Positions 1-64,000 of a stretch of DNA of 64,000 nt are shown here, piece by piece. Position 1 is the first letter of the stretch, and each line of letters opens with the position of its first letter. Both the position numbers and the translations under genes were made by a program. Source of the stretch: a virus. Lineage: Duplodnaviria; Caudoviricetes. The stretch lies in the IMG/VR virus record IMGVR_UViG_2889931527_000001, one strand, 5' to 3'. The notes below the pieces were generated by a model, which had not been told where the DNA came from, searched no databases, and saw only the letters and a program-made list of their open reading frames with translations.

Positions 1-459
1 CGCTGGTATCATGCTTCCTGATATGCAGTGCGGGGAAAATGAAATGTGGGTCAAGGGGTGTGTGGAGAGTATAGCACACACATGTTTCGTGTTTCCAAAA
101 CTGGAGGCTACTTGAAAACTACCCCCTCCCACAGCAGGCGAAATGTGAAAAAGTCCTCCTGTTCTGGAAAATTCAAGGGTGAGACTTCTCATTCCAATGT
201 GTAATGAGAAGTTAAAAGGCCGGATTTTTGTATAAAATGACCACAAAATTATCGATTTCTGGAATGATTTCACTAGTTGCAACTAGCAAAATCACCAAAA
301 GCCTATTTCATACTTATCAGGTATGAATTGATGACCCTCCGAGAAATGAGAAAATTTGTAAATATCCTGATTCTGTAAAATGGATATAAATTCCAGACGA
401 GTATTATCCCGAAATCCGGGTAACAGCCGATGTCATGATTTTACATACTTTTCCAAACC

Positions 460-515
460 ATTCTCACTTCATTCTCATTCTCATTCTCACCCGTTCTCAC
501 TTTTCACATCATTCC
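460..515 (+). repeat. Degenerate tandem (ATTCTC)n repeats in a long non-coding stretch
   Basis: ttctcacttcattctcattctcattctcacccgttctcacttttcac; related TTCTCA/TGAGAA words at ~186-210 and ~340-352. Confidence 0.7.
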
Positions 516-1208
516 CCAAAAAATAAAATACAGGGCGTATGACAATCTGTATTTGCTCCGCACCCCAAAGACAAGGCCTGTACTGCTCCGCATACAAACA
601 AGGTCTTTGCCTGGATGTCTTGTATATAAAGCGGTTTTCCTGCGCTGTATTTGATTTTCGCTTTTCGGGTATGTGTTTATATGCCTGTTTGGCTTACGTT
701 GTTTCTGCGCGTTCTGCGCGGCTGTATGCGGTTGGCTTGTGTGTATGTACTGATGATACCATAATGATATGCTTATTGTCTATCCCTCTGAGCTGCCCCG
801 TGGTTGCTCTACTCATACCCTATACACTCTGTACACAAGGACCGCACAAAGTGGCATATACGGGTCATGGGGTGAAATGCAAGGCCGGTTCGATCTGGGC
901 TTGTGCCGTTGCTGCTGATCGTGGTTTGTGCTGCGCCCTGGCTGGCTCTCTCCCTATACGCTCTGCAAGTGGCTCTGTATATGTTGCGCGTATTGTGATA
1001 GCATGTTGGAACGGATGCAAGACAAAAGAAAAGCCGCCCCGGATGGGGCGGCGTACAGTTATGATATTTCAACGACTCCAAATTTCCGCTTGTCGGGGTC
1101 GTGTTCGTTGTTCCATTCCATTTCAGCGATAGCTTTGAATCTATCATCGGTCTGCAAAATACAATGGCGATAGCGCATAGAGTCCTCAACAAAAACCATA
1201 TACATAGA

Positions 1209-1400
1209 TTATTCCTCATCCGTAGTATAAAAGTCATCCAGACTGATATTGAGTGCATCGCATATTATGCGCGCCGTAGATATGCGGCAATCTCCGCGTC
1301 GCTCAATATCTTCTATGGTTCTTCGTGACAGGCCACATAAATCTGCAAGCCTGGATTGTGATAGACCAGCCTGTTGGCGTAATTGCTTGAGCATAAGCAT
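1209..1400 (-). CDS. XRE-family helix-turn-helix protein
   Basis: LKQLRQQAGLSQSRLADLCGLSRRTIEDIERRG HTH_3 pattern. Confidence 0.85.
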   Translation of the reverse strand: MLMLKQLRQQAGLSQSRLADLCGLSRRTIEDIERRGDCRISTARIICDALNISLDDFYTTDEE

Positions 1401-1407
1401 ATGTGCA

Positions 1408-1563
1408 TCAATCCTTTCCGCGTGCCGCTTTTCGTATTACAAGCACAAAAACGGCTAGAGCGTTTATGATAACTAATGTCCGATTAGCTGGTTGCCATTG
1501 ACACGCGACAGCAGCGATAAGATTCGCTATCAGGAGTAAGACAAGGAATTTTCGTTTATTCAT
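1408..1563 (-). CDS. Small hydrophobic membrane peptide (51 aa), not in the ORF track
   Basis: MNKRKFLVLLLIANLIAAVACQWQPANRTLVIINALAVFVLVIRKAARGKD; two hydrophobic segments. Confidence 0.55.
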   Translation of the reverse strand: MNKRKFLVLLLIANLIAAVACQWQPANRTLVIINALAVFVLVIRKAARGKD

Positions 1564-1633
1564 ATTGATTTATCCGGTGGAATAGAATAGAATAAAGAAG
1601 TGGAGGGCTTCCGCCCTCCGCCCTGGCTGTCAA

Positions 1634-1741
1634 CTAAGACTTTAATGCTGTAATCAAAGCCGCTAGTGCAAATACTGCTTCGATTATCAGTTCAATTATG
1701 TCTATGGTTGATGGCCTTTTCTTTTTTGTCCTTTTGCCCAC
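1634..1741 (-). CDS. Small basic/hydrophobic peptide (35 aa), type I toxin-like
   Basis: GTG start after GGAAAGGAGGT; MGKRTKKKRPSTIDIIELIIEAVFALAALITALKS; convergent sigma70 promoter at 1565-1593. Confidence 0.65.
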   Translation of the reverse strand: MGKRTKKKRPSTIDIIELIIEAVFALAALITALKS

Positions 1742-1816
1742 CGGACTACCTCCTTTCCTTTAGTATGGTTAAATTATACCACGTATAGACGTGGCAGTCA
1801 ATAGGAAATCCAAAGT

Positions 1817-2320
1817 TTATTTTGCATTTTCCAAATATTTTTTTGTGCGTCCTCTTGCCTGCTCAATCCTGCGCCAAGTGGTGGATGGTGCTGCGCCTAT
1901 GTGCTGTGATATTTCTGTGATCGTGTATCCATAGGACAGCATTTGCACCAGCTCGCCGCCCCTGTCTATTGCGTCGCGTATTGCGATGGCATCGACCATT
2001 GTATCGGGTTCGGGGGCGTCGATGTCATCGAGATCTAAATAATGGGTATGTTTTTTTTGTGCCCTGATAGCGCGGCGCACTGCTTCATATGCTGCCCGCC
2101 GGATTTTTGAATCTGGTGTATCGTCTGTCTGGTTCGATGACTCCTGCATAATAATGTATGCGTCCGCGGCTAGATCGGCGTAAGTTGTGTATGTGCGGTT
2201 TAGCTGGCTTCCCGTGCGTCGTGCATAATTGGAGGCCGCAATTTTTACGGCCTCCACAAGTGCGTTATATTGCCGCAACTCTGCGGCGTGCCTCTCCCGC
2301 TCGGCGTTGTAGTCAATCAT
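1817..2320 (-). CDS. Sigma-factor-like protein with C-terminal HTH
   Basis: YADLAADAYI region-2-like segment; GYTITEISQHIGAAPSTTWRRI region-4 HTH. Confidence 0.6.
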   Translation of the reverse strand: MIDYNAERERHAAELRQYNALVEAVKIAASNYARRTGSQLNRTYTTYADLAADAYIIMQESSNQTDDTPDSKIRRAAYEAVRRAIRAQKKHTHYLDLDDIDAPEPDTMVDAIAIRDAIDRGGELVQMLSYGYTITEISQHIGAAPSTTWRRIEQARGRTKKYLENAK

Positions 2321-2494
2321 TTATCCCACCTCATAGCCATTGATGCCGACAAAATATTCCTGGCCCATAGTGTTTACAAATGCGCTGTCCCCGTCGCCGT
2401 CGGTCTGGATGTCCAGCGTTTTGATGGTTGCAAGGTGTCCGGCGGTGAATGCCATAGCGGCGGTGATGATGATAGCAATGATGGTCTTTTTCAT
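2321..2494 (-). CDS. Small phage protein with signal-like N-terminus
   Basis: MKKTIIAIIITAAMAFTAG...; GGAGGG RBS. Confidence 0.5.
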   Translation of the reverse strand: MKKTIIAIIITAAMAFTAGHLATIKTLDIQTDGDGDSAFVNTMGQEYFVGINGYEVG

Positions 2495-2520
2495 GGTTTT
2501 AGCCCTCCATACAAAATTTT

Positions 2521-2871
2521 TTAGTGATTGTTATTTTTAGTGGCGGTCCAATGCTTGCCACACTGGCGCACAAAATAAAGGTGTCGCCCATAATCTTCGA
2601 TTGCATCGCCGGACGGGTTCAGTCCGTGCGACAGCATTGCCATAATACAATGCTTTTTCAGTTCTCGCAGTGCTGCGAAATAATCGTCTCGCCTTGCGTC
2701 AATATCGTATTCGACAAGCAAAATAACTTGGTGCAAGTTATCAAAAAATCCGTCAAGGTCGAAATCTACGGAAACCACGCCCAGAATTTTCAAAAGATCG
2801 TTTTCGAGCGCTTCACACTGATTCAAGATGCCGAACCGCTGCGCGGTTTCTTTTTGTTTGTTGTCTTTCAT
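2521..2871 (-). CDS. Hypothetical phage protein
   Basis: ORF in a tightly packed minus-strand operon with RBS. Confidence 0.6.
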   Translation of the reverse strand: MKDNKQKETAQRFGILNQCEALENDLLKILGVVSVDFDLDGFFDNLHQVILLVEYDIDARRDDYFAALRELKKHCIMAMLSHGLNPSGDAIEDYGRHLYFVRQCGKHWTATKNNNH

Positions 2872-2875
2872 CGCT

Positions 2876-3151
2876 TTATATCTCCACTCTGACTATCTCT
2901 AATCCTTCGTCTGCTACATCGGGCAAAAATGTCCCCAGCATTTCCGGAGTTGTATAAATTTTGTAACCGTCCGCGCTTTCAAAACATACAAGCTCTGTTT
3001 CTTTGTCGCACAGATGTAAAACATATTCGCGCCCGGCGTACAGATAACGCGCCCCATCGATATAATAAGCAGTCGCGTCCGCGCGCGTTTCTGCGGCTAG
3101 TTCCTCTATTGTTTTCGTAAGCTTTCCGCTTTTGTCTCTGTATCTTTTCAT
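2876..3151 (-). CDS. Hypothetical phage protein
   Basis: GGGGAG RBS; operonic spacing. Confidence 0.6.
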   Translation of the reverse strand: MKRYRDKSGKLTKTIEELAAETRADATAYYIDGARYLYAGREYVLHLCDKETELVCFESADGYKIYTTPEMLGTFLPDVADEGLEIVRVEI

Positions 3152-3165
3152 TAGGTACTCCCCCC

Positions 3166-5061
3166 TTATTTCCCGTTATAGTCAATATAGATTTTCGCGC
3201 CATGCTCGCGCAAATACTCGCGTACCGCTTCCATTGCTGCCGGGTCGCATGATGTAAAGCGGCTTTTCCGCATTGTTACGCCTTCCATAGTGCCGGGCAA
3301 ATCCTCCCAAAAGAGCGAATCAGGTAAATTGATATTACCGGACACAATTAGCACGGACGGCCCACGGTGCAGCGTCATGTAATGCAATCCGCGCTTGTGT
3401 TTGGGCTTGACGATGATTTTAGCCGCGTCATCATATTGCGCATAGCGTACAGGCTCCCAGCTCGACCACGTTGCAGCCGTAGTCGATACGCCACCGAATT
3501 CACTTTCTTTGATGATCGTCACCCGCTCGCCGGTGGGAATGTTTGCGCGTGTAAGCCGTTCGCGGATTGAGTTGCGTTCAGACATGCGGCGATAAAGCCA
3601 CATTTTAAGATCATCAATAGATACCGCTTGGACAATTTCCCTTGTGATCGTGTCCATATGCGGCTCCATTGCGTTTTTGTAGTCCTCTGACGTTTTCCAA
3701 TCGCCGCCGCATAAGTCTAATTTTTCAATGGTTTCTGCGCTGATGTCCTCAATGCAGCGCGCCGCGTCGAGAACCTCCGGGTTTTGTTCCGGTTCGGCGG
3801 GGATGGGCAGACGTTCGGCGCAACCATCCCACGGCGCGACGGCGATATAACGGGCATAGTTATAGCCTTCATCATCTACAACCGCCCAAAGTTCGCCGGT
3901 CGTGGTATAGATAGCGGTTGCGAGTGTATACCATTTCACGCTTTCGCGCTCGTCTGCGTCCATGTTATGGCAGTCAATCATTGAGCCAATACGGGCGTCA
4001 AATGTGCGGCTACCGCCTACGGCGCGGAAAAGTTCGGGTACATCATGCAACAAAGCTTTTTCGCCCCATGCGTTGAGCAGTTCGGCGGGTGCGGTGATTT
4101 CTTCCAAAATAATGCAATCAGAAATATCAACCGCGTTTTCTTCTGCGGCTTCGCGAGCTTCATTCAGATCGGACGCTTTACGCGTAAGCGGTGCGCTGGG
4201 GATGATATATTGTTCTGATTCTTCCAGCGCGCGGACGGTCGCCGCTGCTTTCAATGCTTCAATAGCTGCATGGGCTTCGGCTTCCCGCCGTTCAAATTCT
4301 TTTGCGGCTTCTGCGCGGCGTGCTTTTTCTTCTTCCCATTCGCGTTTCTGGCGTTCTTCTTCCTTGCGCTGTTCTTCTGCAATTCGGGCGCGGAAAGCTT
4401 CGATTTCCTGCGTCTGTGCTTCGGTGGGTTCGGTCTGTTTGTAGTTGTAAGCGATTCCGACAGTCTCATAAAAGTTAACATCAAAATAGTCTGTCATGCT
4501 GTCCGAATCATCGTAGTTATAAGATTTCAGCAGTTGGCGCGCGTAATCTTCAATAGCAGATAATTCCGGGGACTTTTCAGCCCATTCCCGCATATTTTCA
4601 CAGCCTTTAGCGTTTTCGTAGGGGGCCGAAACAAGATAGACATTAACGGAGTTATAACCCGCCGTCGTCACGCTCCATTTTGTACCGGGAAAACGCTGGG
4701 ACAGATGCTTTTTGACCGTTGCGGCAATTTCCTTGTTAGACATGCCGCGCTTGTAGTTGCTGCCAACAAAACGCGCGTGGCAATCATCGCCACCAGGGCC
4801 GGGGGTCCAGCGCGTGCGCTCCCAAAGATCGGGAATGCTTTCGGCGGTTACGCTTGTAACGGTTTCCGCGCTCTCAGCGTTTGCAATCTGCATTGCGATT
4901 TTCAGAGTCTTTTCAGACTGCCGCGCCCACCATAAACGCTGCGCGCGGCTCCACCGATAACCGGCGGCCTTGATTGCTTCCAGCACATCGGCGGCGGGCT
5001 TTCTGTCAAAGCGGATTTCTACGCCATTCTTTTCGGCGTTCAGTGTGTATGTTGCGTTCAT
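3166..5061 (-). CDS. Large polyvalent-protein-associated (LPD29-like) phage protein
   Basis: Start MNATYTL after AAGGAG; KEIAATVKKHLSQRFPGTKWSV...YNYDDSDSMTDYFDVNFY motif, then a coiled coil. Confidence 0.7.
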   Translation of the reverse strand: MNATYTLNAEKNGVEIRFDRKPAADVLEAIKAAGYRWSRAQRLWWARQSEKTLKIAMQIANAESAETVTSVTAESIPDLWERTRWTPGPGGDDCHARFVGSNYKRGMSNKEIAATVKKHLSQRFPGTKWSVTTAGYNSVNVYLVSAPYENAKGCENMREWAEKSPELSAIEDYARQLLKSYNYDDSDSMTDYFDVNFYETVGIAYNYKQTEPTEAQTQEIEAFRARIAEEQRKEEERQKREWEEEKARRAEAAKEFERREAEAHAAIEALKAAATVRALEESEQYIIPSAPLTRKASDLNEAREAAEENAVDISDCIILEEITAPAELLNAWGEKALLHDVPELFRAVGGSRTFDARIGSMIDCHNMDADERESVKWYTLATAIYTTTGELWAVVDDEGYNYARYIAVAPWDGCAERLPIPAEPEQNPEVLDAARCIEDISAETIEKLDLCGGDWKTSEDYKNAMEPHMDTITREIVQAVSIDDLKMWLYRRMSERNSIRERLTRANIPTGERVTIIKESEFGGVSTTAATWSSWEPVRYAQYDDAAKIIVKPKHKRGLHYMTLHRGPSVLIVSGNINLPDSLFWEDLPGTMEGVTMRKSRFTSCDPAAMEAVREYLREHGAKIYIDYNGK

Positions 5062-5168
5062 TGTTGTTTTCTCCTTTCTTAAATCCCCCACGCCATGCAC
5101 AGCAGCGGCGCGGCAATAATAAACGTGAAAAGTAAAAATACTAAAATGTTTTTCAACTGTATACCCCC

Positions 5169-5540
5169 TTATGCCGTCAGTTCGATGTAAAATGAGCCGT
5201 CGCAATCTTCGACGCACCAATGGTACCCGCCAAGGTAATACTCGCAGCGCCCAGTGCTTTCGTTCCAATACGCTTCCCGGTCGTTCCAACAACCGTTTTC
5301 AATGCTTTCGATGATTCCGTCTTTCCATCCGACAAAATGCTCGGCAAATTCGGTTTTCTCAATCGCGTTAAAAAAGCGATTTACTGCCGTTTTCCAGCGT
5401 TTGCAATCCGTCATCAGGTCTGCGCAAATTGTTCCGTATTTAGGATTCTTGACGATGGCGACCAATTCATAGTCTTGTTTATGTTCGCATTCGCAAAACG
5501 CATCGAAGTTTTCAAAAATCATAGTTTTCATTATTCGCAC
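5169..5540 (-). CDS. Hypothetical phage protein
   Basis: First ORF of the minus-strand early operon. Confidence 0.55.
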   Translation of the reverse strand: MRIMKTMIFENFDAFCECEHKQDYELVAIVKNPKYGTICADLMTDCKRWKTAVNRFFNAIEKTEFAEHFVGWKDGIIESIENGCWNDREAYWNESTGRCEYYLGGYHWCVEDCDGSFYIELTA

Positions 5541-5686
5541 CGCACTTTCTGTATTGTGTTCTGTTCTTTCGTTGTGTCTATATTATTACATGGTTTAACC
5601 ATATTATCAAGTAGTAAATTTGCACAAAGTTAAACCATGTATTTTGCATAATTTATGTATTGTTAAGTTAATGAATAGCGTGTATA

Positions 5687-5887
5687 ATGTTGCCGGGAGG
5701 TGATACCGTGGCTTTGACAGAATCACAGCGACGCGCAAACAATAAATATATTGCCAAACACATGACCGTTTTAGGTTGTAAGGTTCGCAAAGACTATGCC
5801 GAGACGGTACGAGAAAAGGCGAAAGCAGAGGGAACGACAGTGAATGCGATATTGAGAAAAGCGCTTGATGATTTCATGCAAGAATAA
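5687..5887 (+). CDS. Ribbon-helix-helix/Arc-like small regulator
   Basis: SQRRANNKY...TTVNAILRKALDDFM; GGAGGTG RBS suggests a GTG start near 5708; terminator follows. Confidence 0.7.
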   Translation: MLPGGDTVALTESQRRANNKYIAKHMTVLGCKVRKDYAETVREKAKAEGTTVNAILRKALDDFMQE

Positions 5888-5890
5888 GAG

Positions 5891-5922
5891 CAGCCCGGCG
5901 AGTGATCGCCGGGCTTTGTTTT
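5891..5922. terminator. Terminator hairpin between convergent genes
   Basis: agcccggcga-gtga-tcgccgggct followed by a T-rich tract. Confidence 0.7.
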
Positions 5923-6085
5923 AGTCCTGCGCGCGAGAAAGCGCGGCGGCATAGCTTTTAAAAATGTATTGTCCTGCTTTTCGCATCTGCTCGACTTCTG
6001 CTTTGGTCAAGTGAATTTCTTGCACATCGCCGGAAGGCTGGCCGAAAGCATCTAGCGGGAGAATATACCATTTACCTTTGTGCAT
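5921..6085 (-). CDS. Small hypothetical protein (54 aa)
   Basis: MHKVKWYILPLDAFGQPSGD...; GGAG RBS. Confidence 0.45.
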   Translation of the reverse strand: MHKGKWYILPLDAFGQPSGDVQEIHLTKAEVEQMRKAGQYIFKSYAAALSRAQD

Positions 6086-6228
6086 TGTTATCGCTCCATT
6101 TTATATAAAGGCGTCTTGATTTCGTTGCCTTACTTGGTTTATAATCAAGGTAGCCGGGGTAAGGCTCCCGGCTTGCCTTGTGCGTTGGCTTGCGGTGTTG
6201 CTTTGCGGGCGTTACCGCAAGCCGTTAT

Positions 6229-6354
6229 TTAATTTGTTTTAGCCTGCCGGATGATTTCAGCGGCTTCGCTTGGCGTCTTGGCGGTTGCTTCGATCAGCTT
6301 CGCCAAGGTTTCCAAGAATGCGTTGAACTCTGCATTCGTCATGCCTTCGGTCAT
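6229..6354 (-). CDS. Small helical peptide (41 aa), not in the ORF track
   Basis: GAGGT RBS; MTEGMTNAEFNAFLETLAKLIEATAKTPSEAAEIIRQAKTN. Confidence 0.6.
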   Translation of the reverse strand: MTEGMTNAEFNAFLETLAKLIEATAKTPSEAAEIIRQAKTN

Positions 6355-6549
6355 TACCTCACTTCCTTTCATAAGAGGTTTGCGCCTCTGCCTTACAAAT
6401 ATATTATAGTCTATTTTATGACTACACGCAATAGGTAATAGATATTTTTATGACTATATTTCTGCTAAATATATAGCTATAATTTTGTCTATAATGACCA
6501 GAAAAAATGATGGGTGCTAATGGCTATATATAGTGTAAGGGTGATGTAA

Positions 6550-6762
6550 ATGATTAGATATAAGTTTGACGTGCTGGAAAGTTTGAAGAAAACCGGAATC
6601 ACGACGTATTCACTAACAAAAATCTATAAAATGTCCCCAGCAATAGTGCAAAAGCTGCGGGAAAACGATTGCAATATTAGTGTATTGACGATCAATAAAC
6701 TATGTGGAATGTTACAATGTCAACCAGGCGATTTGTTGGAATGGTTGCCCGATGATAAATAA
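6550..6762 (+). CDS. Cro/C1-type HTH regulator (YozG-like)
   Basis: TINKLCGMLQCQPGDLLEW motif. Confidence 0.85.
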   Translation: MIRYKFDVLESLKKTGITTYSLTKIYKMSPAIVQKLRENDCNISVLTINKLCGMLQCQPGDLLEWLPDDK

Positions 6763-7104
6763 TGGTATATGTGTAATTAAATAGAATTTTACGAAAAAAA
6801 TTACATGTTTGATGGAAAATAATTCAATGGAATAAATTAGAAATAACCTTGAATTTCTCGCGCTTGCGCGTAGGGGTAACACGCGGTTCAAAAATCCCCC
6901 CGGCACTGGATATGATATATTGTTTTCGGGATCGAACCGGTGAATATATCGTTAGGGCGCGATAAAAAATTCCACGGGACTTTAATGTGTTTCCAACACA
7001 AAATCAAAAAAATCAAAGTTTGATAGGAAATATTAAAAGTGTACTTAGCATTTTTCGTAAGAATTTTGCAAGTACACTTTCCGATTTTATGGAGGTTTGA
7101 TGAT

Positions 7105-7335
7105 ATGGATTTTGTAGGATGTTGCAAGGTATGTGTTTCAAATGCGGAATTTGTAAAGCAATTCAATCGCATTACTGGAAATCATTTGGGAGAACGCCGA
7201 AATCCAATCGAGATTGCGATAGATCAAGCATGCGGATACGACCCGGATAAATCGTTAATGCAAGCCTTTTGCACATTTGTGTTTGAGTATGTATGGGTTC
7301 CGATGACTGCGCAATGTGGAACGGAGATGGAATGA
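7105..7335 (+). CDS. Hypothetical protein
   Basis: GGAGG RBS; abuts the next gene. Confidence 0.5.
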   Translation: MDFVGCCKVCVSNAEFVKQFNRITGNHLGERRNPIEIAIDQACGYDPDKSLMQAFCTFVFEYVWVPMTAQCGTEME

Positions 7336-8004
7336 ATGTCTGAGAAAACATCCAATTGCATTTGTACGCGCTGTTTCCATAGCTATGTTTGCGAAAAATA
7401 CAATGCGGATAGAGATGCAGCCCGTGACAGATGTGCATATAATAACGATCACTTTGTTGGATTCGATGCAATAAATATCAATGTGCAAGACTCCAAAGCG
7501 AGTTCATCCGATTATCTACGTGGTACGGCTCCATACAAAGTAAAGCATATCGCGGGCTACATTATATTACGACACAATCAATATCGGATTGCGATTCAAA
7601 ATCTGCGATTGCAGTACATATTGTATGCAGCATGGATTGAGTATTCATACCATAATAATAGGAGTTTGTTCAACGAAGATTTCTATGCGATGAATTTTGG
7701 GCCAGCGTGCCTTGATGTATATTGGAAATACTGCGCATGGGGCGGGATGGATATATCTGTGAGCGAAGCTTTACTATATGAAGATAGGCTGCACTTAGAT
7801 ACCGAAGATATAGATTTCCTTGACCGAATTGTTGGAAAGTATGCGCATATATCCACTCATGATCTGAGTGAATGGACGCGCATGGAGGGTTCGCCATGGC
7901 ATCATATATATAAAGAGTTGCATAGACCGAATAGAAGGATTCCATTCGATATGATAAGAAGAATGGGGCAAACATTTAATTCATATAATAATACTGTGAA
8001 TTAA
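7336..8004 (+). CDS. Panacea/SocA-like (DUF4065, GepA) antitoxin-domain protein with Cys-rich N-terminus
   Basis: LRLQYILYAAW...LFNEDFYAMNFGPACLDVY...LSEWTRMEGSPW pattern. Confidence 0.75.
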   Translation: MSEKTSNCICTRCFHSYVCEKYNADRDAARDRCAYNNDHFVGFDAININVQDSKASSSDYLRGTAPYKVKHIAGYIILRHNQYRIAIQNLRLQYILYAAWIEYSYHNNRSLFNEDFYAMNFGPACLDVYWKYCAWGGMDISVSEALLYEDRLHLDTEDIDFLDRIVGKYAHISTHDLSEWTRMEGSPWHHIYKELHRPNRRIPFDMIRRMGQTFNSYNNTVN

Positions 8005-8229
8005 AAACAAAAGTCGCTCCGCCTACGATCATAAACAAAAGTACCTATAAAGCTTGACTCGCTCCGCATACTGCTATAACCAAAAGTGGGGATAAGACCG
8101 ACTCCCTCCACTCACGATCATAACCAAAAGCGGGGGATAGGTTGTAAGTAATTCGATTGTGTGGTATAATCAATCGTGTAGAGAAAACGGCGCTTGTATC
8201 AGTTTTGACTGATCTATGCACAAACGAAA

Positions 8230-8280
8230 AGAGCAACATCCTACGACTGGTACTTGTGGGATGTTGCTCTTTTTATTTTT
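8230..8280 (+). terminator. Intrinsic terminator
   Basis: agagcaacatcc...ggatgttgctct followed by a T-tract. Confidence 0.75.
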
Positions 8281-8457
8281 GAATATAAAAAGGACCTTTC
8301 CGAATGGTGGAATACTCAGAAAGACCCTCATGCTGATACAGAAAAATGAACTCTATTCATAACACTATGAACAATCAAAGAATCCTGTAGCTTGAATATG
8401 TAGCTTATTTATATTATACAGCATTCATATACAAAAAGCAAGCGATTGCAGAAGATT

Positions 8458-9216
8458 TTAAGCGACTCCTACCATCAAGAGTCGGAATGTCTCACGCCCT
8501 TTGGGCGTGACCATAGTTTGCGTACCGCCCCATTGTGTTTTTTCATTGTAGCATTCTTTCAACTCAAAAATTTCATCATCCACATGGGTCTGATACGGCA
8601 TTAGCTTGCCTTTCCTGTCTCGGTACAAATACTTTTTCTCTAACAGGAATGAAACAAACTTATTCTGCTGGATGCCAAGTTCTTTTGCGGTTTCACGCAA
8701 ACCGGTCAGCAAATTACGATCAACCAGTTCATCAAAGTATGCAGCTTTGGGAGCCATGATTTGATTTTCTACTGTCAGTGCAGAGATACGGGCTTCGCGC
8801 TCGGCCAGCGTCTTTTGCGCAACCATCAACGCCTTTGCCATTAGTTCTTCGGCGCTCATTTCCTCTTGACCAGCGATATATCCACCGTGCTTGCGGATGG
8901 AAGGAATAACTTCATCTGCGATCTTCGCTTGGAAAGCTTCGGCTGCGGCGTTCTTCGCTTTCATCGCAAGGCGATAGAAAATGTTTTCCGGGATGAAACC
9001 ATCTTTCGCCCACTTGTGGTCGAAACCAAATTCATCCAAAAATCCAAAGACGCGCTCCCAACGAATCGTGTTGTACTCAACCCCATTTTTGGTTTCCGTC
9101 TTAGTGAATCCTAATCCGCGTGCCACACTTTCCAGTTTGAGATAGGCCGTGCCATCTTTTTCAAAGCACTCGACCCCACTGATGTTGATAATCTCGGTGA
9201 TGTAATTTTCTTCCAT
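8458..9216 (-). CDS. Phage antirepressor (Bro-N-like + KilAC/ANT)
   Basis: FQAKIADEVIPSIRKHGGY; PKAAYFDELVDRNLL...TPKGRETF. Confidence 0.9.
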   Translation of the reverse strand: MEENYITEIINISGVECFEKDGTAYLKLESVARGLGFTKTETKNGVEYNTIRWERVFGFLDEFGFDHKWAKDGFIPENIFYRLAMKAKNAAAEAFQAKIADEVIPSIRKHGGYIAGQEEMSAEELMAKALMVAQKTLAEREARISALTVENQIMAPKAAYFDELVDRNLLTGLRETAKELGIQQNKFVSFLLEKKYLYRDRKGKLMPYQTHVDDEIFELKECYNEKTQWGGTQTMVTPKGRETFRLLMVGVA

Positions 9217-9259
9217 ACTATTTTCTCCTTTCAAGTGTTTCATTTTTTTTGGAAATTAA

Positions 9260-9331
9260 AAAGGCGCGGAACACACCAAATCATACTCAACTACTACTTA
9301 GCTAGTATGGTTTGGCGCGTTCCGCGCCGTA
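9260..9331 (-). promoter_or_regulatory. Class A leader attenuator (GGCGC-N5-GCGCC inside a terminator hairpin)
   Basis: ACGGCGCGGAACGCGCCAAA...TTTGGTGTGTTCCGCGCC plus U-tract, between promoter and antirepressor. Confidence 0.7.
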
Positions 9332-9436
9332 ATAATCATATTGGATTACACCCATTATATCATAAGTGGAGCATCCGGGGCAAGAAAAATTTATAAAATA
9401 TCGTGTGATGCAAATTCTTTGTGGATTGTCGTGGTA

Positions 9437-10477
9437 TTAGTCATTCAGGGCAACAACAGCAAAGAATCTTGAATCTATAATCCCTACCCCAATCGAATAT
9501 TGCCCATCTGTATAACATTCTATCGGGCCATTACCACCCTCAAAGTCGCCGACATAAATAAATCCGCATTTCAGTAAAAGGGAATGGTAATCAATTAAAA
9601 GGTTTTCATTCTGTGAAAGTGCGTCATCCAGATCGAGTACATCATAATAATATCCATCCAGACCGGCAAGTTTACCAATATCCGACTCTGGAATACCCGC
9701 AAACGCTCCAAAATCAGGAACACTTGGATATCGACTATAATAAGCTATATCCTCTGTTCCTGCACTCTCTCCCATATAAAAGAACGTATTGCCATCTGTT
9801 TGATAGGTGGAAATCATCACAGAAAACGTGCCTTCTGGAGAATACCCAAACGAAACATACAATCCGTCCTTTTTATACTGATCGACCTTTCCGACTTGAA
9901 CGACTCCCCATTTTGTATCAAAATCGAATTTATTTACAAACTGGAATCCAGCAGATTCCAACAACCTTCGATACGGTATGGTGCCAATGGTTCCGGAAGT
10001 ACCGTTGTAGACATACACCGTTGCACTTCCATCATTGGATGTCTTAATATCTTGTAATGTTGTATCATCTGGATAAAGCGTTGCAAAGTCAGGAACAGAG
10101 GGATAGTCTTTGTATCCAGAAAAATCACTTGTCTCATTTTGCGGGATATCGCTGGCTCCGTCACCTACTACAACCGCATTCTGGCTCTCATTCCACCCAA
10201 TTTCGACACCCAATGTTTCGGATAATTTACGTACAGGTAAATATACCGTCCACCCTCCATTTTCATCCTCATACGTAATACTTCCAGGAGCAGATGTTCC
10301 ATTTTGAAGTGTATAATTTTCTCCTTCTTTAGAAATTGTCTTGCCATCAGCTATTACATTCACTAAGTTTGGAGTCATTGAGCCTGTTACGGCAGCAAAT
10401 GCCGGGATTATTAGTCCGGATATAGCACATGAGCAAAAAATCCCCGCAAAAAAACTTTTTCTGTCAAAGTTTTTCAT
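9437..10477 (-). CDS. Secreted/cell-surface protein (signal peptide, copper-amine-oxidase-N-like stalk, two internal repeats)
   Basis: Signal ending PAFA; VYLPVRKLSETLGVEIGWN; YPSVPDF occurs twice. Confidence 0.75.
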   Translation of the reverse strand: MKNFDRKSFFAGIFCSCAISGLIIPAFAAVTGSMTPNLVNVIADGKTISKEGENYTLQNGTSAPGSITYEDENGGWTVYLPVRKLSETLGVEIGWNESQNAVVVGDGASDIPQNETSDFSGYKDYPSVPDFATLYPDDTTLQDIKTSNDGSATVYVYNGTSGTIGTIPYRRLLESAGFQFVNKFDFDTKWGVVQVGKVDQYKKDGLYVSFGYSPEGTFSVMISTYQTDGNTFFYMGESAGTEDIAYYSRYPSVPDFGAFAGIPESDIGKLAGLDGYYYDVLDLDDALSQNENLLIDYHSLLLKCGFIYVGDFEGGNGPIECYTDGQYSIGVGIIDSRFFAVVALND

Positions 10478-10677
10478 AATAATACCTCTTTCAAACCCTA
10501 ATTTCCTTGTAATGATTTACATGTATTTGATATACCTCCAATATCATATTTTTATTTTACCATATCAAGAATCTATTTCCAATACAAATACAAAGAAATA
10601 TTTTCTAAAAACACCTTGACTTTTTGTGCTCCAACAATTATACTGTATTTAGAGAGTGCAGAAAGTAGGTGATTAAA

Positions 10678-10851
10678 ATGAGCCCTCGCACAGGGCGTCC
10701 AAAAGCAGAAAATCCATTAAATGTAAATTTAAAGGTGCGTTTTGACCAAGAAACCAATAATCGATTGTTGGATTATTGCGAAAAGCATGGGGTTACACGC
10801 ACAGAAGCGATTCGTCGTGGGATACATTTGCTTTTGGAACAAGAAAAATAA
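10678..10851 (+). CDS. RHH/CopG-like small repressor
   Basis: MSPRTGRPK...LKVRFD...TRTEAIRRGIHLL. Confidence 0.8.
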   Translation: MSPRTGRPKAENPLNVNLKVRFDQETNNRLLDYCEKHGVTRTEAIRRGIHLLLEQEK

Positions 10852-10965
10852 GGTGTCGGCTCCCTGACAAAGAATACGACACCTTAGAACACCAATCCCG
10901 AAGGGATGGTAAATCTATTATACCATATCCTTCGGGGTTTACAAGACACCAGGAGGAAAAGCAAA

Positions 10966-11226
10966 ATGAAAAACAGACCCTTTCCAGAGATCATAAACGC
11001 GCACCATGCGGATGCACTAAGCCGAATGGAAGAAGATGCAGAACTGAATGCGTTGTACGAAGCGGAATGGTCGTTGCCGTGCGAAGATGTTCGCAGCATG
11101 CTAGATAGCGGCGACGTGAACGCGGCTTCTGATTTCATCGCAATGCACCAAGTCAAGACCGAGCGCATGGGATTCCTGCTGGGCTACCGCTACGCCATGC
11201 AGCTTGCACGGGAAATCTTTGTATAA
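10966..11226 (+). CDS. Conserved 86-aa phage protein (copy 1 of 3)
   Basis: AGGAGG RBS; near-identical to 23021-23281 and 37112-37372. Confidence 0.8.
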   Translation: MKNRPFPEIINAHHADALSRMEEDAELNALYEAEWSLPCEDVRSMLDSGDVNAASDFIAMHQVKTERMGFLLGYRYAMQLAREIFV

Positions 11227-11286
11227 TTCACACAAAGAATATACCCTTGACTTCGGCTGAAAAATCGCATATACTATGACCACACA

Positions 11287-11356
11287 AACGGCGCACTTCC
11301 GCGCCACTCATACAGTCAAACTGTATTGGTGGTCGGGGTGCGCCGTTTTTCGTTTT
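11287..11356 (+). promoter_or_regulatory. Class A leader attenuator after a TTGACT-17-TATACT promoter
   Basis: ACGGCGCACTTCCGCGCCA...TGGTCGGGGTGCGCCG-TTTTT. Confidence 0.7.
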
Positions 11357-11376
11357 CTCAGAAAGGAGCATGCTAT

Positions 11377-12132
11377 ATGAATGAATTGCAAATTTTCCAG
11401 AATGCAGAGTTTGGAACGATTCGAACAATCGAGGAAAACGGCAAAGTGCTGTTCTGCGGGTCGGATGTGGCTAAGGCATTGGGATATAAGAATCCTACAA
11501 AAGCCATTGCAGACCACTGCAAAGGAACTGTGGAGAGACGGGCTAACGATTCGTTAGGTCGTCAGCAGAATATGAAATTTATCACCGAAGGCGATATTTA
11601 CCGCTTGGGGGCAAAGTCTGAGTTACCGGGTGCAGATAAGTTTGAATGCTGGATTTTTGATGAAGTCCTCCCCTCTATCCGCAAGCATGGCGCATACATG
11701 ACACCTGAAACACTGGAAGCTGCAATCATGAATCCTGATACACTTATCAAGATTGCAACTGCGCTCAAGGATGAACAAGAGAAGCGCAAGGCATTGGAAA
11801 TCGCCAATTCCGAACTAACTGTTGACAACCAGATCATGAAACCCAAAGCGGACTATTTCGATGAAATCGTAGATAGGAACCTACTTACCAATTTCCGCGA
11901 AACGGCAAAGCAACTTAATGTGCCGCCGAGAAAGTTTGTAAGCTTCCTGATCGAAAAGAAATATGCCTATCGAGATAAGAAAGGTAAGCTCCAACCGTAC
12001 CAGCAGTATGTGGAAAGCGGCCTGTTCTGCCTGAAAGAGTGCTTGAATGAAAAGACCGGATGGGGAGGAACACAAACACTCATTACGCCGAAGGGACGTG
12101 AAACGTTTCGGCTGCTGTTTATTGCTGCGTAA
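11377..12132 (+). CDS. Phage antirepressor (Bro-N + KilAC)
   Basis: FQNAEFGTIRTIEENGKVLFCGSDVAKALGY...WIFDEVLPSIRKHG. Confidence 0.92.
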   Translation: MNELQIFQNAEFGTIRTIEENGKVLFCGSDVAKALGYKNPTKAIADHCKGTVERRANDSLGRQQNMKFITEGDIYRLGAKSELPGADKFECWIFDEVLPSIRKHGAYMTPETLEAAIMNPDTLIKIATALKDEQEKRKALEIANSELTVDNQIMKPKADYFDEIVDRNLLTNFRETAKQLNVPPRKFVSFLIEKKYAYRDKKGKLQPYQQYVESGLFCLKECLNEKTGWGGTQTLITPKGRETFRLLFIAA

Positions 12133-12199
12133 CCTATCATAGAATTTTAGCATTGAATATAGCCACTCAATATGCATTTTCTATGAAAGGAGCACAGAA

Positions 12200-12507
12200 A
12201 TGAATCAAACGTCTACGTTGCAAATTTTGAAGTCCGAAACATTTGGAACAGTAAAATGTGATTTCTATGGCGACGGAAATCAAGTATACATGACCCGAGA
12301 GCAAATCGGAACTGCTTTAGGATATTCCAACCCCAAACGCGCCATTTCAGATATTCACAAGAGACACAAGGAAAGACTGGACAAGTTCTCAAGGGTAACG
12401 CAGATTGCGTACCCCTCCGGTGGAAAACAAGATGTGTATATCTACAACAGAAAAGGCGTTATGGAAATCTGCCGATGGAGTCAACAGGAAAAAGCTGATG
12501 CTTTTAT
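12200..12507 (+). pseudogene. Bro-N antirepressor 5' fragment interrupted by an IS605-family end
   Basis: MTREQIGTALGY...GVMEICRWSQQEKADAF, then IS sequence after TTTAT. Confidence 0.8.
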
Positions 12508-12676
12508 CGAAGGCGGCGTAATACCCCTTGCTTCAGCTATGGGGATATAAGCCGCCTCAATGTGGTAGGGCGGGACACGCCCAAACCTATACGCTCGGGG
12601 AGATCGTGTAAGACCTGCTTGCAGGCAATGGTCGCTGAACTGAGAATCCCCTGCCTTTAGGCATGGGGAGTGTCAA
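12508..12676 (+). mobile_element. IS200/IS605-family miniature element (left end plus omegaRNA/right end, no ORF)
   Basis: Matches both ends of the tnpB element at 24559-25880; preceded by TTTAT, ends ...GGGGAGTGTCAA. Confidence 0.85.
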
Positions 12677-12733
12677 GTGTGGCTAAGGAAGCGCAAGAAC
12701 AGTGAAATGAGTATTGAGAAAGAGGGTTTTATT

Positions 12734-13657
12734 ATGCCTACAATTCAAGATTTCGAAAAAGGGATTCAAAAATATTTTCGGTCGTGCGCTTTTTTAGCTG
12801 ATTCATCCGTAACCCAACGTCGTCTTGTATGTGATAAACTGATCGAATATATGAGCGACAGAAAGAATGAGCAAATCACCGTCGAAACATTGATTGACTT
12901 CCGCAACAGCATGGATGAATTTAAGCCCAGCACGATAAACAAATATATGCGTATCCTAAAATCTATCTTCGCTTGGATGCTTGATATGGGTATATGGTAT
13001 GGAGGAAATCCGGTGAGAAAGAACATGGAAGTTCCTCAGCATCAGCACGAAATCAAGAATGTTCTGAACGATAACGATATGATGCGAATTGTCAGGAGAC
13101 GCGAAGATGCAGAAAAGAGTATTGTATACTTACGTAGACGTGCTATTACTCTGCTGCTTGTCACATCTGCCATGCGCGAATCTGAGTTGATCGAATTGCG
13201 TCCCATTGATTTAAACTGGGATAAAGGCACAATATATATTGCTAATGGTAAAGGCGGAAAAGATCGTACTGTGCTATTTTATAGTGTTGCGCAGGAAGCC
13301 GTAAAGGAATATATGAAGTTTCGTCCCGAATCTGCCACAGACCAAGATGCAGTATTCTTGGCAAATGATTGGAGAGGTGCACATAAGTTGGACCGGCGCA
13401 GCATCATTACGGATGTAAAAGAATACATTCGAAGCACAACAGGACGGACGGATATTTCTCCCCACTCGCTTCGTCATACTGCTGCTAGATATATGTTATC
13501 GAATGGTGTTCCAATGGCAGAGATTCAAGCACTGCTTGGACATTCTACAAGTGCAATCACAGAACATTATGCGAAGCTTCTCGCGCCCGATGTCACTCCG
13601 ATCAATTCAGCATCAACAGCGTTTGACAAAGTATATCCCCACGGAACATCTGTTTGA
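12734..13657 (+). CDS. Tyrosine recombinase (XerC/D-like)
   Basis: SAMRESEL, GKGGKDR, PHSLRH, LLGHSTSAITEHY catalytic set. Confidence 0.92.
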   Translation: MPTIQDFEKGIQKYFRSCAFLADSSVTQRRLVCDKLIEYMSDRKNEQITVETLIDFRNSMDEFKPSTINKYMRILKSIFAWMLDMGIWYGGNPVRKNMEVPQHQHEIKNVLNDNDMMRIVRRREDAEKSIVYLRRRAITLLLVTSAMRESELIELRPIDLNWDKGTIYIANGKGGKDRTVLFYSVAQEAVKEYMKFRPESATDQDAVFLANDWRGAHKLDRRSIITDVKEYIRSTTGRTDISPHSLRHTAARYMLSNGVPMAEIQALLGHSTSAITEHYAKLLAPDVTPINSASTAFDKVYPHGTSV

Positions 13658-13681
13658 GTTCCGTGGGGATTTTTTTGTGCG

Positions 13682-14734
13682 TCAAGATGTTGGCATATTG
13701 TTTGAAACATAGTTGTTTGTGCCATTGTCTGTTACGCCAGACCAATGTGTGAATGATGTACCACCTTGATATGCCACACCGCCATTGCATGTAACATTAT
13801 TATACGATGTTCCTGTTCCCAATGTAATTCCGTTTCCTGCTGCAAAAGTATTCCCCATAATGTTGTTGCAAGCACACACATGGTTTGTAGTTGAGCCTGA
13901 TCCTGATTGCAAAGAAAGCGAACCATAAAAAATATTTCCGATCAAAGTGCATTTTTGGCAGTCAGTCATAGTTACATTTCCAAAAAAACTATTGAAATGC
14001 ATAAATGTATCCGTTTTTTGAGCGATTGCACCACATTCAACAAATGAAATTCCATTAAGTGAGCAGTTTTCAATATATGAATTGCTGAGTGAAAGCGTAC
14101 TAGATATTAGTGCGCTATTATATGCATGGAGAGAAAATTCATCGGAAGGCGGAATGATGGCATTCACACTTTCTCCTTCCATATATACATTCGAAAGATA
14201 TAAAATTCCTGTGGAAGTTCCATATTTAATTAAAAACTGTGACGGAAATGAAAGGTTAGATAAAGTAATCCCCCTCATATATAGAGTATTGTCAAATGAA
14301 TTGTCCATATATATAAGCGAAGAAACATTTTGATCTGATGATGTAATCTTCACAGTGTTTGGGAAATATGTTCCACCATCATTTTTTGAACCATATTGTT
14401 GTCCTTCAATCATAATATTCGATAGTGGTAAGATTGGATTGGAAACAGTATACGTGCCATCAAGAAGTAAAATGTTTGCTCCTATTTCTGTCGCCTTTTG
14501 AATAGCTTGGTTGATCTCCACTTCGTCCGAAGCCCCGTCACATATATAATCACAAGTAGAAAGCGTGGCACCGCTTTGTGTTGTTCCGACAATAATATAT
14601 CCTCGTCCAGATCCGCCGATTCCATCCAAATTTTGCAATGTATCAGTGATTGCTTGTAACTCTGATGCATTGATCGGTGGCGATTGATTGTTTATCCATG
14701 TAGGGCTTATATATCTTCCGTTTGAAATTGGCAT
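13682..14734 (-). CDS. Tail fibre/spike protein with beta-helix (pectin-lyase-like) region
   Basis: WINNQSPPINASELQ head; CDYICDGASDEVEINQAI; Asn-rich beta-helix repeats. Confidence 0.7.
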   Translation of the reverse strand: MPISNGRYISPTWINNQSPPINASELQAITDTLQNLDGIGGSGRGYIIVGTTQSGATLSTCDYICDGASDEVEINQAIQKATEIGANILLLDGTYTVSNPILPLSNIMIEGQQYGSKNDGGTYFPNTVKITSSDQNVSSLIYMDNSFDNTLYMRGITLSNLSFPSQFLIKYGTSTGILYLSNVYMEGESVNAIIPPSDEFSLHAYNSALISSTLSLSNSYIENCSLNGISFVECGAIAQKTDTFMHFNSFFGNVTMTDCQKCTLIGNIFYGSLSLQSGSGSTTNHVCACNNIMGNTFAAGNGITLGTGTSYNNVTCNGGVAYQGGTSFTHWSGVTDNGTNNYVSNNMPTS

Positions 14735-14757
14735 GTATAATTCATCCCTTTCTGTTC

Positions 14758-15054
14758 TTAAAGCTGATCGCCTATTCCAAAGCTGACTGCAATTGCATTA
14801 CTCATGCCATACCAATATTGCACCAAAACCATATCGCCAATTTGAGCAGATGATAGCGCTGCTACATATGGAATATTAAATATCTGGGTATCATTTGGCT
14901 GCATAACTCCAAGTGTTGTACCATTAGGGGTAGTAACAACAGTCACCTTTTTCATGCGAATGCAGTTTTTTGTTTGATTTTGAATTTCTTGAATAATCTT
15001 AGGTCGCAATTCGTTCCATGCTCGTACTGCTTCCACCTGATCTTGATTTTGCAT
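14758..15054 (-). CDS. Small baseplate/tail-tip protein
   Basis: IGDMVLV OB-fold-like motif; tail operon context. Confidence 0.55.
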   Translation of the reverse strand: MQNQDQVEAVRAWNELRPKIIQEIQNQTKNCIRMKKVTVVTTPNGTTLGVMQPNDTQIFNIPYVAALSSAQIGDMVLVQYWYGMSNAIAVSFGIGDQL

Positions 15055-15068
15055 GTTGTGGTATCCCT

Positions 15069-16562
15069 CTATTCGTTTGCAATCAAAGTCACATCTACGG
15101 TATAAAGCCCCGGATTCCCAACGTTCACTGTGGTAGCACCGCTTTTATCGGGTGTCTTGGCAGATACATTCCACTCACCATAGGTAGGAACTGTGAATGT
15201 AGCTGTTCCGGTTGAAACCGCTGTTAATGTGGTGTCACTTAATGTAAGTGTTACTACTGCCCCGGCAGTAACAGTAACTACGACTGTTGCATAAATCTGT
15301 GTGGACGGGAGTGGATATGGGGATGCAGACGGAAAATCATTCACGCTGGTACAGTTGATCTGCATTTTACCACCTTGCGCGATGGAGCGCGTAAAACCTG
15401 TAATCAAATGACGTTCTATTGGATTACCGCTTTTGTCCATCCTGCGAACCGTCGCCAAATTGTTTTCGGTGATATGGAAAAGCTGGGATGATTCGATAGT
15501 AACAGATTTTTTGAGTACGGTATTTCGCTTCAAATAGTATTCAGCGAGTTCTTGACATTGCTCGTCTGCGTAATAGCTTGTTTCATCAAATATTTTGGTA
15601 CGCATTCCTAAAATTCCAGTGTTGGTATCGCTCGAAGGGTCTTGATTTACTGCACGTCCGGACGGAACATGATTTCCATTGATGGCCTGTCCAATAACAA
15701 TAATGTCATTGAATACTTCTGTGTTTTGAACGGCATAGGTGGCTCCCAAAAACTCGCCAGTCATGGGGGAGAAGTTCCATATAATAGGCTTGTCACTATC
15801 AAGAATATCTTCATAGGCTGCATCAACACGAAGTTGACCGTTTTGATCGTATCCAATCCAACCCACAAGCATTTTGTTGAGTTCAAGCAATATATCCGCA
15901 AATGTAACATTGTTGCTATCGAAACGTGCAGTATAGGGCGCATTTACCCACGGTTGTGTGGTGCCATCTGCTAATGTAATTGTTTTGTTGTTGTAGTATG
16001 TGGTGTATATCGGGGGTAAACTGTCTATCGGTAGACCATTGCCACGATCTCGTTTCAATATTCCCGAAATGCCCGTTAAAATATTTTCTCCGCGCTCAAT
16101 CAGCGCCCATCCCTCAAGATTACCAAACAATGTTCCATCTAACATTGCCCACTTATCCACCAATGTATAACGCACTATTTTTTGGTTTGGAAGAAAGCTT
16201 TCTTCTGGATTTTTGACATAGAACACGCCTTGAGGAAGATAGAAGTCTGACCCGTCTGGCATAACAAGACCTTCCATCAGGCGTATTTGTGTTCCAAACC
16301 ACACGTTATTGACATTGTAGTCATACTCTTGGTTTATGTTGGAAAGTGTGACCGTTGCTTGTCTACGCTGCCCATTTTGGAGATTTACAGCCAGTTCCCC
16401 TTCTTGTATGAATGCTCCCGATCTAGGATTTTGAGGATTGTTTGAAACAGAAAATGCAATAGACCCGTCCGGCTGTAAAAAATCCAGCCGGGCGAGTTTG
16501 TAAAAGCTACCGCCTTTAATTGCATTTAAGTACATATCCCATGTGGTTTGATTGATTGCCAA
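15069..16562 (-). CDS. Baseplate hub/tail protein (DUF5048-like) with C-terminal Ig-like domain
   Basis: LPQGVFYV, WAMLDG, GYDQNGQL motifs; tail context. Confidence 0.65.
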   Translation of the reverse strand: MAINQTTWDMYLNAIKGGSFYKLARLDFLQPDGSIAFSVSNNPQNPRSGAFIQEGELAVNLQNGQRRQATVTLSNINQEYDYNVNNVWFGTQIRLMEGLVMPDGSDFYLPQGVFYVKNPEESFLPNQKIVRYTLVDKWAMLDGTLFGNLEGWALIERGENILTGISGILKRDRGNGLPIDSLPPIYTTYYNNKTITLADGTTQPWVNAPYTARFDSNNVTFADILLELNKMLVGWIGYDQNGQLRVDAAYEDILDSDKPIIWNFSPMTGEFLGATYAVQNTEVFNDIIVIGQAINGNHVPSGRAVNQDPSSDTNTGILGMRTKIFDETSYYADEQCQELAEYYLKRNTVLKKSVTIESSQLFHITENNLATVRRMDKSGNPIERHLITGFTRSIAQGGKMQINCTSVNDFPSASPYPLPSTQIYATVVVTVTAGAVVTLTLSDTTLTAVSTGTATFTVPTYGEWNVSAKTPDKSGATTVNVGNPGLYTVDVTLIANE

Positions 16563-16568
16563 TCTTCA

Positions 16569-17126
16569 TCACCCGTTCAAAATCTTATCGCGTTCTGCCA
16601 AGGTAATGTCCCCTTTTTGAACAGCTATATCAACCAATGATTTTGTCCAAAGTCCACGAGTATAATTCTTCTGAACTCTTATCGCAGCGCTGGAAAGTTC
16701 TGTTTCAGCGGAAATAGTTTCCGAAGTCATAGTCATTGCCATAACTTGAGGCGTAGCTTCTGAGGCCGGCAATGCCATCATTACTTGCGCTTCCAATGCT
16801 GCGGCAATACGTTCTTCGTTAGTAGGTTCATTAGCAAAAGGAGGATTATCCTCAAAATCACTGATTGCCTGTAAATAGTCATCGTCAGATTGACATTGGC
16901 TGAAATCGCATCCGATCCGCTTGTAATGCTCAACAGTTGCATTGAATTCCATCGCAACAGAACCATTGATAACGCTATTTGAAATTATCATTTTGGCATC
17001 TGGATTCTGCGCCCATGCATATCGTTCAAGCCATTCTTCCGCAGTAAAATGATTTTTACCTGTATCCTTATCCCGCCCCGGTGTGTAAATGTCAGATTTT
17101 TTATCCCAAAGTTTGTACTTATTCAT
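16569..17126 (-). CDS. Tail-fibre assembly chaperone with XkdX-like C-terminus
   Basis: EPTNEERIAAALEA; NYTRGLWTKSLVDIAVQKGDITLAERDKIL. Confidence 0.65.
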   Translation of the reverse strand: MNKYKLWDKKSDIYTPGRDKDTGKNHFTAEEWLERYAWAQNPDAKMIISNSVINGSVAMEFNATVEHYKRIGCDFSQCQSDDDYLQAISDFEDNPPFANEPTNEERIAAALEAQVMMALPASEATPQVMAMTMTSETISAETELSSAAIRVQKNYTRGLWTKSLVDIAVQKGDITLAERDKILNG

Positions 17127-17147
17127 AGCGTCCTCCTTTTGTTATAT

Positions 17148-19142
17148 TTAATTTCCTGTATATACTTCAACGATATTTGACCAATAAGCATTTGGATTTC
17201 CTGAACTCGATCCACTCTTTCGTCCTCCGGCGAACAAGGCGTAGTATCCATTAGAAACGGATGTAAGTAGGTCCCTTGGAACTTGCAATGATGTTGGAGT
17301 AGAACGTGTCAATGATGAATTGAAAGCATAAGCAATATCTTTTGAGCAGAAAATAGAGTAAAATCCGCAAGTGCTAGATGCTCCGTTAGTTCCTATGTTT
17401 TTGGGCAATTCGTTTAATATGGTACGAGTCAAGGACGAGTCATATACATTTACAATTTGTTCGGACACAAATATTACATTGTTTCCGTTTGTGGCAGCAG
17501 TTAAATAACTCAATGGTTCACTGAGGGGCATGCATGAAGTTTGTGTAAGGTTTTCATCATAGGATATTGCATTATCTAGTGGGGTGCTTCCAAAATACCC
17601 TCCTACAAACAATGCATAATTCCCTACATGACCGCTAGAGTTATTTACCCGTAATGTTGAATCCGATGCGGGGGTTGTCTTTGTTAAATTATCATCATAT
17701 GCAGTCGATGCTCCAGCATAATTGTTAGATTGCGCTGAAACAAATAGGGCATATATTCCTACTGGTTCTGCGCTCGACTGAAATGCCCCTCCATTTAGAC
17801 TTTCTGGTTGTGTTCGCGTCAAATTTGTATTATAAGCTGTTACATACTCAGATTGGCCTATAATTCCATAATCCGAATTGTAAGTTGCTGCCCCATTTGC
17901 AACGGAATATCCATAAAGATCGGATGCAACATTTTGTGTGAGAGACGAATCGTATGCCACAGTTTCAATTCCTAAACCTGAATTAGCCGTAGATGTGAGA
18001 CCTCCGGTAATTATCATATATTCTCCTGCTAATGTACTTACCGAATTAGTTCTGCCAGCAGTAAGAGACGTAGCCCGTCCATAATATTGTGCCGTCGGAA
18101 CTGGCTCCAATGTTGCGGTATAGGAGGCGGGAACACTTATATTTACAACATTCGTTGATCTTCCATCCGCAAGCTGCGCAGAGACTTCCCAATCTCCTGG
18201 CGATGTAAGTAGAATAGTTGCTGTTCCATCCGAAACTGCGGTAAGTTCTGTTGCGCCATTTATAGCAGTAACGGTTGCTCCTGAATCCACCGTTACCACT
18301 AGTGGGACTGCAAAGGTATTTCCTTCATAGGTTCCTTGGACTCCAAAAATGCTAATTCCACTTTTTATATTAGCGGGAAGCAAGTTTGTATCGCCCTCAA
18401 TCGTTTGCACACCAGTAAGATACTGTTGAGCAGCGATGGTTTGATTTGACGTGGATGGAGTGATGGTTTGTGCGCCTTGGACTGCGAGTTGTTGAGTGGC
18501 ACTTTCTGTGCCTTGCTCCACATACCCAGCATCTTGTGTTGCACTTGCTGTAATCAATCCGCTACTATTAACAGTGATCGATGGTATAGCTTGCGAAACG
18601 GTATCAATTGCTTTTGATACGGCTTGCGCATAGTATCCAGCAGGAACGGAAATGGATGCGCCACTAATTGTTACACTTTCATCATTATTTGTTGGTATTG
18701 TTCCAGTAATTTTGCCGCTTCCAACATAAGCTGTATATGGCGAAAGTATGGTATTTGCTGTGGCGGTTGCATCAGATGCCAGTGAACCGGGGGTCACGTT
18801 TCCTGTAATTTGTTGCCCATTGACCCAAGCAGTTTCGCCAGATAAAATACTATTTTCTGTTGCCGTTCCTTGGGTTTGGCTCTCAAGGGATTTGGAAGAT
18901 ATCTTCCCCTCTCCATCATGATATCCATATGGAATGTCAAACGATTCTCCGGCATTCAATTCTGCCGATACTGCGCCGCAATTTGGCATAGTTCCGGTGA
19001 CAGGCGAGTTGTTGGCCAAATAGAATTGTTTTCCAAGCAAAACATCTGCATCCGCGCCTGCGTTTTCAAGTTGCGGCAAATTCGGGTCAGCGGCTATGAT
19101 ATATTGTCCAGGACCCGGAACTTCAAATGTTACTTGTCCCAA
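17148..19142 (-). CDS. Tail fibre protein (fibre repeats, Ig-like domain, kelch-like propeller C-terminus)
   Basis: AT..IL.G.TA.V...ITG repeats; YALFxGG and AYDxxLT repeats; TTG start after AAGGAGG. Confidence 0.75.
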   Translation of the reverse strand: MGQVTFEVPGPGQYIIAADPNLPQLENAGADADVLLGKQFYLANNSPVTGTMPNCGAVSAELNAGESFDIPYGYHDGEGKISSKSLESQTQGTATENSILSGETAWVNGQQITGNVTPGSLASDATATANTILSPYTAYVGSGKITGTIPTNNDESVTISGASISVPAGYYAQAVSKAIDTVSQAIPSITVNSSGLITASATQDAGYVEQGTESATQQLAVQGAQTITPSTSNQTIAAQQYLTGVQTIEGDTNLLPANIKSGISIFGVQGTYEGNTFAVPLVVTVDSGATVTAINGATELTAVSDGTATILLTSPGDWEVSAQLADGRSTNVVNISVPASYTATLEPVPTAQYYGRATSLTAGRTNSVSTLAGEYMIITGGLTSTANSGLGIETVAYDSSLTQNVASDLYGYSVANGAATYNSDYGIIGQSEYVTAYNTNLTRTQPESLNGGAFQSSAEPVGIYALFVSAQSNNYAGASTAYDDNLTKTTPASDSTLRVNNSSGHVGNYALFVGGYFGSTPLDNAISYDENLTQTSCMPLSEPLSYLTAATNGNNVIFVSEQIVNVYDSSLTRTILNELPKNIGTNGASSTCGFYSIFCSKDIAYAFNSSLTRSTPTSLQVPRDLLTSVSNGYYALFAGGRKSGSSSGNPNAYWSNIVEVYTGN

Positions 19143-19157
19143 ATATTTTTCCTCCTT

Positions 19158-21560
19158 TCATGGTACTTGCTGCGTTTCGGTATACTCTCCCATTGCGACT
19201 GTAATTGTGGTTCCGCTGGGAGCAGTTACAGTAAGATATGCGTAAACAGGTCGAATTTCAAGCCCTACATAATAGGTTTGTCCTTGACTTATGGTAATTG
19301 TTTTGGTTTCAACCGACCCGTCTAACATACCGGATACCGTCCATTCTCCGGCCGTGGGCGGATCATATTGAATCGGAGCAGTATAGATAGAAACAAACGA
19401 ATAAGTCCCATTCGATATTGTGATTTCACTTCCAACGGGAGCAGTAACAATGATCTGTGTATCGCTTTGAGGCTGTACGGGTGGCACAAGATCATTCCAT
19501 CCGTTATCTCCACTTTGACAGATTACAGATGCACCATTTATCGGCCCACTTTCCATCCATGGAATAGACCCGAAATACGGCTGTGGCGCTTGATTATCTC
19601 CTGTCTGCATGGTGATCGCTGCTTGGGTTTCTATTCTCCAAAAGTTTCCTTTTCTGTCTCGCAGGAACTTAGGGTCGGTGCTGGTAGATAACTCCCACAA
19701 TGCAGTGGCTTGCTCAACTGTATCAATATAACGATTGTTTACCATATCTACTTTCCCGATATATCCGGTTAATGTAGACGAAATATAATTATACGAGGTA
19801 GGTTGGCGAGTCGGATACGGAGTGAAATTCTGTAACATATTCGGTGTATTGTTGTTTGTAAGTGCATCCGTAGACACATTGTTGCGGAAAATATGCACAC
19901 CATTGACATGATACACACCATCTGAATTTTGTATGCAGTCTAATACGGTCCAGTTCCAGTGCATTGGGAATACTATATTGGATGGCAAAGCATCTGATAC
20001 ATACTGTGTTTCTCCTAGCGCAAACACATAATAGGTATAATTCACCTGATTTCTATATCCTTCATCCACAATTTCTGTGGTAGATATGTCTAAGTTTGCT
20101 ACCAGAGATAGAGCGCTGTCACCTTGCGCTTGCCGATATAATGCCACGCCTACCAAATTTTCATTTGGAGTTATGTTCCCAGCATTTAGGCCGGTATCGT
20201 TGAATGTGGCAAGAAATAACGTATCAAGCCCCCATGTGGGTTCATATTGCAAATCATAGAGTAGGTCATGGAGTGAATCACCCGAAACCTCTCCATCAAG
20301 GGCTGTTATCCATTGGCATATTTGTTGTCCATAGAGTGTAATGCTTGATATGTTCGGCTGCACCCATGTCAATGGGGACTTGACAGCATTCCATATAATC
20401 ATTCCAGAATCAGGATACAATATATTGGACGGATATAGCGATTCGCTAGGGAACAGCCCTCCTTTATAGGTCGCATAGTATACATGAAGTTCTCTTGGTG
20501 TAATTACAATGCGGAGCGGCAGCGACGATTGAATAGAATCGATTGTTACAGAACCAACTATGACATCTCCATTCATGATTGAAATGGACTCTGGCGTTAC
20601 GTTAACATTGATCGTTCCGTTTATGGATAGAGCCGGAGATGTTCCGTTTGGTGGATAGAACGATGACCACGCAATCGACCACGGAGTTTCGAAGTCCATA
20701 GGTGCGCCGTTCTTTTCATCCCAAGTCACAGACGAACCTAGCGGAAGATTCAAATTGCCGTTTTCAATCGTATAGTTCCCATTAGCTGTCCCAGGGATGT
20801 ACGACACACGCGACCACCGAACCAATATGCCGTCATAAATTCCCGGACAGGCTTCGACATATCCGGTGAAGTCGCTTACTGCATATTGAACAGTAAATTC
20901 TTGCCATCCCGTATCTGCTTGCATTCCATACTCGGTCTGAATCTGGCAGCGTACTTCATAAGTAGTTCCAACCAACAAACCGTCATAAGTGACTTGGATA
21001 TCCTCTGTTCCAAAGATTTCTCCTGAATCTTGGATCGGAGAATCTTCGCTTCCTTTAACTGCAAGCTGCCATCGGAACCAATCCAGAGAATCGCCTTGCG
21101 CTTGAGAGTAGTCGGCTGTAAATGTTGCCATTCGGCTTGTAACCGGTGACGTAAATGCTTGAATTGAAATGGTCGGCTCTGATCTTGTCCAGAAGAAGGA
21201 TGGCGAAATCTGTTCGAGCGACCCTCCACTCCACCATTGCGTGATAAGCATTTTATATCCGCTTTCGAATCCGTTTGAAAGACCGCTCAGTGCTGATGCT
21301 TGGACCGGAACATTATAAAACTGCACTGTTCCAGTGCTGCTTGTGCCGTAAAATGGTGGATTGACTGGCGTTTCTCCGCTGTCGAACACTTTAGATGATT
21401 CTTCTGTGTTCTCGAAAATTTGAATCTGGTATGCTGTCAACGCAGACGAACCATTGACTTGCCATGATATTGTTAAGTCCTGCGTGACATCAATAACGCC
21501 ACCACCCACACCCGCGAAAGAGGACGGAAATATGTTGGTCGGCTGGAATAGTGGCATCAC
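19158..21560 (-). CDS. Large tail/baseplate protein with fibronectin/Ig-like domains
   Basis: FN3-like segments (LLVGTTYEVRCQ); KFLRDRKGNFW distal-tail-like C-terminal motif. Confidence 0.7.
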   Translation of the reverse strand: MMPLFQPTNIFPSSFAGVGGGVIDVTQDLTISWQVNGSSALTAYQIQIFENTEESSKVFDSGETPVNPPFYGTSSTGTVQFYNVPVQASALSGLSNGFESGYKMLITQWWSGGSLEQISPSFFWTRSEPTISIQAFTSPVTSRMATFTADYSQAQGDSLDWFRWQLAVKGSEDSPIQDSGEIFGTEDIQVTYDGLLVGTTYEVRCQIQTEYGMQADTGWQEFTVQYAVSDFTGYVEACPGIYDGILVRWSRVSYIPGTANGNYTIENGNLNLPLGSSVTWDEKNGAPMDFETPWSIAWSSFYPPNGTSPALSINGTINVNVTPESISIMNGDVIVGSVTIDSIQSSLPLRIVITPRELHVYYATYKGGLFPSESLYPSNILYPDSGMIIWNAVKSPLTWVQPNISSITLYGQQICQWITALDGEVSGDSLHDLLYDLQYEPTWGLDTLFLATFNDTGLNAGNITPNENLVGVALYRQAQGDSALSLVANLDISTTEIVDEGYRNQVNYTYYVFALGETQYVSDALPSNIVFPMHWNWTVLDCIQNSDGVYHVNGVHIFRNNVSTDALTNNNTPNMLQNFTPYPTRQPTSYNYISSTLTGYIGKVDMVNNRYIDTVEQATALWELSTSTDPKFLRDRKGNFWRIETQAAITMQTGDNQAPQPYFGSIPWMESGPINGASVICQSGDNGWNDLVPPVQPQSDTQIIVTAPVGSEITISNGTYSFVSIYTAPIQYDPPTAGEWTVSGMLDGSVETKTITISQGQTYYVGLEIRPVYAYLTVTAPSGTTITVAMGEYTETQQVP

Positions 21561-21579
21561 ATCACCGCCTTTCTATAAT

Positions 21580-21650
21580 AAAAAAAGGCCGCAACCTGCC
21601 CAATGCAGATTACAGCCCCAATCGACTTTCTTCTATCCCCAACCGGAAAG
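21580..21650 (-). terminator. Class B attenuator variant
   Basis: AGTCGATTGGGGCTGTAATCTGC...GCAGGTTGCGGCC-TTTTTTT. Confidence 0.6.
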
Positions 21651-21656
21651 AAACTG

Positions 21657-21728
21657 AAAAGGCGCAGAACTCACCAAAGCATACCTAGACTTGTATTCTG
21701 GTACGTTTTGGCGCGTTCCGCGCCGCAT
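21657..21728 (-). promoter_or_regulatory. Class A leader attenuator upstream of the tail operon
   Basis: CGGCGCGGAACGCGCCAAA...TTTGGTGAGTTCTGCGCC-TTTT after a TTGCAT-17-TATAAT promoter. Confidence 0.7.
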
Positions 21729-21783
21729 CAATCATATTATTTTATATTATTATATCACACATAAACGGAAAATGCAAGAGCAA

Positions 21784-22563
21784 TTATGAAGGAGGGCCAA
21801 ATGATACGGTCAAACCACCGCCGATCTCTACCTCACCGCCGGTCATTAACTTAGCATTGCGATATACCGCGATATGTCCGGTCTGTGAAGTATCGCCAAA
21901 TATCTCATTCACGACGCTTCTACCATCTGGCTTTCGTACAAAGCAGTTGCCGCTTCCGGACACCAATGTGATATTATACACGCCAGGTGCAATATCTTTA
22001 CCAATCTCGTAAACTCCCGCTGAAAATTCATAGCTTTGTGTTGAATCTTCTAACCCCGAACCGTTTGTTCCTTCGGTTGGGTCAACGACAGGCCCATTGT
22101 AATCAATGTGTCCAAAATCTGATGATATTTTCAAAAAATCCGTATTCCCCGATTCATCTGTTTGTACATCAGAATCATCCGATTCTTGGCTACTAACCGC
22201 AGGTTCATCCATGCTTGCGGCGTTCTTGTTTGAAAGAAAGTCTTTTAATTTTAATGCGCCAAAAGCACCACCGCCAATAATCGCAAGAGCCAATATGGTG
22301 ACTATGATTTTTTTCATAATGGATTTTTTCTTCTTTTTCACGCGCTTCTTATCGGGCTGGATACTTTCGGATTCTTTTGTACGTTGTTGGGCAACTATTC
22401 GCTGCATGGCATCACGATTTAACGCCGGGTCTGCCTGATAAATGTTTTCTGGAAATTCTACGCGAGTTCCGCATTTCGGGCATGTTCCAGCCCCGCCAAA
22501 TTCGCACCGCAGTTTTTGTCCGCATTTCGGGCAGGCTACAACCACTTTATCTCTGTTTTCCAT
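21784..22563 (-). CDS. Zinc-ribbon + transmembrane + extracellular-domain protein (moron)
   Basis: CPKC twice; TM helix IIVTILALAIIGGGAFG; AGVYEIGKDIAPGVY. Confidence 0.75.
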   Translation of the reverse strand: MENRDKVVVACPKCGQKLRCEFGGAGTCPKCGTRVEFPENIYQADPALNRDAMQRIVAQQRTKESESIQPDKKRVKKKKKSIMKKIIVTILALAIIGGGAFGALKLKDFLSNKNAASMDEPAVSSQESDDSDVQTDESGNTDFLKISSDFGHIDYNGPVVDPTEGTNGSGLEDSTQSYEFSAGVYEIGKDIAPGVYNITLVSGSGNCFVRKPDGRSVVNEIFGDTSQTGHIAVYRNAKLMTGGEVEIGGGLTVSFGPPS

Positions 22564-22721
22564 AGCTATCCTCCCTTTTAATCAATCTCTATACCCTACT
22601 TTTATTTTACCATATCAAGAATCCATTTCCAATACAAATGCAAAGAAATATTTTTGGGAAAACGCCTTGACTTTTCAGGATATCCGATATATAATTTGGA
22701 TATCCAGAAAGGAGGTGCAAG

Positions 22722-22904
22722 ATGTCACCAAATATTGGGCGACCGAAATCAAATAATCCAAGAGATTTGCAGTATCGTTTGCGCTTAACCGAAGATGAAG
22801 TTAATAAACTGAATTTTTGTTGTAGGGTATTAGGTCTTACAAAAGCAGAAGTGTTGCGGAACGGATTGGAAATTATGTTTGAAAAAGCCCAAAGTTCCAA
22901 ATAA
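22722..22904 (+). CDS. RHH/CopG-like small repressor
   Basis: MSPNIGRPK...YRLRLT...TKAEVLRNGL; GGATATCC occurs twice in its promoter. Confidence 0.8.
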   Translation: MSPNIGRPKSNNPRDLQYRLRLTEDEVNKLNFCCRVLGLTKAEVLRNGLEIMFEKAQSSK

Positions 22905-23020
22905 ATTAGGCGTTCGTTGCCGTGACAAAGCTTGACGAACGCCTAGTGTATCAATCCTAAAGAGGATGATAAATCCATTCTATCATCCTCCTTGGGGAAA
23001 ATCAAGGAGGAAAAGCAAAA

Positions 23021-23281
23021 ATGAAAAACAGACCCTTTCCAGAGATCATAAACGCGCACCATGCGGATGCACTAAGCCGAATGGAAGAAGATGCAGAACT
23101 GAATGCGTTGTACGAAGCGGAATGGTCGTTGCCGTGCGAAGATGTTCGCAGCATGCTAGATAGCGGCGACGTGAACGCGGCTTCTGATTTCATCGCAATG
23201 CACCAAGTCAAGACCGAGCGCATGGGATTCCTGCTGGGCTACCGCTACGCCATGCAGTTGGCACGGGAAATCTTTGTGTAA
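23021..23281 (+). CDS. Conserved 86-aa phage protein (copy 2 of 3)
   Basis: Same protein sequence as 10966-11226. Confidence 0.8.
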   Translation: MKNRPFPEIINAHHADALSRMEEDAELNALYEAEWSLPCEDVRSMLDSGDVNAASDFIAMHQVKTERMGFLLGYRYAMQLAREIFV

Positions 23282-23341
23282 TTCACACAAAGAATACACC
23301 CTTGACTTCGGCTGAAAAATCGCATATACTATGACCACACA

Positions 23342-23411
23342 AACGGCGCACTTCCGCGCCACTCATACAGTCAATCTGTATTAGTGGTCGGGGTGCGCCG
23401 TTTTTCGTTTT
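23342..23411 (+). promoter_or_regulatory. Class A leader attenuator
   Basis: Near-identical to 11287-11356. Confidence 0.7.
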
Positions 23412-23430
23412 CTCAGAAAGGAGCAATAAC

Positions 23431-24183
23431 ATGAATGAATTGCAAATTTTCCAGAATGCAGAGTTTGGAACGATTCGAACAATCGAGGAAAACGGCAAAG
23501 TGCTTTTCTGTGGGTCGGATGTGGCTAAGGCATTGGGATATAAGAATCCCAGTAAAGCACTTTCAGACCATTGTAAGGGTATAACGAAACGTTATACCCC
23601 CACTAAGAGCGGGACGCAAGAAATGAATTTCATTCCAGAAGGCGATATTTACCGCTTGGCGGCAAAGTCTGAGTTACCTGGCGCAGATAAGTTTGAAAGC
23701 TGGATTTTTGATGAAGTTCTCCCATCCATTCGCAAGCATGGAGCATACATGACACCGGAAACACTCGAAGCCGCAATCATGAATCCAGACACCCTTATCA
23801 AGATTGCAACCGCGCTCAAGGATGAACAAGAGAAGCGCAAGGCATTGGAAATCGCCAATTCCGCACTAACTGTGGACAACCAGATTATGAAACCCAAAGC
23901 GGACTATTTCGATGAAATCGTAGATAGGAACCTGCTTACAAATTTCCGCGAAACGGCAAAGCAACTTAATGTGCCGCCGAGAAAGTTTGTAAGCTTCCTG
24001 ATCGAAAAGAAATATGCCTATCGAGATAAGAAAGGTAAGCTCCAACCCTACCAGCAGTATGTAGAAAGCGGACTATTCAGCCTGAAAGAGTGTTTGAATG
24101 AAAAGACCGGATGGGGAGGAACACAAACACTCATTACGCCGAAGGGACGTGAAACGTTTCGGCTGCTGTTTATTGCTGCGTAA
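23431..24183 (+). CDS. Phage antirepressor (Bro-N + KilAC)
   Basis: Paralogue of 11377-12132 with a different central Bro-N patch. Confidence 0.92.
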   Translation: MNELQIFQNAEFGTIRTIEENGKVLFCGSDVAKALGYKNPSKALSDHCKGITKRYTPTKSGTQEMNFIPEGDIYRLAAKSELPGADKFESWIFDEVLPSIRKHGAYMTPETLEAAIMNPDTLIKIATALKDEQEKRKALEIANSALTVDNQIMKPKADYFDEIVDRNLLTNFRETAKQLNVPPRKFVSFLIEKKYAYRDKKGKLQPYQQYVESGLFSLKECLNEKTGWGGTQTLITPKGRETFRLLFIAA

Positions 24184-24250
24184 CCTATCATAGAATTTTA
24201 GCATTGAATATAGCTACTCAATATGCATTTTCTATGAAAGGAGCACAGAA

Positions 24251-24558
24251 ATGAATCAAACGTCTACGTTGCAAATTTTGAAGTCCGAAACATTTGGAAC
24301 AGTAAAATGTGATTTCTATGGCGACGGAAATCAAGTATACATGACCCGAGAGCAAATCGGAACTGCTTTAGGATATTCCAACCCCAAACGCGCCATTTCA
24401 GATATTCACAAGAGACACAAGGAAAGACTGGACAAGTTCTCAAGGGTAACGCAGATTGCGTACCCCTCCGGTGGAAAACAAGATGTGTATATCTACAACA
24501 GAAAAGGCGTTATGGAAATCTGCCGATGGAGTCAACAGGAAAAAGCTGATGCTTTTAT
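24251..24558 (+). pseudogene. Bro-N antirepressor 5' fragment interrupted by the tnpB element
   Basis: Same as 12200-12507. Confidence 0.8.
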
Positions 24559-25880
24559 CGAAGGCGGCGTAATACCCCTTGCTTCAGCTATGGGGATATA
24601 AGCCGTATATTAAGAATTGCGATCATAAGGAGGTGAATCACTATGGAATATTCGTATCGGTTTCGAATCTATCCGACAAAGGAGCAAGAAGCACAGATTG
24701 CTAAGACGCTTGGTTGCTGCAGATATGTTTACAATCACTATCTTGCCATGAGAACACAAATCCACAAGGACAAAAAAGAATCTATGAACTACAATGCTTG
24801 TTCTAAAGATATGACAGAACTCAAAAAATCTTTGGATTGGCTGAAAGAAGTGGATTCTACGGCTTTACAATCTGCATTGAAGTTTTTGGATACGGCGTAT
24901 CAGAACTTCTTTCGCCGCTTGAAGACGGGCGAAAAACCTGGATATCCCAGATTCAAAAGAAAACACGACCCCAGACAAAGTTATACCAGCAAATGTGTGG
25001 GCAAGAGCATTCAGGTTCTTGAACATGCGGTGAAGCTGCCAAAGTTAGGTAAAGTCAAATGCTGCATTTCCAAGCAGGTGCAGGGACGGATTTTGTCTGC
25101 CACTGTAAGTCGAAACCCAAGTGGTAAGTATTTTGTTTCTTTATGCTGTACGGATGTATCCATAGATGCTTTGCCTTCAAAAGGTAAGTCTGTCGGAATT
25201 GATCTCGGCATAAAAGCTTTTGCCGTTTCTTCTGATGGTTTCACATATCAGAACCATAAGCATCTTACCAGCAACCAGAAGAAGCTTGCCAAGCTCCAAC
25301 GTCAGTTGTCCAGAAAAACAAAGGGCAGTAAACGCAGGGATAAGGCAAAACAAAAGGTTGCACAGCTGCACGAACGGATTGCAGACCAAAGAAAGGACAT
25401 GCTACACAAGCTATCCACAAAGCTAATTCGTGAAAATGATATCATTTGCATGGAAGATTTGGCTGTCAAGAATATGGTCAAGAATCATAAACTAGCAAAA
25501 TCTATTGCAGATGCTTCGTGGGGCGAGTTTCGCAGACAGCTAACCTATAAGGCAGAATGGTATGGTCGGAAGCTGGTCGTCATAGACCGATTCTATCCTT
25601 CCAGTCAGATGTGTTCTGCTTGTGGTACATTGTGGTCTGGCACAAAGGATTTGGCTGTTCGAAAATGGACGTGTCCAGATTGCGGCACGGTACATGATAG
25701 GGATGTCAATGCAGCGAAGAATATCCTTGCAGAAGGACTTCGCATGTTGGCATAAATTTTGCATGGTAGGGCGGGACACGCCCAAACCCATACGCTCAGG
25801 GAGACTATGTAAGACCTCGCAGGTGCAGGCAACGGTCGCTGAACTGAGAATCCCCTGCCTTTAGGCATGGGGAGTGTCAA
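24559..25880 (+). mobile_element. IS200/IS605-family (IS1341-like, tnpB-only) element
   Basis: TTTAT before the left-end hairpin; right end ...GGGGAGTGTCAA; no tnpA. Confidence 0.9.
24643..25755 (+). CDS. tnpB: RNA-guided endonuclease TnpB
   Basis: [11 protein letters not shown]; RuvC residues GIDLG, MEDL, DRDVNAA intact; CxxC...CxxC zinc ribbon. Confidence 0.95.
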
Positions 25881-25896
25881 TGTCCAGATTGCAGAT
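25760..25896 (+). ncRNA. omegaRNA (reRNA) scaffold plus flank-derived guide TGTCCAGATTGCAGAT
   Basis: Structured right end conserved in the miniature copy; established TnpB architecture. Confidence 0.7.
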
Positions 25897-26138
25897 AGAT
25901 GGGGCGGTGCTGCACATATACAGGACATACATAATGAACTCTACCGACTGCTTGAGCAAACAGCGCATGTGGACTTAAAGCGCAGAGTGGAAAATCGTAG
26001 GCGGCGTATGGCGGAAGAGGGTATATGCAAATCAAGACGGGGAAAGCTGAACCGCCTAGATATTATCGCAGACGACCCGAAACTGATGCCGATTTATTTG
26101 GATTTGGTGAAGCGGATGGCAATTAAGAACAATGTAGA
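25881..26138 (+). pseudogene. C-terminal fragment of an antirepressor-like protein
   Basis: VQIADRWGG...RRRRMAEEGICKSRRGKLNRLDIIADDPKL...MAIKNNV; no start of its own. Confidence 0.65.
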
Positions 26139-26826
26139 TAGCCTGGGTGTACAGTGCCATGATCTTGGAATACATGCCAGCCATGATTGCGTTGTAGTAC
26201 CAGCCGATATCCGTATCGTTTGCGACCATCTGATACCACTTGATGGTTGCATTCGCTGTATACCAATGCGGATTGAGTGTTACCGTGCCATCGTACAGAT
26301 AGTTGGTGGATGCCGAACGGTTTGCGCCCGGTGCAGAATCCTCAAACAAGAAAATGTCGTTGCTGTGAATTGTGATTTCCTTGGTCTGTCCCATGGGAAC
26401 AGTAGTCATTTCCAGCAACATACCGCCCGCATTCGCAATGGTGTACGGCAGAAGCGGGGTGATGACCTCACGAACAACGCCCGCCATAGTAGCGAGAAAT
26501 GTTCCGTTGCGTTGCAAAGAAACATCATTAACGACCTCTTGGTAGGAGGACGGCGGTTGCTTGCCTTGCTGTGCATATGCGCACGCTGCGCAGAACATCA
26601 TGAGCTTTTCTTTATGGCCCTTTGCCATAGTCGCGTATGTAAGCTGATCTTTCAGTACCGGCTGATATTCATTGTTCTTGCGCACCTGATTGCTCATGCG
26701 TCCTGCATATTCCATTGCCACCAGGCGACCGCCTGCAATCAGGTCATCGCGGGAAATACCCGCCGTTTGATTTCCCTTGTGAGAAACAAAAATTTCATTG
26801 GAAATGCTGTTAAGTTTCAAAGACAT
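26056..26826 (-). pseudogene. Major capsid protein, probably 3'-truncated near 26140
   Basis: Follows portal/protease/decoration genes; last ~27 codons are antisense to the antirepressor fragment. Confidence 0.7.
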
Positions 26827-26845
26827 TCTTTATTCAACCCCTTTC

Positions 26846-27463
26846 TTATGCACCAACTTGCGGAGCGTACTGTGCAATCATGCGATAGCACTGACCGCCG
26901 TTCCAGGTTGCAACCGTATAGTTTTCAGCACCAGAAGCATTGAGGATTTCGAAGTAGAATCCAGTACCCGCAGCCGGTTTCGAGTTGGATGCAACCAGCA
27001 GACCGTTTGCAATCGTTACATACTTGTATGCTGGAAGCGAAGTCGGCGTAGTAGAGAAGTTGCCGGTTCCAAATCGATAAATCTCGCCCGCAATAATCTT
27101 GGTAAATGTACCAATCTCGCCTGCCGGGAGTTCAAGACCTGCGGTTTCTGCACCAAGTCTCCATGTATTTCCATTGGAACCGGTAACGGTATTGATGTCA
27201 TAGCTGTTGAATGCATAAATTTCCGGCGCGGTGCCATTGCTCGCCGGTGCGCCGCTGGTGGCTGCGTTCATCACCCATTGGTTGCCGTTGTTGATGTTTG
27301 TATATCCGCTGCACGGGATGAGTTCAGTCTTTACGCAAAGAAAACCAGCCGCGCAAATGTCCGGTTCGCTGGACGTTTCAAACGTACCGGCAATATTCTG
27401 CATTGCGTTATTGATAAGATTCGAGTTTTTAACCTCGAAGAAGGTATTTGCAATAGAAGCCAT
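26846..27463 (-). CDS. Capsid decoration/cement protein (putative)
   Basis: Between scaffold and capsid genes; Ala/Thr/Gly-rich beta composition. Confidence 0.6.
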   Translation of the reverse strand: MASIANTFFEVKNSNLINNAMQNIAGTFETSSEPDICAAGFLCVKTELIPCSGYTNINNGNQWVMNAATSGAPASNGTAPEIYAFNSYDINTVTGSNGNTWRLGAETAGLELPAGEIGTFTKIIAGEIYRFGTGNFSTTPTSLPAYKYVTIANGLLVASNSKPAAGTGFYFEILNASGAENYTVATWNGGQCYRMIAQYAPQVGA

Positions 27464-27485
27464 GTACTTTTACATCTCCTTTCAT

Positions 27486-28856
27486 TTAATTGCAGGTGCG
27501 TTGCACCAAAGAATCGATGGAATCTACAATGCCTTGGGCACTGTTTGTCTTAATGAAATCCGGGTCAAATGAGTAGTTGATGACCGGCTTTTGGTTCTGC
27601 GCTTGGTTTACTGCCATTGTGCCGATCTTTGCCATTACAGCTTCCACGGCTTTTTCAGCGCCAATCCAATCTCCGTCCGCATTGCAAATGGATGTATACT
27701 TGCCAGATTTGATATCTTCCATGACTTCGTTGGCAATCGTTTCATCCATTCCCATGCAGACTGCCTTCTCTGCGGCATCCTTGACAGCATCCTCGCATGC
27801 TTTCATGCGGCGCGCGGTTTCCTGCTTCTTCATTTCTTCAACTTGGGTTTCCAGTTCCTTTACGCGGCCTTCTGCGGCTTCACAGCGTGCCTTCATCGTT
27901 TCGCATTGTTCGTTTGTTTCCGTTACGGCTTCGGAAAGCATCGAGAAAATGTCCACGGAAAGCGCTACATCGTCATCAAACTGGTGCTGTGCAGACAGGG
28001 TAATGGGAGTAATCCGGTCGGGGATAACCACACCATGTTCCTCTGCGTTTCCCTTATATGCGCAAGGCGAACCGTCTGCCGAAAGCAACAGGACATGCGT
28101 TCCATCATCGTTCATGTTAAGAACACGATAGTCCGGGAAACGCGCCTGTACCGCTTTCAACAGCTTTTTGTTGCTCATTGCATTCACAGTGTTCTTCACT
28201 CCTTTTTCGTTATTGGTTTGCGGCTTTGTTTGGAGCGCGGCGGCTCTTAGTTGCAGTTCATGGAACTTTCCTTGGATTTCCTTCATGGCGCGAATATGTG
28301 CGCCGGGAACTGCGGGAGCGACGCCATCGCCCAAGATGGTTACGCCAAGGCCAACCCATTCCTCATAAATCTCACGATCTGCGGCACGGACAGCCTTTGT
28401 GACGTTGGTTTCGGCAGACACATCCATGCGCCCCTGTCGCGCAATCTTGTCTACCAATTCAGGATTATAGAAACGCCAAAGTTTTCCTTTAGCGATAATC
28501 CACGTTTCCCCATCGCGTTCCTCCAAACGGATTGCGTCGGGTCTATCGTAAATTTCACCTACAATGCGTTCAGCCGTAGGTGCTAAAAAGGAATAAGATG
28601 CTTCTCCGGTTAACGGATCAATCTTTTCCTTCATGTTGTGGCCGTCCCCGATTTGTTCACCTACATAGGCGCATAAAATCGGAGTCCCACGAAATGTTTT
28701 TGCAAATTTATCCAGATTGCGATAATCCCAGTTGTTGTCATTCAATCCAGACCGCATTACATCCATTTCAATCTCGTAGTTGAGATTTTTGTCTTGGCTC
28801 AATACACGGATTTGTCCAACCGAATCTGGCGTTTTTTTGGTTTTTATGCCCATCAA
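27486..28856 (-). CDS. Prohead protease/scaffold fusion
   Basis: GTPILCAY...GDGH...VSAE...GVTILG..VAPAVPGA protease pattern plus coiled-coil C-terminus. Confidence 0.75.
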   Translation of the reverse strand: MMGIKTKKTPDSVGQIRVLSQDKNLNYEIEMDVMRSGLNDNNWDYRNLDKFAKTFRGTPILCAYVGEQIGDGHNMKEKIDPLTGEASYSFLAPTAERIVGEIYDRPDAIRLEERDGETWIIAKGKLWRFYNPELVDKIARQGRMDVSAETNVTKAVRAADREIYEEWVGLGVTILGDGVAPAVPGAHIRAMKEIQGKFHELQLRAAALQTKPQTNNEKGVKNTVNAMSNKKLLKAVQARFPDYRVLNMNDDGTHVLLLSADGSPCAYKGNAEEHGVVIPDRITPITLSAQHQFDDDVALSVDIFSMLSEAVTETNEQCETMKARCEAAEGRVKELETQVEEMKKQETARRMKACEDAVKDAAEKAVCMGMDETIANEVMEDIKSGKYTSICNADGDWIGAEKAVEAVMAKIGTMAVNQAQNQKPVINYSFDPDFIKTNSAQGIVDSIDSLVQRTCN

Positions 28857-29434
28857 TCGTCATCCTCCCCAGAATCCGGCAAGTCGTATCGAGATTTCAC
28901 CCACTTATCAAAGCTGGATGCGCTCGGCTGATTCCCCCACATGGCCCATGATTCAAGCAGTTTGGTGCGATCTGTGCTGTTGTCGATTTGCAGTTGTTCT
29001 GCCTGCCGTGCCAGCGCTGGGAATTTCCCTTGCATTTCGCTGGGCGCTGTACCATTCGCCCCTCGACGTTTATCTGCAACGTCGATAAACATTTGCAGCC
29101 TGCGGTCAATAGAATCCGTAAGTTCTACACAAACACGGAAAACTTCATCCAACGACTCAAGCGGTTCGGCTAGTTCTGCGGTCCCTGGATACTCGATTTC
29201 CAATCCTTCCTGCCGCATTGCATCCGAAAACTGGTCAATGCGCGGCGGCTGTTTGTGTTCCAGCGAGTGGATTGCATCAGCCAGATATGGCATTGCATAA
29301 CGTCCCCAAACCACTTCTTTGATTGCTGCGAAATAACGCTCTGCGTCCAAGAATGCTTTCATGACTTCACGCATCGGGTCGCGCAAAGCGTAAAACTTTG
29401 GGTTTTCATAGTTGAAATAGTCTCGTTTTGTCAT
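28853..29434 (-). CDS. Helical (ferritin-like) head-module protein
   Basis: Start MTKRDY; helical-bundle pattern. Confidence 0.55.
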   Translation of the reverse strand: MTKRDYFNYENPKFYALRDPMREVMKAFLDAERYFAAIKEVVWGRYAMPYLADAIHSLEHKQPPRIDQFSDAMRQEGLEIEYPGTAELAEPLESLDEVFRVCVELTDSIDRRLQMFIDVADKRRGANGTAPSEMQGKFPALARQAEQLQIDNSTDRTKLLESWAMWGNQPSASSFDKWVKSRYDLPDSGEDDD

Positions 29435-29456
29435 TTTCACCATCCTTTTGTGCATG

Positions 29457-29540
29457 AAAAAAGGGGCTGCAAACCACATTTCTGTGATTTACAGCCCCGA
29501 TTGGCTCTACTCTCAATCCAATGTAAGAGAGGGTTCAATA
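29457..29540 (-). terminator. Class B attenuator
   Basis: Small hairpin, then AGCCAATCGGGGCTGTAAATCACAGAAATGTGGTTTGCAGCCCC-TTTTTT. Confidence 0.8.
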
Positions 29541-29559
29541 TTGAATTGTTGCTTTCGCA

Positions 29560-31287
29560 TTATTCTGCGTCTTTGAAATCTTCGGTTCCTTCGCTCGTCA
29601 TATCAGATACATCAACTTGGGCGCGACCACCCTTATCATCCGTAGGCGATGGAGGAAGTTTCGGATTGCCATTTTTTGCTGTATAACTAGAAATCAGCGG
29701 CATTCGTTTATCCAAAATTCCACTTGCCTTTACTGCGGCGCTCATGCTCATATCATCCAATAGCGATCTATCCATCAACGCATTGTATACATACAAATCT
29801 GGAAGCAATCCTAGTGTCATAGATTTCTGCATTTCCGCCCGCATTTTTTCATCGTTATAGATGTCACCAAACATGTGGAATCGCCATTCATATTTCAAGT
29901 TCAGTCGAGAATATAGATAGTTCATCATTTTTTCAAACTGCTGATAGATTCTCAGGCAGTAACGCGCTTCGATCTGAATTGAAATGTTTACCGTGCCCGC
30001 ACGCGGATTATCGCTAATCGGAATAAGACCGGCCAGTCCAGATTTTTCCACTGTGTATGCATATCCGTTGGTTGAAATCTCAGTGGCGCTTGGTGCTTCG
30101 GTTAGCTGATGCAGTTTCAAATTCGCCGCCGGTGCCAAGTACAGTCCAATTCCGGACGTATTGTTCTGCGCAAGCATTTGATACCAAAGATACTCAAACA
30201 GTTCTCGTCCGCCGTTTGACAGTTTATACAAGTCCTTTTGCTGACTTGTATTATCATTGGAGTATGGAATTTCACCGGTCATAACCGATACAAGGGGGTT
30301 CTGTACTAATTCAAGCTGCACTTGCTCATACTGAGCAATAGCCTGCATAGACAAATACAATCCAGTCATTGGAGAACATGCGAACGGGTTTGTATCATCG
30401 ATCTCGAATACAAACACACGGTCAACCGGCAACGTCACCCAGTATGCCCAGCGTCCATTTTGCATGTATGGATCAGGGTTTCCGGCAAGGCCACCTTGTG
30501 CATTCTTTTTGAGTTTGTTGAATCTTTCCAAATTGATCCTATATGAGCCATGAGACGCATAAACCACTTTGGACGGAACTTTTTCTACAACATTCTTAAA
30601 ATCTCCGATATACGGTTCTAACAAATCTCCATATTGCCGCCAGTCTGTGCCCGGTTGCAGGAAATAGAACATATTGAAAGATACTGTATACCCTGAAATA
30701 TTGTTAAACCCTATGATTTTTACCCAGTTTGAAGGCAGTTGTTGCGGGAAAACATAATTCACCTTATTATGTGCCTTGTCTACACTGTATCGTATCGCAT
30801 AGAAGGCTTTCCCTTCCTGCAATGCCTGTCCTGCCATCTTGTGCGCTGTCGCTTTCGGGTCCATCTCTTGATTGAATTTATCCAAAAGCTGCATTTCCCG
30901 TTGAAACATTGGGTCTTTCGCATCGGTTTCAGTGATATAATGGGGAGAAGTATAATATCGATATGTCATAATATCTGTATATACTTTCCGAATCTTGAGC
31001 ATAGGATATGCAGTCGCTTCCAACGCATGGTGCGTCTGCCGAAGCATCAATTCATGTTCTCCGGGTGATCTGATTGCGTCTGCTACATCATCTTTGCTGT
31101 ACTCTGCGGGAAGTGACGAAATCTGCTTGACACGACGATTTTGTATCCAAGGATTGTTTGAAGCTCGGTCATATGCTTGCATAATCCATCCCATAGGAAG
31201 CTGGGAATATTGATTTGTTATCTCATTAAATCGTGCAAGCACTTTTTCATATACCGTCTGTGGTGCATCACTTTGATTCGGCAACAT
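29560..31287 (-). CDS. Portal protein (putative)
   Basis: 575 aa after the terminase; C-terminal PLISSYT...KGGRAQ tail typical of SPbeta-like portals. Confidence 0.75.
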   Translation of the reverse strand: MLPNQSDAPQTVYEKVLARFNEITNQYSQLPMGWIMQAYDRASNNPWIQNRRVKQISSLPAEYSKDDVADAIRSPGEHELMLRQTHHALEATAYPMLKIRKVYTDIMTYRYYTSPHYITETDAKDPMFQREMQLLDKFNQEMDPKATAHKMAGQALQEGKAFYAIRYSVDKAHNKVNYVFPQQLPSNWVKIIGFNNISGYTVSFNMFYFLQPGTDWRQYGDLLEPYIGDFKNVVEKVPSKVVYASHGSYRINLERFNKLKKNAQGGLAGNPDPYMQNGRWAYWVTLPVDRVFVFEIDDTNPFACSPMTGLYLSMQAIAQYEQVQLELVQNPLVSVMTGEIPYSNDNTSQQKDLYKLSNGGRELFEYLWYQMLAQNNTSGIGLYLAPAANLKLHQLTEAPSATEISTNGYAYTVEKSGLAGLIPISDNPRAGTVNISIQIEARYCLRIYQQFEKMMNYLYSRLNLKYEWRFHMFGDIYNDEKMRAEMQKSMTLGLLPDLYVYNALMDRSLLDDMSMSAAVKASGILDKRMPLISSYTAKNGNPKLPPSPTDDKGGRAQVDVSDMTSEGTEDFKDAE

Positions 31288-31600
31288 GTGTCACCCCCTT
31301 TGATTTTTGTATTTGACTTAACTCCGATTCAAAGCAATCCAAAAATCGCATCATCGAATCCGCTATATTTGGATTGCTTTTTATGGCATTCTGGATGATT
31401 GCATCATTACATTGCTGCACCCACGATTGATCTCGCGCGTTCAACATTTCTCCTGATATTCTTTTCCCTCCACGCACACGTTTGTTTGGTGTATAGATTA
31501 GGATATAATCAGGGGATATTAAGCTGTATATTTGCTTTTTTGCATACATAATATTGTTCTGCGTTGTCGGCAGAAGAAAAATCTTATACTGTGTAGGCAT
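31268..31600 (-). CDS. Hypothetical protein
   Basis: Overlapping junctions with terminase and portal. Confidence 0.6.
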   Translation of the reverse strand: MPTQYKIFLLPTTQNNIMYAKKQIYSLISPDYILIYTPNKRVRGGKRISGEMLNARDQSWVQQCNDAIIQNAIKSNPNIADSMMRFLDCFESELSQIQKSKGVTHVAESK

Positions 31601-33417
31601 TAAAACAACCTTCCTCGTTTATGCAGCACTCGTGGGTGATAGTTCTGGTATTGCGGAGCAAATTTCTTCTGCCTTGCAAGCTTTTCGATCATCGGCGTCC
31701 AGTCGGATTCTTTTCGCACAGATTCAATAAGCTTTTTTCGCTCTAAAAGTTGAGCGAAACGCAAGGCATATTTGAAAGCTGACCACATATCGCGTTGAAT
31801 TGATTTTGAAATGCGCGTTTCTGACCAGTTCATTGCGCTTTGCTTTTTCTTCAAATTCGAAATTTGTCCACACATTTCTCGACATTTAGCATAGGGGATA
31901 GCAAATGTCGCATCTTCATCCGAAGTTTGCAAATGGTGATATGTTTTATAGGCTTCTATGCCCTCATAGATGTTCGTAGTTAAAATTTGGACATTCCCTT
32001 GTTCAAACTGCACTTCTGCATATTTCAGCATTTCGCCGTCAGGGTCGCCATGTCCTGTTTCACGATAACCATTACTTGCGACAACAGGATAAATAACCGG
32101 AAGCGCGTCCGGCTGCTCCAATTCAGGATAATCATGGTTCCAGCAGCATATTGGCTGCCCATCTCCCATGTCCTTCATTAGCTGCTCTGTAACCGATTTT
32201 CCGTACTGTTTGTTATCGATTGCAATAAACGTACCAGCGCCGCCCTCCATGGAGTATCGACGCCATAGTTCTTTCAGATATTGTGCTTGTAGAGAAGCTT
32301 CTTTCGGACGCATATCCTGCACATACACAAGCTGCTTGAGATACGTGTCTTGCTTTCCGCGAAGATGCTGGGTCGTCAGTTTTACGATTGCTGCTGCACA
32401 CATTGCGTGCCGCGCACCTTCTTCGTGGGATACGTCATATCCAATAATGTATATGGCGTTCGGGTCTTGGCAATGATGGCGTTCCATGACCATGATCTTT
32501 TTTGATTCCGTCAGAACTTCATCACGAATTACAGAGTTTTCGCTTACGCCAGTATATCTGCTCTCCATTTCGCGCATCCATTCTTCGGGGGTAAGCTTTC
32601 GGCGCAAATCTTCTGCCCATGCCAAATCGCGTATACCTGATAAAACCGCCACTTCCCACGGATAATCGATTATAAATGCGCTTTCTCCATTTTGCATTGC
32701 CTTTAACACATCACATCTGTATTGGTATGTTTCATTCTGTTGCCGACACGCAGATGTAATATACTGCTTTTTAAAGTCAATGTGCATCGGGTCCGGTTGG
32801 CGGTCCACCTGATGGCGCAAGCGGATAGATGGTAGGATAATATTTCGATAGTTTCGGTGATCGAAAACTGGCTGTTCTTCCTGCCCCACTTCTTCACACA
32901 AAACTTGGTGCGAGTTATCGCCACGCATGGTAGTAATGGTGAATTCCGAACCGGTTTCGGTTTTCATCTCGAATGTCTCTTTGGCATTCTGTGTTTTCAA
33001 CCAATGGTCAGCGAGAGCCGGATAATTTTTTCGAATCTGAGTGAATGTAGCATCTGCAATTTCTGCTGTTTGTTTGAGCGATGGTCCGAAATATCGCATC
33101 AATTCCCCCGGCCACAAAACGCCTTCACTCATTTTTGACAAGAAGGATGAATAAGTCTTTGTTGTGCCACGCGAACCAGTAATGAAAACCTGCTGATACC
33201 GTGCCATAACACGAATATTGATCGCTTGAATCAGCGCCAGTGTATAATCGCTATCCTCCCCTTCCAGAACGGCAAGCATTCTATCGGGATACCATCGCCA
33301 ATATGAGAGTAAGAGTGCCCAGTTGTCGCCACTGATTTCATCATAATTAGCAGCTCGCGCTTGCCCTCTTTTTACCCATTTATGTAATGTTGGATTCCAG
33401 TATTTACCCGCAGGCAT
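31600..33417 (-). CDS. terL: Terminase large subunit
   Basis: ITGSRGTTKT Walker A; LCEE Walker B; YITSA; IIGYDVS nuclease Asp; RDMWSA. Confidence 0.9.
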   Translation of the reverse strand: MPAGKYWNPTLHKWVKRGQARAANYDEISGDNWALLLSYWRWYPDRMLAVLEGEDSDYTLALIQAINIRVMARYQQVFITGSRGTTKTYSSFLSKMSEGVLWPGELMRYFGPSLKQTAEIADATFTQIRKNYPALADHWLKTQNAKETFEMKTETGSEFTITTMRGDNSHQVLCEEVGQEEQPVFDHRNYRNIILPSIRLRHQVDRQPDPMHIDFKKQYITSACRQQNETYQYRCDVLKAMQNGESAFIIDYPWEVAVLSGIRDLAWAEDLRRKLTPEEWMREMESRYTGVSENSVIRDEVLTESKKIMVMERHHCQDPNAIYIIGYDVSHEEGARHAMCAAAIVKLTTQHLRGKQDTYLKQLVYVQDMRPKEASLQAQYLKELWRRYSMEGGAGTFIAIDNKQYGKSVTEQLMKDMGDGQPICCWNHDYPELEQPDALPVIYPVVASNGYRETGHGDPDGEMLKYAEVQFEQGNVQILTTNIYEGIEAYKTYHHLQTSDEDATFAIPYAKCREMCGQISNLKKKQSAMNWSETRISKSIQRDMWSAFKYALRFAQLLERKKLIESVRKESDWTPMIEKLARQKKFAPQYQNYHPRVLHKRGRLF

Positions 33418-34472
33418 TACGTATCAGGCCTTTCATATTTCATGGGCGGCAACTCCAAGCTTTCAATCAGTTTCTTTTCGGCTTCTGTGCTTCCTTCCTG
33501 AAATTCGCCCTGTTGAGGATCAATTTGCATTTCAACCGGCAAAGTGTCTGTCTCGCTCATACCCGAATTTCGACGGTATGCGTTCCAAATGGCAAGTAAA
33601 ATCTGATCGATAATGTCCTTCCCCATTGGGTATACCGGATGATCTGCGCGTAGAATCGGAAGAAGTTGATCGTAAGGCAACAACTTTCCGTTCTTCGCAT
33701 AGCCATTTCGTTCAAGAGCCGCCATCAATGTATCAATCTTTACTGCTGCAACCGGTGCTTCATCGCGCTTGCGCATCAGGTTATCAGCTTTCATCTTGGA
33801 AATCATGCCGTAGATTTCTTTCGCTTCTTTTGTATTTCTGGAAGCGCATTGCTTTTGATAGTCCAAAAGCAGTTTGCAGATTTCCCGGATATTGAATTCC
33901 ATTTCGGCATCAATGCCGTTTGCTTCGTATGATTTCGATTGGATGGAATAAAGCCGATCCAGTTCGTTGTAATCTGCCTTTGTCCAGTCATCGCGCTCGC
34001 CCCAGTCGCGTCGCTGCCGTTTTGTTCCGGCCTTCTCATATTGCAAGTTGTCTGAAACAATTTCACGATTCAGCTTTACCTTTTGCGTGATTCCGAACAG
34101 TTTTTCCACATCGGTAATCCCATCTGAGAACGCGCACGGTTCGCCATCAATTCGCGTTCCTTTTTCCGCAGCATCGATATTTTTTAGGTATACATCCCAC
34201 GAATAATCATCAAACACTTGTTCCATATTTGGTACGAGTTCAGGAATGAAAGGAATGTTATATGCAGCACAGCACAGGAAGAATGCCATATATGGAGATA
34301 CAAGGAACGCAAATTCTGAGAACTGTTCTCGCTGACATTTTTTGCAGTAATGAACAAATCGTGTATCACCGTACCATTCGGGTGACGCCACACGTCCGGT
34401 TTCATCGGTTAATTCTTCACCGCATCGCACGCAATGCACCGCAACATCAAGCTCCATTTCTTCTGCGTTCAA
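33417..34472 (-). CDS. Zinc-finger protein upstream of terL (small-terminase position)
   Basis: CVRC...CKKC; TTG start after AGGAGGTG; coupled to terL. Confidence 0.65.
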   Translation of the reverse strand: MNAEEMELDVAVHCVRCGEELTDETGRVASPEWYGDTRFVHYCKKCQREQFSEFAFLVSPYMAFFLCCAAYNIPFIPELVPNMEQVFDDYSWDVYLKNIDAAEKGTRIDGEPCAFSDGITDVEKLFGITQKVKLNREIVSDNLQYEKAGTKRQRRDWGERDDWTKADYNELDRLYSIQSKSYEANGIDAEMEFNIREICKLLLDYQKQCASRNTKEAKEIYGMISKMKADNLMRKRDEAPVAAVKIDTLMAALERNGYAKNGKLLPYDQLLPILRADHPVYPMGKDIIDQILLAIWNAYRRNSGMSETDTLPVEMQIDPQQGEFQEGSTEAEKKLIESLELPPMKYERPDT

Positions 34473-34500
34473 TTTTGTTCACCTCCTCGTATAATAAGAT

Positions 34501-34800
34501 TCAAAGTTAATAATTTCAGGCATCAGCAGGCATTGAGATGCCCGTGATACAATAGCTGTAGGACAGCAGGGTCAAGCTCTCCACCTCCTTGTTGAGCCAC
34601 AAGGCTGCTTCATTTTTAGTCTGTTCCCCTGAGCCGGAAGTCAGCTGCAAACTCATTGGCTGTTTGCCGGAGGCAAGGCCGCCCTTTCAGCAGTGAGGGC
34701 TTTCGCATTGGTCTGCCCCGGAATGATTCTGATACGCGAGGTTGCGGATGCTTCGGTTATCATGGGTATCTCAAAGCCTGCTGGCCTGAAATCTCCATGT
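34501..34800 (+). ncRNA. IS110 bridge RNA (predicted)
   Basis: Contains CACCTCCT and TTTTTAG (target guides) and CATTGGTCT and CGAG (donor guides). Confidence 0.75.
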
Positions 34801-34815
34801 GGGGAGGTGAAAATT

Positions 34816-36039
34816 ATGAACCCACTATTCGTTGGCATTGATGTGAGCAGCAGAAACAATGTGGCCTACCTGATGAAACCCGACGGCAGCAAGCACTCCA
34901 GCTTTTCCATACAGAACAACCTGGGTGGTGCTAAACTGTTATCAGAGAAGATCGTGTCGGCACTGCGTTCCATGCAGCTCAGCGATGTGGTGATCGGCCT
35001 GGAGGCCACCTCCATCTACGGAGACAGCTTGGTTTACGCTCTCCGGGAGGATGGCAGCCTGGGCCGGTTCCAGCGGAAGATCCATGTCCTGAATCCAAAG
35101 CAGGTCAAAAAGTTCAAGGAAGCCTATCCCGACCTGCCCAAGAATGACTTTGTGGACGCCTTTGTGATTGCCGACCATCTCCGTTTCGGCAGGATCGCCA
35201 AGGAGGTCTATATGGACGACTACCGCTACCAGGCGCTCAGGACCCTTACCAGGGCCAGGTTTGACGTGATCCAAAACCTGACCCGGGAGAAACAGAGATT
35301 CGCTAACTACTTATTCCTCAAATGCTCCGGCATAGCCCAGGACAAGGACATCCAGAACACCAGCGCCACCACTATCGCGCTCATGGAGCGGTTTGAAACT
35401 GTGGATGATCTGGCAAACGCCGACCTGGACGAACTGACTGCCTTTCTGGATGAGAAGGGCAGAAACTTCGCTGACCCGGCTGCCAAAGCCAAGGTTATTC
35501 GAACTGCCGCCAGAGACTCTTACCGCCTGCCTGTTACTGTGAACAATTCTGTAAATCAGGCGATGGCAGTCTCTATTGCCTCTATGCGGGCTCTGGAAAA
35601 GCAGGTCAAGGTGTTGGACAAGGCCATTGAACAGCAGTTTGAAATCATTCCCAACACCCTGACCTCTATCCCCGGGATTGGCAAGGTCTACTCCGCCGGG
35701 ATCATCGCCGAGATCGGCGACATTCACCGTTTCAGCTCTCAAGCCTCGGTTGCCAAGTTCGCCGGCCTTGTCTGGACACAGCACCAGTCCGGTGAATTTG
35801 AGGCTGAACACTCCCGGATGATCAAGTCCGGCAACCGCTATCTCCGCTACTACCTGCTGGAAGCCGCCAACTCTGTGAGAAGATGCGATTCCGAGTTCCG
35901 GCGCTACTATGACCTCAAGTATCAAGAGGTCAACAAGTATCAGCATAAACGCGCACTCGCTCTCACTGCCAGAAAACTGGTTCGGTTGATCTTTCGGCTG
36001 CTGAAGGACAACCGCCTGTATATCCTGCCGGAGGGCTGA
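34816..36039 (+). CDS. IS110-family DEDD recombinase
   Basis: FVGIDVS, GLEAT, KNDFVDA; SIPGIG...AEIGDI..F..FAGL...QSG. Confidence 0.95.
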   Translation: MNPLFVGIDVSSRNNVAYLMKPDGSKHSSFSIQNNLGGAKLLSEKIVSALRSMQLSDVVIGLEATSIYGDSLVYALREDGSLGRFQRKIHVLNPKQVKKFKEAYPDLPKNDFVDAFVIADHLRFGRIAKEVYMDDYRYQALRTLTRARFDVIQNLTREKQRFANYLFLKCSGIAQDKDIQNTSATTIALMERFETVDDLANADLDELTAFLDEKGRNFADPAAKAKVIRTAARDSYRLPVTVNNSVNQAMAVSIASMRALEKQVKVLDKAIEQQFEIIPNTLTSIPGIGKVYSAGIIAEIGDIHRFSSQASVAKFAGLVWTQHQSGEFEAEHSRMIKSGNRYLRYYLLEAANSVRRCDSEFRRYYDLKYQEVNKYQHKRALALTARKLVRLIFRLLKDNRLYILPEG

Positions 36040-36202
36040 GCGTACCGCTTGCCGCTCTGGCGCATAGGCCCTGTTTCAAAAAACTCAGGGACAGGGCTTG
36101 GATTGGTGTTGTCTTTTTCCTGCCTACATGGTCCTTTTTACTCATTCCCATTTGAAATTTTCTTGCATCACCTACTTGACTTCATACCATTGGACTAAAA
36201 AA

Positions 36203-36280
36203 CAAAAAAGGGCTGCAAACCACATTTCTGTGATTTACAGCCCCGATTGGCTTTTACTTTCTACCGATTAAGAAAGCAAT
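36203..36280 (-). terminator. Class B attenuator
   Basis: Same ~43-bp core as at 29463 and 40381. Confidence 0.8.
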
Positions 36281-36289
36281 GTTCAGTTT

Positions 36290-37093
36290 TTATGCAATGT
36301 TTCTGTCCATGACAGCCTGGATGCCGCGCCGCGTCAGAATTTCGTGAATCATCATTCGACCCTTCTGCGTCCATTGTGTGTGCAGTTTGGTATCCGGCGA
36401 ACCATCTGACCGCGTGATATTAATGGTTTTGGATTTTGTGTATCCCATGCCCATATACTTGCGATACAGAATCCATTGTCCGTTGACGTTATGCTGAATA
36501 CCTTCCTCATGCAGAATCTTGTTCAGCATCCGGGCGCTGAGATCATAGTCTGCCGCGACTTGGGATGTTGCCAGTGTCCCTGTGCTTTCCAAGATTGTAT
36601 CCACGTACTGCTTGATCGGCTCAAAGTCTTTGATGACTTGGCGCTGCTGCTCATTCTCAGATTCCAGCGCCTTGCGCTTGGCGCGTTCTTCTTTCAAATC
36701 GGTTGCCAGCCGAATAATCGTATCCGGGTCGGAAAGAATCTGTTCGATGGTGTCATCCGTCATGTATGCGCCGTGCTTGCGGATAGAGGGGAGGACTTCG
36801 GATGTCACCCAGCGCTTGAACTTCTTTGCTGTGGGAAGCTTGCTCGAAAGCACCAGAGAATATAGCCCGCTTTCGTTGATGATGATAGTTTCTTGCATTC
36901 TTCCCAAACTGTCGGTGAGTCCCCATTTTAGGGAGTCATCATCATCAACATGTGTAGCTAGTGCATTGAGTGGTTTTGCATACCCCAAAATACTTGCTAC
37001 ATCTTTCCCGACAAACCACGGCTGTTCGTCGATTTCAACCACTCGGATTTCTCCGAATTCCTCATTTCTGAACAGTTCAATTTTGTTTTCCAA
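36290..37093 (-). CDS. Phage antirepressor (Bro-N + KilAC)
   Basis: FGEIRVVEIDEQPWFVGKDVA...INESGLYSLVLSSKLP...WTQKGR. Confidence 0.92.
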   Translation of the reverse strand: MENKIELFRNEEFGEIRVVEIDEQPWFVGKDVASILGYAKPLNALATHVDDDDSLKWGLTDSLGRMQETIIINESGLYSLVLSSKLPTAKKFKRWVTSEVLPSIRKHGAYMTDDTIEQILSDPDTIIRLATDLKEERAKRKALESENEQQRQVIKDFEPIKQYVDTILESTGTLATSQVAADYDLSARMLNKILHEEGIQHNVNGQWILYRKYMGMGYTKSKTINITRSDGSPDTKLHTQWTQKGRMMIHEILTRRGIQAVMDRNIA

Positions 37094-37111
37094 AACGTTA
37101 CCTCCATTCTT

Positions 37112-37372
37112 TTACGCAAAAATTTCCCGTGCAAGCTGCATGGCGTAGCGGTAGCCCAGCAGGAACCCCATGCGCTCGGTCTTGACTTGGTGCATTGCGA
37201 TGAAGTCGGAAGCCGTGTTTACGTCGCCGCTATCTAGCATGCTGCGAACATCTTCGCACGGCAATGACCATTCTGCTTCATACAACGCATTCAGTTCCGC
37301 ATCTTCTTCCATCCGGCTTAGTGCATCCGCATGGTGCGCGTTTATGATCTCTGGAAAGGGTCTGTTTTTCAT
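37112..37372 (-). CDS. Conserved 86-aa phage protein (copy 3 of 3, inverted)
   Basis: Two substitutions relative to copies 1 and 2. Confidence 0.8.
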   Translation of the reverse strand: MKNRPFPEIINAHHADALSRMEEDAELNALYEAEWSLPCEDVRSMLDSGDVNTASDFIAMHQVKTERMGFLLGYRYAMQLAREIFA

Positions 37373-37482
37373 TTTGCTTTTCCTCCTTGATTTTCACCGG
37401 GAGGAATGATAGAATGGATTTACCATTCCTCCGGGTGTGGTGCTGTGAAGTAGTCCGCGATTTTCGACGGTGGCGGGCTACT

Positions 37483-37656
37483 TCACTTTTTTTGTCCCAA
37501 AACCAGTTCTAATCCTTCTCTGACAACATCTGTTCGACTTTTACCATATTTCTTACAATATGATTGTAGCCGTTTGTCCGTATCTTCATCGATTCGGGCT
37601 TTTACTTCGATGCTCTTTGGCTTCTCTGATTTTGGACGCCCTGTACGTGGCGACAT
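37483..37656 (-). CDS. RHH/CopG-like small repressor
   Basis: MSPRTGRPK...VKARID...SRTDVVREGL. Confidence 0.8.
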   Translation of the reverse strand: MSPRTGRPKSEKPKSIEVKARIDEDTDKRLQSYCKKYGKSRTDVVREGLELVLGQKK

Positions 37657-37731
37657 ATCATCACCCACTTTCTGTGCCACAGCAATATTGTGGTTTGTGT
37701 GGCTCAAAAAGTCAAGAGGAAAATGAAAAAT

Positions 37732-37875
37732 TTAACCTTTCGTTTTCGGTTCGTGGATGTATTCTAGTTTAATGGAATATACCTTTTCCTTTCCGTTTCT
37801 TTTGTCTTTTTTTATGAGCGCATCATTTCCTTGGTCAAGGACTTTGTCCACTGCTTCCATAGTGGCTTTTTGCAT
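37732..37875 (-). CDS. Small hypothetical protein
   Basis: GAGGTG RBS; MQKATMEAVDKVLDQGND. Confidence 0.5.
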   Translation of the reverse strand: MQKATMEAVDKVLDQGNDALIKKDKRNGKEKVYSIKLEYIHEPKTKG

Positions 37876-37899
37876 AGCTTCACCTCGATTGAAAAAACA

Positions 37900-37994
37900 A
37901 AAAAAGCGCAGCACATGCCAAAAAACGCAACCAAGCATATTATTCAGCATATCACTGAATAACACTTGTGTTTTTTGGCGCGTGCTGCGCCGCC
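37900..37994 (-). promoter_or_regulatory. Class A leader attenuator
   Basis: CGGCGCAGCACGCGCCAAA...TTTGGCATGTGCTGCGC-TTTTTTT after TTGACT...TATAAT. Confidence 0.7.
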
Positions 37995-38075
37995 GATATA
38001 ATTATATTATACTCTTTTATTCGGATAAGTCAATAGAAAAGAGGGAATATTTTTTAAATATTCCCTCTTTTTCAA

Positions 38076-39521
38076 TTAGCTCCCCGCCACAGTAACAGTC
38101 ACATTGTATGTAATCGATGTCTTGTTGCTTTCCGAAACGGTGAGTGTGAACGACTTGCTGCCACCAGCGGAAGAAACGCTTGTGGTGTTCACGGTATAGG
38201 TCGGGTTGGTTTCTGTGCCACCCGCAGAAACATCGCCGGAGTCGGTTCCTCCAATTTCAACGCTCTGTGCAGCGGTCTTGGTCGCGGTCAGAACGACGCT
38301 GGAAGTGGAGTTTTCAACATTTACTGTTACCGTCATGCTTGCTCCGCCGCCTTCAATCGTGTTGGAACCACCAGCAGACGGTGTAGTCAGCGCAAAGGTT
38401 ACATTTTCAGTCGGCGGAGTCGGTGCGCCGGTTACAGTGCATTGAACCGATGTGGTCAGATTGGCATTGTAGTTGGAAGTGATGTTCACCGTGCCCGTTC
38501 CGTTGGACAGACCGGTCACAACGCCGAGCGGCGAAACGCTGATATACTGCGTGCTGCCATCTGCAACCGCAAAGGTAAGGTTGCTCATAAGCGGAGTAAC
38601 CAGGGACCCATCCGGCATAACATACTTGACCGGGATTGTAGTTCCTTCATCATAGGCAACATCCAGTTCGTTTCCGCCTACAACCGCAAGACTTTCCACA
38701 AACTGATCGGGGTTGCCAAAAATTTCAACAACCATGTATGCCAGCTTCGGGGAAGCAGACGAACCACACTGAATACCAGCATCACACGCTTCGTTGTAAG
38801 AAAGTGCTGTGCCGGTCAGGTTGGTGGTTGCTGCCGTAGTCTGCGAACCTTCGGTCGAAACATCGCCATTGAACTGCATACGCGGTACAGTGATGTAGCA
38901 GTTACCGACATGCGAACCCTTGTTGCTTGCGCCCTGCCCTGCTTCGGTTGCATACAGCGGAATGGTATACAGCGAACGGACAACCGCCGGGGACATGAGG
39001 GTATCGACGCTCATTTGCATCGCATTTGCAGACTGAGTGTAGTAGTGCACGCAATAGGTTGTGCCTTCGGTTGCTGTGAAGCCTTGTACTTGCATAGACT
39101 CAACATCAATGAGATATGCCGTACTGTCATTGTTGATGGTACATACAATGTCACATCCGCCAAGCGGTGCACACGGAGTCTGTCCAACGGTCAGTGTAGT
39201 ACCAGTCGCAGCGACAGCTTCATCAACCGGCACAACGCCGTTATATGCAACCGTAGAACCAACAGACAGCGCGCGGCCTTGCAGAGAGAAGTCACCGGCA
39301 GTAATCGTCTGCGTCAGGGACGGAGTGTCGGGGATTTGGATAACAACCGGGTTGCCGATGCCTGCATTGATCGCACCCAGGTTCACAGTGGATTGGAGCT
39401 GGTTTGTAACGATCTTGTCCGAATAGAAGATAAGATCGTTTGTGGTTGGATCAAAGCACTTGAGGTACATTGTACCTTTTGCATAAACGGTCAAGCCGTT
39501 AATAGTACCAGAAACGTTCAT
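38076..39521 (-). CDS. Major tail tube protein with C-terminal Ig-like domains
   Basis: INAGIGNPVV motif; Big_2-like ISVSPLGVVTGLSNGTGTVNIT. Confidence 0.75.
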   Translation of the reverse strand: MNVSGTINGLTVYAKGTMYLKCFDPTTNDLIFYSDKIVTNQLQSTVNLGAINAGIGNPVVIQIPDTPSLTQTITAGDFSLQGRALSVGSTVAYNGVVPVDEAVAATGTTLTVGQTPCAPLGGCDIVCTINNDSTAYLIDVESMQVQGFTATEGTTYCVHYYTQSANAMQMSVDTLMSPAVVRSLYTIPLYATEAGQGASNKGSHVGNCYITVPRMQFNGDVSTEGSQTTAATTNLTGTALSYNEACDAGIQCGSSASPKLAYMVVEIFGNPDQFVESLAVVGGNELDVAYDEGTTIPVKYVMPDGSLVTPLMSNLTFAVADGSTQYISVSPLGVVTGLSNGTGTVNITSNYNANLTTSVQCTVTGAPTPPTENVTFALTTPSAGGSNTIEGGGASMTVTVNVENSTSSVVLTATKTAAQSVEIGGTDSGDVSAGGTETNPTYTVNTTSVSSAGGSKSFTLTVSESNKTSITYNVTVTVAGS

Positions 39522-39535
39522 TTGTGTCCTCCTTA

Positions 39536-40345
39536 TTAACGTTTTTCTACCGAACCCGAAAGCCTGCCCTGTAACGACTCAAAGCTTATCAGTGCATGGC
39601 TTCCCTCGTTTCGGTCATATTTCCACGATGGGAATGGATTGCCTTCCTTATATTTGCCGCCGTTTGCTTCTGTAAGCGCTGCAATCAAATGTCCTGTTGT
39701 GCGTGTTATCGCTTCTTCGGTTAGCGCGAACCGGCGCACTGTCCAGTCATAAATATCCTCTGGTTGCGCTCCGGTTTTGACAGCGACAGAATACAGTAGG
39801 GCTTCAAAGTCAGGTTTTAAATTTGGCGCGTTATGCGCCGCAATGTCTTTTTCTGCTTGAATGAGTTCGGGGTTGTCCGTTTCATCCGGCAGATCAATTC
39901 CATTTTGCGCAGCAAGGATAGTACGCAGTTGCCCGAAGTTCTTTGGGGTGATCTCTGCATTCACATCCCCTTGCTTCACTTTGATGGATGCCAATTTGCG
40001 CGGTTCGTCACGGCTAGTAGCAATGTACATTTCCACGTATTCTTTCCCGTCCTCTGATTTTTTAATAGGCAGCCGCATTGCCAGTCTCAAAAAAATCAAT
40101 AGGCGTAAAAACAATCCGCGTTCTTGCTCTCCGTTCATACGCGCGTCATAGTCCATGGCGTACAAGGCCTCAAGGAATCGCATGCAAACATATTTGACAG
40201 GGAGCGTTTGCTGCGCTACCATAAGCCCCATTTTTGCATCAGAGAATTGTAGATAGTCTGATACCAATATTGGATACAGGGTTAGGCCATTCCACATGAT
40301 TGGTTTCCCACGCTGGACGGCATCCTGTTGTTCCCGATTTAACAT
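39536..40345 (-). CDS. Tail assembly chaperone-like protein
   Basis: NFGQLRTILAAQN; IYDWTVRRF; adjacent to the tail tube gene. Confidence 0.6.
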   Translation of the reverse strand: MLNREQQDAVQRGKPIMWNGLTLYPILVSDYLQFSDAKMGLMVAQQTLPVKYVCMRFLEALYAMDYDARMNGEQERGLFLRLLIFLRLAMRLPIKKSEDGKEYVEMYIATSRDEPRKLASIKVKQGDVNAEITPKNFGQLRTILAAQNGIDLPDETDNPELIQAEKDIAAHNAPNLKPDFEALLYSVAVKTGAQPEDIYDWTVRRFALTEEAITRTTGHLIAALTEANGGKYKEGNPFPSWKYDRNEGSHALISFESLQGRLSGSVEKR

Positions 40346-40374
40346 CCTGTCCTCCGTTTTCCTCCTAAAAACAC

Positions 40375-40452
40375 AAAAAAGGGGCTGTAAACCACATTTC
40401 TGTGATTTACAGCCCCGATTGGCTATCGTCATCCTCCACTCTGGATGATGTA
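40375..40452 (-). terminator. Class B attenuator
   Basis: Same core, preceded by a CATCATCC/GGATGACG hairpin. Confidence 0.8.
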
Positions 40453-40457
40453 TTATA

Positions 40458-40913
40458 TTAAAAAATACACTTTGCAAGAGGTATATTTTTATTTTGTTTT
40501 AGTTTATCATAAATCGCTTTTGCAAGTTCTTTATAATATTTCATTTCTTGAATACTGTTTCCTGTCGCAACTTCATATAACTTGGTGCTAAAGTCATACA
40601 CCTTCTTTTCATCCAGAAGTTGCTTTAAAATTTGCGCAGTGGTTTTTCCGGCTCCTCTTATTTGGATAAAAAAATCTTTTTCAATGGGGAATTGCAAAGT
40701 ACCATTTCCCCATATATAGTTTAATTGCCAAGGATATAAAGTAAATCCAAGTTCTTTTTCCACTTCTCGCTTTTGCTCATCATATATATGCGCATCTGAA
40801 ATTTTGAATCCCAAAATCTCGTGCGCAATTACAGGAATCGGCATACTTACGCATTCTCTTGTTGCCTCTTTTATCATGTTTTCGATATATTCATATAAAA
40901 TTTCAACTTTCAT
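40458..40913 (-). CDS. Hypothetical phage protein with P-loop-like motif
   Basis: RGAGKTT; GGAGGTG RBS. Confidence 0.55.
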   Translation of the reverse strand: MKVEILYEYIENMIKEATRECVSMPIPVIAHEILGFKISDAHIYDEQKREVEKELGFTLYPWQLNYIWGNGTLQFPIEKDFFIQIRGAGKTTAQILKQLLDEKKVYDFSTKLYEVATGNSIQEMKYYKELAKAIYDKLKQNKNIPLAKCIF

Positions 40914-41091
40914 CTTTTCACCTCCGATATAGAAAGCACATGCCATCCATCTCGCTGGCATCTCAGACGCGCAGATGTTTCTGTTTCTGCATCTATTCGT
41001 AACTTGCACGTTTCACCAATATCATTTTCCAGATTTACTTCAAAGCATTTTTTTACCACATTCTTCTTAATCATTTTTTTACCTTTCTTCA

Positions 41092-41166
41092 TGGCTGGGA
41101 TAGCTGGATTCGAACCAGCGCATGCGGGAGTCAAAGTCCCGTGCCTTACCGCTTGGCTATACCCCA
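41092..41166 (-). tRNA. tRNA-Gln(TTG)
   Basis: Full cloverleaf, loop CT-TTG-AC, CCA end. Confidence 0.92.
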
Positions 41167-41170
41167 ATAT

Positions 41171-41458
41171 TTATTGTTCTTTCGGCTCGTTCGCTGCTTT
41201 CTTAATTTGAGCATTGAAGCGAAATCTTGGAATTTTCTTGGCTGGAACCATGATCGGAACATTTTTATATACATTTTGTCTGATTCTTTCCTTAGTTTGT
41301 GCCACTTCAAAAACTCCAAAATCTGCAATATGTACTTTTTCACCGTTAAATATTGTTTCAACAATGCACTTGCATACACTGTCTACAATATTCTCGATTG
41401 CATAGGCCGATGCACCTGTCTGCTCAGATACCTTTTTACATAGTTCTTTTTTGTTCAT
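41171..41458 (-). CDS. HU/IHF-family DNA-binding protein
   Basis: MNKKEL...GEKVHIADFGVFEV...VPAKKIPRF. Confidence 0.88.
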   Translation of the reverse strand: MNKKELCKKVSEQTGASAYAIENIVDSVCKCIVETIFNGEKVHIADFGVFEVAQTKERIRQNVYKNVPIMVPAKKIPRFRFNAQIKKAANEPKEQ

Positions 41459-41486
41459 ATTGGATCACACTCATAAATCAATCTGC

Positions 41487-41705
41487 TCATTCAAAATCGT
41501 AATGCTCAAAAATCCATTTTAGCGCAGAAACAAGTTCATCTTTCGACACGCTGTTGTGCGTTGCCATATTTGCAACATTGTCAATCGCTAAAATCCTTGT
41601 TTGGAACGGAATTGTTTCATCGTTCAGTTTATCTTTTACAATGTCGATTGCCATTCCGTCGGATACATTGAATGTGGGGAACGCAATCGTTTTACGCTTT
41701 TCCAT
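41487..41705 (-). CDS. Hypothetical phage protein
   Basis: ORF in the minus-strand operon. Confidence 0.5.
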   Translation of the reverse strand: MEKRKTIAFPTFNVSDGMAIDIVKDKLNDETIPFQTRILAIDNVANMATHNSVSKDELVSALKWIFEHYDFE

Positions 41706-41768
41706 TGTCTTTCATTCCTCAATGTTGTGCGAGATTTTATGCAGTTCAGGTAGTAGTCAGTTCATGTA

Positions 41769-42119
41769 TTACATTCCCATTTTTGCGCCACACTCAGGGC
41801 AAAACTTATGAGAAAAATAATATTCTTGGAAAACTTTTTTGCAATGAGAACATTGCGGCTTTCCTCTAAAATCTTTCCATTCTGCACAAACAACGGGAAA
41901 TATTGTTTTATCTTCTGTAAACTCAAATTCTTCTTTTAGCCATTCCAGAACGAAATCAAGTTCATAAGAACCAAACCCAATATCAAAATCGTTTTTTCCT
42001 TCGTTATACCAAAGAATTTCAAAGTATGTACCGATTTTGTTTTCTGTTGCAATGACTTGTGCATATCTTGTCATTATTTTTTTCTTTTCTTGCAGTTTTG
42101 GAGTTGCAAGTTCTGCCAT
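41769..42119 (-). CDS. Hypothetical protein with C-terminal zinc ribbon
   Basis: CSHC...FCPECGAKM. Confidence 0.6.
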   Translation of the reverse strand: MAELATPKLQEKKKIMTRYAQVIATENKIGTYFEILWYNEGKNDFDIGFGSYELDFVLEWLKEEFEFTEDKTIFPVVCAEWKDFRGKPQCSHCKKVFQEYYFSHKFCPECGAKMGM

Positions 42120-42454
42120 TGTTTTACCCCCGCTCCGTCTAAATCACATCATATAAATTTAGAATGGTTCAAGTTTATACCGCTTTTTGATTCTAAGTCT
42201 AATATTGTTTATGCAGTATGTAACCGTAATTCCGGATACTTTCATGTTTTCTACCTGCACTTCCATAAACAATAAAAAATAGAAAAGATGCAACCTGCTG
42301 CAAGACATGCCATCACCAATGCCAGCGAAATCATCATAACCATACCTGTAACATCAATAATCGTTTCAAACATTCCTCTATCAATCCTCATTCCCATATT
42401 ATCGGCTGCTATAATTTGCACTAATTTTAGACCTTCGCCTTACAAATCATATTT

Positions 42455-42975
42455 GCCACCATATTCAGCCAGCGAGTGAATAAGTCTGAGCATGCAACCC
42501 GTCGATCACACACTTCTTACCCAAGCGGCAAGCCGCCTAATCTCGTGCGGGATTGTCACCCGCAGCCCTTACACATCATTCAGAAATTGAAACATAATTC
42601 TTGTTTTATTTCTGCCTTGTGCCGGGTACGCAACGCCATGTTATACCCTTATTTCTAAGGTTCACGGCAAACATGGTTATTGGATTCCCTAGGTTTGAAC
42701 GGTTTTCCACGCCGTCCCTAACTAGGGTTATTCTCCCACAGGAAGCGTCTATTATCCATGCCACAGCGTTGCTGCTTTTGATGTCGATATAATTCGCACA
42801 CATAGTACATAGTTGGCGCTCTCACGCCTTCTGAATCGGTATCGCTATCGGTTCAAAGTTTTCACCAAAAGTATCCCTCTGGCTTCCACTCCATGAATTA
42901 CCCCATGTTCTCGGCAGGGTGATTATTCCTTCTTCACCGAGTTAAAATCAGCGCAAATTATAACAGTCGATCTTA
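42455..42975 (-). ncRNA. Large structured ncRNA candidate, ROOL-like
   Basis: ~520 nt with no credible ORF directly downstream of a tRNA; many short helices; 3' end GCTCAGAC...CTGAATATG resembles my recollection of ROOL (unverified). Confidence 0.5.
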
Positions 42976-42978
42976 AAT

Positions 42979-43054
42979 TGGTGGTTCCCCACGGATTCGA
43001 ACCGTGCCCGGGCGGTTATGAGCCACCTGTTCTCGCCTAGTGAACTATGGAACC
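42979..43054 (-). tRNA. tRNA with CAT anticodon (Met or Ile2)
   Basis: Loop CT-CAT-AA, T-loop TTCGAAT, CCA end. Confidence 0.8.
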
Positions 43055-43111
43055 AGATATGCGCCATCCGGTGTCAGATCGCGTGTTCCGTCACGGATTT
43101 GGCGCATCTAT

Positions 43112-43171
43112 TCGGGAGTGGTCGGAGTCGAACCGACAAGACACGCGATTTATCTTTGGCCGTATCTCCCA
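43112..43171 (-). ncRNA. Truncated tRNA-like RNA (acceptor stem and T arm, no proper anticodon arm)
   Basis: GGGAG/CTCCC stem; GTCGG-TTCGACT-CCGAC. Confidence 0.5.
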
Positions 43172-43298
43172 TGGTTGCGCGAGTTGGATTCGAACCAACA
43201 CAGGAAACTGCATTTCAACGTCTATCCGGCTTGGCGTTGAGCAGAAACCTTCTTCTACGTTTAACCACGCAAGCTTCTCCCAATTCGGCTATCGCGCA
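43172..43298 (-). ncRNA. tRNA-like RNA with abnormal anticodon loop and ~50-nt variable arm
   Basis: TGCGCGA/TCGCGCA-ACCA; GTTGG-TTCGAAT-CCAAC. Confidence 0.65.
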
Positions 43299-43303
43299 AT
43301 ATA

Positions 43304-43379
43304 TGGCATGAGCATGAGGAATCGAACCTCACCACGCGGTTTTGGAGACCGCATCGCCAGCCTTGGAACATGTGCTCCT
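43304..43379 (-). tRNA. tRNA-Trp(CCA)
   Basis: GCGGT-CTCCAAA-ACCGC; CCA end; one acceptor mismatch. Confidence 0.8.
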
Positions 43380-43384
43380 ATATA

Positions 43385-43815
43385 CCCCTTGCGGGGTATG
43401 CGTGATTTACGCCCACCAGCGCCCCGGCTTAACGGGGTTCTCAGCTTCCACGAAATTGAAAAACAGTCGATTATCAGTCATGCTGTTTTCGGTTTCCGAC
43501 CCTTTTTGGTCGGTACTTGGTGTCGCCACTCAGGATGCTAGGCGACGCGTGCAGGCCGTAATACGTTATCATCCATTCGCATTCGTGCCTTAAATCCCTT
43601 ACGGGAGATTGAGTAGCAGAACGGTAAATTTGTTGTGGATAGGCGGTTGCTCATTCCGCCTAGTGTCCTAACTTTGACCTTCCGTGGTTTGTGGGTCTCA
43701 AAAATCGCCGTTTACCCACTCATTCGCCACGTTCGAAATTCTGACGGCTCTATCGGTTTTTATCCGCCCGGCTTTCACGGGTAGTTCGTCAACTAGCTCC
43801 GCCGTGTACTTTGGC
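43385..43815 (-). ncRNA. Unassigned ~430-nt structured RNA candidate
   Basis: Lies between tRNAs; hairpins such as GGCGG/CCGCC, GTCGC/GCGAC, CCGACC/GGTCGG, TACCCC-GCAA-GGGGTA. Confidence 0.45.
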
Positions 43816-43818
43816 GGA

Positions 43819-43895
43819 TGGTGCCATTGACTGGACTTGAACCAGTGACATACGGTCATTTACGCCGATTGCTCTACCTACTGAGCTACAATGAC
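43819..43895 (-). tRNA. tRNA-like gene with enlarged, undeterminable anticodon loop
   Basis: Canonical D (AGCTCAGTAGGTAGAGC) and T arms, CCA end; loop CGTAAATGA. Confidence 0.65.
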
Positions 43896-43957
43896 ATGTG
43901 TGGGGAGTCAACATTACTCGACTCCCCGTCCGGCATCCACCGGACCTCTCTGTTATA

Positions 43958-44149
43958 TGCGGGTGATGATTTGCACATCACATGGTTGATACTGCCCGTG
44001 GATTTGCTAGACCCCATCAGGGTACGGGAGCGTACTTTCATCGAACCTTCCGTTTAAGCGTCTACTTTTGCAACCACGCCATTTGTGTGTGTTCAGGCCA
44101 TTCGGTTGCTTTACATCGCCACACACTAACGCTCTATTCCGCCACCGCA
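43958..44149 (-). ncRNA. tRNA-elbow-like RNA motif, copy 1
   Basis: TGCGG-TGGCGGAATAG...AGTAGACGCTT...TGATG-TGCAAAT-CATCA-C-CCGCA. Confidence 0.6.
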
Positions 44150-44152
44150 TAT

Positions 44153-44226
44153 TGGAGCACGAAACGGGAGTCGAACCCGCGTTCCCGGCTTGGAAGGCCG
44201 GTGTACTACCGCTGTACGATTCGTGC
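44153..44226 (-). tRNA. tRNA-Gly(TCC)
   Basis: CCGGC-CTTCCAA-GCCGG; TCCA end. Confidence 0.9.
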
Positions 44227-44583
44227 ATGTGCCGGTCTTTCCCGGCTGTCATCCGTTTTTCGGGAACGGCATTCCATATTCATTCACAAAAACTGTATGC
44301 AGCAAAAATCAAACGGTGTTCAAATAACCCTGATCTCTAATCCTGTTCACGGATTACCTCCTTACAAAACTTTAGAATGAATCTTCTGGCGAAATGCGAA
44401 TTTGTCGTATCTGGCAAATACGCGCTGGCCCGCCGCAGCCGACTTACATCTTCATATCTTTTGCGTCACAAACAAACTGACTACATCGTTTCATTTTTCT
44501 CACCTTTCTTTCCCGGACTTTTATCCGTAAAACCTATCGCCGCGTCCTCATGCAGACTAAGCGATCATATTTATTCACGTATT

Positions 44584-44838
44584 TCACGCAGGCTCGTATG
44601 TCTTTTGAAATATATCCGGTTTGCATGGATAAAATTCTCGATTTACACCCTTAATGATATAGTCTCCCACACTTGCATGAAGGTTCCCTTCTAGTGTATG
44701 AATCACTAAACCTACTTTCGGTATGATTTCAAACGATTCCGGGTCAATAAATTCGCATATTTCTGCATGGTTTGACCCATTCCATTGAACTGCATCAATT
44801 ACAACAGGTTTCTTGCGATATTTCATATCAATCTCCAT
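44584..44838 (-). CDS. Conserved small phage protein
   Basis: KYRKKPVVIDAVQW...GDYIIKGV..EFYPCKPDIF..TYE. Confidence 0.8.
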   Translation of the reverse strand: MEIDMKYRKKPVVIDAVQWNGSNHAEICEFIDPESFEIIPKVGLVIHTLEGNLHASVGDYIIKGVNREFYPCKPDIFQKTYEPA

Positions 44839-44902
44839 TTCATTTTACAATCAATACTGGATTGTAAATCATTTGATCGAACATTGTGCTACGCTGACAT
44901 GA

Positions 44903-45262
44903 TTACTTTTGCAAATCGTATAAGCTACCTACTATTTCAATGTTTTCCCATGCGTAAAACCTGCCATCGTACCTACTTAAATGAATTGATTTGTTCAATC
45001 TTTGTTTCATCCATTCATCAGCCTTTTTAGTAAGAGAAATTTCTCCTGGAAGCAATTGGATAATGTTGTAGCAGTCTGTTTCTTCTGGTGAAATACATTC
45101 TGTGCTATGTTGCTGTTTATAAACAATAACATAGCCAATTGGTCTTTTTAACAATATTGCTTGTCCATCCCAAATTTCTTTTCCAACTACACCTTCGGCA
45201 ATGATATCGCCTTCTCGTAACGTTATACCATGAATATCTTTTCTTGGTATCGCTTCTCTCAT
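44903..45262 (-). CDS. YopX-like protein (putative)
   Basis: KDIHGITLREGDII...IEIVGSLYD. Confidence 0.55.
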   Translation of the reverse strand: MREAIPRKDIHGITLREGDIIAEGVVGKEIWDGQAILLKRPIGYVIVYKQQHSTECISPEETDCYNIIQLLPGEISLTKKADEWMKQRLNKSIHLSRYDGRFYAWENIEIVGSLYDLQK

Positions 45263-45623
45263 TTCCTCACCTCTTACATTTTTAATACAATAAAAAGGAT
45301 GATATTACAATCTACAACCTGTTCACATTTTTGCTACTTAACGCCTAGACGCACATTATTTTTGTCAGCTTATATGCTATTAGCTGAACTTTCCCGTGTT
45401 GGTCTGCGTTGCCACACACAAACTCTGCTTCCACACCTCACATACTTTGCAATCAGGAATCACCCTTTTCATCACGGTACTTTTCAACCTCGCGCATGTG
45501 CATATGTCGCAACCGTTATCCCATTCGGTTGAGGTTAACCCATATAATTTTCAACGTGCCGCTTTCGCACAGCGCACACGCAAGACCCGTTCGCGGTGTT
45601 TTTCGCCTGTGGTATCATACATC

Positions 45624-45699
45624 TGGAGCCAATGGTGGGACTCGAACCCACGACCTGATGATTACAAATCACCTGCTCTGCCATCTGAGCTACACGGGC
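45624..45699 (-). tRNA. tRNA-Thr(TGT)
   Basis: Loop TT-TGT-AA; CCA end; one acceptor mismatch. Confidence 0.85.
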
Positions 45700-45705
45700 A
45701 TATTA

Positions 45706-45876
45706 TGCGGCCAAGGATTTGCACCCTGGATGGATGTTTTTACTTATCCAAGCCGTCTTGTGTCCTTAAAAGGTTACACATCCTCCGGTCAAGCGTCTAC
45801 TATTACCGTTCAGGCTGTCGCCCGTCTGGTTTTACCGTCCCACGCGGTACGTAGGCCGTCTATTTCCGCCACCGCA
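45706..45876 (-). ncRNA. tRNA-elbow-like RNA motif, copy 2
   Basis: TGCGG-TGGCGGAAATAG...AGTAGACGCTT...CAGGG-TGCAAAT-CCTTG-G-CCGCA. Confidence 0.6.
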
Positions 45877-45979
45877 CAAATTCTGTGTGTATTCCGTCTT
45901 TCAGCCGTTCCAATGGGACGATAGCGCACACAATCGCATCCGGCATCTGATGATTTTTTATCACCTCTATACAGAGCCG

Positions 45980-46840
45980 CTATCGTCTAACTCAACCGCA
46001 TAGCGACATATTTAGTGGCGGATAAGTTTAACCTCAGAACGCTTCTCTCACCAGCATTCCTATCTACTCTACATCGAGTAGACCCCAACTTCCAAAGGGT
46101 GCACATTATATACTCTACCACCGACAGGTCAGCACTTACCCATCTATCACTATATCGTGTGACTACTACGCCAAACAATCAGCAGCTTTTTTATATCTCA
46201 TGTTGGCGATCAACCCAAGCGAGAATGGAGCCACGCATACCTGACCGTTTGGTTATAAGCGTTAGACAAGCTGTGTACACTATTTGGATATGTTTCCATG
46301 CCTTTAACACTTGTCCCACGGAATTTTACCGTGCCATCATACACTCATTTTTGGCTGAGCAACCTTAAATGGCATGACCATTATATGAATCGAACCTCGC
46401 TTTTGGATAGGTCACTTCTGCCAGCCTGCTAACCATCTTCTACTCCTGTCGGCATCGAACTTCTCTTACTCGGTGCCAGATCAGGGGAGCAGGTTCACCA
46501 AAGGCAGTCTTTTCATCTTCTTTCGCTGCAAATACACAGACTCCATCGTTACAGTTATCCTCAGTATATCTGCATACCGTATATAAACGGCATACAAGGG
46601 CTGTGCTGTGTTAAGGACGTTCCTTTCTGTTTATAGCCTTGGCCTTCGGCATCAGAACATTTACAGCTTCATCTACATTTACACGGGCTTGGAACCGTTA
46701 TCCCAATATAGAGGGTGTTGCGAAAACATACATCGTCATATACCAGGATAGCTGTATTAAATTAGGTATTTACTGATGCTCCCATCGCTTGGAAGCTTCC
46801 CTCCATCCGCGTTCCTTGGCGTATTCTATACCCTCAATAC
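45980..46840 (-). ncRNA. Giant ncRNA candidate (~860 nt), GOLLD-like by size and context
   Basis: No credible ORF; starts right after tRNA-Gly in a prophage tRNA operon; 5' TTAGGTATT pairs with AATACCTAA. Confidence 0.5.
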
Positions 46841-46845
46841 CTAAA

Positions 46846-46919
46846 TGGAGCCAATGACGAGAATCGAACTCGCGCACTCAGATTGGAAATCTGATGTTCT
46901 ACCATTAAACTACATTGGC
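46846..46919 (-). tRNA. tRNA-Gly(TCC), second divergent copy
   Basis: TCAGA-TTTCCAA-TCTGA; TCCA end. Confidence 0.9.
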
Positions 46920-46990
46920 ATATTGCCGTCTCTTCCAGCTGTCACCACGGGTTTTCATCGTGTCCGACACAAAGTATCGAGCCGCTATCC

Positions 46991-47078
46991 TGGCGGAGCA
47001 GGAGGGATTCGAACCCTCGCACGTTCATCACGCCTCACAGTTTTCAAGACTGCTCCCTTACCACTTGGGTACCACTCC
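46991..47078 (-). tRNA. tRNA-Ser(TGA)
   Basis: Loop CT-TGA-AA, long variable arm, GCCA end. Confidence 0.9.
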
Positions 47079-47082
47079 TTAT

Positions 47083-47175
47083 TGCAGCGTGCAGGATTCG
47101 AACCCGCGATGCCCAGTCTCCACACGAAAAAATCCGGCGATCAACCAAGAGTCTTGCCCGCTTGACCAACGCTGC
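47083..47175 (-). ncRNA. tRNA-like RNA with expanded, ambiguous anticodon arm and no encoded CCA
   Basis: GCAGCGT/ACGCTGC; GTC...GAC D arm; GCGGG-TTCGAAT-CCTGC. Confidence 0.6.
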
Positions 47176-47262
47176 GTGTTCCTCCCCGCGTCTGCGGGGA
47201 GGGTATGGGTATGATAAGGAAAGGAGATATTTTGTCGCAGAAACTAGCGACAGGCTTGAATA

Positions 47263-47333
47263 TGGATTGCGCCATTAGAGAATCGAACTCCACATCGCAA
47301 CTATACGTTACATGTTTGCCATACATTGGCGCA
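47263..47333 (-). ncRNA. Degenerate tRNA-like RNA
   Basis: TGCGCCA/TGGCGCA stem; TTCGATT T-loop; 5-nt anticodon-position loop. Confidence 0.5.
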
Positions 47334-47489
47334 TATTCCTCCCCGGCTGCTGGGGAGGTGAAAGATAGGGAAAAGAGAAAGAAAAAGAGGTAGGAAATTC
47401 TGTCCCCGCTTTTGGGGTACGGGGAATTGCCTGAACCACATGGCAGCATGTATCCATGTAGCCCAAGCGTGTATGGTTGCGCCATACAG

Positions 47490-47612
47490 AAAAAAGACGG
47501 CGCAATCCCCACCAAATCACACTACGAGTACATTACACACGTACTTAGTGCGGTTTGGCGCGGATTGCGCCGTCTGTAACTGTATTATATTCCTTCTTCT
47601 GGCGAAAGTCAA
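47490..47612 (-). promoter_or_regulatory. Sigma70 promoter and class A attenuator heading the tRNA/ncRNA operon
   Basis: TTGACT(47612-47607)-17-TATAAT(47589-47584); ACGGCGCAATCCGCGCCAAA...GGATTGCGCCGT-CTTTTTT. Confidence 0.8.
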
Positions 47613-47690
47613 CCATTTTTTCATTTCATTTTTAAAGTTTTTTTACGCCAACATACCGCCTGATACACTCCCGAAAACCAAGTATTTTCT

Positions 47691-47715
47691 TATTGCTAAT
47701 GTATTGCTAATGTAT
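47691..47715 (+). repeat. Tandem TATTGCTAATG repeats (putative integrase arm sites)
   Basis: Two copies ~35 bp inside attR. Confidence 0.6.
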
Positions 47716-47747
47716 ACGCAAAAAAATCAGGTATTCCCGTAATTTTT

Positions 47748-47797
47748 GCTTGACTGGGGGTCAAGAGGCCGCAGGTTCAAGTCCTGTCACTCGGACC
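47748..47797 (+). other. attR: 3' part of tRNA-Pro(GGG)
   Basis: CTTGA-CTGGGGG-TCAAG anticodon arm, T arm and ACCA, but no D arm or 5' acceptor strand. Confidence 0.85.
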
Positions 47798-47804
47798 AAA
47801 AGAT

Positions 47805-47936
47805 AGAAATCCGAACTTAATCTTCCAAGTTGGAGATGGGTTCGGATTTCTTCTTTTTACAGAAAATCTGGATTTAATCCGATAAACGGAAAAAAGGCGG
47901 GCCTTCCTCGTTGATTTGAGGAAAGCCCGCCTTTTC
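47805..47936 (+). terminator. Two hairpins downstream of the tRNA 3' end
   Basis: agaaatccgaac...gttcggatttct; aaaaggcggg...cccgcctttt. Confidence 0.7.
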
Positions 47937-48053
47937 GTGTGTAAACATCTCATATAGTAAATATTGTTTGAAAGTCCCCTTTGGCATAAAGATGATTTGG
48001 CAGTATGTATATCAAGTGCCCGAAGTGAGCACTTGATCGGAGATTGATTCGTT

Positions 48054-48236
48054 TTATCCAGCTTTAGCCATATGCTGTTTCAGCTGTTGTTCCTCCTTCC
48101 ACTGGGCAAACTGACGCTGTCCTTCTTCGCTGGCGTAAAACTTTTCAATCTCCGGCAGCAGCACGCGAGCCAAAGCCTCCATCTCGTGCTGCGGAATCCC
48201 GGTACCGTAATCATTTACCTTTTTCTTTTTTGCCAA
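48054..48236 (-). CDS. Small IME protein
   Basis: GGAGG RBS with TTG start; ALARVLLPEIEKFYASEEGQRQFAQWK. Confidence 0.65.
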   Translation of the reverse strand: MAKKKKVNDYGTGIPQHEMEALARVLLPEIEKFYASEEGQRQFAQWKEEQQLKQHMAKAG

Positions 48237-48298
48237 ATGGTGTACCTCCATAATAGATTTGCATATACGTACAAAGAAAAAGCCGCCACATATGGCGG

Positions 48299-49282
48299 TC
48301 ACAAGTTTTGCTCAATAGGCCGCTCCTTTCTCCCGGAGCCGCGGGTATACACATCCAGAACTTCCTTTGGGATACGATCAAGAACCGCCACAGCGTCAGC
48401 ATAGTCCCGCCGCAGCTTGGCATCGGCCAGCTGCTTTAAAGTGCTTTCCTGAGTCGCTTTTTCCAGAGACTGCTCCAGTTGAGCATTCTCCTGTTTCAGC
48501 TTTTTGTTCTCCATGGTGGTTTCCGTAAATGCCACCTGATATTTCTTCATGAGGTTGTACATCCGCTCCACAGCCGGGATATACTGATCCATAAAAGCGG
48601 CAATCTCGGCAGCTCTGCTTTTTGCGTTAAAGGCTCCAATACCGGCCAGCAGTTCCTCCAGCTTGGCCTTCTGTTTGAGCAGGCGGGTCATCTCCTTGAA
48701 CACTCTGGGCGGAATGTGTTCACGTCCGGTCTGGCTGGCGCTTTCTCCACGCTCGAGGTCGGGATATTTCCGCACCATGTGCTCCCAGAATTTGTCCTGC
48801 CACTGGGTCAGCTTTTTCTTGTTTCCCACGATTTCCTTGGCGCTGAGCCTGCCATCCGCAGTCAGCGGGACAAAAGAAAGGTGCATATGGGGCGTTTTCT
48901 CGTCCATATGCACCACAGCTGATATGATTGTTTTGGGGTCTTGGCTTTGCTGGAGAAAGGTCAGCGCCTCTTGAAAATAGGCTCTGATCTCAGATTTCTT
49001 CTTTCCTCGAAAGAAGTCCGGTGTGGCCGTTACTAGGGCTTCCACGACTCGAACACTGTCTGACCGGGTACGGCAACCGGCTTCTTTGATCTGCCGCTCC
49101 GCCTCCGCACGATATTTTCGTTTCGGCTCGATCAGATGGAAATTATACTTACTCCTGCTGATGTCCACATCGGGATTGCTGGCGTATTTCTCTTTGGTGC
49201 GCTCGTTGTGGGCTTCAATATTCCCGATCTCCGGTCCCTTGTACTTGGCAAAGCGGAGAATGGCATACTGCGTCTTACTCAT
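48299..49282 (-). CDS. MobV/Pre-family relaxase
   Basis: AHNERT; SAVVHMDEKTPHMHLSFVP HUH motif. Confidence 0.92.
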   Translation of the reverse strand: MSKTQYAILRFAKYKGPEIGNIEAHNERTKEKYASNPDVDISRSKYNFHLIEPKRKYRAEAERQIKEAGCRTRSDSVRVVEALVTATPDFFRGKKKSEIRAYFQEALTFLQQSQDPKTIISAVVHMDEKTPHMHLSFVPLTADGRLSAKEIVGNKKKLTQWQDKFWEHMVRKYPDLERGESASQTGREHIPPRVFKEMTRLLKQKAKLEELLAGIGAFNAKSRAAEIAAFMDQYIPAVERMYNLMKKYQVAFTETTMENKKLKQENAQLEQSLEKATQESTLKQLADAKLRRDYADAVAVLDRIPKEVLDVYTRGSGRKERPIEQNL

Positions 49283-49387
49283 ATGTTGTCCTCCTTTTTC
49301 CGTTTCTCAAATTACTGTGTGAATTGCTATAAAGAGCGTACAGCGGTCAATCAAAGTGTACGTACGTACAGCGTCCGCTCCCCGATA

Positions 49388-50767
49388 TTAGCGCCGCCAT
49401 TCTTCCGGCACATCTTCCGGTACGTACGTACGCATCGAATCACCGGAAAACACCGACATATTATTTCTTACCAGAACCTCAATTCCCAGAAAGCCACGTA
49501 CCCGCCGTCCGGCTGCATTGGTCACATTGTTGCAGTATTCCAGATTGTAGCGGCTCTGGCAGGCAATCAGGGCTTCGCTGAAGCTGCGGGGTTTCAGGGC
49601 GGGCAGATTATTTTCGGTGCAGTAAATCTGGTATGCCTCATACAGCTCTTTGGAGCTGGCAGATAGATCGGCTTTCCGGCGAATATACCCGTCCGAATCC
49701 AGAAAATCAAAGATATTGTTGTTATCTCGTTTGACGGCCTCCCGATTGTCTTTTGTGCGCTGGCTCTCGGTAAACTTGAAATTGTTGGCGGCCAGCCGCT
49801 GCAATCCCTCAAAAGCCCACAGCAGGATGCCCTCCACCTCGGCTTTCATCTTTTCGGCCAGGTCAGGATCGTCCGCACGGCCAGCCGGTTTTTCTTTTGT
49901 GGTCAGCACCAGCTGGCGGCGGTAAAATCCGTCACTCCGGTCAAATAGCGCCTGCAAATCTCCGTTGGAGAAAGCCAGCAGCCTGGCGCACATCCATCCC
50001 TGATAACTCTGCTTGCCCTTGCGCTCCAAATCCATCTTACCCTGGGCGGTGACGATGGATTTCACATAATTGGTCTGGCGCAGGGCTTCCATCCGCATAT
50101 CGTCATCCACGCACAGGAGGATATGCTCCAGGTCAGCACGGGCAAACCGGTTCTCGGATATTTTCCCGATGCTGCCATCCTTCATGTTGGAGCCGAACAA
50201 AACTCCCAGCACAGCGCCGATCTGAGACTTCCCCTCGCCGCCGTTGCCTTTAATCACCATCATTCGCTGGCCCTTATTGCTGGGAATCAGACAGTAGCCG
50301 ATGTATTCCTGCAAGGTGGGAATGTCCTCCGGGTAGAGAAGGTCATCCAGAAATTGCAGCCAGAGGACAGGTTTCGGGGCGTTGGGGTTATAGGCCATAG
50401 GGAAGCGGTTGCGGACGATTTCAGTTTTTCCCTCCACAAACCTCCCATCCAGAAAAAGCGTCCCGTTGGAAAGATGAATCCGGTCCGCCTGCGGGGGAAA
50501 ATCCTCCACCAGTGCTGCCAGCTTCATCAGCTCCACAATGTTGCTGATTTTACGGGGAATGTTGCTAACCGCACAGTATTTCATCCCCTCAAAAATCTCT
50601 CCTCGCAGGGGAAGTTCATCGGTTACACGGCCTTCGGGCGTGAAAAAAGCCCCGTTTGTGAAGATGATCTTGTGTGTCTGCAAGAACTCCTCACAAAACA
50701 GGGCTTCGTTGATACTTTTTCCATCAAACCAAACGGGCATTCCGTCAGGCTGCTTGTTTTTCTTCAT
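49388..50767 (-). CDS. Phage/plasmid P4-family primase-associated (D5-like SF3) helicase
   Basis: GNGGEGKS Walker A; CVDDD; AFSN; GFYRR. Confidence 0.88.
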   Translation of the reverse strand: MKKNKQPDGMPVWFDGKSINEALFCEEFLQTHKIIFTNGAFFTPEGRVTDELPLRGEIFEGMKYCAVSNIPRKISNIVELMKLAALVEDFPPQADRIHLSNGTLFLDGRFVEGKTEIVRNRFPMAYNPNAPKPVLWLQFLDDLLYPEDIPTLQEYIGYCLIPSNKGQRMMVIKGNGGEGKSQIGAVLGVLFGSNMKDGSIGKISENRFARADLEHILLCVDDDMRMEALRQTNYVKSIVTAQGKMDLERKGKQSYQGWMCARLLAFSNGDLQALFDRSDGFYRRQLVLTTKEKPAGRADDPDLAEKMKAEVEGILLWAFEGLQRLAANNFKFTESQRTKDNREAVKRDNNNIFDFLDSDGYIRRKADLSASSKELYEAYQIYCTENNLPALKPRSFSEALIACQSRYNLEYCNNVTNAAGRRVRGFLGIEVLVRNNMSVFSGDSMRTYVPEDVPEEWRR

Positions 50768-51365
50768 AGGTGACTTCCTCCTTTTTCAATCTTTTTAACC
50801 GTCCCTCCAAATTGGCAATCAGATCATCCTTGTTCAGTATTTCTACGATTTTCACCCGCTGTTCCAGCTCGGCGGCAATGAGCAAATCCGCCAGATACTC
50901 CACATAGTCCATCATCTGGCAGGTTTCCACAAACCGGTCATCCAGAGTACCTTCCGGCGCCTTAGGTGCGTGCCGCACCTTCCAGCATTCCAGAAGATGC
51001 AGATAATCGCACAGCACCCGCAGGCAGCGCACTTCCTCCTGCCGGTATGCTTTCAGCAGAGGACTTTTTGGCTTGGGCAGGGCGATTGCCGCTGGTGGCT
51101 TATCTGGGTCAATGCCAAAGTCATGAGCCAGCTTCTGCGCTGCCTCATAGTTGCTCAGACCGAACAACTTCGCCACAAGGTCGATCACGTCGCCGGTGGC
51201 TCCGCAGCCAAAACAGTAAAAGTACCGCTCGTTCAGCTTCATGCTGGGGTGTCGGTCATCATGGAACGGACAACAGACCATGCCATTTCGACTGACTTGC
51301 AGCCCATAATAGGCCGCAGCCTCCGGAACCCGGACAACTTGTTTTATCAGCTCAAACCATGTCAT
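50745..51365 (-). CDS. CHC2 zinc-finger (primase-type) protein
   Basis: CPFHDDRHPSM...CFGCGATGDVID. Confidence 0.9.
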   Translation of the reverse strand: MTWFELIKQVVRVPEAAAYYGLQVSRNGMVCCPFHDDRHPSMKLNERYFYCFGCGATGDVIDLVAKLFGLSNYEAAQKLAHDFGIDPDKPPAAIALPKPKSPLLKAYRQEEVRCLRVLCDYLHLLECWKVRHAPKAPEGTLDDRFVETCQMMDYVEYLADLLIAAELEQRVKIVEILNKDDLIANLEGRLKRLKKEEVTYEEKQAA

Positions 51366-51584
51366 TACTGCTCACTCCCTTCCGAAAGAAAATCCTGGGT
51401 GCCGTTTTTTACCATAGAACCTCTCTTTCTTGCGCTTCCGGCGCAGTCGCTATATAATGTTGTTGTAGTTCCCCAAAAAGTAATCCGATTTTAGATTACC
51501 CTTTCACTAATAGGAGAAATCCGGGGTGTAAAACGGAACCATTTTTTGAAAAAGCACAAAATATTTTTTGAAAGAGGTGAGGTC

Positions 51585-52436
51585 ATGGCGTATCTGTCTG
51601 ATGACGAGCTTCTGGATACCGAGGGTGGCTTCACCGTATGGGACGATGGGACAGGCACTGGTGTGGCGGAGGAAACGCTGGAACAGGCGCTTGCGGAAGA
51701 ACGTCTGGCAGAGCTGGAAAGCGAGCTGGAGCAGGACGAGCATCCTATCGACTATGAAGCGGAGCTGGAAAACGAGGAAGAAGAATCCGCCCCGGTCAGC
51801 GAAAAGCGACTGAAACGGGAGATTCGGGCGGAAGCCATGCGGCGGCTGGAGGAAGCAGCCCGCACTGAAAAGGATTTTCAAGTCGTAGTAGGGGAATGGG
51901 ACAGGCTGGATCGAAACCGGGAGCGCCGGGAGCGGGACCACGAAAACCTTCGGGGAGATGTACCGCTGGAATATCAGACGGTGCCTGAACCGAAACTCAT
52001 TCCACGGTGGATGAACAACCCTGCATACCGGCAGCTGATGGCCGGAAACTTTCTGGACATCCTGTTTGACTGCCCCTATGAGATGCACAACCTGACCGCT
52101 AATCCCTTTATTTCCCGCATGGTGGAGGAACTGAGCGAGGAACATAAGGAAGTTCTGTATTTCCTCTCTTTGCGGCTGTACAGCACCACCCGGCTTGCCA
52201 CTGTGCGTGGGCAGTCTGACCGCAACATCCGCAAGCTGCGGAAAACCATCCACAAGAAATTGCAGCGCCAGATGTATGACCATCTGGGCGGCAAGCAGGA
52301 GCATGGCGGCAGCTTTACCTTGCGGGAACGCCAGTTTTTGGAGGAATACTCGAAAATCGCAAGAAAACAGGGTAAGGATGCTGTGATCCGACGGGAGAAC
52401 AAGACTAAGCGCAGAAAAAAGAAAAACCGCCCCTGA
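51585..52436 (+). CDS. Hypothetical protein with sigma-region-4-like HTH
   Basis: GAGGTGAGG RBS; LSEEHKEVL...STTRLATVRGQSDRNIRK. Confidence 0.65.
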   Translation: MAYLSDDELLDTEGGFTVWDDGTGTGVAEETLEQALAEERLAELESELEQDEHPIDYEAELENEEEESAPVSEKRLKREIRAEAMRRLEEAARTEKDFQVVVGEWDRLDRNRERRERDHENLRGDVPLEYQTVPEPKLIPRWMNNPAYRQLMAGNFLDILFDCPYEMHNLTANPFISRMVEELSEEHKEVLYFLSLRLYSTTRLATVRGQSDRNIRKLRKTIHKKLQRQMYDHLGGKQEHGGSFTLRERQFLEEYSKIARKQGKDAVIRRENKTKRRKKKNRP

Positions 52437-52467
52437 TAATTGGGACGATTAAGGAGAAAGGGCGTGT

Positions 52468-53379
52468 ATGATGAAAAATCTGTTTGAACAGTCCCGTTCC
52501 CATTGGGTGCGGTACGATCATTACGAGCTGAAAACAGCGGAAGATGGCAAGCGGTACATCACCCCCGGCAAAAACGCAAAGCCGGATGTCTACAATCCGC
52601 TGAAAGAAGTCCCTAACATTGTGCTGGATGCGCTGAATGTGGGGATGCTGATGATGGGGCGCAAGCCGGAAGCAGAAGTGGAAAAGGCGATAATGGAATT
52701 TGTCACCCGGTACGGTCTGTTGGGACTAATGACCGCCTTGCCTACCACACCGTCCTTTATGGACTATGAGGCGGTGTACCTGCCGAAAAACCACTTCATC
52801 AAAGAAGAATCCATGGCGACAGACAAATATCTGTCCCTGTTTTACCCCTTTGACCAACTGGACTTGGTGAAGAAAGGCATTACATCCACATGGAACGTGT
52901 CTGGTGACCGGACGATGGTTGCCCTGACCATGACCTTCATGGACGAGCCGATGGCAAAGAACATGAGCTTCCAGCGGGAATATGCGGAACCCTATGACTG
53001 GGTTGCCCAGCAGTTCAAGGACTGGGCATTCACCCTGTCTACCTCAATCCTGTACTACAATGATTATGACTCCCTTGATGAGGACGCACGGGGGCTGTAC
53101 CGCAAGTCCATGGCTGCGTTCGGCGGAATCGCTCCCAGCTACCACATCGAGCTGCTGGATAAGCCAACCATTTATTGGGACTTTCATTCGCTGCTGCTGG
53201 GTATCCAGATGATGTTCAGCTTCATGCTGGTGGACAATGACCAGCCCCTGCGCCTGTGCAAGCACTGCCAGAAGGTGTTTTTGGGCAGCCGGTCCAATGC
53301 GGCCTTTTGTAGCCCACGGTGCAAAAACCAGTACAATGTCTACAAGAGCCGTGAGAAATCCAAGGGGGAAGCAGACTAA
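52468..53379 (+). CDS. C-terminal zinc-finger (CGNR-like) protein
   Basis: CKHC...FCSPRCKNQYNVYKSR. Confidence 0.7.
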   Translation: MMKNLFEQSRSHWVRYDHYELKTAEDGKRYITPGKNAKPDVYNPLKEVPNIVLDALNVGMLMMGRKPEAEVEKAIMEFVTRYGLLGLMTALPTTPSFMDYEAVYLPKNHFIKEESMATDKYLSLFYPFDQLDLVKKGITSTWNVSGDRTMVALTMTFMDEPMAKNMSFQREYAEPYDWVAQQFKDWAFTLSTSILYYNDYDSLDEDARGLYRKSMAAFGGIAPSYHIELLDKPTIYWDFHSLLLGIQMMFSFMLVDNDQPLRLCKHCQKVFLGSRSNAAFCSPRCKNQYNVYKSREKSKGEAD

Positions 53380-53895
53380 CGAGGTCGCTGTCGCTGCGGC
53401 GGGACAGGGCATGATATACCTTTGTTTCCTTTTCCGGCCAGGCAGATTTTGCCCTCTGTGCAAATCCCGATTCCGTCCGTATCCGTACAAAATCCGCCTG
53501 TCCTACTGTCGCCAAAAAGTGTCTGTCAACCGCTATCTGCCCGCACAGCAGATGGCGAAGCCAGCCCCTTTCCAGCGTCAGCCGGAAGCAAAGGTATAAC
53601 ACACTAGACTTTCCGAGGGAAAGTCGTGTGCCAAGGAAGGCACTGCCCTCCTTTGGAAACCTCCCGCCAAGGGGAACGCTGTTCCCCTCTAGACTCCCTT
53701 TGCCAACAGGGATGCTACTCGCCCCTATTGGATGACCTAGAGCCAAAGGGGCTTTGCCCCTCTGGACACCTCGCCTGTCCGTGCAGTGGCTATCCATCCT
53801 GCTCCTGCACAATGGTGCCCCCATACCCGAACAGAAAAGACCAGGCACGAAAATCCACCCAGAATAAGGGTGAATTTCCGTGCCTGGTTCATTGT

Positions 53896-56800
53896 TTATG
53901 ACGCTGTAATTTGAACCGCGTTTTCTCGAACCTGATTGATGGTCTCCATCAAAGCGGTTCTGGTTTTTGCATCAAACAATTTGATAAAACTGATTGGCTT
54001 GTCAAACGGTGGCTTGGTCAGCTCTGCGACATTTTCCATATATCCGTTCAGCTCAATATGATTGATGATTTTGTTTACAAAAGCAATCTGCTTTTGATTC
54101 AGAGATTGGTCATTGATAAAAGCGGAAAACGCCTGCATAGCCGCTTCATGATCTAGCTTAGCGATCTTGCGAATGAGCAAGCCAAAGGGTGTGTCGCCAA
54201 ACTCTCGGGCATAATCTTCTTTGCTGCCCAATTCGCTAGTTAGCACCCGCTCCAGTTCCTGATAATCGCCCATAGCCAGCGGAATATTATGGGTCAGCTT
54301 ATATATGGCCAGCGTATTCCCGTGCTCGTTCACATAGCGATTGACCTTGGCACGGTAGTCTTCAAAGTCATAGGCAGCTTCCAGCTGGACGCCCTCCTGA
54401 CTGTCAATAATCGGGTCAGTCAGCTTGGTGACGATCTGCCTCTGTGCTCCGCCACCTTCATCTAAAAATCGAATCAGCTCCCGCAGCTCCTTCCGAACCT
54501 GCTCAAACAGCAAAATATCATTCGCGTCCCAAAATGCATTGGTGTGAATCTCCTGAAGCATGGGCAACTTTGCCTTAATCTGCGGAATGCTGGCCTTACG
54601 CTCCAGTAGGGAAGCGGTGTCGCACAGTTGCTTTTTTGCATACTGGAAAGTGGGCATCTGCTCGATGTGTGCCAGAATTAGGCCATACATGAAATTATCA
54701 AACCGCTTTGCAAACTCGTCAGCCTCGTCTGAGCGTACCAGAGGTGCAATCTGTGTGAGCAACTCGCCCTTGTCACCTTCGCTTATGGACACGAAGGCTT
54801 CCGGCTTTTTATATTTCTCCACATACTGCATCCGCAATTTTACGGCAATCAGGTCTGAGTTGAGCGCCAGCACCTGCTTGTGGCAGGTATTGACGATCTC
54901 GCTGCGCCACATCTGATAGTCCTCACCGGCAAAGGCACTTTCCTGCAAAACCATTGCAATTTTGATTTGTTTGCCGAAGATGTTTTCCGACAGTGTTTTG
55001 GTTTCTCTGGTTTCGTAGCCTTCTTTATGTTCCCGGAAGTACTCAAAGTTGCCGCAGTAGTCAAAAATCAGGAACCGCCGCTTGTCGGTGTATGTTCCGT
55101 CAATCTGATCCAAACAGGCCAGTCCTTTGCACAGCCGAGTGCCGCGGCCAATCATCTGCCAGAACTTTGCCTTTGACCGAACTTTTTTGAAAAACACCAG
55201 ATTGACGCACTCCGGCACGTCGATGCCGGTGTCCATCATGTCCACAGATACCGCAATGTGCGGTTCTTTTTCCGGCTGCTTGAAGTCGTCGATCACCGTC
55301 TGGGCATAGGCATCATCGCAAATTACCCGCTGAGCAAATGTGCCGCGATACTGTGGGTACAGCTTATTGAATCGTTCCAGAATAAACTCCGCGTGGCGCT
55401 TGTTTTGGGCAAAGAGAATGGTTTTGCCCAGACGGTCACCGCCCGCCACCTTGATCCCCCGTTCCATCAGATCCTGCAACACGATGTCAACGGTTGTCTC
55501 GTTAAACACGAATTTATTGAGAGCGGCGGAGGGGATAAAGTCCGGCAGTTGACCATCCTCGATGAAATCATCCTCATACCGCTCCTTGTCATCGTCAGAC
55601 AAGTCATCGTATGTGATGCCCTCTTCCAGAAACTTGGTCTTGACCTCATAGTTATAATATGGCACCAATACATGGTCTTGATGAACTGCCGTTTCGTAAT
55701 CGTAGGCATAGGTGGGGACACCGTGTTCCATCTCGAAGAAGTCGTAGGTGTTCCGATCTACATCGGTTTTGGGCGTAGCGGTCAGGCCCACCATGAATGC
55801 GTCAAAATATTCAAAGATAGCCCTATACTTTTTAAAAATGCTCCTGTGGCTTTCGTCAATAATAATCAAGTCAAAATGCGCCGGAGTAAATAACTGACGC
55901 CCGTTCTTGGACTTGGTATCATCAATGGCGTTGAGGATGGTCGGGTAGGTGGAGAACACGATGCGGGCATTACGGTCATCCTTATTGGAGCAGAGATTGC
56001 ACAGAGACATATCTGGCAGATAATTTTTAAAATCGTCCTTTGCCTGTTTCACCAGTGCGGTGCGGTCGGCCAGAAATAGGATGTTTGTAACCCATTTGCC
56101 ACGGCTGAGCACATCGGTCAAGCTGGACGCAGTTCTGGTTTTGCCGGTGCCGGTGGCCATCACCAGCAGATGCTTGCGGAACCCCTGCGTAATCTGCTCA
56201 CATACCGCCCGGATGGCTTCTTTCTGGTAATACCGGTCTGTGATTTTGTCATCAATGGGAATATCCATCAAATCCATCCGCTCGGTGCGCCGGTTCATCA
56301 GCTTTTGCAGGTCATCCTTGCTGAAAATGCCACTGACCTTCCGTTGCGGGGCGGTCTGGTCATCCCAGAAGTAGGTTTCAAAGCCATTGGTGGTGAACAT
56401 CATGGGGCGGCGGCCAAACTTCCGTTCCAGACAATCCGCATACAAAACCGCTTGTTTGCGTCCAATGTTGGGGTCCTTGCTGGTGCGCTTGGCTTCTACC
56501 ACCGCCAGGGGCAGGCCGTCCTTCCCAAACAGTACATAGTCGCAGAAGCCAGGCTGACCTGGCACCCCGGCCATATCCTCCACACGATACTCCTCTTGTA
56601 CATCAGCATCCGGGCCGGTGAACTTCCAGCCCATCAGTTTGAAGTCCACGTCGATGTAGATTTTGCGGGTCTTGAATTCCGAGAGGTCCTCCGGCTGGAA
56701 GGTGCGTTCCTTCTGATGCTGCTCCTTTTCGGCGGTGTACCGGATGGACATCTGCTCGATTTGTTTGCGCAGCGCCTCGATCTCGGCGTCCTTCTGGTCC

Positions 56801-57276
56801 AGCAGACTTTCCTGTTCCTTGATTTTCCGGGTGTCCACCGCCACCTTTTCGGTGGGGACAAGGTTCTCGTCGAAGGTGCGCTCCTGATAGTCCGCGCCAT
56901 AGCAATAGTCAATCCACTGCACAAACTCAAACAGACCGCGCAGGGAAGCAAGCGCATCACTTGGCTGAACGCTGCGCTCGGTATGTACCGCCAGATTGCC
57001 CAACTTAATGATAAAAGGCATCTTGCCCCAAGTGTCGGAGTCCACAGCGAAGCGGAAAGTTGGCTCGTGAATGAGGGATTGCAGATTGTCCTTGTAAGGC
57101 ATTTTCATGGACTTGTCCGCTGCATATACCCATTTTACTGCTAGCTCCAATGCCTTACGGCAGCCTACTGCACACATGGCAGGAGCAGAAACATAAATTT
57201 TCTCAGCTTCCATGCAGGCGGGGGCGAAGAGGGCATATTCAGTTTTGGCTTTGAGAAAGGAGAAGTTAGTCATCAC
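53896..57276 (-). CDS. hsdR: Type I restriction enzyme R subunit
   Basis: DYVL..VVEAK nuclease; MATGTGKT; DESH; TATP; QMIGRGTR. Confidence 0.95.
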   Translation of the reverse strand: MMTNFSFLKAKTEYALFAPACMEAEKIYVSAPAMCAVGCRKALELAVKWVYAADKSMKMPYKDNLQSLIHEPTFRFAVDSDTWGKMPFIIKLGNLAVHTERSVQPSDALASLRGLFEFVQWIDYCYGADYQERTFDENLVPTEKVAVDTRKIKEQESLLDQKDAEIEALRKQIEQMSIRYTAEKEQHQKERTFQPEDLSEFKTRKIYIDVDFKLMGWKFTGPDADVQEEYRVEDMAGVPGQPGFCDYVLFGKDGLPLAVVEAKRTSKDPNIGRKQAVLYADCLERKFGRRPMMFTTNGFETYFWDDQTAPQRKVSGIFSKDDLQKLMNRRTERMDLMDIPIDDKITDRYYQKEAIRAVCEQITQGFRKHLLVMATGTGKTRTASSLTDVLSRGKWVTNILFLADRTALVKQAKDDFKNYLPDMSLCNLCSNKDDRNARIVFSTYPTILNAIDDTKSKNGRQLFTPAHFDLIIIDESHRSIFKKYRAIFEYFDAFMVGLTATPKTDVDRNTYDFFEMEHGVPTYAYDYETAVHQDHVLVPYYNYEVKTKFLEEGITYDDLSDDDKERYEDDFIEDGQLPDFIPSAALNKFVFNETTVDIVLQDLMERGIKVAGGDRLGKTILFAQNKRHAEFILERFNKLYPQYRGTFAQRVICDDAYAQTVIDDFKQPEKEPHIAVSVDMMDTGIDVPECVNLVFFKKVRSKAKFWQMIGRGTRLCKGLACLDQIDGTYTDKRRFLIFDYCGNFEYFREHKEGYETRETKTLSENIFGKQIKIAMVLQESAFAGEDYQMWRSEIVNTCHKQVLALNSDLIAVKLRMQYVEKYKKPEAFVSISEGDKGELLTQIAPLVRSDEADEFAKRFDNFMYGLILAHIEQMPTFQYAKKQLCDTASLLERKASIPQIKAKLPMLQEIHTNAFWDANDILLFEQVRKELRELIRFLDEGGGAQRQIVTKLTDPIIDSQEGVQLEAAYDFEDYRAKVNRYVNEHGNTLAIYKLTHNIPLAMGDYQELERVLTSELGSKEDYAREFGDTPFGLLIRKIAKLDHEAAMQAFSAFINDQSLNQKQIAFVNKIINHIELNGYMENVAELTKPPFDKPISFIKLFDAKTRTALMETINQVRENAVQITAS

Positions 57277-57277
57277 A

Positions 57278-58300
57278 TCATCTCCAGTATTTTATTTCTT
57301 TTGAACTCATCATGTCCTCATATTGTTTCAACGCGGTTTCCTTATCTGTATGAAGCAGTTGGTAAAACTGTTCATCATCTTCTTTTTTAGCGTCTATTGA
57401 AAAATCAATATACGATAATAAATCTATACGGTTAGAAATTAACATCTCTTTATTTATCTGCTTGCTGTTCATGCGCTTTACGCTGTTGTCATCAATTATG
57501 ATTATTCTGGGAATGTGCTGAACAGTATCGACAAACGCCAAAAATAATTCTGGCGTAATTGGCATACCAAGCAAGTCATATTCTATACCATCTTTTTCAC
57601 CGTAAATATTGACTACCGGCATATCGCTTGTAACGAATACGGAACCTTGGGCTTTAAAAATACACAGTTGCGATTCCTTCATTGTCTCAGCCAAAGCCCG
57701 AGGAAACAAGCCAACATCCGGAGCAATGTTCATCTTCAAAAACTCGTTTGCCAGCATGGACAGATAAACATTTTGCGGTACATCAGGAAAAATGTTCTTT
57801 ACATGTTTAATATGATCCGGATCGTTTTTGTATTGTGTATCAATGATATAATTTGACAGATGCACAAAAATAGGGTTTCTAAACAGTAGTGATGACATAA
57901 ATTGCCTTAGTTTATCAATTTCCACCCGAGCTAACTCAAATTCATCTGAATCCCGTAAAGCATTTTTTATCTTTGAGATAATGGTTGCGTATTCGCCTTC
58001 CAGTTCGATAAAACTGTTCTCGATCTCATTTGGTGCTGCAAAAACATGAGTTTTGCTATCTGGATCAATTGCAATTTGATCATATAGGTAAGAACGACAG
58101 CAAATATTGTCGATTGAAACCATTTTTGCGTTTTCATCATTAGTAAAAACAACATAAACTTGTTCTGATTTTTGATTACTCACAGAAAAGTTTTTTAAGT
58201 AAGCCTTGGGGACATAATGTTGTTTTCTCGTGATTTGCTTGTCTAAAACCTCTGTATACTCCATGACAATTTTGCTATCACCAATATTTCCTATATTCAA
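57278..58300 (-). CDS. DUF4238-like protein
   Basis: KQHYVPKAYLKNF; FVTSDMPV; MPITPE. Confidence 0.8.
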   Translation of the reverse strand: MNIGNIGDSKIVMEYTEVLDKQITRKQHYVPKAYLKNFSVSNQKSEQVYVVFTNDENAKMVSIDNICCRSYLYDQIAIDPDSKTHVFAAPNEIENSFIELEGEYATIISKIKNALRDSDEFELARVEIDKLRQFMSSLLFRNPIFVHLSNYIIDTQYKNDPDHIKHVKNIFPDVPQNVYLSMLANEFLKMNIAPDVGLFPRALAETMKESQLCIFKAQGSVFVTSDMPVVNIYGEKDGIEYDLLGMPITPELFLAFVDTVQHIPRIIIIDDNSVKRMNSKQINKEMLISNRIDLLSYIDFSIDAKKEDDEQFYQLLHTDKETALKQYEDMMSSKEIKYWR

Positions 58301-58348
58301 ATCTTCTCAGCACTAAAATTGATCAAGAAATCATCATTTTATCTAGCC

Positions 58349-59023
58349 CTAATTCTGCAAGCTTTGTATTAGCCTCGAAAAATTCTGCATTATTGGGAAA
58401 TGGTTATCTAGTACATAGAACTGCCGATCTTGCCCATCTTTCAAGAAGAATACTTGTTTATCCCGTGCTGAGCTATTTAGGCTCTCCCTATGTAAGCATA
58501 CAAAATAGTCTAATGTCTTTTCTTCTGGAAGCCGTTCCTGGGTATATCCTTTTGTACTTCTGTCATATTTATAACCGAACTCTTTATATAATCGTTGTTT
58601 TCCAATACGAGTTTTAAAAGCGAACATCGCTAATTTTATATGTTTTGTTTCATCATGCAATTGGAAAAATTTATTTTTTTCAATCGTTTCTGTTAAATCA
58701 TCCAAGGTTGCATTTCCCTTGACTTCTATAACCATTATGCAATCATTTGGTTCAACCAGGAAAATGTCTCCGGATAGTTGACGTCTATAAAAATTTTTCC
58801 TACATACGATGATGTCACATTGTGGGCTTTGATGATTGGCCCAAGCAATAAAGCCGGTAACAAATTCTAGCATTTGAAACCGTTCCTGAAGACATTTTTT
58901 GAGAATATTTTCTCCACATCTACCCATCTCAGCATGATGTTTTAACTTTTCAGCTATAAAATATTTGCAAAACAGAAGTTCCTCCGAATATTCCTCATAT
59001 ATCTTTGTAACATCTTCTTCCAT
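58349..59023 (-). CDS. PD-(D/E)xK-like nuclease (DUF6602-like)
   Basis: H..EMG..GE; TGFI...SPQCDIIV; VIEVK. Confidence 0.72.
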   Translation of the reverse strand: MEEDVTKIYEEYSEELLFCKYFIAEKLKHHAEMGRCGENILKKCLQERFQMLEFVTGFIAWANHQSPQCDIIVCRKNFYRRQLSGDIFLVEPNDCIMVIEVKGNATLDDLTETIEKNKFFQLHDETKHIKLAMFAFKTRIGKQRLYKEFGYKYDRSTKGYTQERLPEEKTLDYFVCLHRESLNSSARDKQVFFLKDGQDRQFYVLDNHFPIMQNFSRLIQSLQN

Positions 59024-59041
59024 AATAGACCTCTCACTTAC

Positions 59042-59809
59042 TTAAAACTTTTGTTTAGAAGTCTTTTTGAGCATTTGATAGCCTTCGGTTCCGCTAATTT
59101 CAAGCATCGAATATTTCTTTAGCATTTTCTCTAAACTTATACGGATTTGGACAGGGGTATAAGAAGTTAATGCCCCTTGGTTAATGATAGACTTCGTCCA
59201 ATTTCTTTGCTGATTGTAGAGACTCCAAAAACGATTCATATCAAAGTTGGGATTCTGTGCCGCTATTTGTTGCACCATTGCGTTAAGGGTATTTCGATCC
59301 GTTTCCGAAACGCCTTGCGGAATCATATTTCCCATAGCAGAAGTGATGTTTTGCGCTGTAACTCCTGTGCAAGCATTATTAAGATCGGCCATAATAAACT
59401 GCGATTCTATATTTGCTAAAACATTTTGTGTTATCTGAAAGGAATTCTTTTGGAATGACTTCATGAGCATCTGTTGTTCCTGAATCTCTGACACATACTC
59501 ATATAGTTGATTCAGTGCTGTATAGCTGGTCGCGTCCATTTTTCGGACAAAGTAATGTTTGTACTTGTTCCAATAATCCGTATCCATCAGGGGTAGTGAT
59601 TCATAGAACGCCGTTTCGTTTAATTGTCCGTCAACAATGAACGTAGAGATTTCCCTTAACCGCTCCTGGAACTCATCAATTTGAAGGACGATAAGAGAAG
59701 CTGCATCAATCTTTTTCTTCCGTTCCTGCAATATGTAAGTTGCAAGGGCAAAGCTGCCTACAATAATAAGCAAAATGTTTGCCCAGTTTTCTGAAATAAA
59801 TTTTACCAT
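59042..59809 (-). CDS. Hypothetical protein with N-terminal TM helix
   Basis: WANILLIIVGSFALATYIL. Confidence 0.7.
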   Translation of the reverse strand: MVKFISENWANILLIIVGSFALATYILQERKKKIDAASLIVLQIDEFQERLREISTFIVDGQLNETAFYESLPLMDTDYWNKYKHYFVRKMDATSYTALNQLYEYVSEIQEQQMLMKSFQKNSFQITQNVLANIESQFIMADLNNACTGVTAQNITSAMGNMIPQGVSETDRNTLNAMVQQIAAQNPNFDMNRFWSLYNQQRNWTKSIINQGALTSYTPVQIRISLEKMLKKYSMLEISGTEGYQMLKKTSKQKF

Positions 59810-59822
59810 CTATCAGGACTCC

Positions 59823-60644
59823 TCACTGCAAATCAAGCACCCGTTCAATTTTTTTCTTCTTTTTATCAATTAGTGCAGCAATAAATTGTTCGTAGGATTC
59901 TTCAGGATACAAAGGATTTTTCTCTGTTTCATACTCGTATCCGCCTGTAATTCCTCGTGCCAACTCTGCTAATGTTTTTAATGCTTGTGCAAATGGAATA
60001 TCTTCGGGATTTTTTATCTTGGAAATCGTTGGTTCTATATGATTATATAAGATTTTAAGTTGTTCAAGATGTTCTTCTAAAATTAATGGTTTCCCAGTTA
60101 CAGGAAAAATATGTTTCATTCGGCGTTCAAGAATATGAGATAATTCTTCTTCTGTAACTTGCTCATCGGATGTTCCGCGTCGTATGTAAATAGTAGCAGG
60201 CTTAATACTGGAACCTTCTTTTCGAGATATAAACGGTAAAAATTGAGGAGTATCTTCAACAAAAAGCATTTGGAATTGTTTTCCCTTCAATGCCTCGTAC
60301 TCAGATGTTTGATAGCTAAAATCATATACATCATACTTCAGGCTGGAAGAAAGGTACGGCTTTATCCATGCCCCTATCTGCTCTTTTGCTTGTAACTCTT
60401 TTAACCCATCACATGAAAATGTCTTATCATCGTTTTCATGTACGCCAAAAACAACAATGCCACCGCCGTAATTTGCTAAGGCGAGCATTAATTTTGCCAG
60501 CTTGTCTTTCTCAATCCACTCTTGTTTAAAATCGATGGCATTGTGTTCGCCAGTTTGGTCCTGCAAAAATTCACGAAAGTGATCCAATGTTGGCTCTTGA
60601 AGAAGTCGATATACAGTATCTTTTATTTGTTTAGGGAATTCCAT
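59823..60644 (-). CDS. Schlafen/AlbA_2-domain protein
   Basis: GEHNAIDFK; ALANYGGGIVVFGV; YIRRGTS. Confidence 0.85.
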   Translation of the reverse strand: MEFPKQIKDTVYRLLQEPTLDHFREFLQDQTGEHNAIDFKQEWIEKDKLAKLMLALANYGGGIVVFGVHENDDKTFSCDGLKELQAKEQIGAWIKPYLSSSLKYDVYDFSYQTSEYEALKGKQFQMLFVEDTPQFLPFISRKEGSSIKPATIYIRRGTSDEQVTEEELSHILERRMKHIFPVTGKPLILEEHLEQLKILYNHIEPTISKIKNPEDIPFAQALKTLAELARGITGGYEYETEKNPLYPEESYEQFIAALIDKKKKKIERVLDLQ

Positions 60645-60654
60645 ATGTTTTACC

Positions 60655-61800
60655 TCACCCAAAGTATTCCTGCATTAGCGCCTTTTTCAGCGTTTCAAGC
60701 TTTTCAAGGCTTTTGCTGATGGTGGTTTTTGTTTTTTCTGTTTGATCCACAAAGTTCTCAAAAGTTTCTTGTTGAGCATAAGGGTATAAAGGAACTTCGA
60801 CTTTACCTAGATCTTTACTTCTGATTCCTTGTGCCGTTCCTCCGGTTTTATACATAGCTATATCTTTGATAAATTTGTCTGTCTGCATATATGCACATAA
60901 AAAAGCATTATTGATTATTCCCCTATGTCCTTGGATGGTGATTACTCTTTGCCCAAGTGCAAATTTAGTTAACCCTTGAGGAACTTGACAGGCATTTCCA
61001 AATGTATGGCCTTCAGTAACAAATAAAACATCTCCTGGATATCCAAATCCTCTATGCATCCAGCTATCATATGTCTTTTCTGTTACATATTCTTCAACAT
61101 ATTTGAAAACACCTTTTCCAACGGATTTTGCATTTACCATTCGTATGTTTCCGTCGTCAGAAAGTGTAGGAGTATGTCCTCTATAATCAACAAACTCCGT
61201 ATTATCACTCAACATTCCATAAGTACAAGCACTTAGATCAAACATCTCCACAAACCTTGCCTTAATAAGCAAATCCAGCTTGTCCAGCTGCTGGCGGCGT
61301 TTGGCAATCAGGTCGCTGACTTTGTCCAGCACCGCCGCAATTTTGCGCTGTTCGTCAATGGGTGGGAGCGATATTGTTAAGTTTCCAATCTGCTTCAAAT
61401 AAATACCTTTCTGCGCTACACCTCTGGATTCCTGCTCAAGATATGGGCGCATATTTTGTAAGTAATACATGAGGAATCGATTATAGACAATATCTGATTT
61501 CGGTTTAAGGACAGCTACACTACGTTGAACACAGATTTTAGTCAATTCGTTAGGCACAATAGCCACACGACCGATTGTGCCAACAATAGTCATAAGAAGA
61601 TCATCTGGTTCAATATTTGTTCGTTTGTTTTCTGTATCAAAATCGTCTTTGGACAAATACCGTGGATCGTCTAGCGTGATGCTATCGTCATCAATATTTT
61701 TTGAACTTAGCATCAAATACGAGCTTTCCCCAACACTGACAGGTGGGTTGTGACTTCCATCCGTAATCTGCGTACAAATATCTCCTAATCTCACCATCAC
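60655..61800 (-). CDS. hsdS: Type I R-M specificity subunit
   Basis: Two TRDs; LPPIDEQRKIAAVLDK; LMQEYFG. Confidence 0.93.
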   Translation of the reverse strand: MMVRLGDICTQITDGSHNPPVSVGESSYLMLSSKNIDDDSITLDDPRYLSKDDFDTENKRTNIEPDDLLMTIVGTIGRVAIVPNELTKICVQRSVAVLKPKSDIVYNRFLMYYLQNMRPYLEQESRGVAQKGIYLKQIGNLTISLPPIDEQRKIAAVLDKVSDLIAKRRQQLDKLDLLIKARFVEMFDLSACTYGMLSDNTEFVDYRGHTPTLSDDGNIRMVNAKSVGKGVFKYVEEYVTEKTYDSWMHRGFGYPGDVLFVTEGHTFGNACQVPQGLTKFALGQRVITIQGHRGIINNAFLCAYMQTDKFIKDIAMYKTGGTAQGIRSKDLGKVEVPLYPYAQQETFENFVDQTEKTKTTISKSLEKLETLKKALMQEYFG

Positions 61801-63329
61801 AACATCACCTCCAATTCCGCCAGCCCTGCGGTGATCTCCAGTTCCAGCTCGTGCAGGTCTGCCATCAGTTCCGTGGTCGAGGGGTACTCCACCGGCACAT
61901 ACTCCACCTTTTTGTACTTGTTGATGGATAAGTCATAGTCATTGTCCGCAATTTCCTGTTTCGGCACAAAAAAGCTCTGCTCCGTGCGCTTGCGGTCGGC
62001 TTCCTGGTCTAGATGATGGAACCGCTCGATGATGTCGGGGATGTCATTCTCCGCCACCTCGCTGCGCTTATCGTCCAGGGAAAAGCCGTCGGCCTTCATA
62101 TCATAAAACCACACGTTTTCCGTACCGCCCGCGCCGGTTTTGGTGAACACCAGCACCGCCGTGGACACGCCCGCGTAAGGCTTGAACACGCCGGAGGGCA
62201 TAGAGATCACCGCCCGCAGCTGATGGTTCTCCACCAGTTCTTTGCGAATAGCTTTGTGTGCCTTGGAGGAGCCGAACAGCACGCCGTCCGGCACAATGCA
62301 GGCACACTGACCACCCTTTCTCAGCATCCGCAGGAACAGGGCCAGAAACAACAGCTCAGTCTTTTTAGTGTTGGTCACGGCTTTCAGGTTGTCGTGGATG
62401 CTTTCTGCGTCCACCGTGCCCTTGAAAGGCGGATTTGCCAGACACATGGTAAACTTATCGCTGATCTGGTTCTGCTTGGAAACACTGTCCTTGTAGTCGA
62501 TCTCCGGGTGGCTGATGGAGTGCAGCATCAGGTTCATCGCAGAAATGCGCAGCATGGTGCGGTCTGTGTCAAAGCCGGTGAAAGCGTCCCCAGCAAAGTG
62601 CTCCCACTGCTCGGAAGTCATGGTATCCTCGTAGTGGTTGCGAATGTACTCCGCGGCGGAGACCAGAAAGCCTGCCGTGCCGCAGGCCGGGTCGCAGATG
62701 GTGTCATCCGGGGTGGGTTGCAACAACTCCACCATCATTTCCCGGATGTGCTTGGGAGTGCGAAACTGGCCGTTCTGTCCAGCGGTGGCCAGTTTGCCCA
62801 GCATGTACTCGTACAAGTCGCCCTGCATATCCAGATCGGCAATGTCATGCTCATACAGGTCATCCAACCCTGTGATGATTTTTTGCAACACCTGCGGCGT
62901 AGGAATCAGGAACATCGCATCGCTCATGTACCGGGCAAAGGCCGTCTCATTCTGCGCATCACTGCTGGAATCGTCGGCGATTTCCACCAGTTCCCCCTGC
63001 TCGGTGAAGTCCGGCAGGCGGCCATGTTTCATGTTTTTGATAGCAGGGAAGACCCGCTGGGAAATTACATTGAAAATATCGCGGGGATCGTTGTTCTTGA
63101 ATTTACTCCAGCGCATGGACTGTCCAACGGCAGACTGGGGGAAAATCTTCTCCATTTTCTCGCCGGTCATATGCTCAAATTCTTCCGTTTCCAGCTCTTT
63201 TTCGTCCAGAGAGCGGATAAACATAAGATAGGTCAGCTGTTCGATGACGGTTAGAGGATTGGTAATGCCGCCCGCCCAGATGTCCGTCCAGATTTTATCT
63301 ACTTTATTTTTAATCACACCTGTAATCAT
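61797..63329 (-). CDS. hsdM: Type I R-M N6-adenine methyltransferase
   Basis: GQFRTP; DPACGTAGFL; NPPF. Confidence 0.95.
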   Translation of the reverse strand: MITGVIKNKVDKIWTDIWAGGITNPLTVIEQLTYLMFIRSLDEKELETEEFEHMTGEKMEKIFPQSAVGQSMRWSKFKNNDPRDIFNVISQRVFPAIKNMKHGRLPDFTEQGELVEIADDSSSDAQNETAFARYMSDAMFLIPTPQVLQKIITGLDDLYEHDIADLDMQGDLYEYMLGKLATAGQNGQFRTPKHIREMMVELLQPTPDDTICDPACGTAGFLVSAAEYIRNHYEDTMTSEQWEHFAGDAFTGFDTDRTMLRISAMNLMLHSISHPEIDYKDSVSKQNQISDKFTMCLANPPFKGTVDAESIHDNLKAVTNTKKTELLFLALFLRMLRKGGQCACIVPDGVLFGSSKAHKAIRKELVENHQLRAVISMPSGVFKPYAGVSTAVLVFTKTGAGGTENVWFYDMKADGFSLDDKRSEVAENDIPDIIERFHHLDQEADRKRTEQSFFVPKQEIADNDYDLSINKYKKVEYVPVEYPSTTELMADLHELELEITAGLAELEVML

Positions 63330-63553
63330 GCATCTATTCCTCCGTTTTCTGTATCAGGGATAAATTCCATCACGTCTCCGATATTGCATCCCAGCACGGT
63401 GCAGATTTTTTCCATGCTGTCCATGGAGACAGGCTCACCTTTACTTAATCGTGCTAAAACATTGGTGCTGATTTTTGCACGGTGCATCATGTCGGTTTTG
63501 CTCAAACCATGGTCGATCAACTGTTTCCACAGCCGATTGTAACTGATTGCCAT
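63326..63553 (-). CDS. Cro/C1-type HTH regulator heading the hsd operon
   Basis: SYNRLWKQLID...EKICTVLGCNIGDVMEF; overlaps the hsdM start. Confidence 0.85.
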   Translation of the reverse strand: MAISYNRLWKQLIDHGLSKTDMMHRAKISTNVLARLSKGEPVSMDSMEKICTVLGCNIGDVMEFIPDTENGGIDA

Positions 63554-63709
63554 CCCGCACCTCCTGATTTTTCCTATTTACTAGTATAACGGAAATTGTG
63601 CTAAAAGACAAATAAAAATCACGAAATCGTGAGCTATTGATTGACAAAAACGTGGTCTGGATATTGGAATCCCAGACCACGTTTTGCTTTGAGTAAGACA
63701 GGCTTGCCA

Positions 63710-64000
63710 TCAAATCATTTGAAAATGCTTTAGTACATCCATAATTGCAGCTTCCTTTTCCGGCGGGCACTGTGGCACTTTCGCGTCTTCTTTCTTTGAC
63801 AGATTATAATTCTGTCCCACATCTAGCCCGCACTTCCGCTTAACCTAGGAGATATACAGGCTGGACACCTTCAGGCCGTGCTTTTCCGGCACATAGGCTT
63901 TGATCTCATCATAGGTGGCTTTACTCTCCGCCGATGTCAAATCCAGCTCGTCCAGATTCAACTCCACCTCGATATGCTGCTTGGTATTGAGTTTGGACAA
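63710..64000 (-). pseudogene. RlmD-type C-terminal extension with an in-frame TAG; 5' part outside the window
   Basis: LSKL...ELDLTSAESKATYDEIKAYV...VSSLYIS*VKRKCG...CPPEKEAAIMDALKHFQMI; stop at 63845-63847. Confidence 0.65.

Follow-up and report, generated by a model that had tools for sequence, protein, structure and literature searches.

A conserved palindrome at the base of six promoter-proximal terminators in a gut prophage: a candidate antitermination element

Results

The window analyzed here is a 64,000-nucleotide stretch of a Caudoviricetes phage, located at C4:514615-578614 of a 3.28-Mb genome carrying the prophage. It holds six leaders of one type (class A, here e1 to e6), and reading all six bore out the initial annotation: each consists of a sigma70-type promoter, then a long hairpin, then a U-tract. 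The downstream genes are also those it had named, namely anti-repressors after e1, e2, e4, and e5, the tail operon after e3, and the tRNA/ROOL operon after e6.

Leader e1 (9258..9329, minus strand; hairpin 9263-9328, palindrome 9314-9328, U5 tract) follows a minus-strand promoter at 9354..9383 (TTGCCC-N18-TATAAT with a TG extension) and precedes a Bro-N/KilAC gene at 8461-9243. On the plus strand, e2 (11288..11351; hairpin 11288-11346, palindrome 11290-11305 with an N6 spacer, U5 tract) lies between the promoter TTGACT-N17-TATACT (11247..11275, plus) and another Bro-N/KilAC gene (11377-12129). Leader e4 (23343..23406, plus; hairpin 23343-23401, palindrome 23345-23360) is near-identical to e2, its promoter (23302..23330, plus) duplicates that of e2, and the gene after it is again Bro-N/KilAC (23431-24180). 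The promoter of e3 (21749..21777, minus; TTGCAT-N17-TATAAT with a TG extension) was called by eye and scores under the scanner's −35 cut-off. The e3 leader itself (21657..21725, minus; hairpin 21661-21724, palindrome 21710-21724, U4 tract) is followed by a second terminator unrelated to the element (21586-21618), and then by an 800-aa gene and the tail-protein operon (21560-13685). Two further minus-strand leaders have promoters with 11 of 12 matches. The first, e5 (37898..37992; hairpin 37905-37991, palindrome 37977-37991, U7 tract), lies behind TTGACT-N16-TATAAT (38006..38033, minus) and ahead of a 47-aa ORF, an RHH repressor, an 86-aa ORF, and a Bro-N/KilAC gene (36293-37093). The second, e6 (47489..47575; hairpin 47495-47575, palindrome 47557-47571, U6 tract), lies behind TTGACT-N17-TATAAT (47584..47612, minus) and heads an operon of nine tRNAs and the ROOL RNA (47175-41092).

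The promoters of e2, e4, e5, and e6 read TTGACT-N16/17-TATAAT or TATACT. Those of e1 and e3 combine TTGCCC or TTGCAT with an extended TGnTATAAT, and these two leaders also share a AATATGATT stretch ahead of the hairpin. The distance from the −10 element to the palindrome is 12, 14, and 14 nt in e6, e5, and e2, and 24 and 25 nt in e3 and e1. The predicted 5′ end lies 2-6 nt ahead of the hairpin in e2, e5, and e6, and in e1 through e4 the hairpin is also the first terminator past the upstream gene. Leaders e2 and e4 are parts of one duplication, 12 kb apart and 91-99% identical; therefore the independent copies number five. With these five and one close relative to go on, shared descent inflates every count given here.

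A script run over both strands of the 3.28-Mb genome returned 192 palindrome matches. Only the six window sites combine a promoter in front with pairing of the motif to the foot of a U-tract hairpin, and no further leader element was found in the remainder of the genome. The initial annotation had called the element phage-wide, which is an overstatement. Equally scoring promoters at 1801-1773, 22667-22695, and 10616-10644 lack it, and the prophage extends at least 15 kb leftward beyond the window through sequence that was searched and holds no palindrome copy. Outside this genome, copies were found only in one metagenome phage, 88-98% identical, in which the palindromes are unchanged and the upper stem and flanks of e1 differ. 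The phage lineage with the element has been seen in chicken-gut metagenomes. The element appears to be lineage-specific, and this narrow spread would limit the generality of what follows.

Each leader folds as one unbranched 26- to 36-bp hairpin followed by U4-U7. Predicted stabilities are −46.3 kcal/mol (z −9.7) for e1, −41.9 (z −8.7) for e2, −42.2 (z −7.5) for e3, −41.5 (z −10.1) for e4, −49.4 (z −6.2) for e5, and −57.8 (z −9.6) for e6, and none of 200 shuffles folded equally well for any of them. The stem base is GGCGC:GCGCC (GGCGC:GCGCU in e5) directly before the U-tract in all six leaders. All six thus have the G+C-rich stem and transcribed-strand U-tract from which intrinsic terminators are predicted. 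In an alignment of the six distinct rows, which was fitted to the hairpin model, 96.5% of cells are paired and 7 of 24 pairs have changed on both sides; the covariation score was reached in 0 of 500 shuffles, and sliding the partners lowers pairing to 32-53%. The spacers GGAAC, AGCAC, AAUCC, and ACUUCC are each matched by their own 3′ arm. Because of G·U pairs the hairpin is strand-specific: folding of the forward strand is more favorable than that of its reverse complement by 4-9 kcal/mol, and a covariance model gives the two 74-89 and 40-56 bits, respectively. The covariation of the spacer with the 3′ arm and the strand specificity argue that selection has acted on the long terminator as an RNA structure. 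Folding and covariation support the initial annotation on this point: directly behind the promoters stand genuine long hairpins that covary, are specific to one strand, and resemble terminators.

Hairpins of this length could themselves be the functional product, as a site for RNase III or other processing, a 5′ message stabilizer, or the target of an antisense RNA as in P4 or P1 c4 immunity. The helices of 26-36 bp would suit such roles, as would their start close to the 5′ end in e2, e5, and e6. Moreover, pairing in the middle helix is imperfect in a conserved way where the first G of the proximal GCGCC lies (G·U, G-A, G-G, or a C-A neighbor), and this G·U pair and mismatch could serve as a recognition feature. 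Against these roles, the U-tract directly after the G+C stem points to termination, and a seventh palindrome copy, described below, lacks a 3′ arm. Nor do the searches for a partner RNA favor them. The C4, c4-a1b1, and isrK RNAs gave no Rfam match even at E ≤ 5, and no complementarity longer than 8-9 nt was found elsewhere in the window. We regard this explanation as improbable. The same searches led us to reject an antisense leader of the P1 c4/P4 CI/IsrK kind, for which there was neither such an Rfam match nor an extended antisense match in the window.

The 5′ arm of every leader starts C-GGCGC-R-N3/4-C-GCGCC-A, a palindrome of 15-16 bases, and reading all six sites confirmed the initial annotation's conserved CGGCGC...CGCGCCA element. 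GGCGC-N4-7-GCGCC occurs 7 times in the window versus 0.21 expected, a number reached in 0 of 100 shuffles. The extended consensus CGGCGCRNNNCGCGCCA occurs 5 times versus 0.04 expected. A search for copies with one mismatch found none. The stem is invariant in all seven copies, and the loop is free in sequence and length (GAA, AGCAC, AAUCC, ACUUCC, or AUAAC; 3, 5, or 6 nt). Leaders e2 and e4 have a 6-bp spacer and the other five copies a 5-bp one, which places the centers of the half-sites GGCGC and GCGCC 10-11 bp apart. All seven copies have asymmetric flanks (C left, A/AAA right) that point along the direction of transcription. In six of the seven, namely the six leaders, the terminator stem starts at the first G of the palindrome. 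The palindrome is conserved at the nucleotide level.

The seventh copy, CGGCGCATAACGCGCCAAA (39824-39840, minus), lies in sense orientation inside a structural gene, ORF 39536-40477. It consists of CGGCGCATAACGCGCCA followed by AA and has neither terminator, 3′ arm, nor promoter. Its codons, Ala-Ala-His-Asn-Ala-Pro, would yield the motif with a probability of ∼0.005 under the phage's own codon usage, and a 30-32% identical homolog has NSQNMP at this place. The copy appears to be kept by codon choice, against codon preference. Since this copy stands alone, the palindrome forms a unit independent of the terminator.

Stem invariance together with the isolated copy bears on whether any dedicated switch is needed. 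The leaders could be constitutive, leaky attenuators or insulators that also end the upstream gene, or makers of stable 65- to 95-nt hairpin RNAs, with their shared bases due to descent from one ancestor, to gene conversion among the cassettes, and to a requirement for a stem base rich in G+C. Terminators generally have such bases, e2 and e4 are plain duplicates, e1 and e3 share the extended −10 and AATATGATT, the e1-e4 hairpins are first terminators after the upstream gene, and the element is limited to one phage lineage. However, 15 positions are identical across all copies although upper stems and spacers have widely diverged, and a single sequence is used where any G-C stem would give stability. 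The seventh copy, terminator-less yet kept against codon preference, also speaks against constitutive leaders, which we consider unlikely.

On the RNA, the palindrome can fold alone as a mini-hairpin of −8.3 to −9.5 kcal/mol. As the initial annotation recognized, this structure and the terminator are mutually exclusive, the 5′ half of the palindrome being common to the terminator base. In a growing transcript, the mini-hairpin stays the minimum-energy structure until the RNA is 9-13 nt short of the stem 3′ end in 4 of 5 copies; e3 switches back for a short stretch before settling at 6 nt short. Across five distinct copies, the 3′-arm bases facing the two G's of the proximal GCGCC include C at just 2 of 10 positions, the others being U (6), A (1), and G (1). 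This avoidance of C would weaken the competitor helix and keep the palindrome out of the 3′ arm. No covariation could be scored for the mini-hairpin.

Discussion

Our preferred, although tentative, explanation is that the terminators keep the operons off by default and are opened by a factor that clamps the nascent 5′ mini-hairpin. The six elements would form one paralogous family of promoter-proximal intrinsic terminators, or attenuators, shutting four anti-repressor operons, the tail/receptor-binding operon, and the tRNA/ROOL RNA operon. The palindrome, lying 2 to ∼17 nt from the transcript 5′ end, would fold first as a 5- to 6-bp G-C mini-hairpin whose 5′ half (GGCGC plus spacer) can also pair with the 10 nt that immediately precede the U-tract. 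In the unbound state, the 3′ arm would displace the mini-hairpin, the helix would zip to the U-tract, and RNA polymerase would let go a 65- to 95-nt RNA. Branch migration through a 5-bp hairpin is fast, so that read-through does not follow from anything in the sequence itself, which counts against the clamp. A sequence-specific factor, phage-encoded or induced, would hold the mini-hairpin closed. This would block the bottom 10 bp, leave the upper hairpin at least 18 nt from the U-tract, and permit read-through. The seventh copy would give the factor one more place to load or bind, in keeping with a processive, N/nut-like version. Termination, its relief, and recognition on RNA are what we infer here from sequence. 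Metatranscriptome contigs match exactly downstream of e6 (ROOL 42433-42941, depth 106 in X18) and also downstream of e5, where depth is low; therefore read-through products exist, with the proviso that these contigs show neither ends nor levels and may reflect DNA carry-over.

The palindrome may instead be a double-stranded DNA site for a dimeric protein, with its half-sites just downstream of the start site, a possibility we rate as nearly as likely as the RNA clamp. Such a protein would either repress the six promoters or, in the manner of Q and AlpA, load onto RNA polymerase there and make it pass over the terminator. The long hairpin would then be a strong constitutive terminator built over the site, and the seventh copy an auxiliary operator. 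Invariant half-sites (7 of 7) around a spacer of free sequence are the classical operator signature, and copies are all-or-none. With 10-11 bp between centers, the half-sites have a geometry that would suit a dimeric repressor of the RHH Arc/Mnt type, whose inverted half-sites are spaced by roughly one helical turn. In known protein-RNA hairpin sites (boxB, RAT, ANTAR), loops and bulges are conserved and stems covary. An invariant stem with a free loop is the reverse and, by this comparison, would be typical of a DNA operator. Phage repressors have distal operators, which the intragenic copy resembles. In addition, the two classes of −10-to-palindrome distance differ by about one helical turn, and the 3′ arms avoid forming a second full site. 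A DNA site does not explain why the palindrome begins exactly at the terminator stem base in all six leaders, or why spacer and 3′ arm covary, unless the cassette was inherited whole. The variable spacer length and the oriented, asymmetric flanks also count against it.

Candidate proteins for a DNA site are encoded nearby: three RHH repressor paralogs (phrog_876, E 1e-16), an HU-like protein, and Bro-N domains. However, the DNA-reading strands of the RHH paralogs differ (IEVKARI, LQYRLRL, VNLKVRF). One of them likely has an operator of its own, GGATATCC, placed twice around its promoter's −10 element (5 matches versus 0.84 expected). Q- or AlpA-type loading finds no gene in the window: Phage_antitermQ, Antiterm, and Phage_AlpA are absent there. 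Matches to PF06530 were all sub-threshold and outside the window, there were none to PF03589, and PF05930 matched only on C10 and at C4:1017778.

The initial annotation had suggested the 86-aa protein as a candidate factor, but this is an acidic orphan (8 K+R, 15 D+E) and thus a poor candidate for binding nucleic acid. A LoaP-type system requires a second NusG-family gene, and the single NusG match of the genome, at C4:865173, lies outside the window. The three CAT_RBD genes (C6:370828, C4:1107132, C4:740187) are chromosomal and far from the prophage, which disfavors a BglG/SacY RAT system. ANTAR targets are two tandem hairpins with hexanucleotide loops; here the hairpin is single, with a 3- to 6-nt loop, and the two ANTAR genes of the genome are both far from the window. 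Lambda nut/boxB was rejected because the loop differs among copies in sequence and length, and no N-like protein was found among the small ORFs translated. Against Rfam 15, none of 9 gathering-level matches and none of 23 matches at E ≤ 5 overlaps the six sites or the seventh copy, in agreement with the initial annotation, which could not match the element to a named family.

It is useful to contrast the RNA clamp with known systems. Lambda N is an arginine-rich peptide that reads the conserved GNRA-like pentaloop of boxB. Like boxB, the element is a 15-nt hairpin with a 5-bp stem and a ∼5-nt loop, set early in several transcripts before terminators and present in several copies per genome, one far from a promoter; further terminators (class B repeats) also lie downstream. 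Unlike boxB, its loops are unconserved, it is nested in the terminator's own 5′ arm, and neither a boxA-like element nor an N-like protein was identified. RAT is an imperfect ∼29-nt hairpin recognized through bulges and loop. As with the RAT of BglG, SacY, and LicT, the 5′ arm of an intrinsic terminator shares bases with a small 5′ hairpin, so that a protein stabilizing the small hairpin would prevent termination, but here the mini-hairpin lies wholly within that arm. In P22 immI (arc-ant) and in P1, P4, and IsrK, anti-repressor genes likewise have their own promoter and a short terminated leader, and an Arc-like RHH gene occurs in three modules here as in immI. In contrast to these systems, the same element also heads the tail and tRNA/ROOL operons, and no C4, isrK, or sar-type RNA was found. 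In lambdoid Q and Pseudomonas AlpA (PMC7969949), a terminator comes directly after a constitutive promoter, and a promoter-side DNA site loads the antiterminator. The layout is similar here, but the site lies within the transcribed hairpin and is perfectly palindromic, and it is common to six units instead of serving one late promoter. The zipper-type attenuator of the pLS20 family also has a weak upstream stem-loop that competes with extension of a long central stem. Its leader is 456 nt; extension of the long stem yields the antiterminator, and termination falls to a separate hairpin further downstream (PMC13401043). The logic of the present element is reversed, since the extended stem ends at the U-tract as the terminator, and the leaders are only 65-95 nt.

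In its strongest form, which we hold to be doubtful, our proposal is that one factor reads a stem-sequence-specific 15-nt hairpin in terminator 5′ arms, plus a free-standing copy in the structural operon, a previously undescribed antitermination system that would switch on anti-repressors, tail genes, and tRNA/ROOL together. Such a system, if real, would amount to a regulon of the N/nut kind in a Firmicute-type gut phage, in which the target is recognized in a new way and the antiterminator may belong to a new protein family. The leader, at 65-95 nt and with six natural variants, offers a compact test case for telling RNA from DNA recognition of a palindrome, and it could be used as bait for the palindrome-binding factor. 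To our knowledge, temperate-phage regulation in gut anaerobes is almost unstudied, and we know of no established function for the ROOL RNA; the element is a handle on the timing of its production. One cis signal is common to several functions here, and one switch may decide them all together. The four anti-repressor genes may trigger induction, or may cross-induce other prophages, and the element ties them to the receptor-binding/tail operon and to the promoter driving the ROOL RNA and tRNA array.

Results

The 64,000-nt window of this chicken-gut prophage lies at C4:514615-578614, on one contig of a 3.28-Mb genome. Its six class A leaders (e1 to e6), when the sites are read, share one layout: a sigma70-type promoter, a GGCGC/GCGCC palindrome, a variable upper stem-loop, a 3′ arm, and a tract of U4-U7. 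The promoters of e2, e4, e5, and e6 pair TTGACT with TATAAT or TATACT, and those of e1 and e3 are of the extended TGnTATAAT type (for e3, as judged by eye). The palindrome, C-GGCGC-R-N3/4-C-GCGCC-A, begins 12-25 nt past the −10, and the 3′ arm pairs back as far as its first G. Every site gives a single unbranched hairpin with 26-36 base pairs, a folding energy of −41.5 to −57.8 kcal/mol, and a z score of −6.2 to −10.1; none of 200 shuffled sequences per site folded as well. The palindrome occurs seven times in the window against 0.21 expected, and the extended consensus five times against 0.04; there are no one-mismatch copies. Genome-wide, both strands yield 192 palindrome matches, among which, by script and a reading of its output, only the six window sites combine motif, U-tract hairpin, and promoter. 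The conserved element that the initial annotation described in six promoter-proximal predicted terminators is thus borne out. Its term "phage-wide" is too strong, because other strong promoters and the prophage part to the left of the window have no copy.

Between the −10 and the hairpin, e1 and e3 have in common the stretch AATATGATT (9335-9346 and 21731-21742, minus strand). Within it, ∼8-13 nt from the transcript start, is TATGAT, another hexamer resembling a −10 element, which may be a sigma-dependent pause element or else due to chance.

Judged from comparison of the copies, the long class A hairpin is a selected RNA structure. Six distinct sequences (e1, e3, e5, e6, and the forms of e1 and e3 from the metagenome phage), which are paralogues plus one close relative, were aligned by fitting them to the model; 96.5% of cells pair, and both sides have changed in 7 of 24 pairs. 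The observed covariation score was reached by 0 of 500 shuffles, and sliding the partners by 1-3 columns lowered pairing to 32-53%. The palindrome spacer (GGAAC, AGCAC, AAUCC, or ACUUCC) varies between leaders, and in every case the 3′ arm of that leader carries the matching sequence. Owing to G·U pairs, the transcribed strand folds 4-9 kcal/mol better than its complement. Under R1, the covariance model of the element that the initial annotation had proposed building, the leaders score 74-89 bits forward versus 40-56 bits in reverse. In the five distinct leaders taken together, the proximal GCGCC has ten G positions (two per copy), of which just two are opposite C; the others face U (six), A (one), or G (one). 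The 3′ arm therefore never remakes the palindrome, and the middle helix is deliberately weak.

The leader may switch as follows. The mini-hairpin (−8.3 to −9.5 kcal/mol), a small fold of the palindrome that is mutually exclusive with the terminator, would form first and remain the minimum-energy fold until transcription has reached UUUGGUG in the 3′ arm. When folding of the growing transcript is followed, the mini-hairpin gives way 9-13 nt before the stem end in four of five copies; in e3 there is a brief reversal, and the change is final 6 nt from that end. The full terminator is favored over the mini-hairpin fold by ∼17-23 kcal/mol, so that termination should be the default. If a factor held the mini-hairpin, the lowest 10 bp would be kept from pairing and read-through would be forced. 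We tentatively favor such opening of the terminator by a factor-held mini-hairpin, following RAT/BglG logic, at somewhat less than an even chance; the mode could also be N/nut-like and processive, in view of the seventh palindrome site and the class B terminators, a second and separate repeat family.

The seventh palindrome (39824-39840, minus strand) lies in sense orientation within a structural-gene ORF, 39536-40477, with neither promoter nor terminator. There it codes for Ala-Ala-His-Asn-Ala-Pro, where a homologue in IMG/VR phages has NSQNMP, and the chance that synonymous choices alone would give the motif is ∼0.005 under phage codon usage (GCG being 22% of Ala codons). The copy is identical in a related metagenome phage, and the bases flanking it differ on both sides. 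The palindrome is an independent unit. The ORF itself (minus strand, listed at 313 aa) spans the class B terminator at 40381-40416; translation probably begins at the Met at residue 45, so that the protein would have ∼269 aa, and its homologues in IMG/VR phages are 30-32% identical.

The main rival reading, that the palindrome is recognized as double-stranded DNA, draws on this intragenic copy, which resembles the auxiliary sites of phage repressors; such repressors commonly have intragenic sites of this kind. Recognition as DNA would also suit an invariant stem with a freely varying loop (the reverse of known RNA hairpin-protein sites), the 10-11 bp between half-site centers, and palindrome distances from the −10 (12-14 or 24-25 nt) that are separated by roughly one turn of the helix. 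We consider it nearly as likely as the factor-held mini-hairpin. Against it stand a palindrome fixed at the terminator base in six of six leaders, a spacer of 5 or 6 nt, and flanks that are asymmetric and oriented with transcription.

Metatranscriptome contigs bear on read-through of the leaders. Contigs of ∼505 nt from three RNA-labelled runs match ROOL RNA exactly (depth 106 in run X18; the RNA label of run X20 is a guess). Others match further parts of the e6 operon and, at depth 2-6, the RHH and Ant (Bro-N/KilAC anti-repressor) genes behind e5. These contigs cover 28001-48000 only in part, carry neither ends nor levels, and may reflect DNA carry-over; they show only that read-through products exist somewhere in the sampled communities.

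Class B consists of nearly identical 36-nt hairpins (GGGGCTGTAAATCACAGAAATGTGGTTTRCAGCCCY), each with U6 behind it, at 29463-29498, 36209-36244, and 40381-40416, with a diverged variant at 21586-21618 directly 3′ of e3, all on the minus strand. These are ordinary terminators. They are located between structural genes as well as past the end of the e5 operon, and the repeats coincide with breaks in the DNA contigs of run X9. A sub-threshold Rfam match to gut-2 RNA (36233-36280, minus strand; 34.9 bits versus a gathering threshold of 39.8; E 0.0012) overlaps the 5′ edge of a class B terminator.

The genes behind the leaders agree with the initial annotation: Bro-N/KilAC anti-repressors follow e1, e2, e4, and e5; an 800-aa protein and a tail-protein operon follow e3; and nine tRNAs with ROOL RNA follow e6. 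Three P22 immI-like modules, at 10616-12550 (+), 22667-24601 (+), and 38033-36293 (−), are ordered as an Arc-like RHH gene (57-60 aa; 10678-10851, 22722-22904, and 37486-37656), an orphan acidic 86-aa ORF, and Ant; two of the three also hold a 116-aa Bro-N-only protein. In two modules a class A leader lies between the 86-aa ORF and ant, and therefore would also stop transcripts from the RHH promoter. A module of ∼2 kb is present twice, 12 kb apart (10541-12550 and 22591-24601, 91-99% identity), with the integrase and the e3 tail operon lying between the two copies; the integrase gene (12677-13654) follows one copy and a TnpB gene (24643-25752) the other, and the metagenome relative has a single copy.

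The e6-driven operon holds the ROOL RNA (42410-42965, 339 bits) and two protein genes interspersed with ROOL and the tRNAs, one for an HU-like DNA-binding protein (41174-41458; phrog_379, E 4e-19) and one for a 116-aa protein with a C-terminal CxxC-N14-CxxC zinc ribbon (41772-42119), all on the minus strand. An IS110-family transposase insertion occupies 34487-36195; the related metagenome phage lacks it (34487 joined to 36195), and a single DNA contig of run X9 likewise runs from 34485 straight to 36195. To the left of the window (L420, G000:C4:494615-514614) the prophage or mobile region continues with Dam, a DUF4942 methyltransferase, DUF6378, and RepL. To the right (window 48302-51365 and 53899-63329) lie a Mob_Pre relaxase, a DUF5906 primase-like protein, a DnaG zinc ribbon, and then a type I restriction-modification system.

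Several candidate factors and ideas were set aside. The 86-aa protein, which the initial annotation had put forward, is acidic and an orphan: among 5.8 billion proteins, the relatives of this Ant-linked ORF are confined to the 36 members of its 90% cluster. For the module RHH proteins the case as palindrome readers is weak, because their DNA-reading β-strands differ between modules and one has a likely operator of its own, GGATATCC, found on both sides of the −10 of promoter 22667-22695. No NusG paralogue, CAT_RBD, ANTAR, Q, or AlpA gene is present in the window. Other candidate factors are the 47-aa ORF, the HU-like protein, the zinc-ribbon proteins (41772-42119 and 21787-22563), and the Bro-N proteins. 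A search for a trans antisense RNA gave only 8- to 9-nt chance-level matches; for an RNA anti-CRISPR mimic, no CRISPR array was detected in the genome with a crude finder; and T-box or tRNA-acceptor mimicry met with no Rfam T-box match and leaders that are too short.

Rfam returned no match to the element even at E ≤ 5, in keeping with the initial annotation, which could match it to no named family. The pattern CGGCGC-N5/6-GCGCCAAA occurs in at least 113 IMG/VR stretches, nine flagged by script; among the matches listed, none had a promoter with a long continuous hairpin. With a 21-base pattern that includes TTTGGTG, IMG/VR yielded 4 stretches and the GTDB genome contigs (185,579 species genomes) 80, all chance-like and mostly from G+C-rich DNA; 9 of 83 such loci were flagged by script and 8 matches inspected singly, none convincing. 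Of 84 stretches with this 21-base pattern in metagenome contigs, only 3 are real (L327, L338, and L358), from two contigs of a single assembly, 88-98% identical to the window. R1 found nothing convincing in 100 related genomes under stricter filters, only a 30.5-bit, 43-nt match (G077); it detects e2 and e4 only with filters off.

Around 38 Ant-relative and 69 portal-relative loci in IMG/VR (≤53% identity), the architecture appears at none of 74 palindrome matches, and the upstream regions of 23 IMG/VR Ant loci, when read, contained no class A-type leader. The sole R1 match near portal relatives is an ordinary 46-nt terminator 3′ of the portal gene. When 12 of the 69 portal loci were scanned without reference to the motif, three long hairpins emerged, none with a 5′ −35/−10-like promoter and none with a 5′-arm palindrome.

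The related metagenome phage contains e1, one e2/e4-type copy, e3, e5, e6, and the seventh site. Its palindromes and nearly all lower stems equal those of the window, the sole exception being a G-C pair in e3 versus the window's G·U; the upper stem of e1 differs. Half or more of the sampled words occur in 17 runs, and any part of the region in 20 rows from nine studies; the runs are chicken-gut metagenomes and some coded "organism A." Since the searches found the element nowhere else and the 86-aa ORF has no wider relatives, the element belongs to one narrow phage lineage.

Discussion

It is useful to compare the class A element with known promoter-proximal terminator/antiterminator schemes. 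It works like λ N/nut, Q and AlpA, RAT, and the P4 and P1 leaders that precede anti-repressors, yet it fails each membership test run for these systems. The literature on promoter-proximal terminators with phage antitermination, supplementary files aside, yielded no description of it. As far as the consulted part of the source describes it, the pLS20 zipper attenuator is the inverse of the class A element (PMC13401043). Gram-positive mobile elements also use terminator and antiterminator pairs; in the consulted part of that report, Tn916 canT is a cis-acting RNA antiterminator, and it differs from the class A element in not being itself a terminator (PMC11658703).

Overall, the class A element is real, well defined, and lineage-restricted. 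Given that class B terminators punctuate the same strand, some form of antitermination is plausible for this phage.

Follow-up and report, generated by a model that had tools for sequence, protein, structure and literature searches.

A bridge RNA apparently programmed to target Shine-Dalgarno sequences in an IS110-family element of a prophage

Introduction

How does an insertion sequence come to lie at the very edge of a ribosome-binding site while the Shine-Dalgarno (SD) sequence of the neighboring gene stays whole? The question is raised by a 64,000-nt stretch of viral DNA (Duplodnaviria; Caudoviricetes; IMG/VR record IMGVR_UViG_2889931527_000001; hereinafter designated the window), in which an IS110-family element adjoins a phage gene. 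An initial annotation, made from the sequence, proposed that this element has a bridge RNA whose programmed target is the 5′ edge of the SD. The underlying mechanism is known from the bridge recombinases of IS621 and ISCro4 (Durrant 2024, PMC11208160; Hiraizumi 2024, PMC11208158; PDB 8wt6 and 9t56). Here we conclude, with a probability of about 0.9, that the element is an active or recently active IS110-group insertion sequence moving by bridge-RNA-guided recombination. This reading draws on the element limits, copies, flanks, empty site, guide complementarity, guide-flank covariation, fold conservation and catalytic residues, all computed here.

Results

A scarless element at the 5′ edge of SD sequences

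The limits of the element (Table 1) are given with the CT core assigned to its right end (36195-36196), the other CT copy being 34486-34487. Read directly in the sequence, the left junction passes from CACCTCCT (34480-34487) into CGTATAAT, and the right end runs from TTGACT through TCATACCATTGGA-CT to 36196 and is followed outside by AAAAAACAAAAAAGGG. The 2-bp core CT is present at both junctions, the insertion is scarless and the element ends (CGTATAAT... and ...CATTGGACT) are not inverted repeats, as befits a member of the IS110 group.

The genome holds six copies of the element with 0 mismatches across 1709 bp. Their flanks are otherwise unrelated and have in common ACCTCCT on one side and AAAA (5/6) or GAAA (1/6) on the other. 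Each copy stands immediately on the 5′ side of an AGGAGGT ribosome-binding site, and its recombinase gene and the target gene are divergent; a start codon stands 13-15 nt from each copy and opens an ORF of 97-394 codons. The products of the target genes have unrelated functions (PTS IIB, Fe-ADH, KduI, a sigma-70 r4-like protein and a phage protein). A check put forward with the initial annotation, namely whether other insertions lack the consensus, thus came out in its favor, all six copies being at ACCTCCT-(A/G)AAA.

The initial annotation had also held that removing the element at the CT core restores the target, and a 5055-nt metagenome DNA contig (run X1) carries this empty site: it joins 34487 to 36197 with exactly 1709 bp absent, its shorter side measuring 43 nt and one additional A standing at the joint. 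Six identical copies might equally be expected if a larger block had been duplicated or exchanged by homologous recombination, rather than the element having inserted site-specifically. Identity between the copies, however, covers precisely the element and the 7 + 4 target bases they have in common and goes no further, the genes on either side are unrelated, extended flanking homology was sought between the copies and not seen, and the window's own site has an empty allele; we consider the chance of such block duplication next to negligible.

Contigs of two runs on record as RNA libraries (X15 and X16) span the element, and one of these contigs carries another SD flank of it; contigs are no gauge of transcription. 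A megablast search of the element against phage and plasmid collections returned no match.

Next to the left end of the element the SD of the target gene is whole (34480-34487), as had been claimed. The TTG start codon (34470-34472) lies 7 nt downstream of this SD and opens a 351-codon ORF, for whose product no Pfam family was found. On the other side, the T-tract of an intrinsic-terminator-like hairpin is at the same time the A-run of the right target, which places the element between this terminator and the SD of the next gene. The near-cognate empty site CCTCCTAAAAA (40361-40371) is present as annotated and adjoins a second copy of the same terminator. The description of target sites as abundant was an overstatement: the cognate 11-mer ACCTCCTAAAA occurs in the genome at 5 empty and 6 occupied sites, against 380 AGGAGGT sites in total. 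Nor could we confirm the label terL for the neighboring 605-aa gene (31600-33417), whose product has no terminase match in Pfam, PHROGs or PDB; it matches only PHROGs of unknown function and is without a Pfam family or a PDB relative. We also looked for a promoter reading out of the element into the target gene. The sole minus-strand match is CTGAAA, 17 nt, TATTAT (9/12), its start would fall inside the SD and the region has a 33-nt insertion in some relatives; such a promoter was rejected as a conserved feature.

Table 1 Features of the element and its insertion site in the window
Feature	Position	Strand	Details
Target gene, 351 aa, phage protein	33417..34472	-	phrog_3314, E 3.8e-15
SD of target gene, AGGAGGTG	34480..34487	-	intact beside left end of element; 34486-34487 (CT on +) is the crossover core
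IS110-family insertion sequence	34488..36196	+	1709 bp; identical copies, empty-site contig, ends kept in relatives
-10 box of predicted junction promoter, TATAAT	34490..34495	+	kept in relatives; lacks a good -35 when integrated
Candidate bridge RNA	34500..34760	+	probable extent: start ~7 nt past -10 box, end past donor-loop closing helix
Target-binding loop	34568..34630	+	closing stem AGGG 34568-34571 / CCCT 34627-34630 (consensus fold)
Left target guide (LTG), CACCUCCU	34582..34589	+	matches ACCTCCT in 6/6 flanks; covaries with left flank in relatives
Right target guide (RTG), UUUUUAG	34613..34619	+	complementary to core + right target CTAAAAA
Target-loop handshake guide, UC	34620..34621	+	complementary to donor positions 6-7 (GA)
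Donor-binding loop	34634..34756	+	closing stem CCGGA 34634-34638 / UUCGG 34752-34756 (consensus fold)
Left donor guide (LDG), CAUUGG-CU(G), CATTGGCTG	34655..34663	+	5′ side of second loop; covaries with right end
CATTGGTCT segment	34706..34714	+	pairs with 34676-34681, compensatory changes (alignment columns 239-244 / 273-279)
Right donor guide (RDG), AUA-CG-CGAG	34732..34740	+	nine RNA bases pair discontinuously with seven donor bases CTCGTAT
Recombinase gene, 407 aa	34816..36039	+	DEDD RuvC-like + Tnp domains (Pfam)
-35 box, TTGACT	36176..36181	+	conserved as CTTGACTT in relatives
Intrinsic-terminator-like hairpin (36209-36244) + T-tract	36197..36244	-	16-pair stem, then TTTTTTGTTTT
Near-cognate empty site, TCCTCCTAAAAA	40360..40371	+	one mismatch against the 11-mer

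Recombinase, predicted junction promoter and bridge RNA fold

The recombinase matches PF01548 (E 1.7e-28, residues 6-166) and PF02371 (E 4e-26, residues 281-365) and aligns to IS621 (8wt6) and ISCro4 (9t56), with D9, E63, D111, D114 and S325 conserved. The motifs GID (D9), LEAT (E63), NDFVDA (D111, D114) and QSG (S325) stand opposite the catalytic residues of IS621 in chain 8wt6_A, the numbering of which we infer to be offset by 2 from that of the paper; the roles of these residues in IS621 are those given by Hiraizumi 2024 (PMC11208158).

In an excised circle the element ends would meet in an RE-LE junction and build a sigma-70 promoter, as the initial annotation had noted: by sequence, the joined ends read TTGACT, a 17-nt spacer and TATAAT, a spacing found only in the circle. 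A promoter scan of the linear form gave no plus-strand promoter at the left end of the element. Such a junction promoter is a known trait of IS110 elements (Durrant 2024, PMC11208160), and here its transcript of the left end would be a bridge RNA of ~260 nt. No circle-junction joint occurs among the contigs of four sequencing runs, although contigs prove nothing about absence.

The consensus fold of the bridge RNA, built from 28 relatives, has 61 pairs and two internal loops; 12 pairs show compensatory changes, which are located in the inner helices. The MFE z-score of the region is -3.9. No Rfam family reaches threshold in 33500-37500 or across the element, and a scan of the whole window at gathering score gave no bridge-RNA family. 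Two sub-threshold Rfam matches were set aside: SorX (26.7 vs 46.6 bits) is a string coincidence that rests on ACCUCC, and gut-2 (34.9 vs 39.8 bits) falls in the terminator region, beyond the element.

A target-binding loop that follows its flanks

The letters on which the initial annotation built its target loop, CACCTCCT and TTTTTAG, are present where it placed them. The two arms flank a small inner hairpin (AGCC 34595-34598 / GGCT 34603-34606) and match the target with the sense and complement expected of the IS110 group. The LTG shares the sense of left target plus core and therefore pairs with the bottom strand; the resulting polarity is the published one, with 8-9 nt of bottom-strand pairing on the 5′ side and 4-7 nt of top-strand pairing on the 3′ side. 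Together, CACCUCCU and UUUUUAG would specify ACCTC-CT-AAAA, which on the gene strand becomes TTTT-AG-GAGGT, a strong SD preceded by an A/T run (target sequence TTTTAGGAGGT). With 34590 added, the LTG comprises 9 nt identical to the 16S 3′ tail of the host, CACCUCCUU. The 5′-most C of the CACCTCCT target is matched in 1/6 copies, namely the window's own.

Directly after the RTG stands TC in 60/62 elements, while the donor has GA in 61/62. The UC of the target loop pairs with this donor GA and not with the target TC; on the donor-loop side, G34741 is opposite target position 7, which is C in 61/61, and does not pair with the donor A. Both arrangements agree with the handshake-base rule (Hiraizumi 2024, PMC11208158).

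We then compared guides and flanks among relatives whose recombinases share 63-95% amino acid identity, grouped into 29 RTG and 39 LTG classes. The right flank matches its own RTG at 3.17 of 5 positions on average, versus 1.49 for cross pairs, and left-flank positions -7 to -10 match their own guide at 2.10, versus 1.18; 0/5000 class-level permutations reach the observed value in either case. The right-flank matches in relatives are mostly partial (five of 5 in 5 cases, four in 14, three in 14, two in 14 and one in 1). Relative L074 pairs an LTG of CCCCCCU and an RTG of UUUUUAG with the site CCCCC-CT-AAAAA; the insertion site of L015 bears no likeness to its guides. CTCC is present in 35/43 LTG classes, and either CTCC or CCTC in 41/45 restored sites; in 24/43 LTG classes a base other than U faces the second core position. 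Among 58 insertions of relatives with enough flank, 49 abut a start codon with an ORF (39 of them at 12-14 nt) and nine do not, by a lenient test that 1080/5000 random positions and 230/380 AGGAGGT sites also pass. The central claim of the initial annotation, a bridge RNA programmed against the 5′ edge of the SD, is thus upheld by the element's own copies, by the insertions of its relatives and by guide-flank covariation.

The site preference could in principle come from the recombinase protein itself, or from the survival of harmless intergenic insertions, with the guide matches coincidental. Intergenic insertions are indeed expected to survive better, AGGAGGT is common in the genome, and the guide-flank matches of relatives are imperfect. 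What weighs against this explanation, and makes it in our judgment very improbable, is that the junctions are base-exact in 6/6 copies, that both arms covary with the flanks, that the arms occupy the loop positions of the IS621 structure, and that roughly half of the cognate 11-mers are occupied whereas the great majority of AGGAGGT sites are not.

Since CACCUCCU is complementary to 7 nt of the recombinase SD (GGAGGUG, 34803-34809), and SD masking often governs transposase translation in IS elements, the segment might instead act mainly as a cis anti-SD that masks the recombinase ribosome-binding site, rather than as a DNA guide. In relatives, however, the recombinase SD stays GGGGAGGUG or AGGGAGGUG while the segment shifts to AUUACCU, UUCACCU and others, tracking the flank, and in the predicted fold this SD already has a local partner (CUCC, 34793-34796). 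We hold a mainly masking function to be very improbable; the LTG segment may nevertheless have a regulatory side role besides guiding.

A donor-binding loop with a reassigned left guide

For the donor loop, the initial annotation had pointed to CATTGGTCT and CGAG (34737-34740) as matches to the joined ends. Both stretches are present and the letters of CATTGGTCT do match the donor, but its role as the left donor guide is improbable: this segment equals the right-end hexamer in 6/23 classes and in 0/13 informative classes, those in which the end is not CATTGG, versus 20/23 and 11/13 for 34655-34663. The match of 34655-34663 to the right end extends to the distant relatives L109 and L115, and the CATTGGTCT segment is more likely a strand of an internal donor-loop helix. 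With donor position 7 left out, the LDG agrees with the right end CATTGG(A)CT; because it requires either this skipped base or three mismatches, the register given for the left guides (with or without the final U, and with the skipped donor base) is approximate.

In the RDG, the sole base that varies among relatives falls in the 2-nt bulge. Both the RDG and its donor half are invariant, and this arm is therefore argued from complementarity, being beyond the covariation test. With that proviso for the RDG, the donor-loop arms match the joined element ends as in the IS110 group, and CAUUGG-CU together with AUA..CGAG would recognize CATTGGA-CT-CGTAT.

Discussion

The most likely course of events would have the element excise as a circle, express its bridge RNA from the junction promoter and bring target and donor together through the two loops, whereupon the DEDD/Ser recombinase would swap strands at the CT core. 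Junction-promoter transcription, RNA-protein binding and the recombination chemistry are here carried over by analogy with IS621. Because crossover is at the 5′ edge of the SD, SD and start codon remain together, and the element would always be left divergent from its target gene.

The element provides a well-documented natural case of bridge-RNA programming in which the target is a universal functional motif, the SD, rather than a host-specific repeat, and in which the choice of SDs depends on a left guide that is conserved and a right guide that varies. It also supplies natural data on guide rules (a 7-nt RTG, a non-essential last LTG pairing, a skipped donor position 7 and the handshake bases) that may aid designers of bridge recombinases. 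For annotation, it accounts for the exact placement of such elements, with a terminator or upstream gene on one side and the next SD on the other and in an orientation that is always divergent, and flags possible polar effects, here on a prophage operon.

Tentatively, and at somewhat less than even odds, SD homing may be a conserved strategy of an IS110 lineage of gut Clostridia, with a left guide that is maintained as a copy of the 16S anti-SD tail and a drifting right guide. As the right guide drifts, each variant would sample a different subset of ribosome-binding sites, in two registers, the 5′ edge or the middle of the SD. If true of the whole lineage, such homing would offer a host-independent safe harbor and could account for spread across many genera. 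[quoted passage not shown] We found no explicit statement of SD targeting by bridge RNAs or IS110 elements in the literature available to us; Supplementary Data 2 of Durrant 2024 and the target logos of Siddiquee et al. 2024 may include such cases.

In IS1111-type elements with a seekRNA (ISEc11, ISKpn4 and ISPa11; Siddiquee et al. 2024, PMC11187229), a DEDD transposase is likewise RNA-guided with element-specific targets. In those elements, which carry subterminal inverted repeats, the guide RNA follows downstream of the transposase (PMC11187229), whereas the RNA of the present element is in the left end, upstream of the recombinase gene.

IS900, an IS110-family element of Mycobacterium avium subsp. 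paratuberculosis, has the target motif CATGNNNNNNTCTCCTT (PMC8141618); on the other strand this target reads as an SD-like AAGGAGA followed by a start codon, and insertion is orientation-specific, as in the present element. The available part of PMC8141618 holds no discussion that we found of this target in bridge-RNA terms. The hosts of the two elements belong to different phyla. In older papers IS900 is reported to insert between SD and start codon; the present element differs in that it enters at the 5′ edge of the SD and leaves SD and start codon joined.

The present element, known from its sequence, also closely resembles IS621 and ISCro4. Shared with both are the two protein domains, the catalytic residues, the CT core, the junction promoter and the handshake bases. 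Shared as well are a left-end bridge RNA with target and donor loops, each consisting of a stem, left guide, stem-loop and right guide, and a discontinuous 9-on-7 RDG. The recombinase is distant from that of IS621 (E 2.7e-13) and has 407 aa rather than ~326 aa; in addition, the element naturally targets an SD preceded by an A/T run rather than a REP element, the RTG has 7 nt rather than 4, and the LDG appears to skip donor position 7. The element clearly exemplifies, in a natural setting, the mechanism published in 2024 and does not represent a new type of system.

Target sites of the six element copies and an empty allele

In the window, the left junction of the IS110-family element reads CACCTC-CT followed by CGTATAAT and the right end reads TTGACTTCATACCATTGGA-CT followed by AAAAAA. 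On re-reading the sequence, we found every motif listed in the initial annotation at the coordinates given there, and the TTGACT-17 nt-TATAAT arrangement that it described indeed arises once the element ends are joined. The 407-aa recombinase has both Pfam domains of IS110 recombinases and, in an alignment with IS621 and ISCro4, whose structures are solved, retains the DEDD residues (D9, E63, D111 and D114) and the catalytic serine S325. A small conserved hairpin predicted immediately 5′ of the start codon would pair the recombinase Shine-Dalgarno (SD) sequence with a CUCC close by, a possible translational mask.

Coordinates of features in the window
Feature	Position	Strand	Remarks
605-aa protein	31600-33417	-	
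IS110-family element	34488-36196	+	1709 bp, single gene
Left donor guide, as reassigned	34655-34663		CATTGGCTG; 5′ side of second loop
Helix partner of 34706-34714	34676-34681		
Segment first taken as left donor guide	34706-34714		CATTGGTCT
Right donor guide	34732-34740		AUA-CG-CGAG
Predicted hairpin of recombinase SD and CUCC	34793-34809	+	SD GGGGAGGUG
Recombinase gene	34816-36039	+	407 aa; PF01548 and PF02371 (Pfam)
Terminator-like hairpin with T-tract, one copy	36197-36280	-	
Terminator-like hairpin of Ant/Bro anti-repressor gene	36209-36244	-	T-tract runs directly into SD that was hit
Ant/Bro anti-repressor gene	36290-37093		
Terminator-like hairpin with T-tract, other copy	40367-40450	-	
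Eight tRNA genes	41095-47175	-	surround ROOL RNA on same strand
ROOL RNA	42410-42965	-	RF03087, 338.9 bits, full-length

The host genome (3.28 Mb, 11 contigs) contains six copies of the element with 0 mismatches across 1709 bp. Their flanks share only ACCTCCT on the left and AAAA (5/6) or GAAA (1/6) on the right, and are otherwise unrelated. On the opposite strand, each left flank reads AGGAGGT, 6-8 nt and ATG (TTG for the window copy), and the ORFs that begin there are 97-394 codons long. The target genes, otherwise without a common trait, encode a PTS IIB domain protein, an iron alcohol dehydrogenase, a KduI/IolB protein, a small sigma-70 region-4-like protein, a protein without a family and a phage protein. 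The observation made in the initial annotation is confirmed. Among the 380 AGGAGGT sites of the host genome, five further ACCTCCTAAAA sites are unoccupied and, judged by eye, also look like SDs.

A 5055-nt contig from a chicken-gut metagenome (run X1) connects 34487 to 36197 with exactly 1709 bp missing and is the empty allele of the window's own insertion site; its A-run is longer by one A. In loose contig ends of X1 and three more sequencing runs (X5, X15 and X16, the latter two on record as RNA libraries), the element adjoins different flanks that follow the pattern CAT-N(5-8)-(A)CCTCCT.

The region around the window copy is prophage-like. The T-tract of the Ant/Bro terminator adjoins the targeted SD, and the right target AAAAA is therefore that T-tract; the same terminator recurs near 40380-40425, adjoining the near-cognate empty site TCCTCCTAAAAA that the initial annotation had correctly pointed out. 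We found no conserved outward promoter. The ~55-nt terminator-like hairpin and T-tract exist as two near-identical copies, each directly followed by the next gene's SD, and the copy beside the element gives a sub-threshold match to the gut-2 RNA of Rfam (34.9 vs 39.8 bits). The prophage-like region adjoining the element also encodes a full-length ROOL RNA amid eight tRNA genes. The 605-aa protein earlier labelled "terL" matches only PHROGs without known function and has neither a Pfam family nor, by sequence, a relative in the PDB; the label is not confirmed.

Predicted bridge RNA fold and covariation of target guides with flanks

Because Rfam has no family matching the left end (the non-coding part before the recombinase gene), we tested the bridge-RNA architecture directly. 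Folding 28 diverse left ends to a consensus yields 61 pairs, 12 with compensatory changes. The consensus begins with a 5′ stem-loop, followed by two internal loops; AGGG/CCCU closes the first, which contains a hairpin, and CCGGA/UCCGG closes the second, which contains helices. Both loops show the layout described for IS621: stem, left guide, stem-loop, right guide (Hiraizumi 2024, PMC11208158). The first loop presents CACCUCCU on its 5′ side and UUUUUAG on its 3′ side as left and right target guides (LTG and RTG), with the published polarity: top-strand sense on the 5′ side, complementary to that strand on the 3′ side (Durrant 2024, PMC11208160). As the host 16S rRNA ends in GGAUCACCUCCUUUCU, the LTG and the next base form a 9-nt copy of its anti-SD tail. 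The 16S gene end itself, CACCTCCTTTCT (host genome G000, 16S rRNA 3′ ends C4 and C6), is a near-cognate target for relatives with the right guide GAAAG (CTTTC).

Relatives came from genomes of the same bacterial family (a match in 22 of 164) and from GenBank genomes (80 loci, 63-95% amino-acid identity, mostly Oscillospiraceae and other Clostridia). Left ends were located at 82 of 116 loci and showed 68 different pairings of left flank with target loop, of which L024 and L036 were left out because their loop was unparsable. The RTG matches the five bases after the core at a mean of 3.17 positions, compared with 1.49 for cross pairs (n = 48 insertions whose right flank is known; 29 distinct RTGs), and the LTG matches left-flank positions -7 to -10 at 2.10 of 4, compared with 1.18 (n = 59 insertions whose left flank is known; 39 LTG classes). 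For either guide, 0 of 5000 class-level permutations reached the observed match, a figure that is not an exact probability because related elements are not independent. The matches are partial (for the right flank, five positions in 5 insertions, four in 14, three in 14, two in 14 and one in 1); a clear case is L074, with guides CCCCCCU and UUUUUAG at the site CCCCC-CT-AAAAA. One element variant found in different genomes (L061 and L062) has differing left flanks and an identical 20-nt right flank (TACCCAGCTTTTGCCACGCT), where it may abut another mobile sequence. At three loci (L047, L050 and L069), the junction carries a tandem duplication of the initial 11-13 nt of the left end (CGTATAATAAG..).

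Evidence for SD homing across the lineage

CTCC occurs in 35 of 43 LTG classes and CCTCC in 26; restored sites contain CTCC or CCTC in 41 of 45 cases and CCTCC in 33. A start codon with an ORF lies near the junction in 49 of 58 insertions, 39 of them at 12-14 nt, by a test (left flank ≥30 nt; start codon at a distance of 6-23 nt; ORF ≥60 codons long or reaching the locus end) that is lenient, as 1080 of 5000 random positions and 230 of 380 AGGAGGT sites also pass. Nine insertions fail it, and at L015 the insertion site is unlike the element's own guides. Most elements use the final CT of CCTCCT for crossover, which lies at the SD's 5′ edge; a minority (L031, L050/51/56, L071, L073, L099 and L111) use the first CT, mid-GGAGG. 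The base facing the second core position is not U in 24 of 43 LTG classes; the left donor guide (LDG) of IS621 likewise ends one base early (Hiraizumi 2024, PMC11208158). Judged from these sequences, SD homing appears to be a trait of the lineage, and the most interesting aspect is that the anti-SD left guide is conserved lineage-wide while the right guide drifts.

Reassignment of the left donor guide

The segment first proposed as LDG resembles the right end but fails to track its variation. Among 23 classes (combinations of right end and the two candidate segments), it is identical to the right-end hexamer in 6, and in 0 of the 13 informative classes whose end is not CATTGG; in the consensus fold it pairs, with compensatory changes, with an upstream hexamer. 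For the segment on the second loop's 5′ side, the corresponding counts are 20 of 23 and 11 of 13 classes, and the same relation is seen in two distant relatives (L109 and L115) with the ends CACTAG and GCTGG. With this one guide reassigned, the earlier interpretation is supported. The LDG reads X6-CU against the donor X6-A-CT, which would mean that donor position 7 is skipped or that the three final LDG bases stay unpaired; left donor position 7 is described as unusually tolerant of mismatch (Durrant 2024, PMC11208160).

The right donor guide (RDG) CGAG is present as claimed and extends to AUA-CG-CGAG, which pairs with CTCGTAT by setting nine bases of RNA against seven of DNA, as published for IS621 (Durrant 2024; Hiraizumi 2024). 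In relatives the single variable RDG base lies inside the two-base bulge. Directly after the RTG, 60 of 62 elements carry UC, which is able to pair with donor positions 6-7 (GA in 61 of 62), and the G after CGAG could likewise pair with position 7 of the target (C in 61 of 61); the element and its relatives thus follow the handshake rule described for IS621 (Hiraizumi 2024, PMC11208158).

Comparison with known IS110 systems

Within the main texts covered by the full-text literature search, we found no statement of the SD link in bridge-RNA terms. The insertion point of IS900, also of the IS110 family, separates the SD from the start codon. The published IS900 target, CATGNNNNNNTCTCCTT, comprises an SD plus a start codon (PMC8141618). 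The bridge-RNA mechanism is already known and the element is a further IS110 example; by analogy, its mechanism would be that of IS621 (Durrant 2024, PMC11208160; Hiraizumi 2024, PMC11208158).
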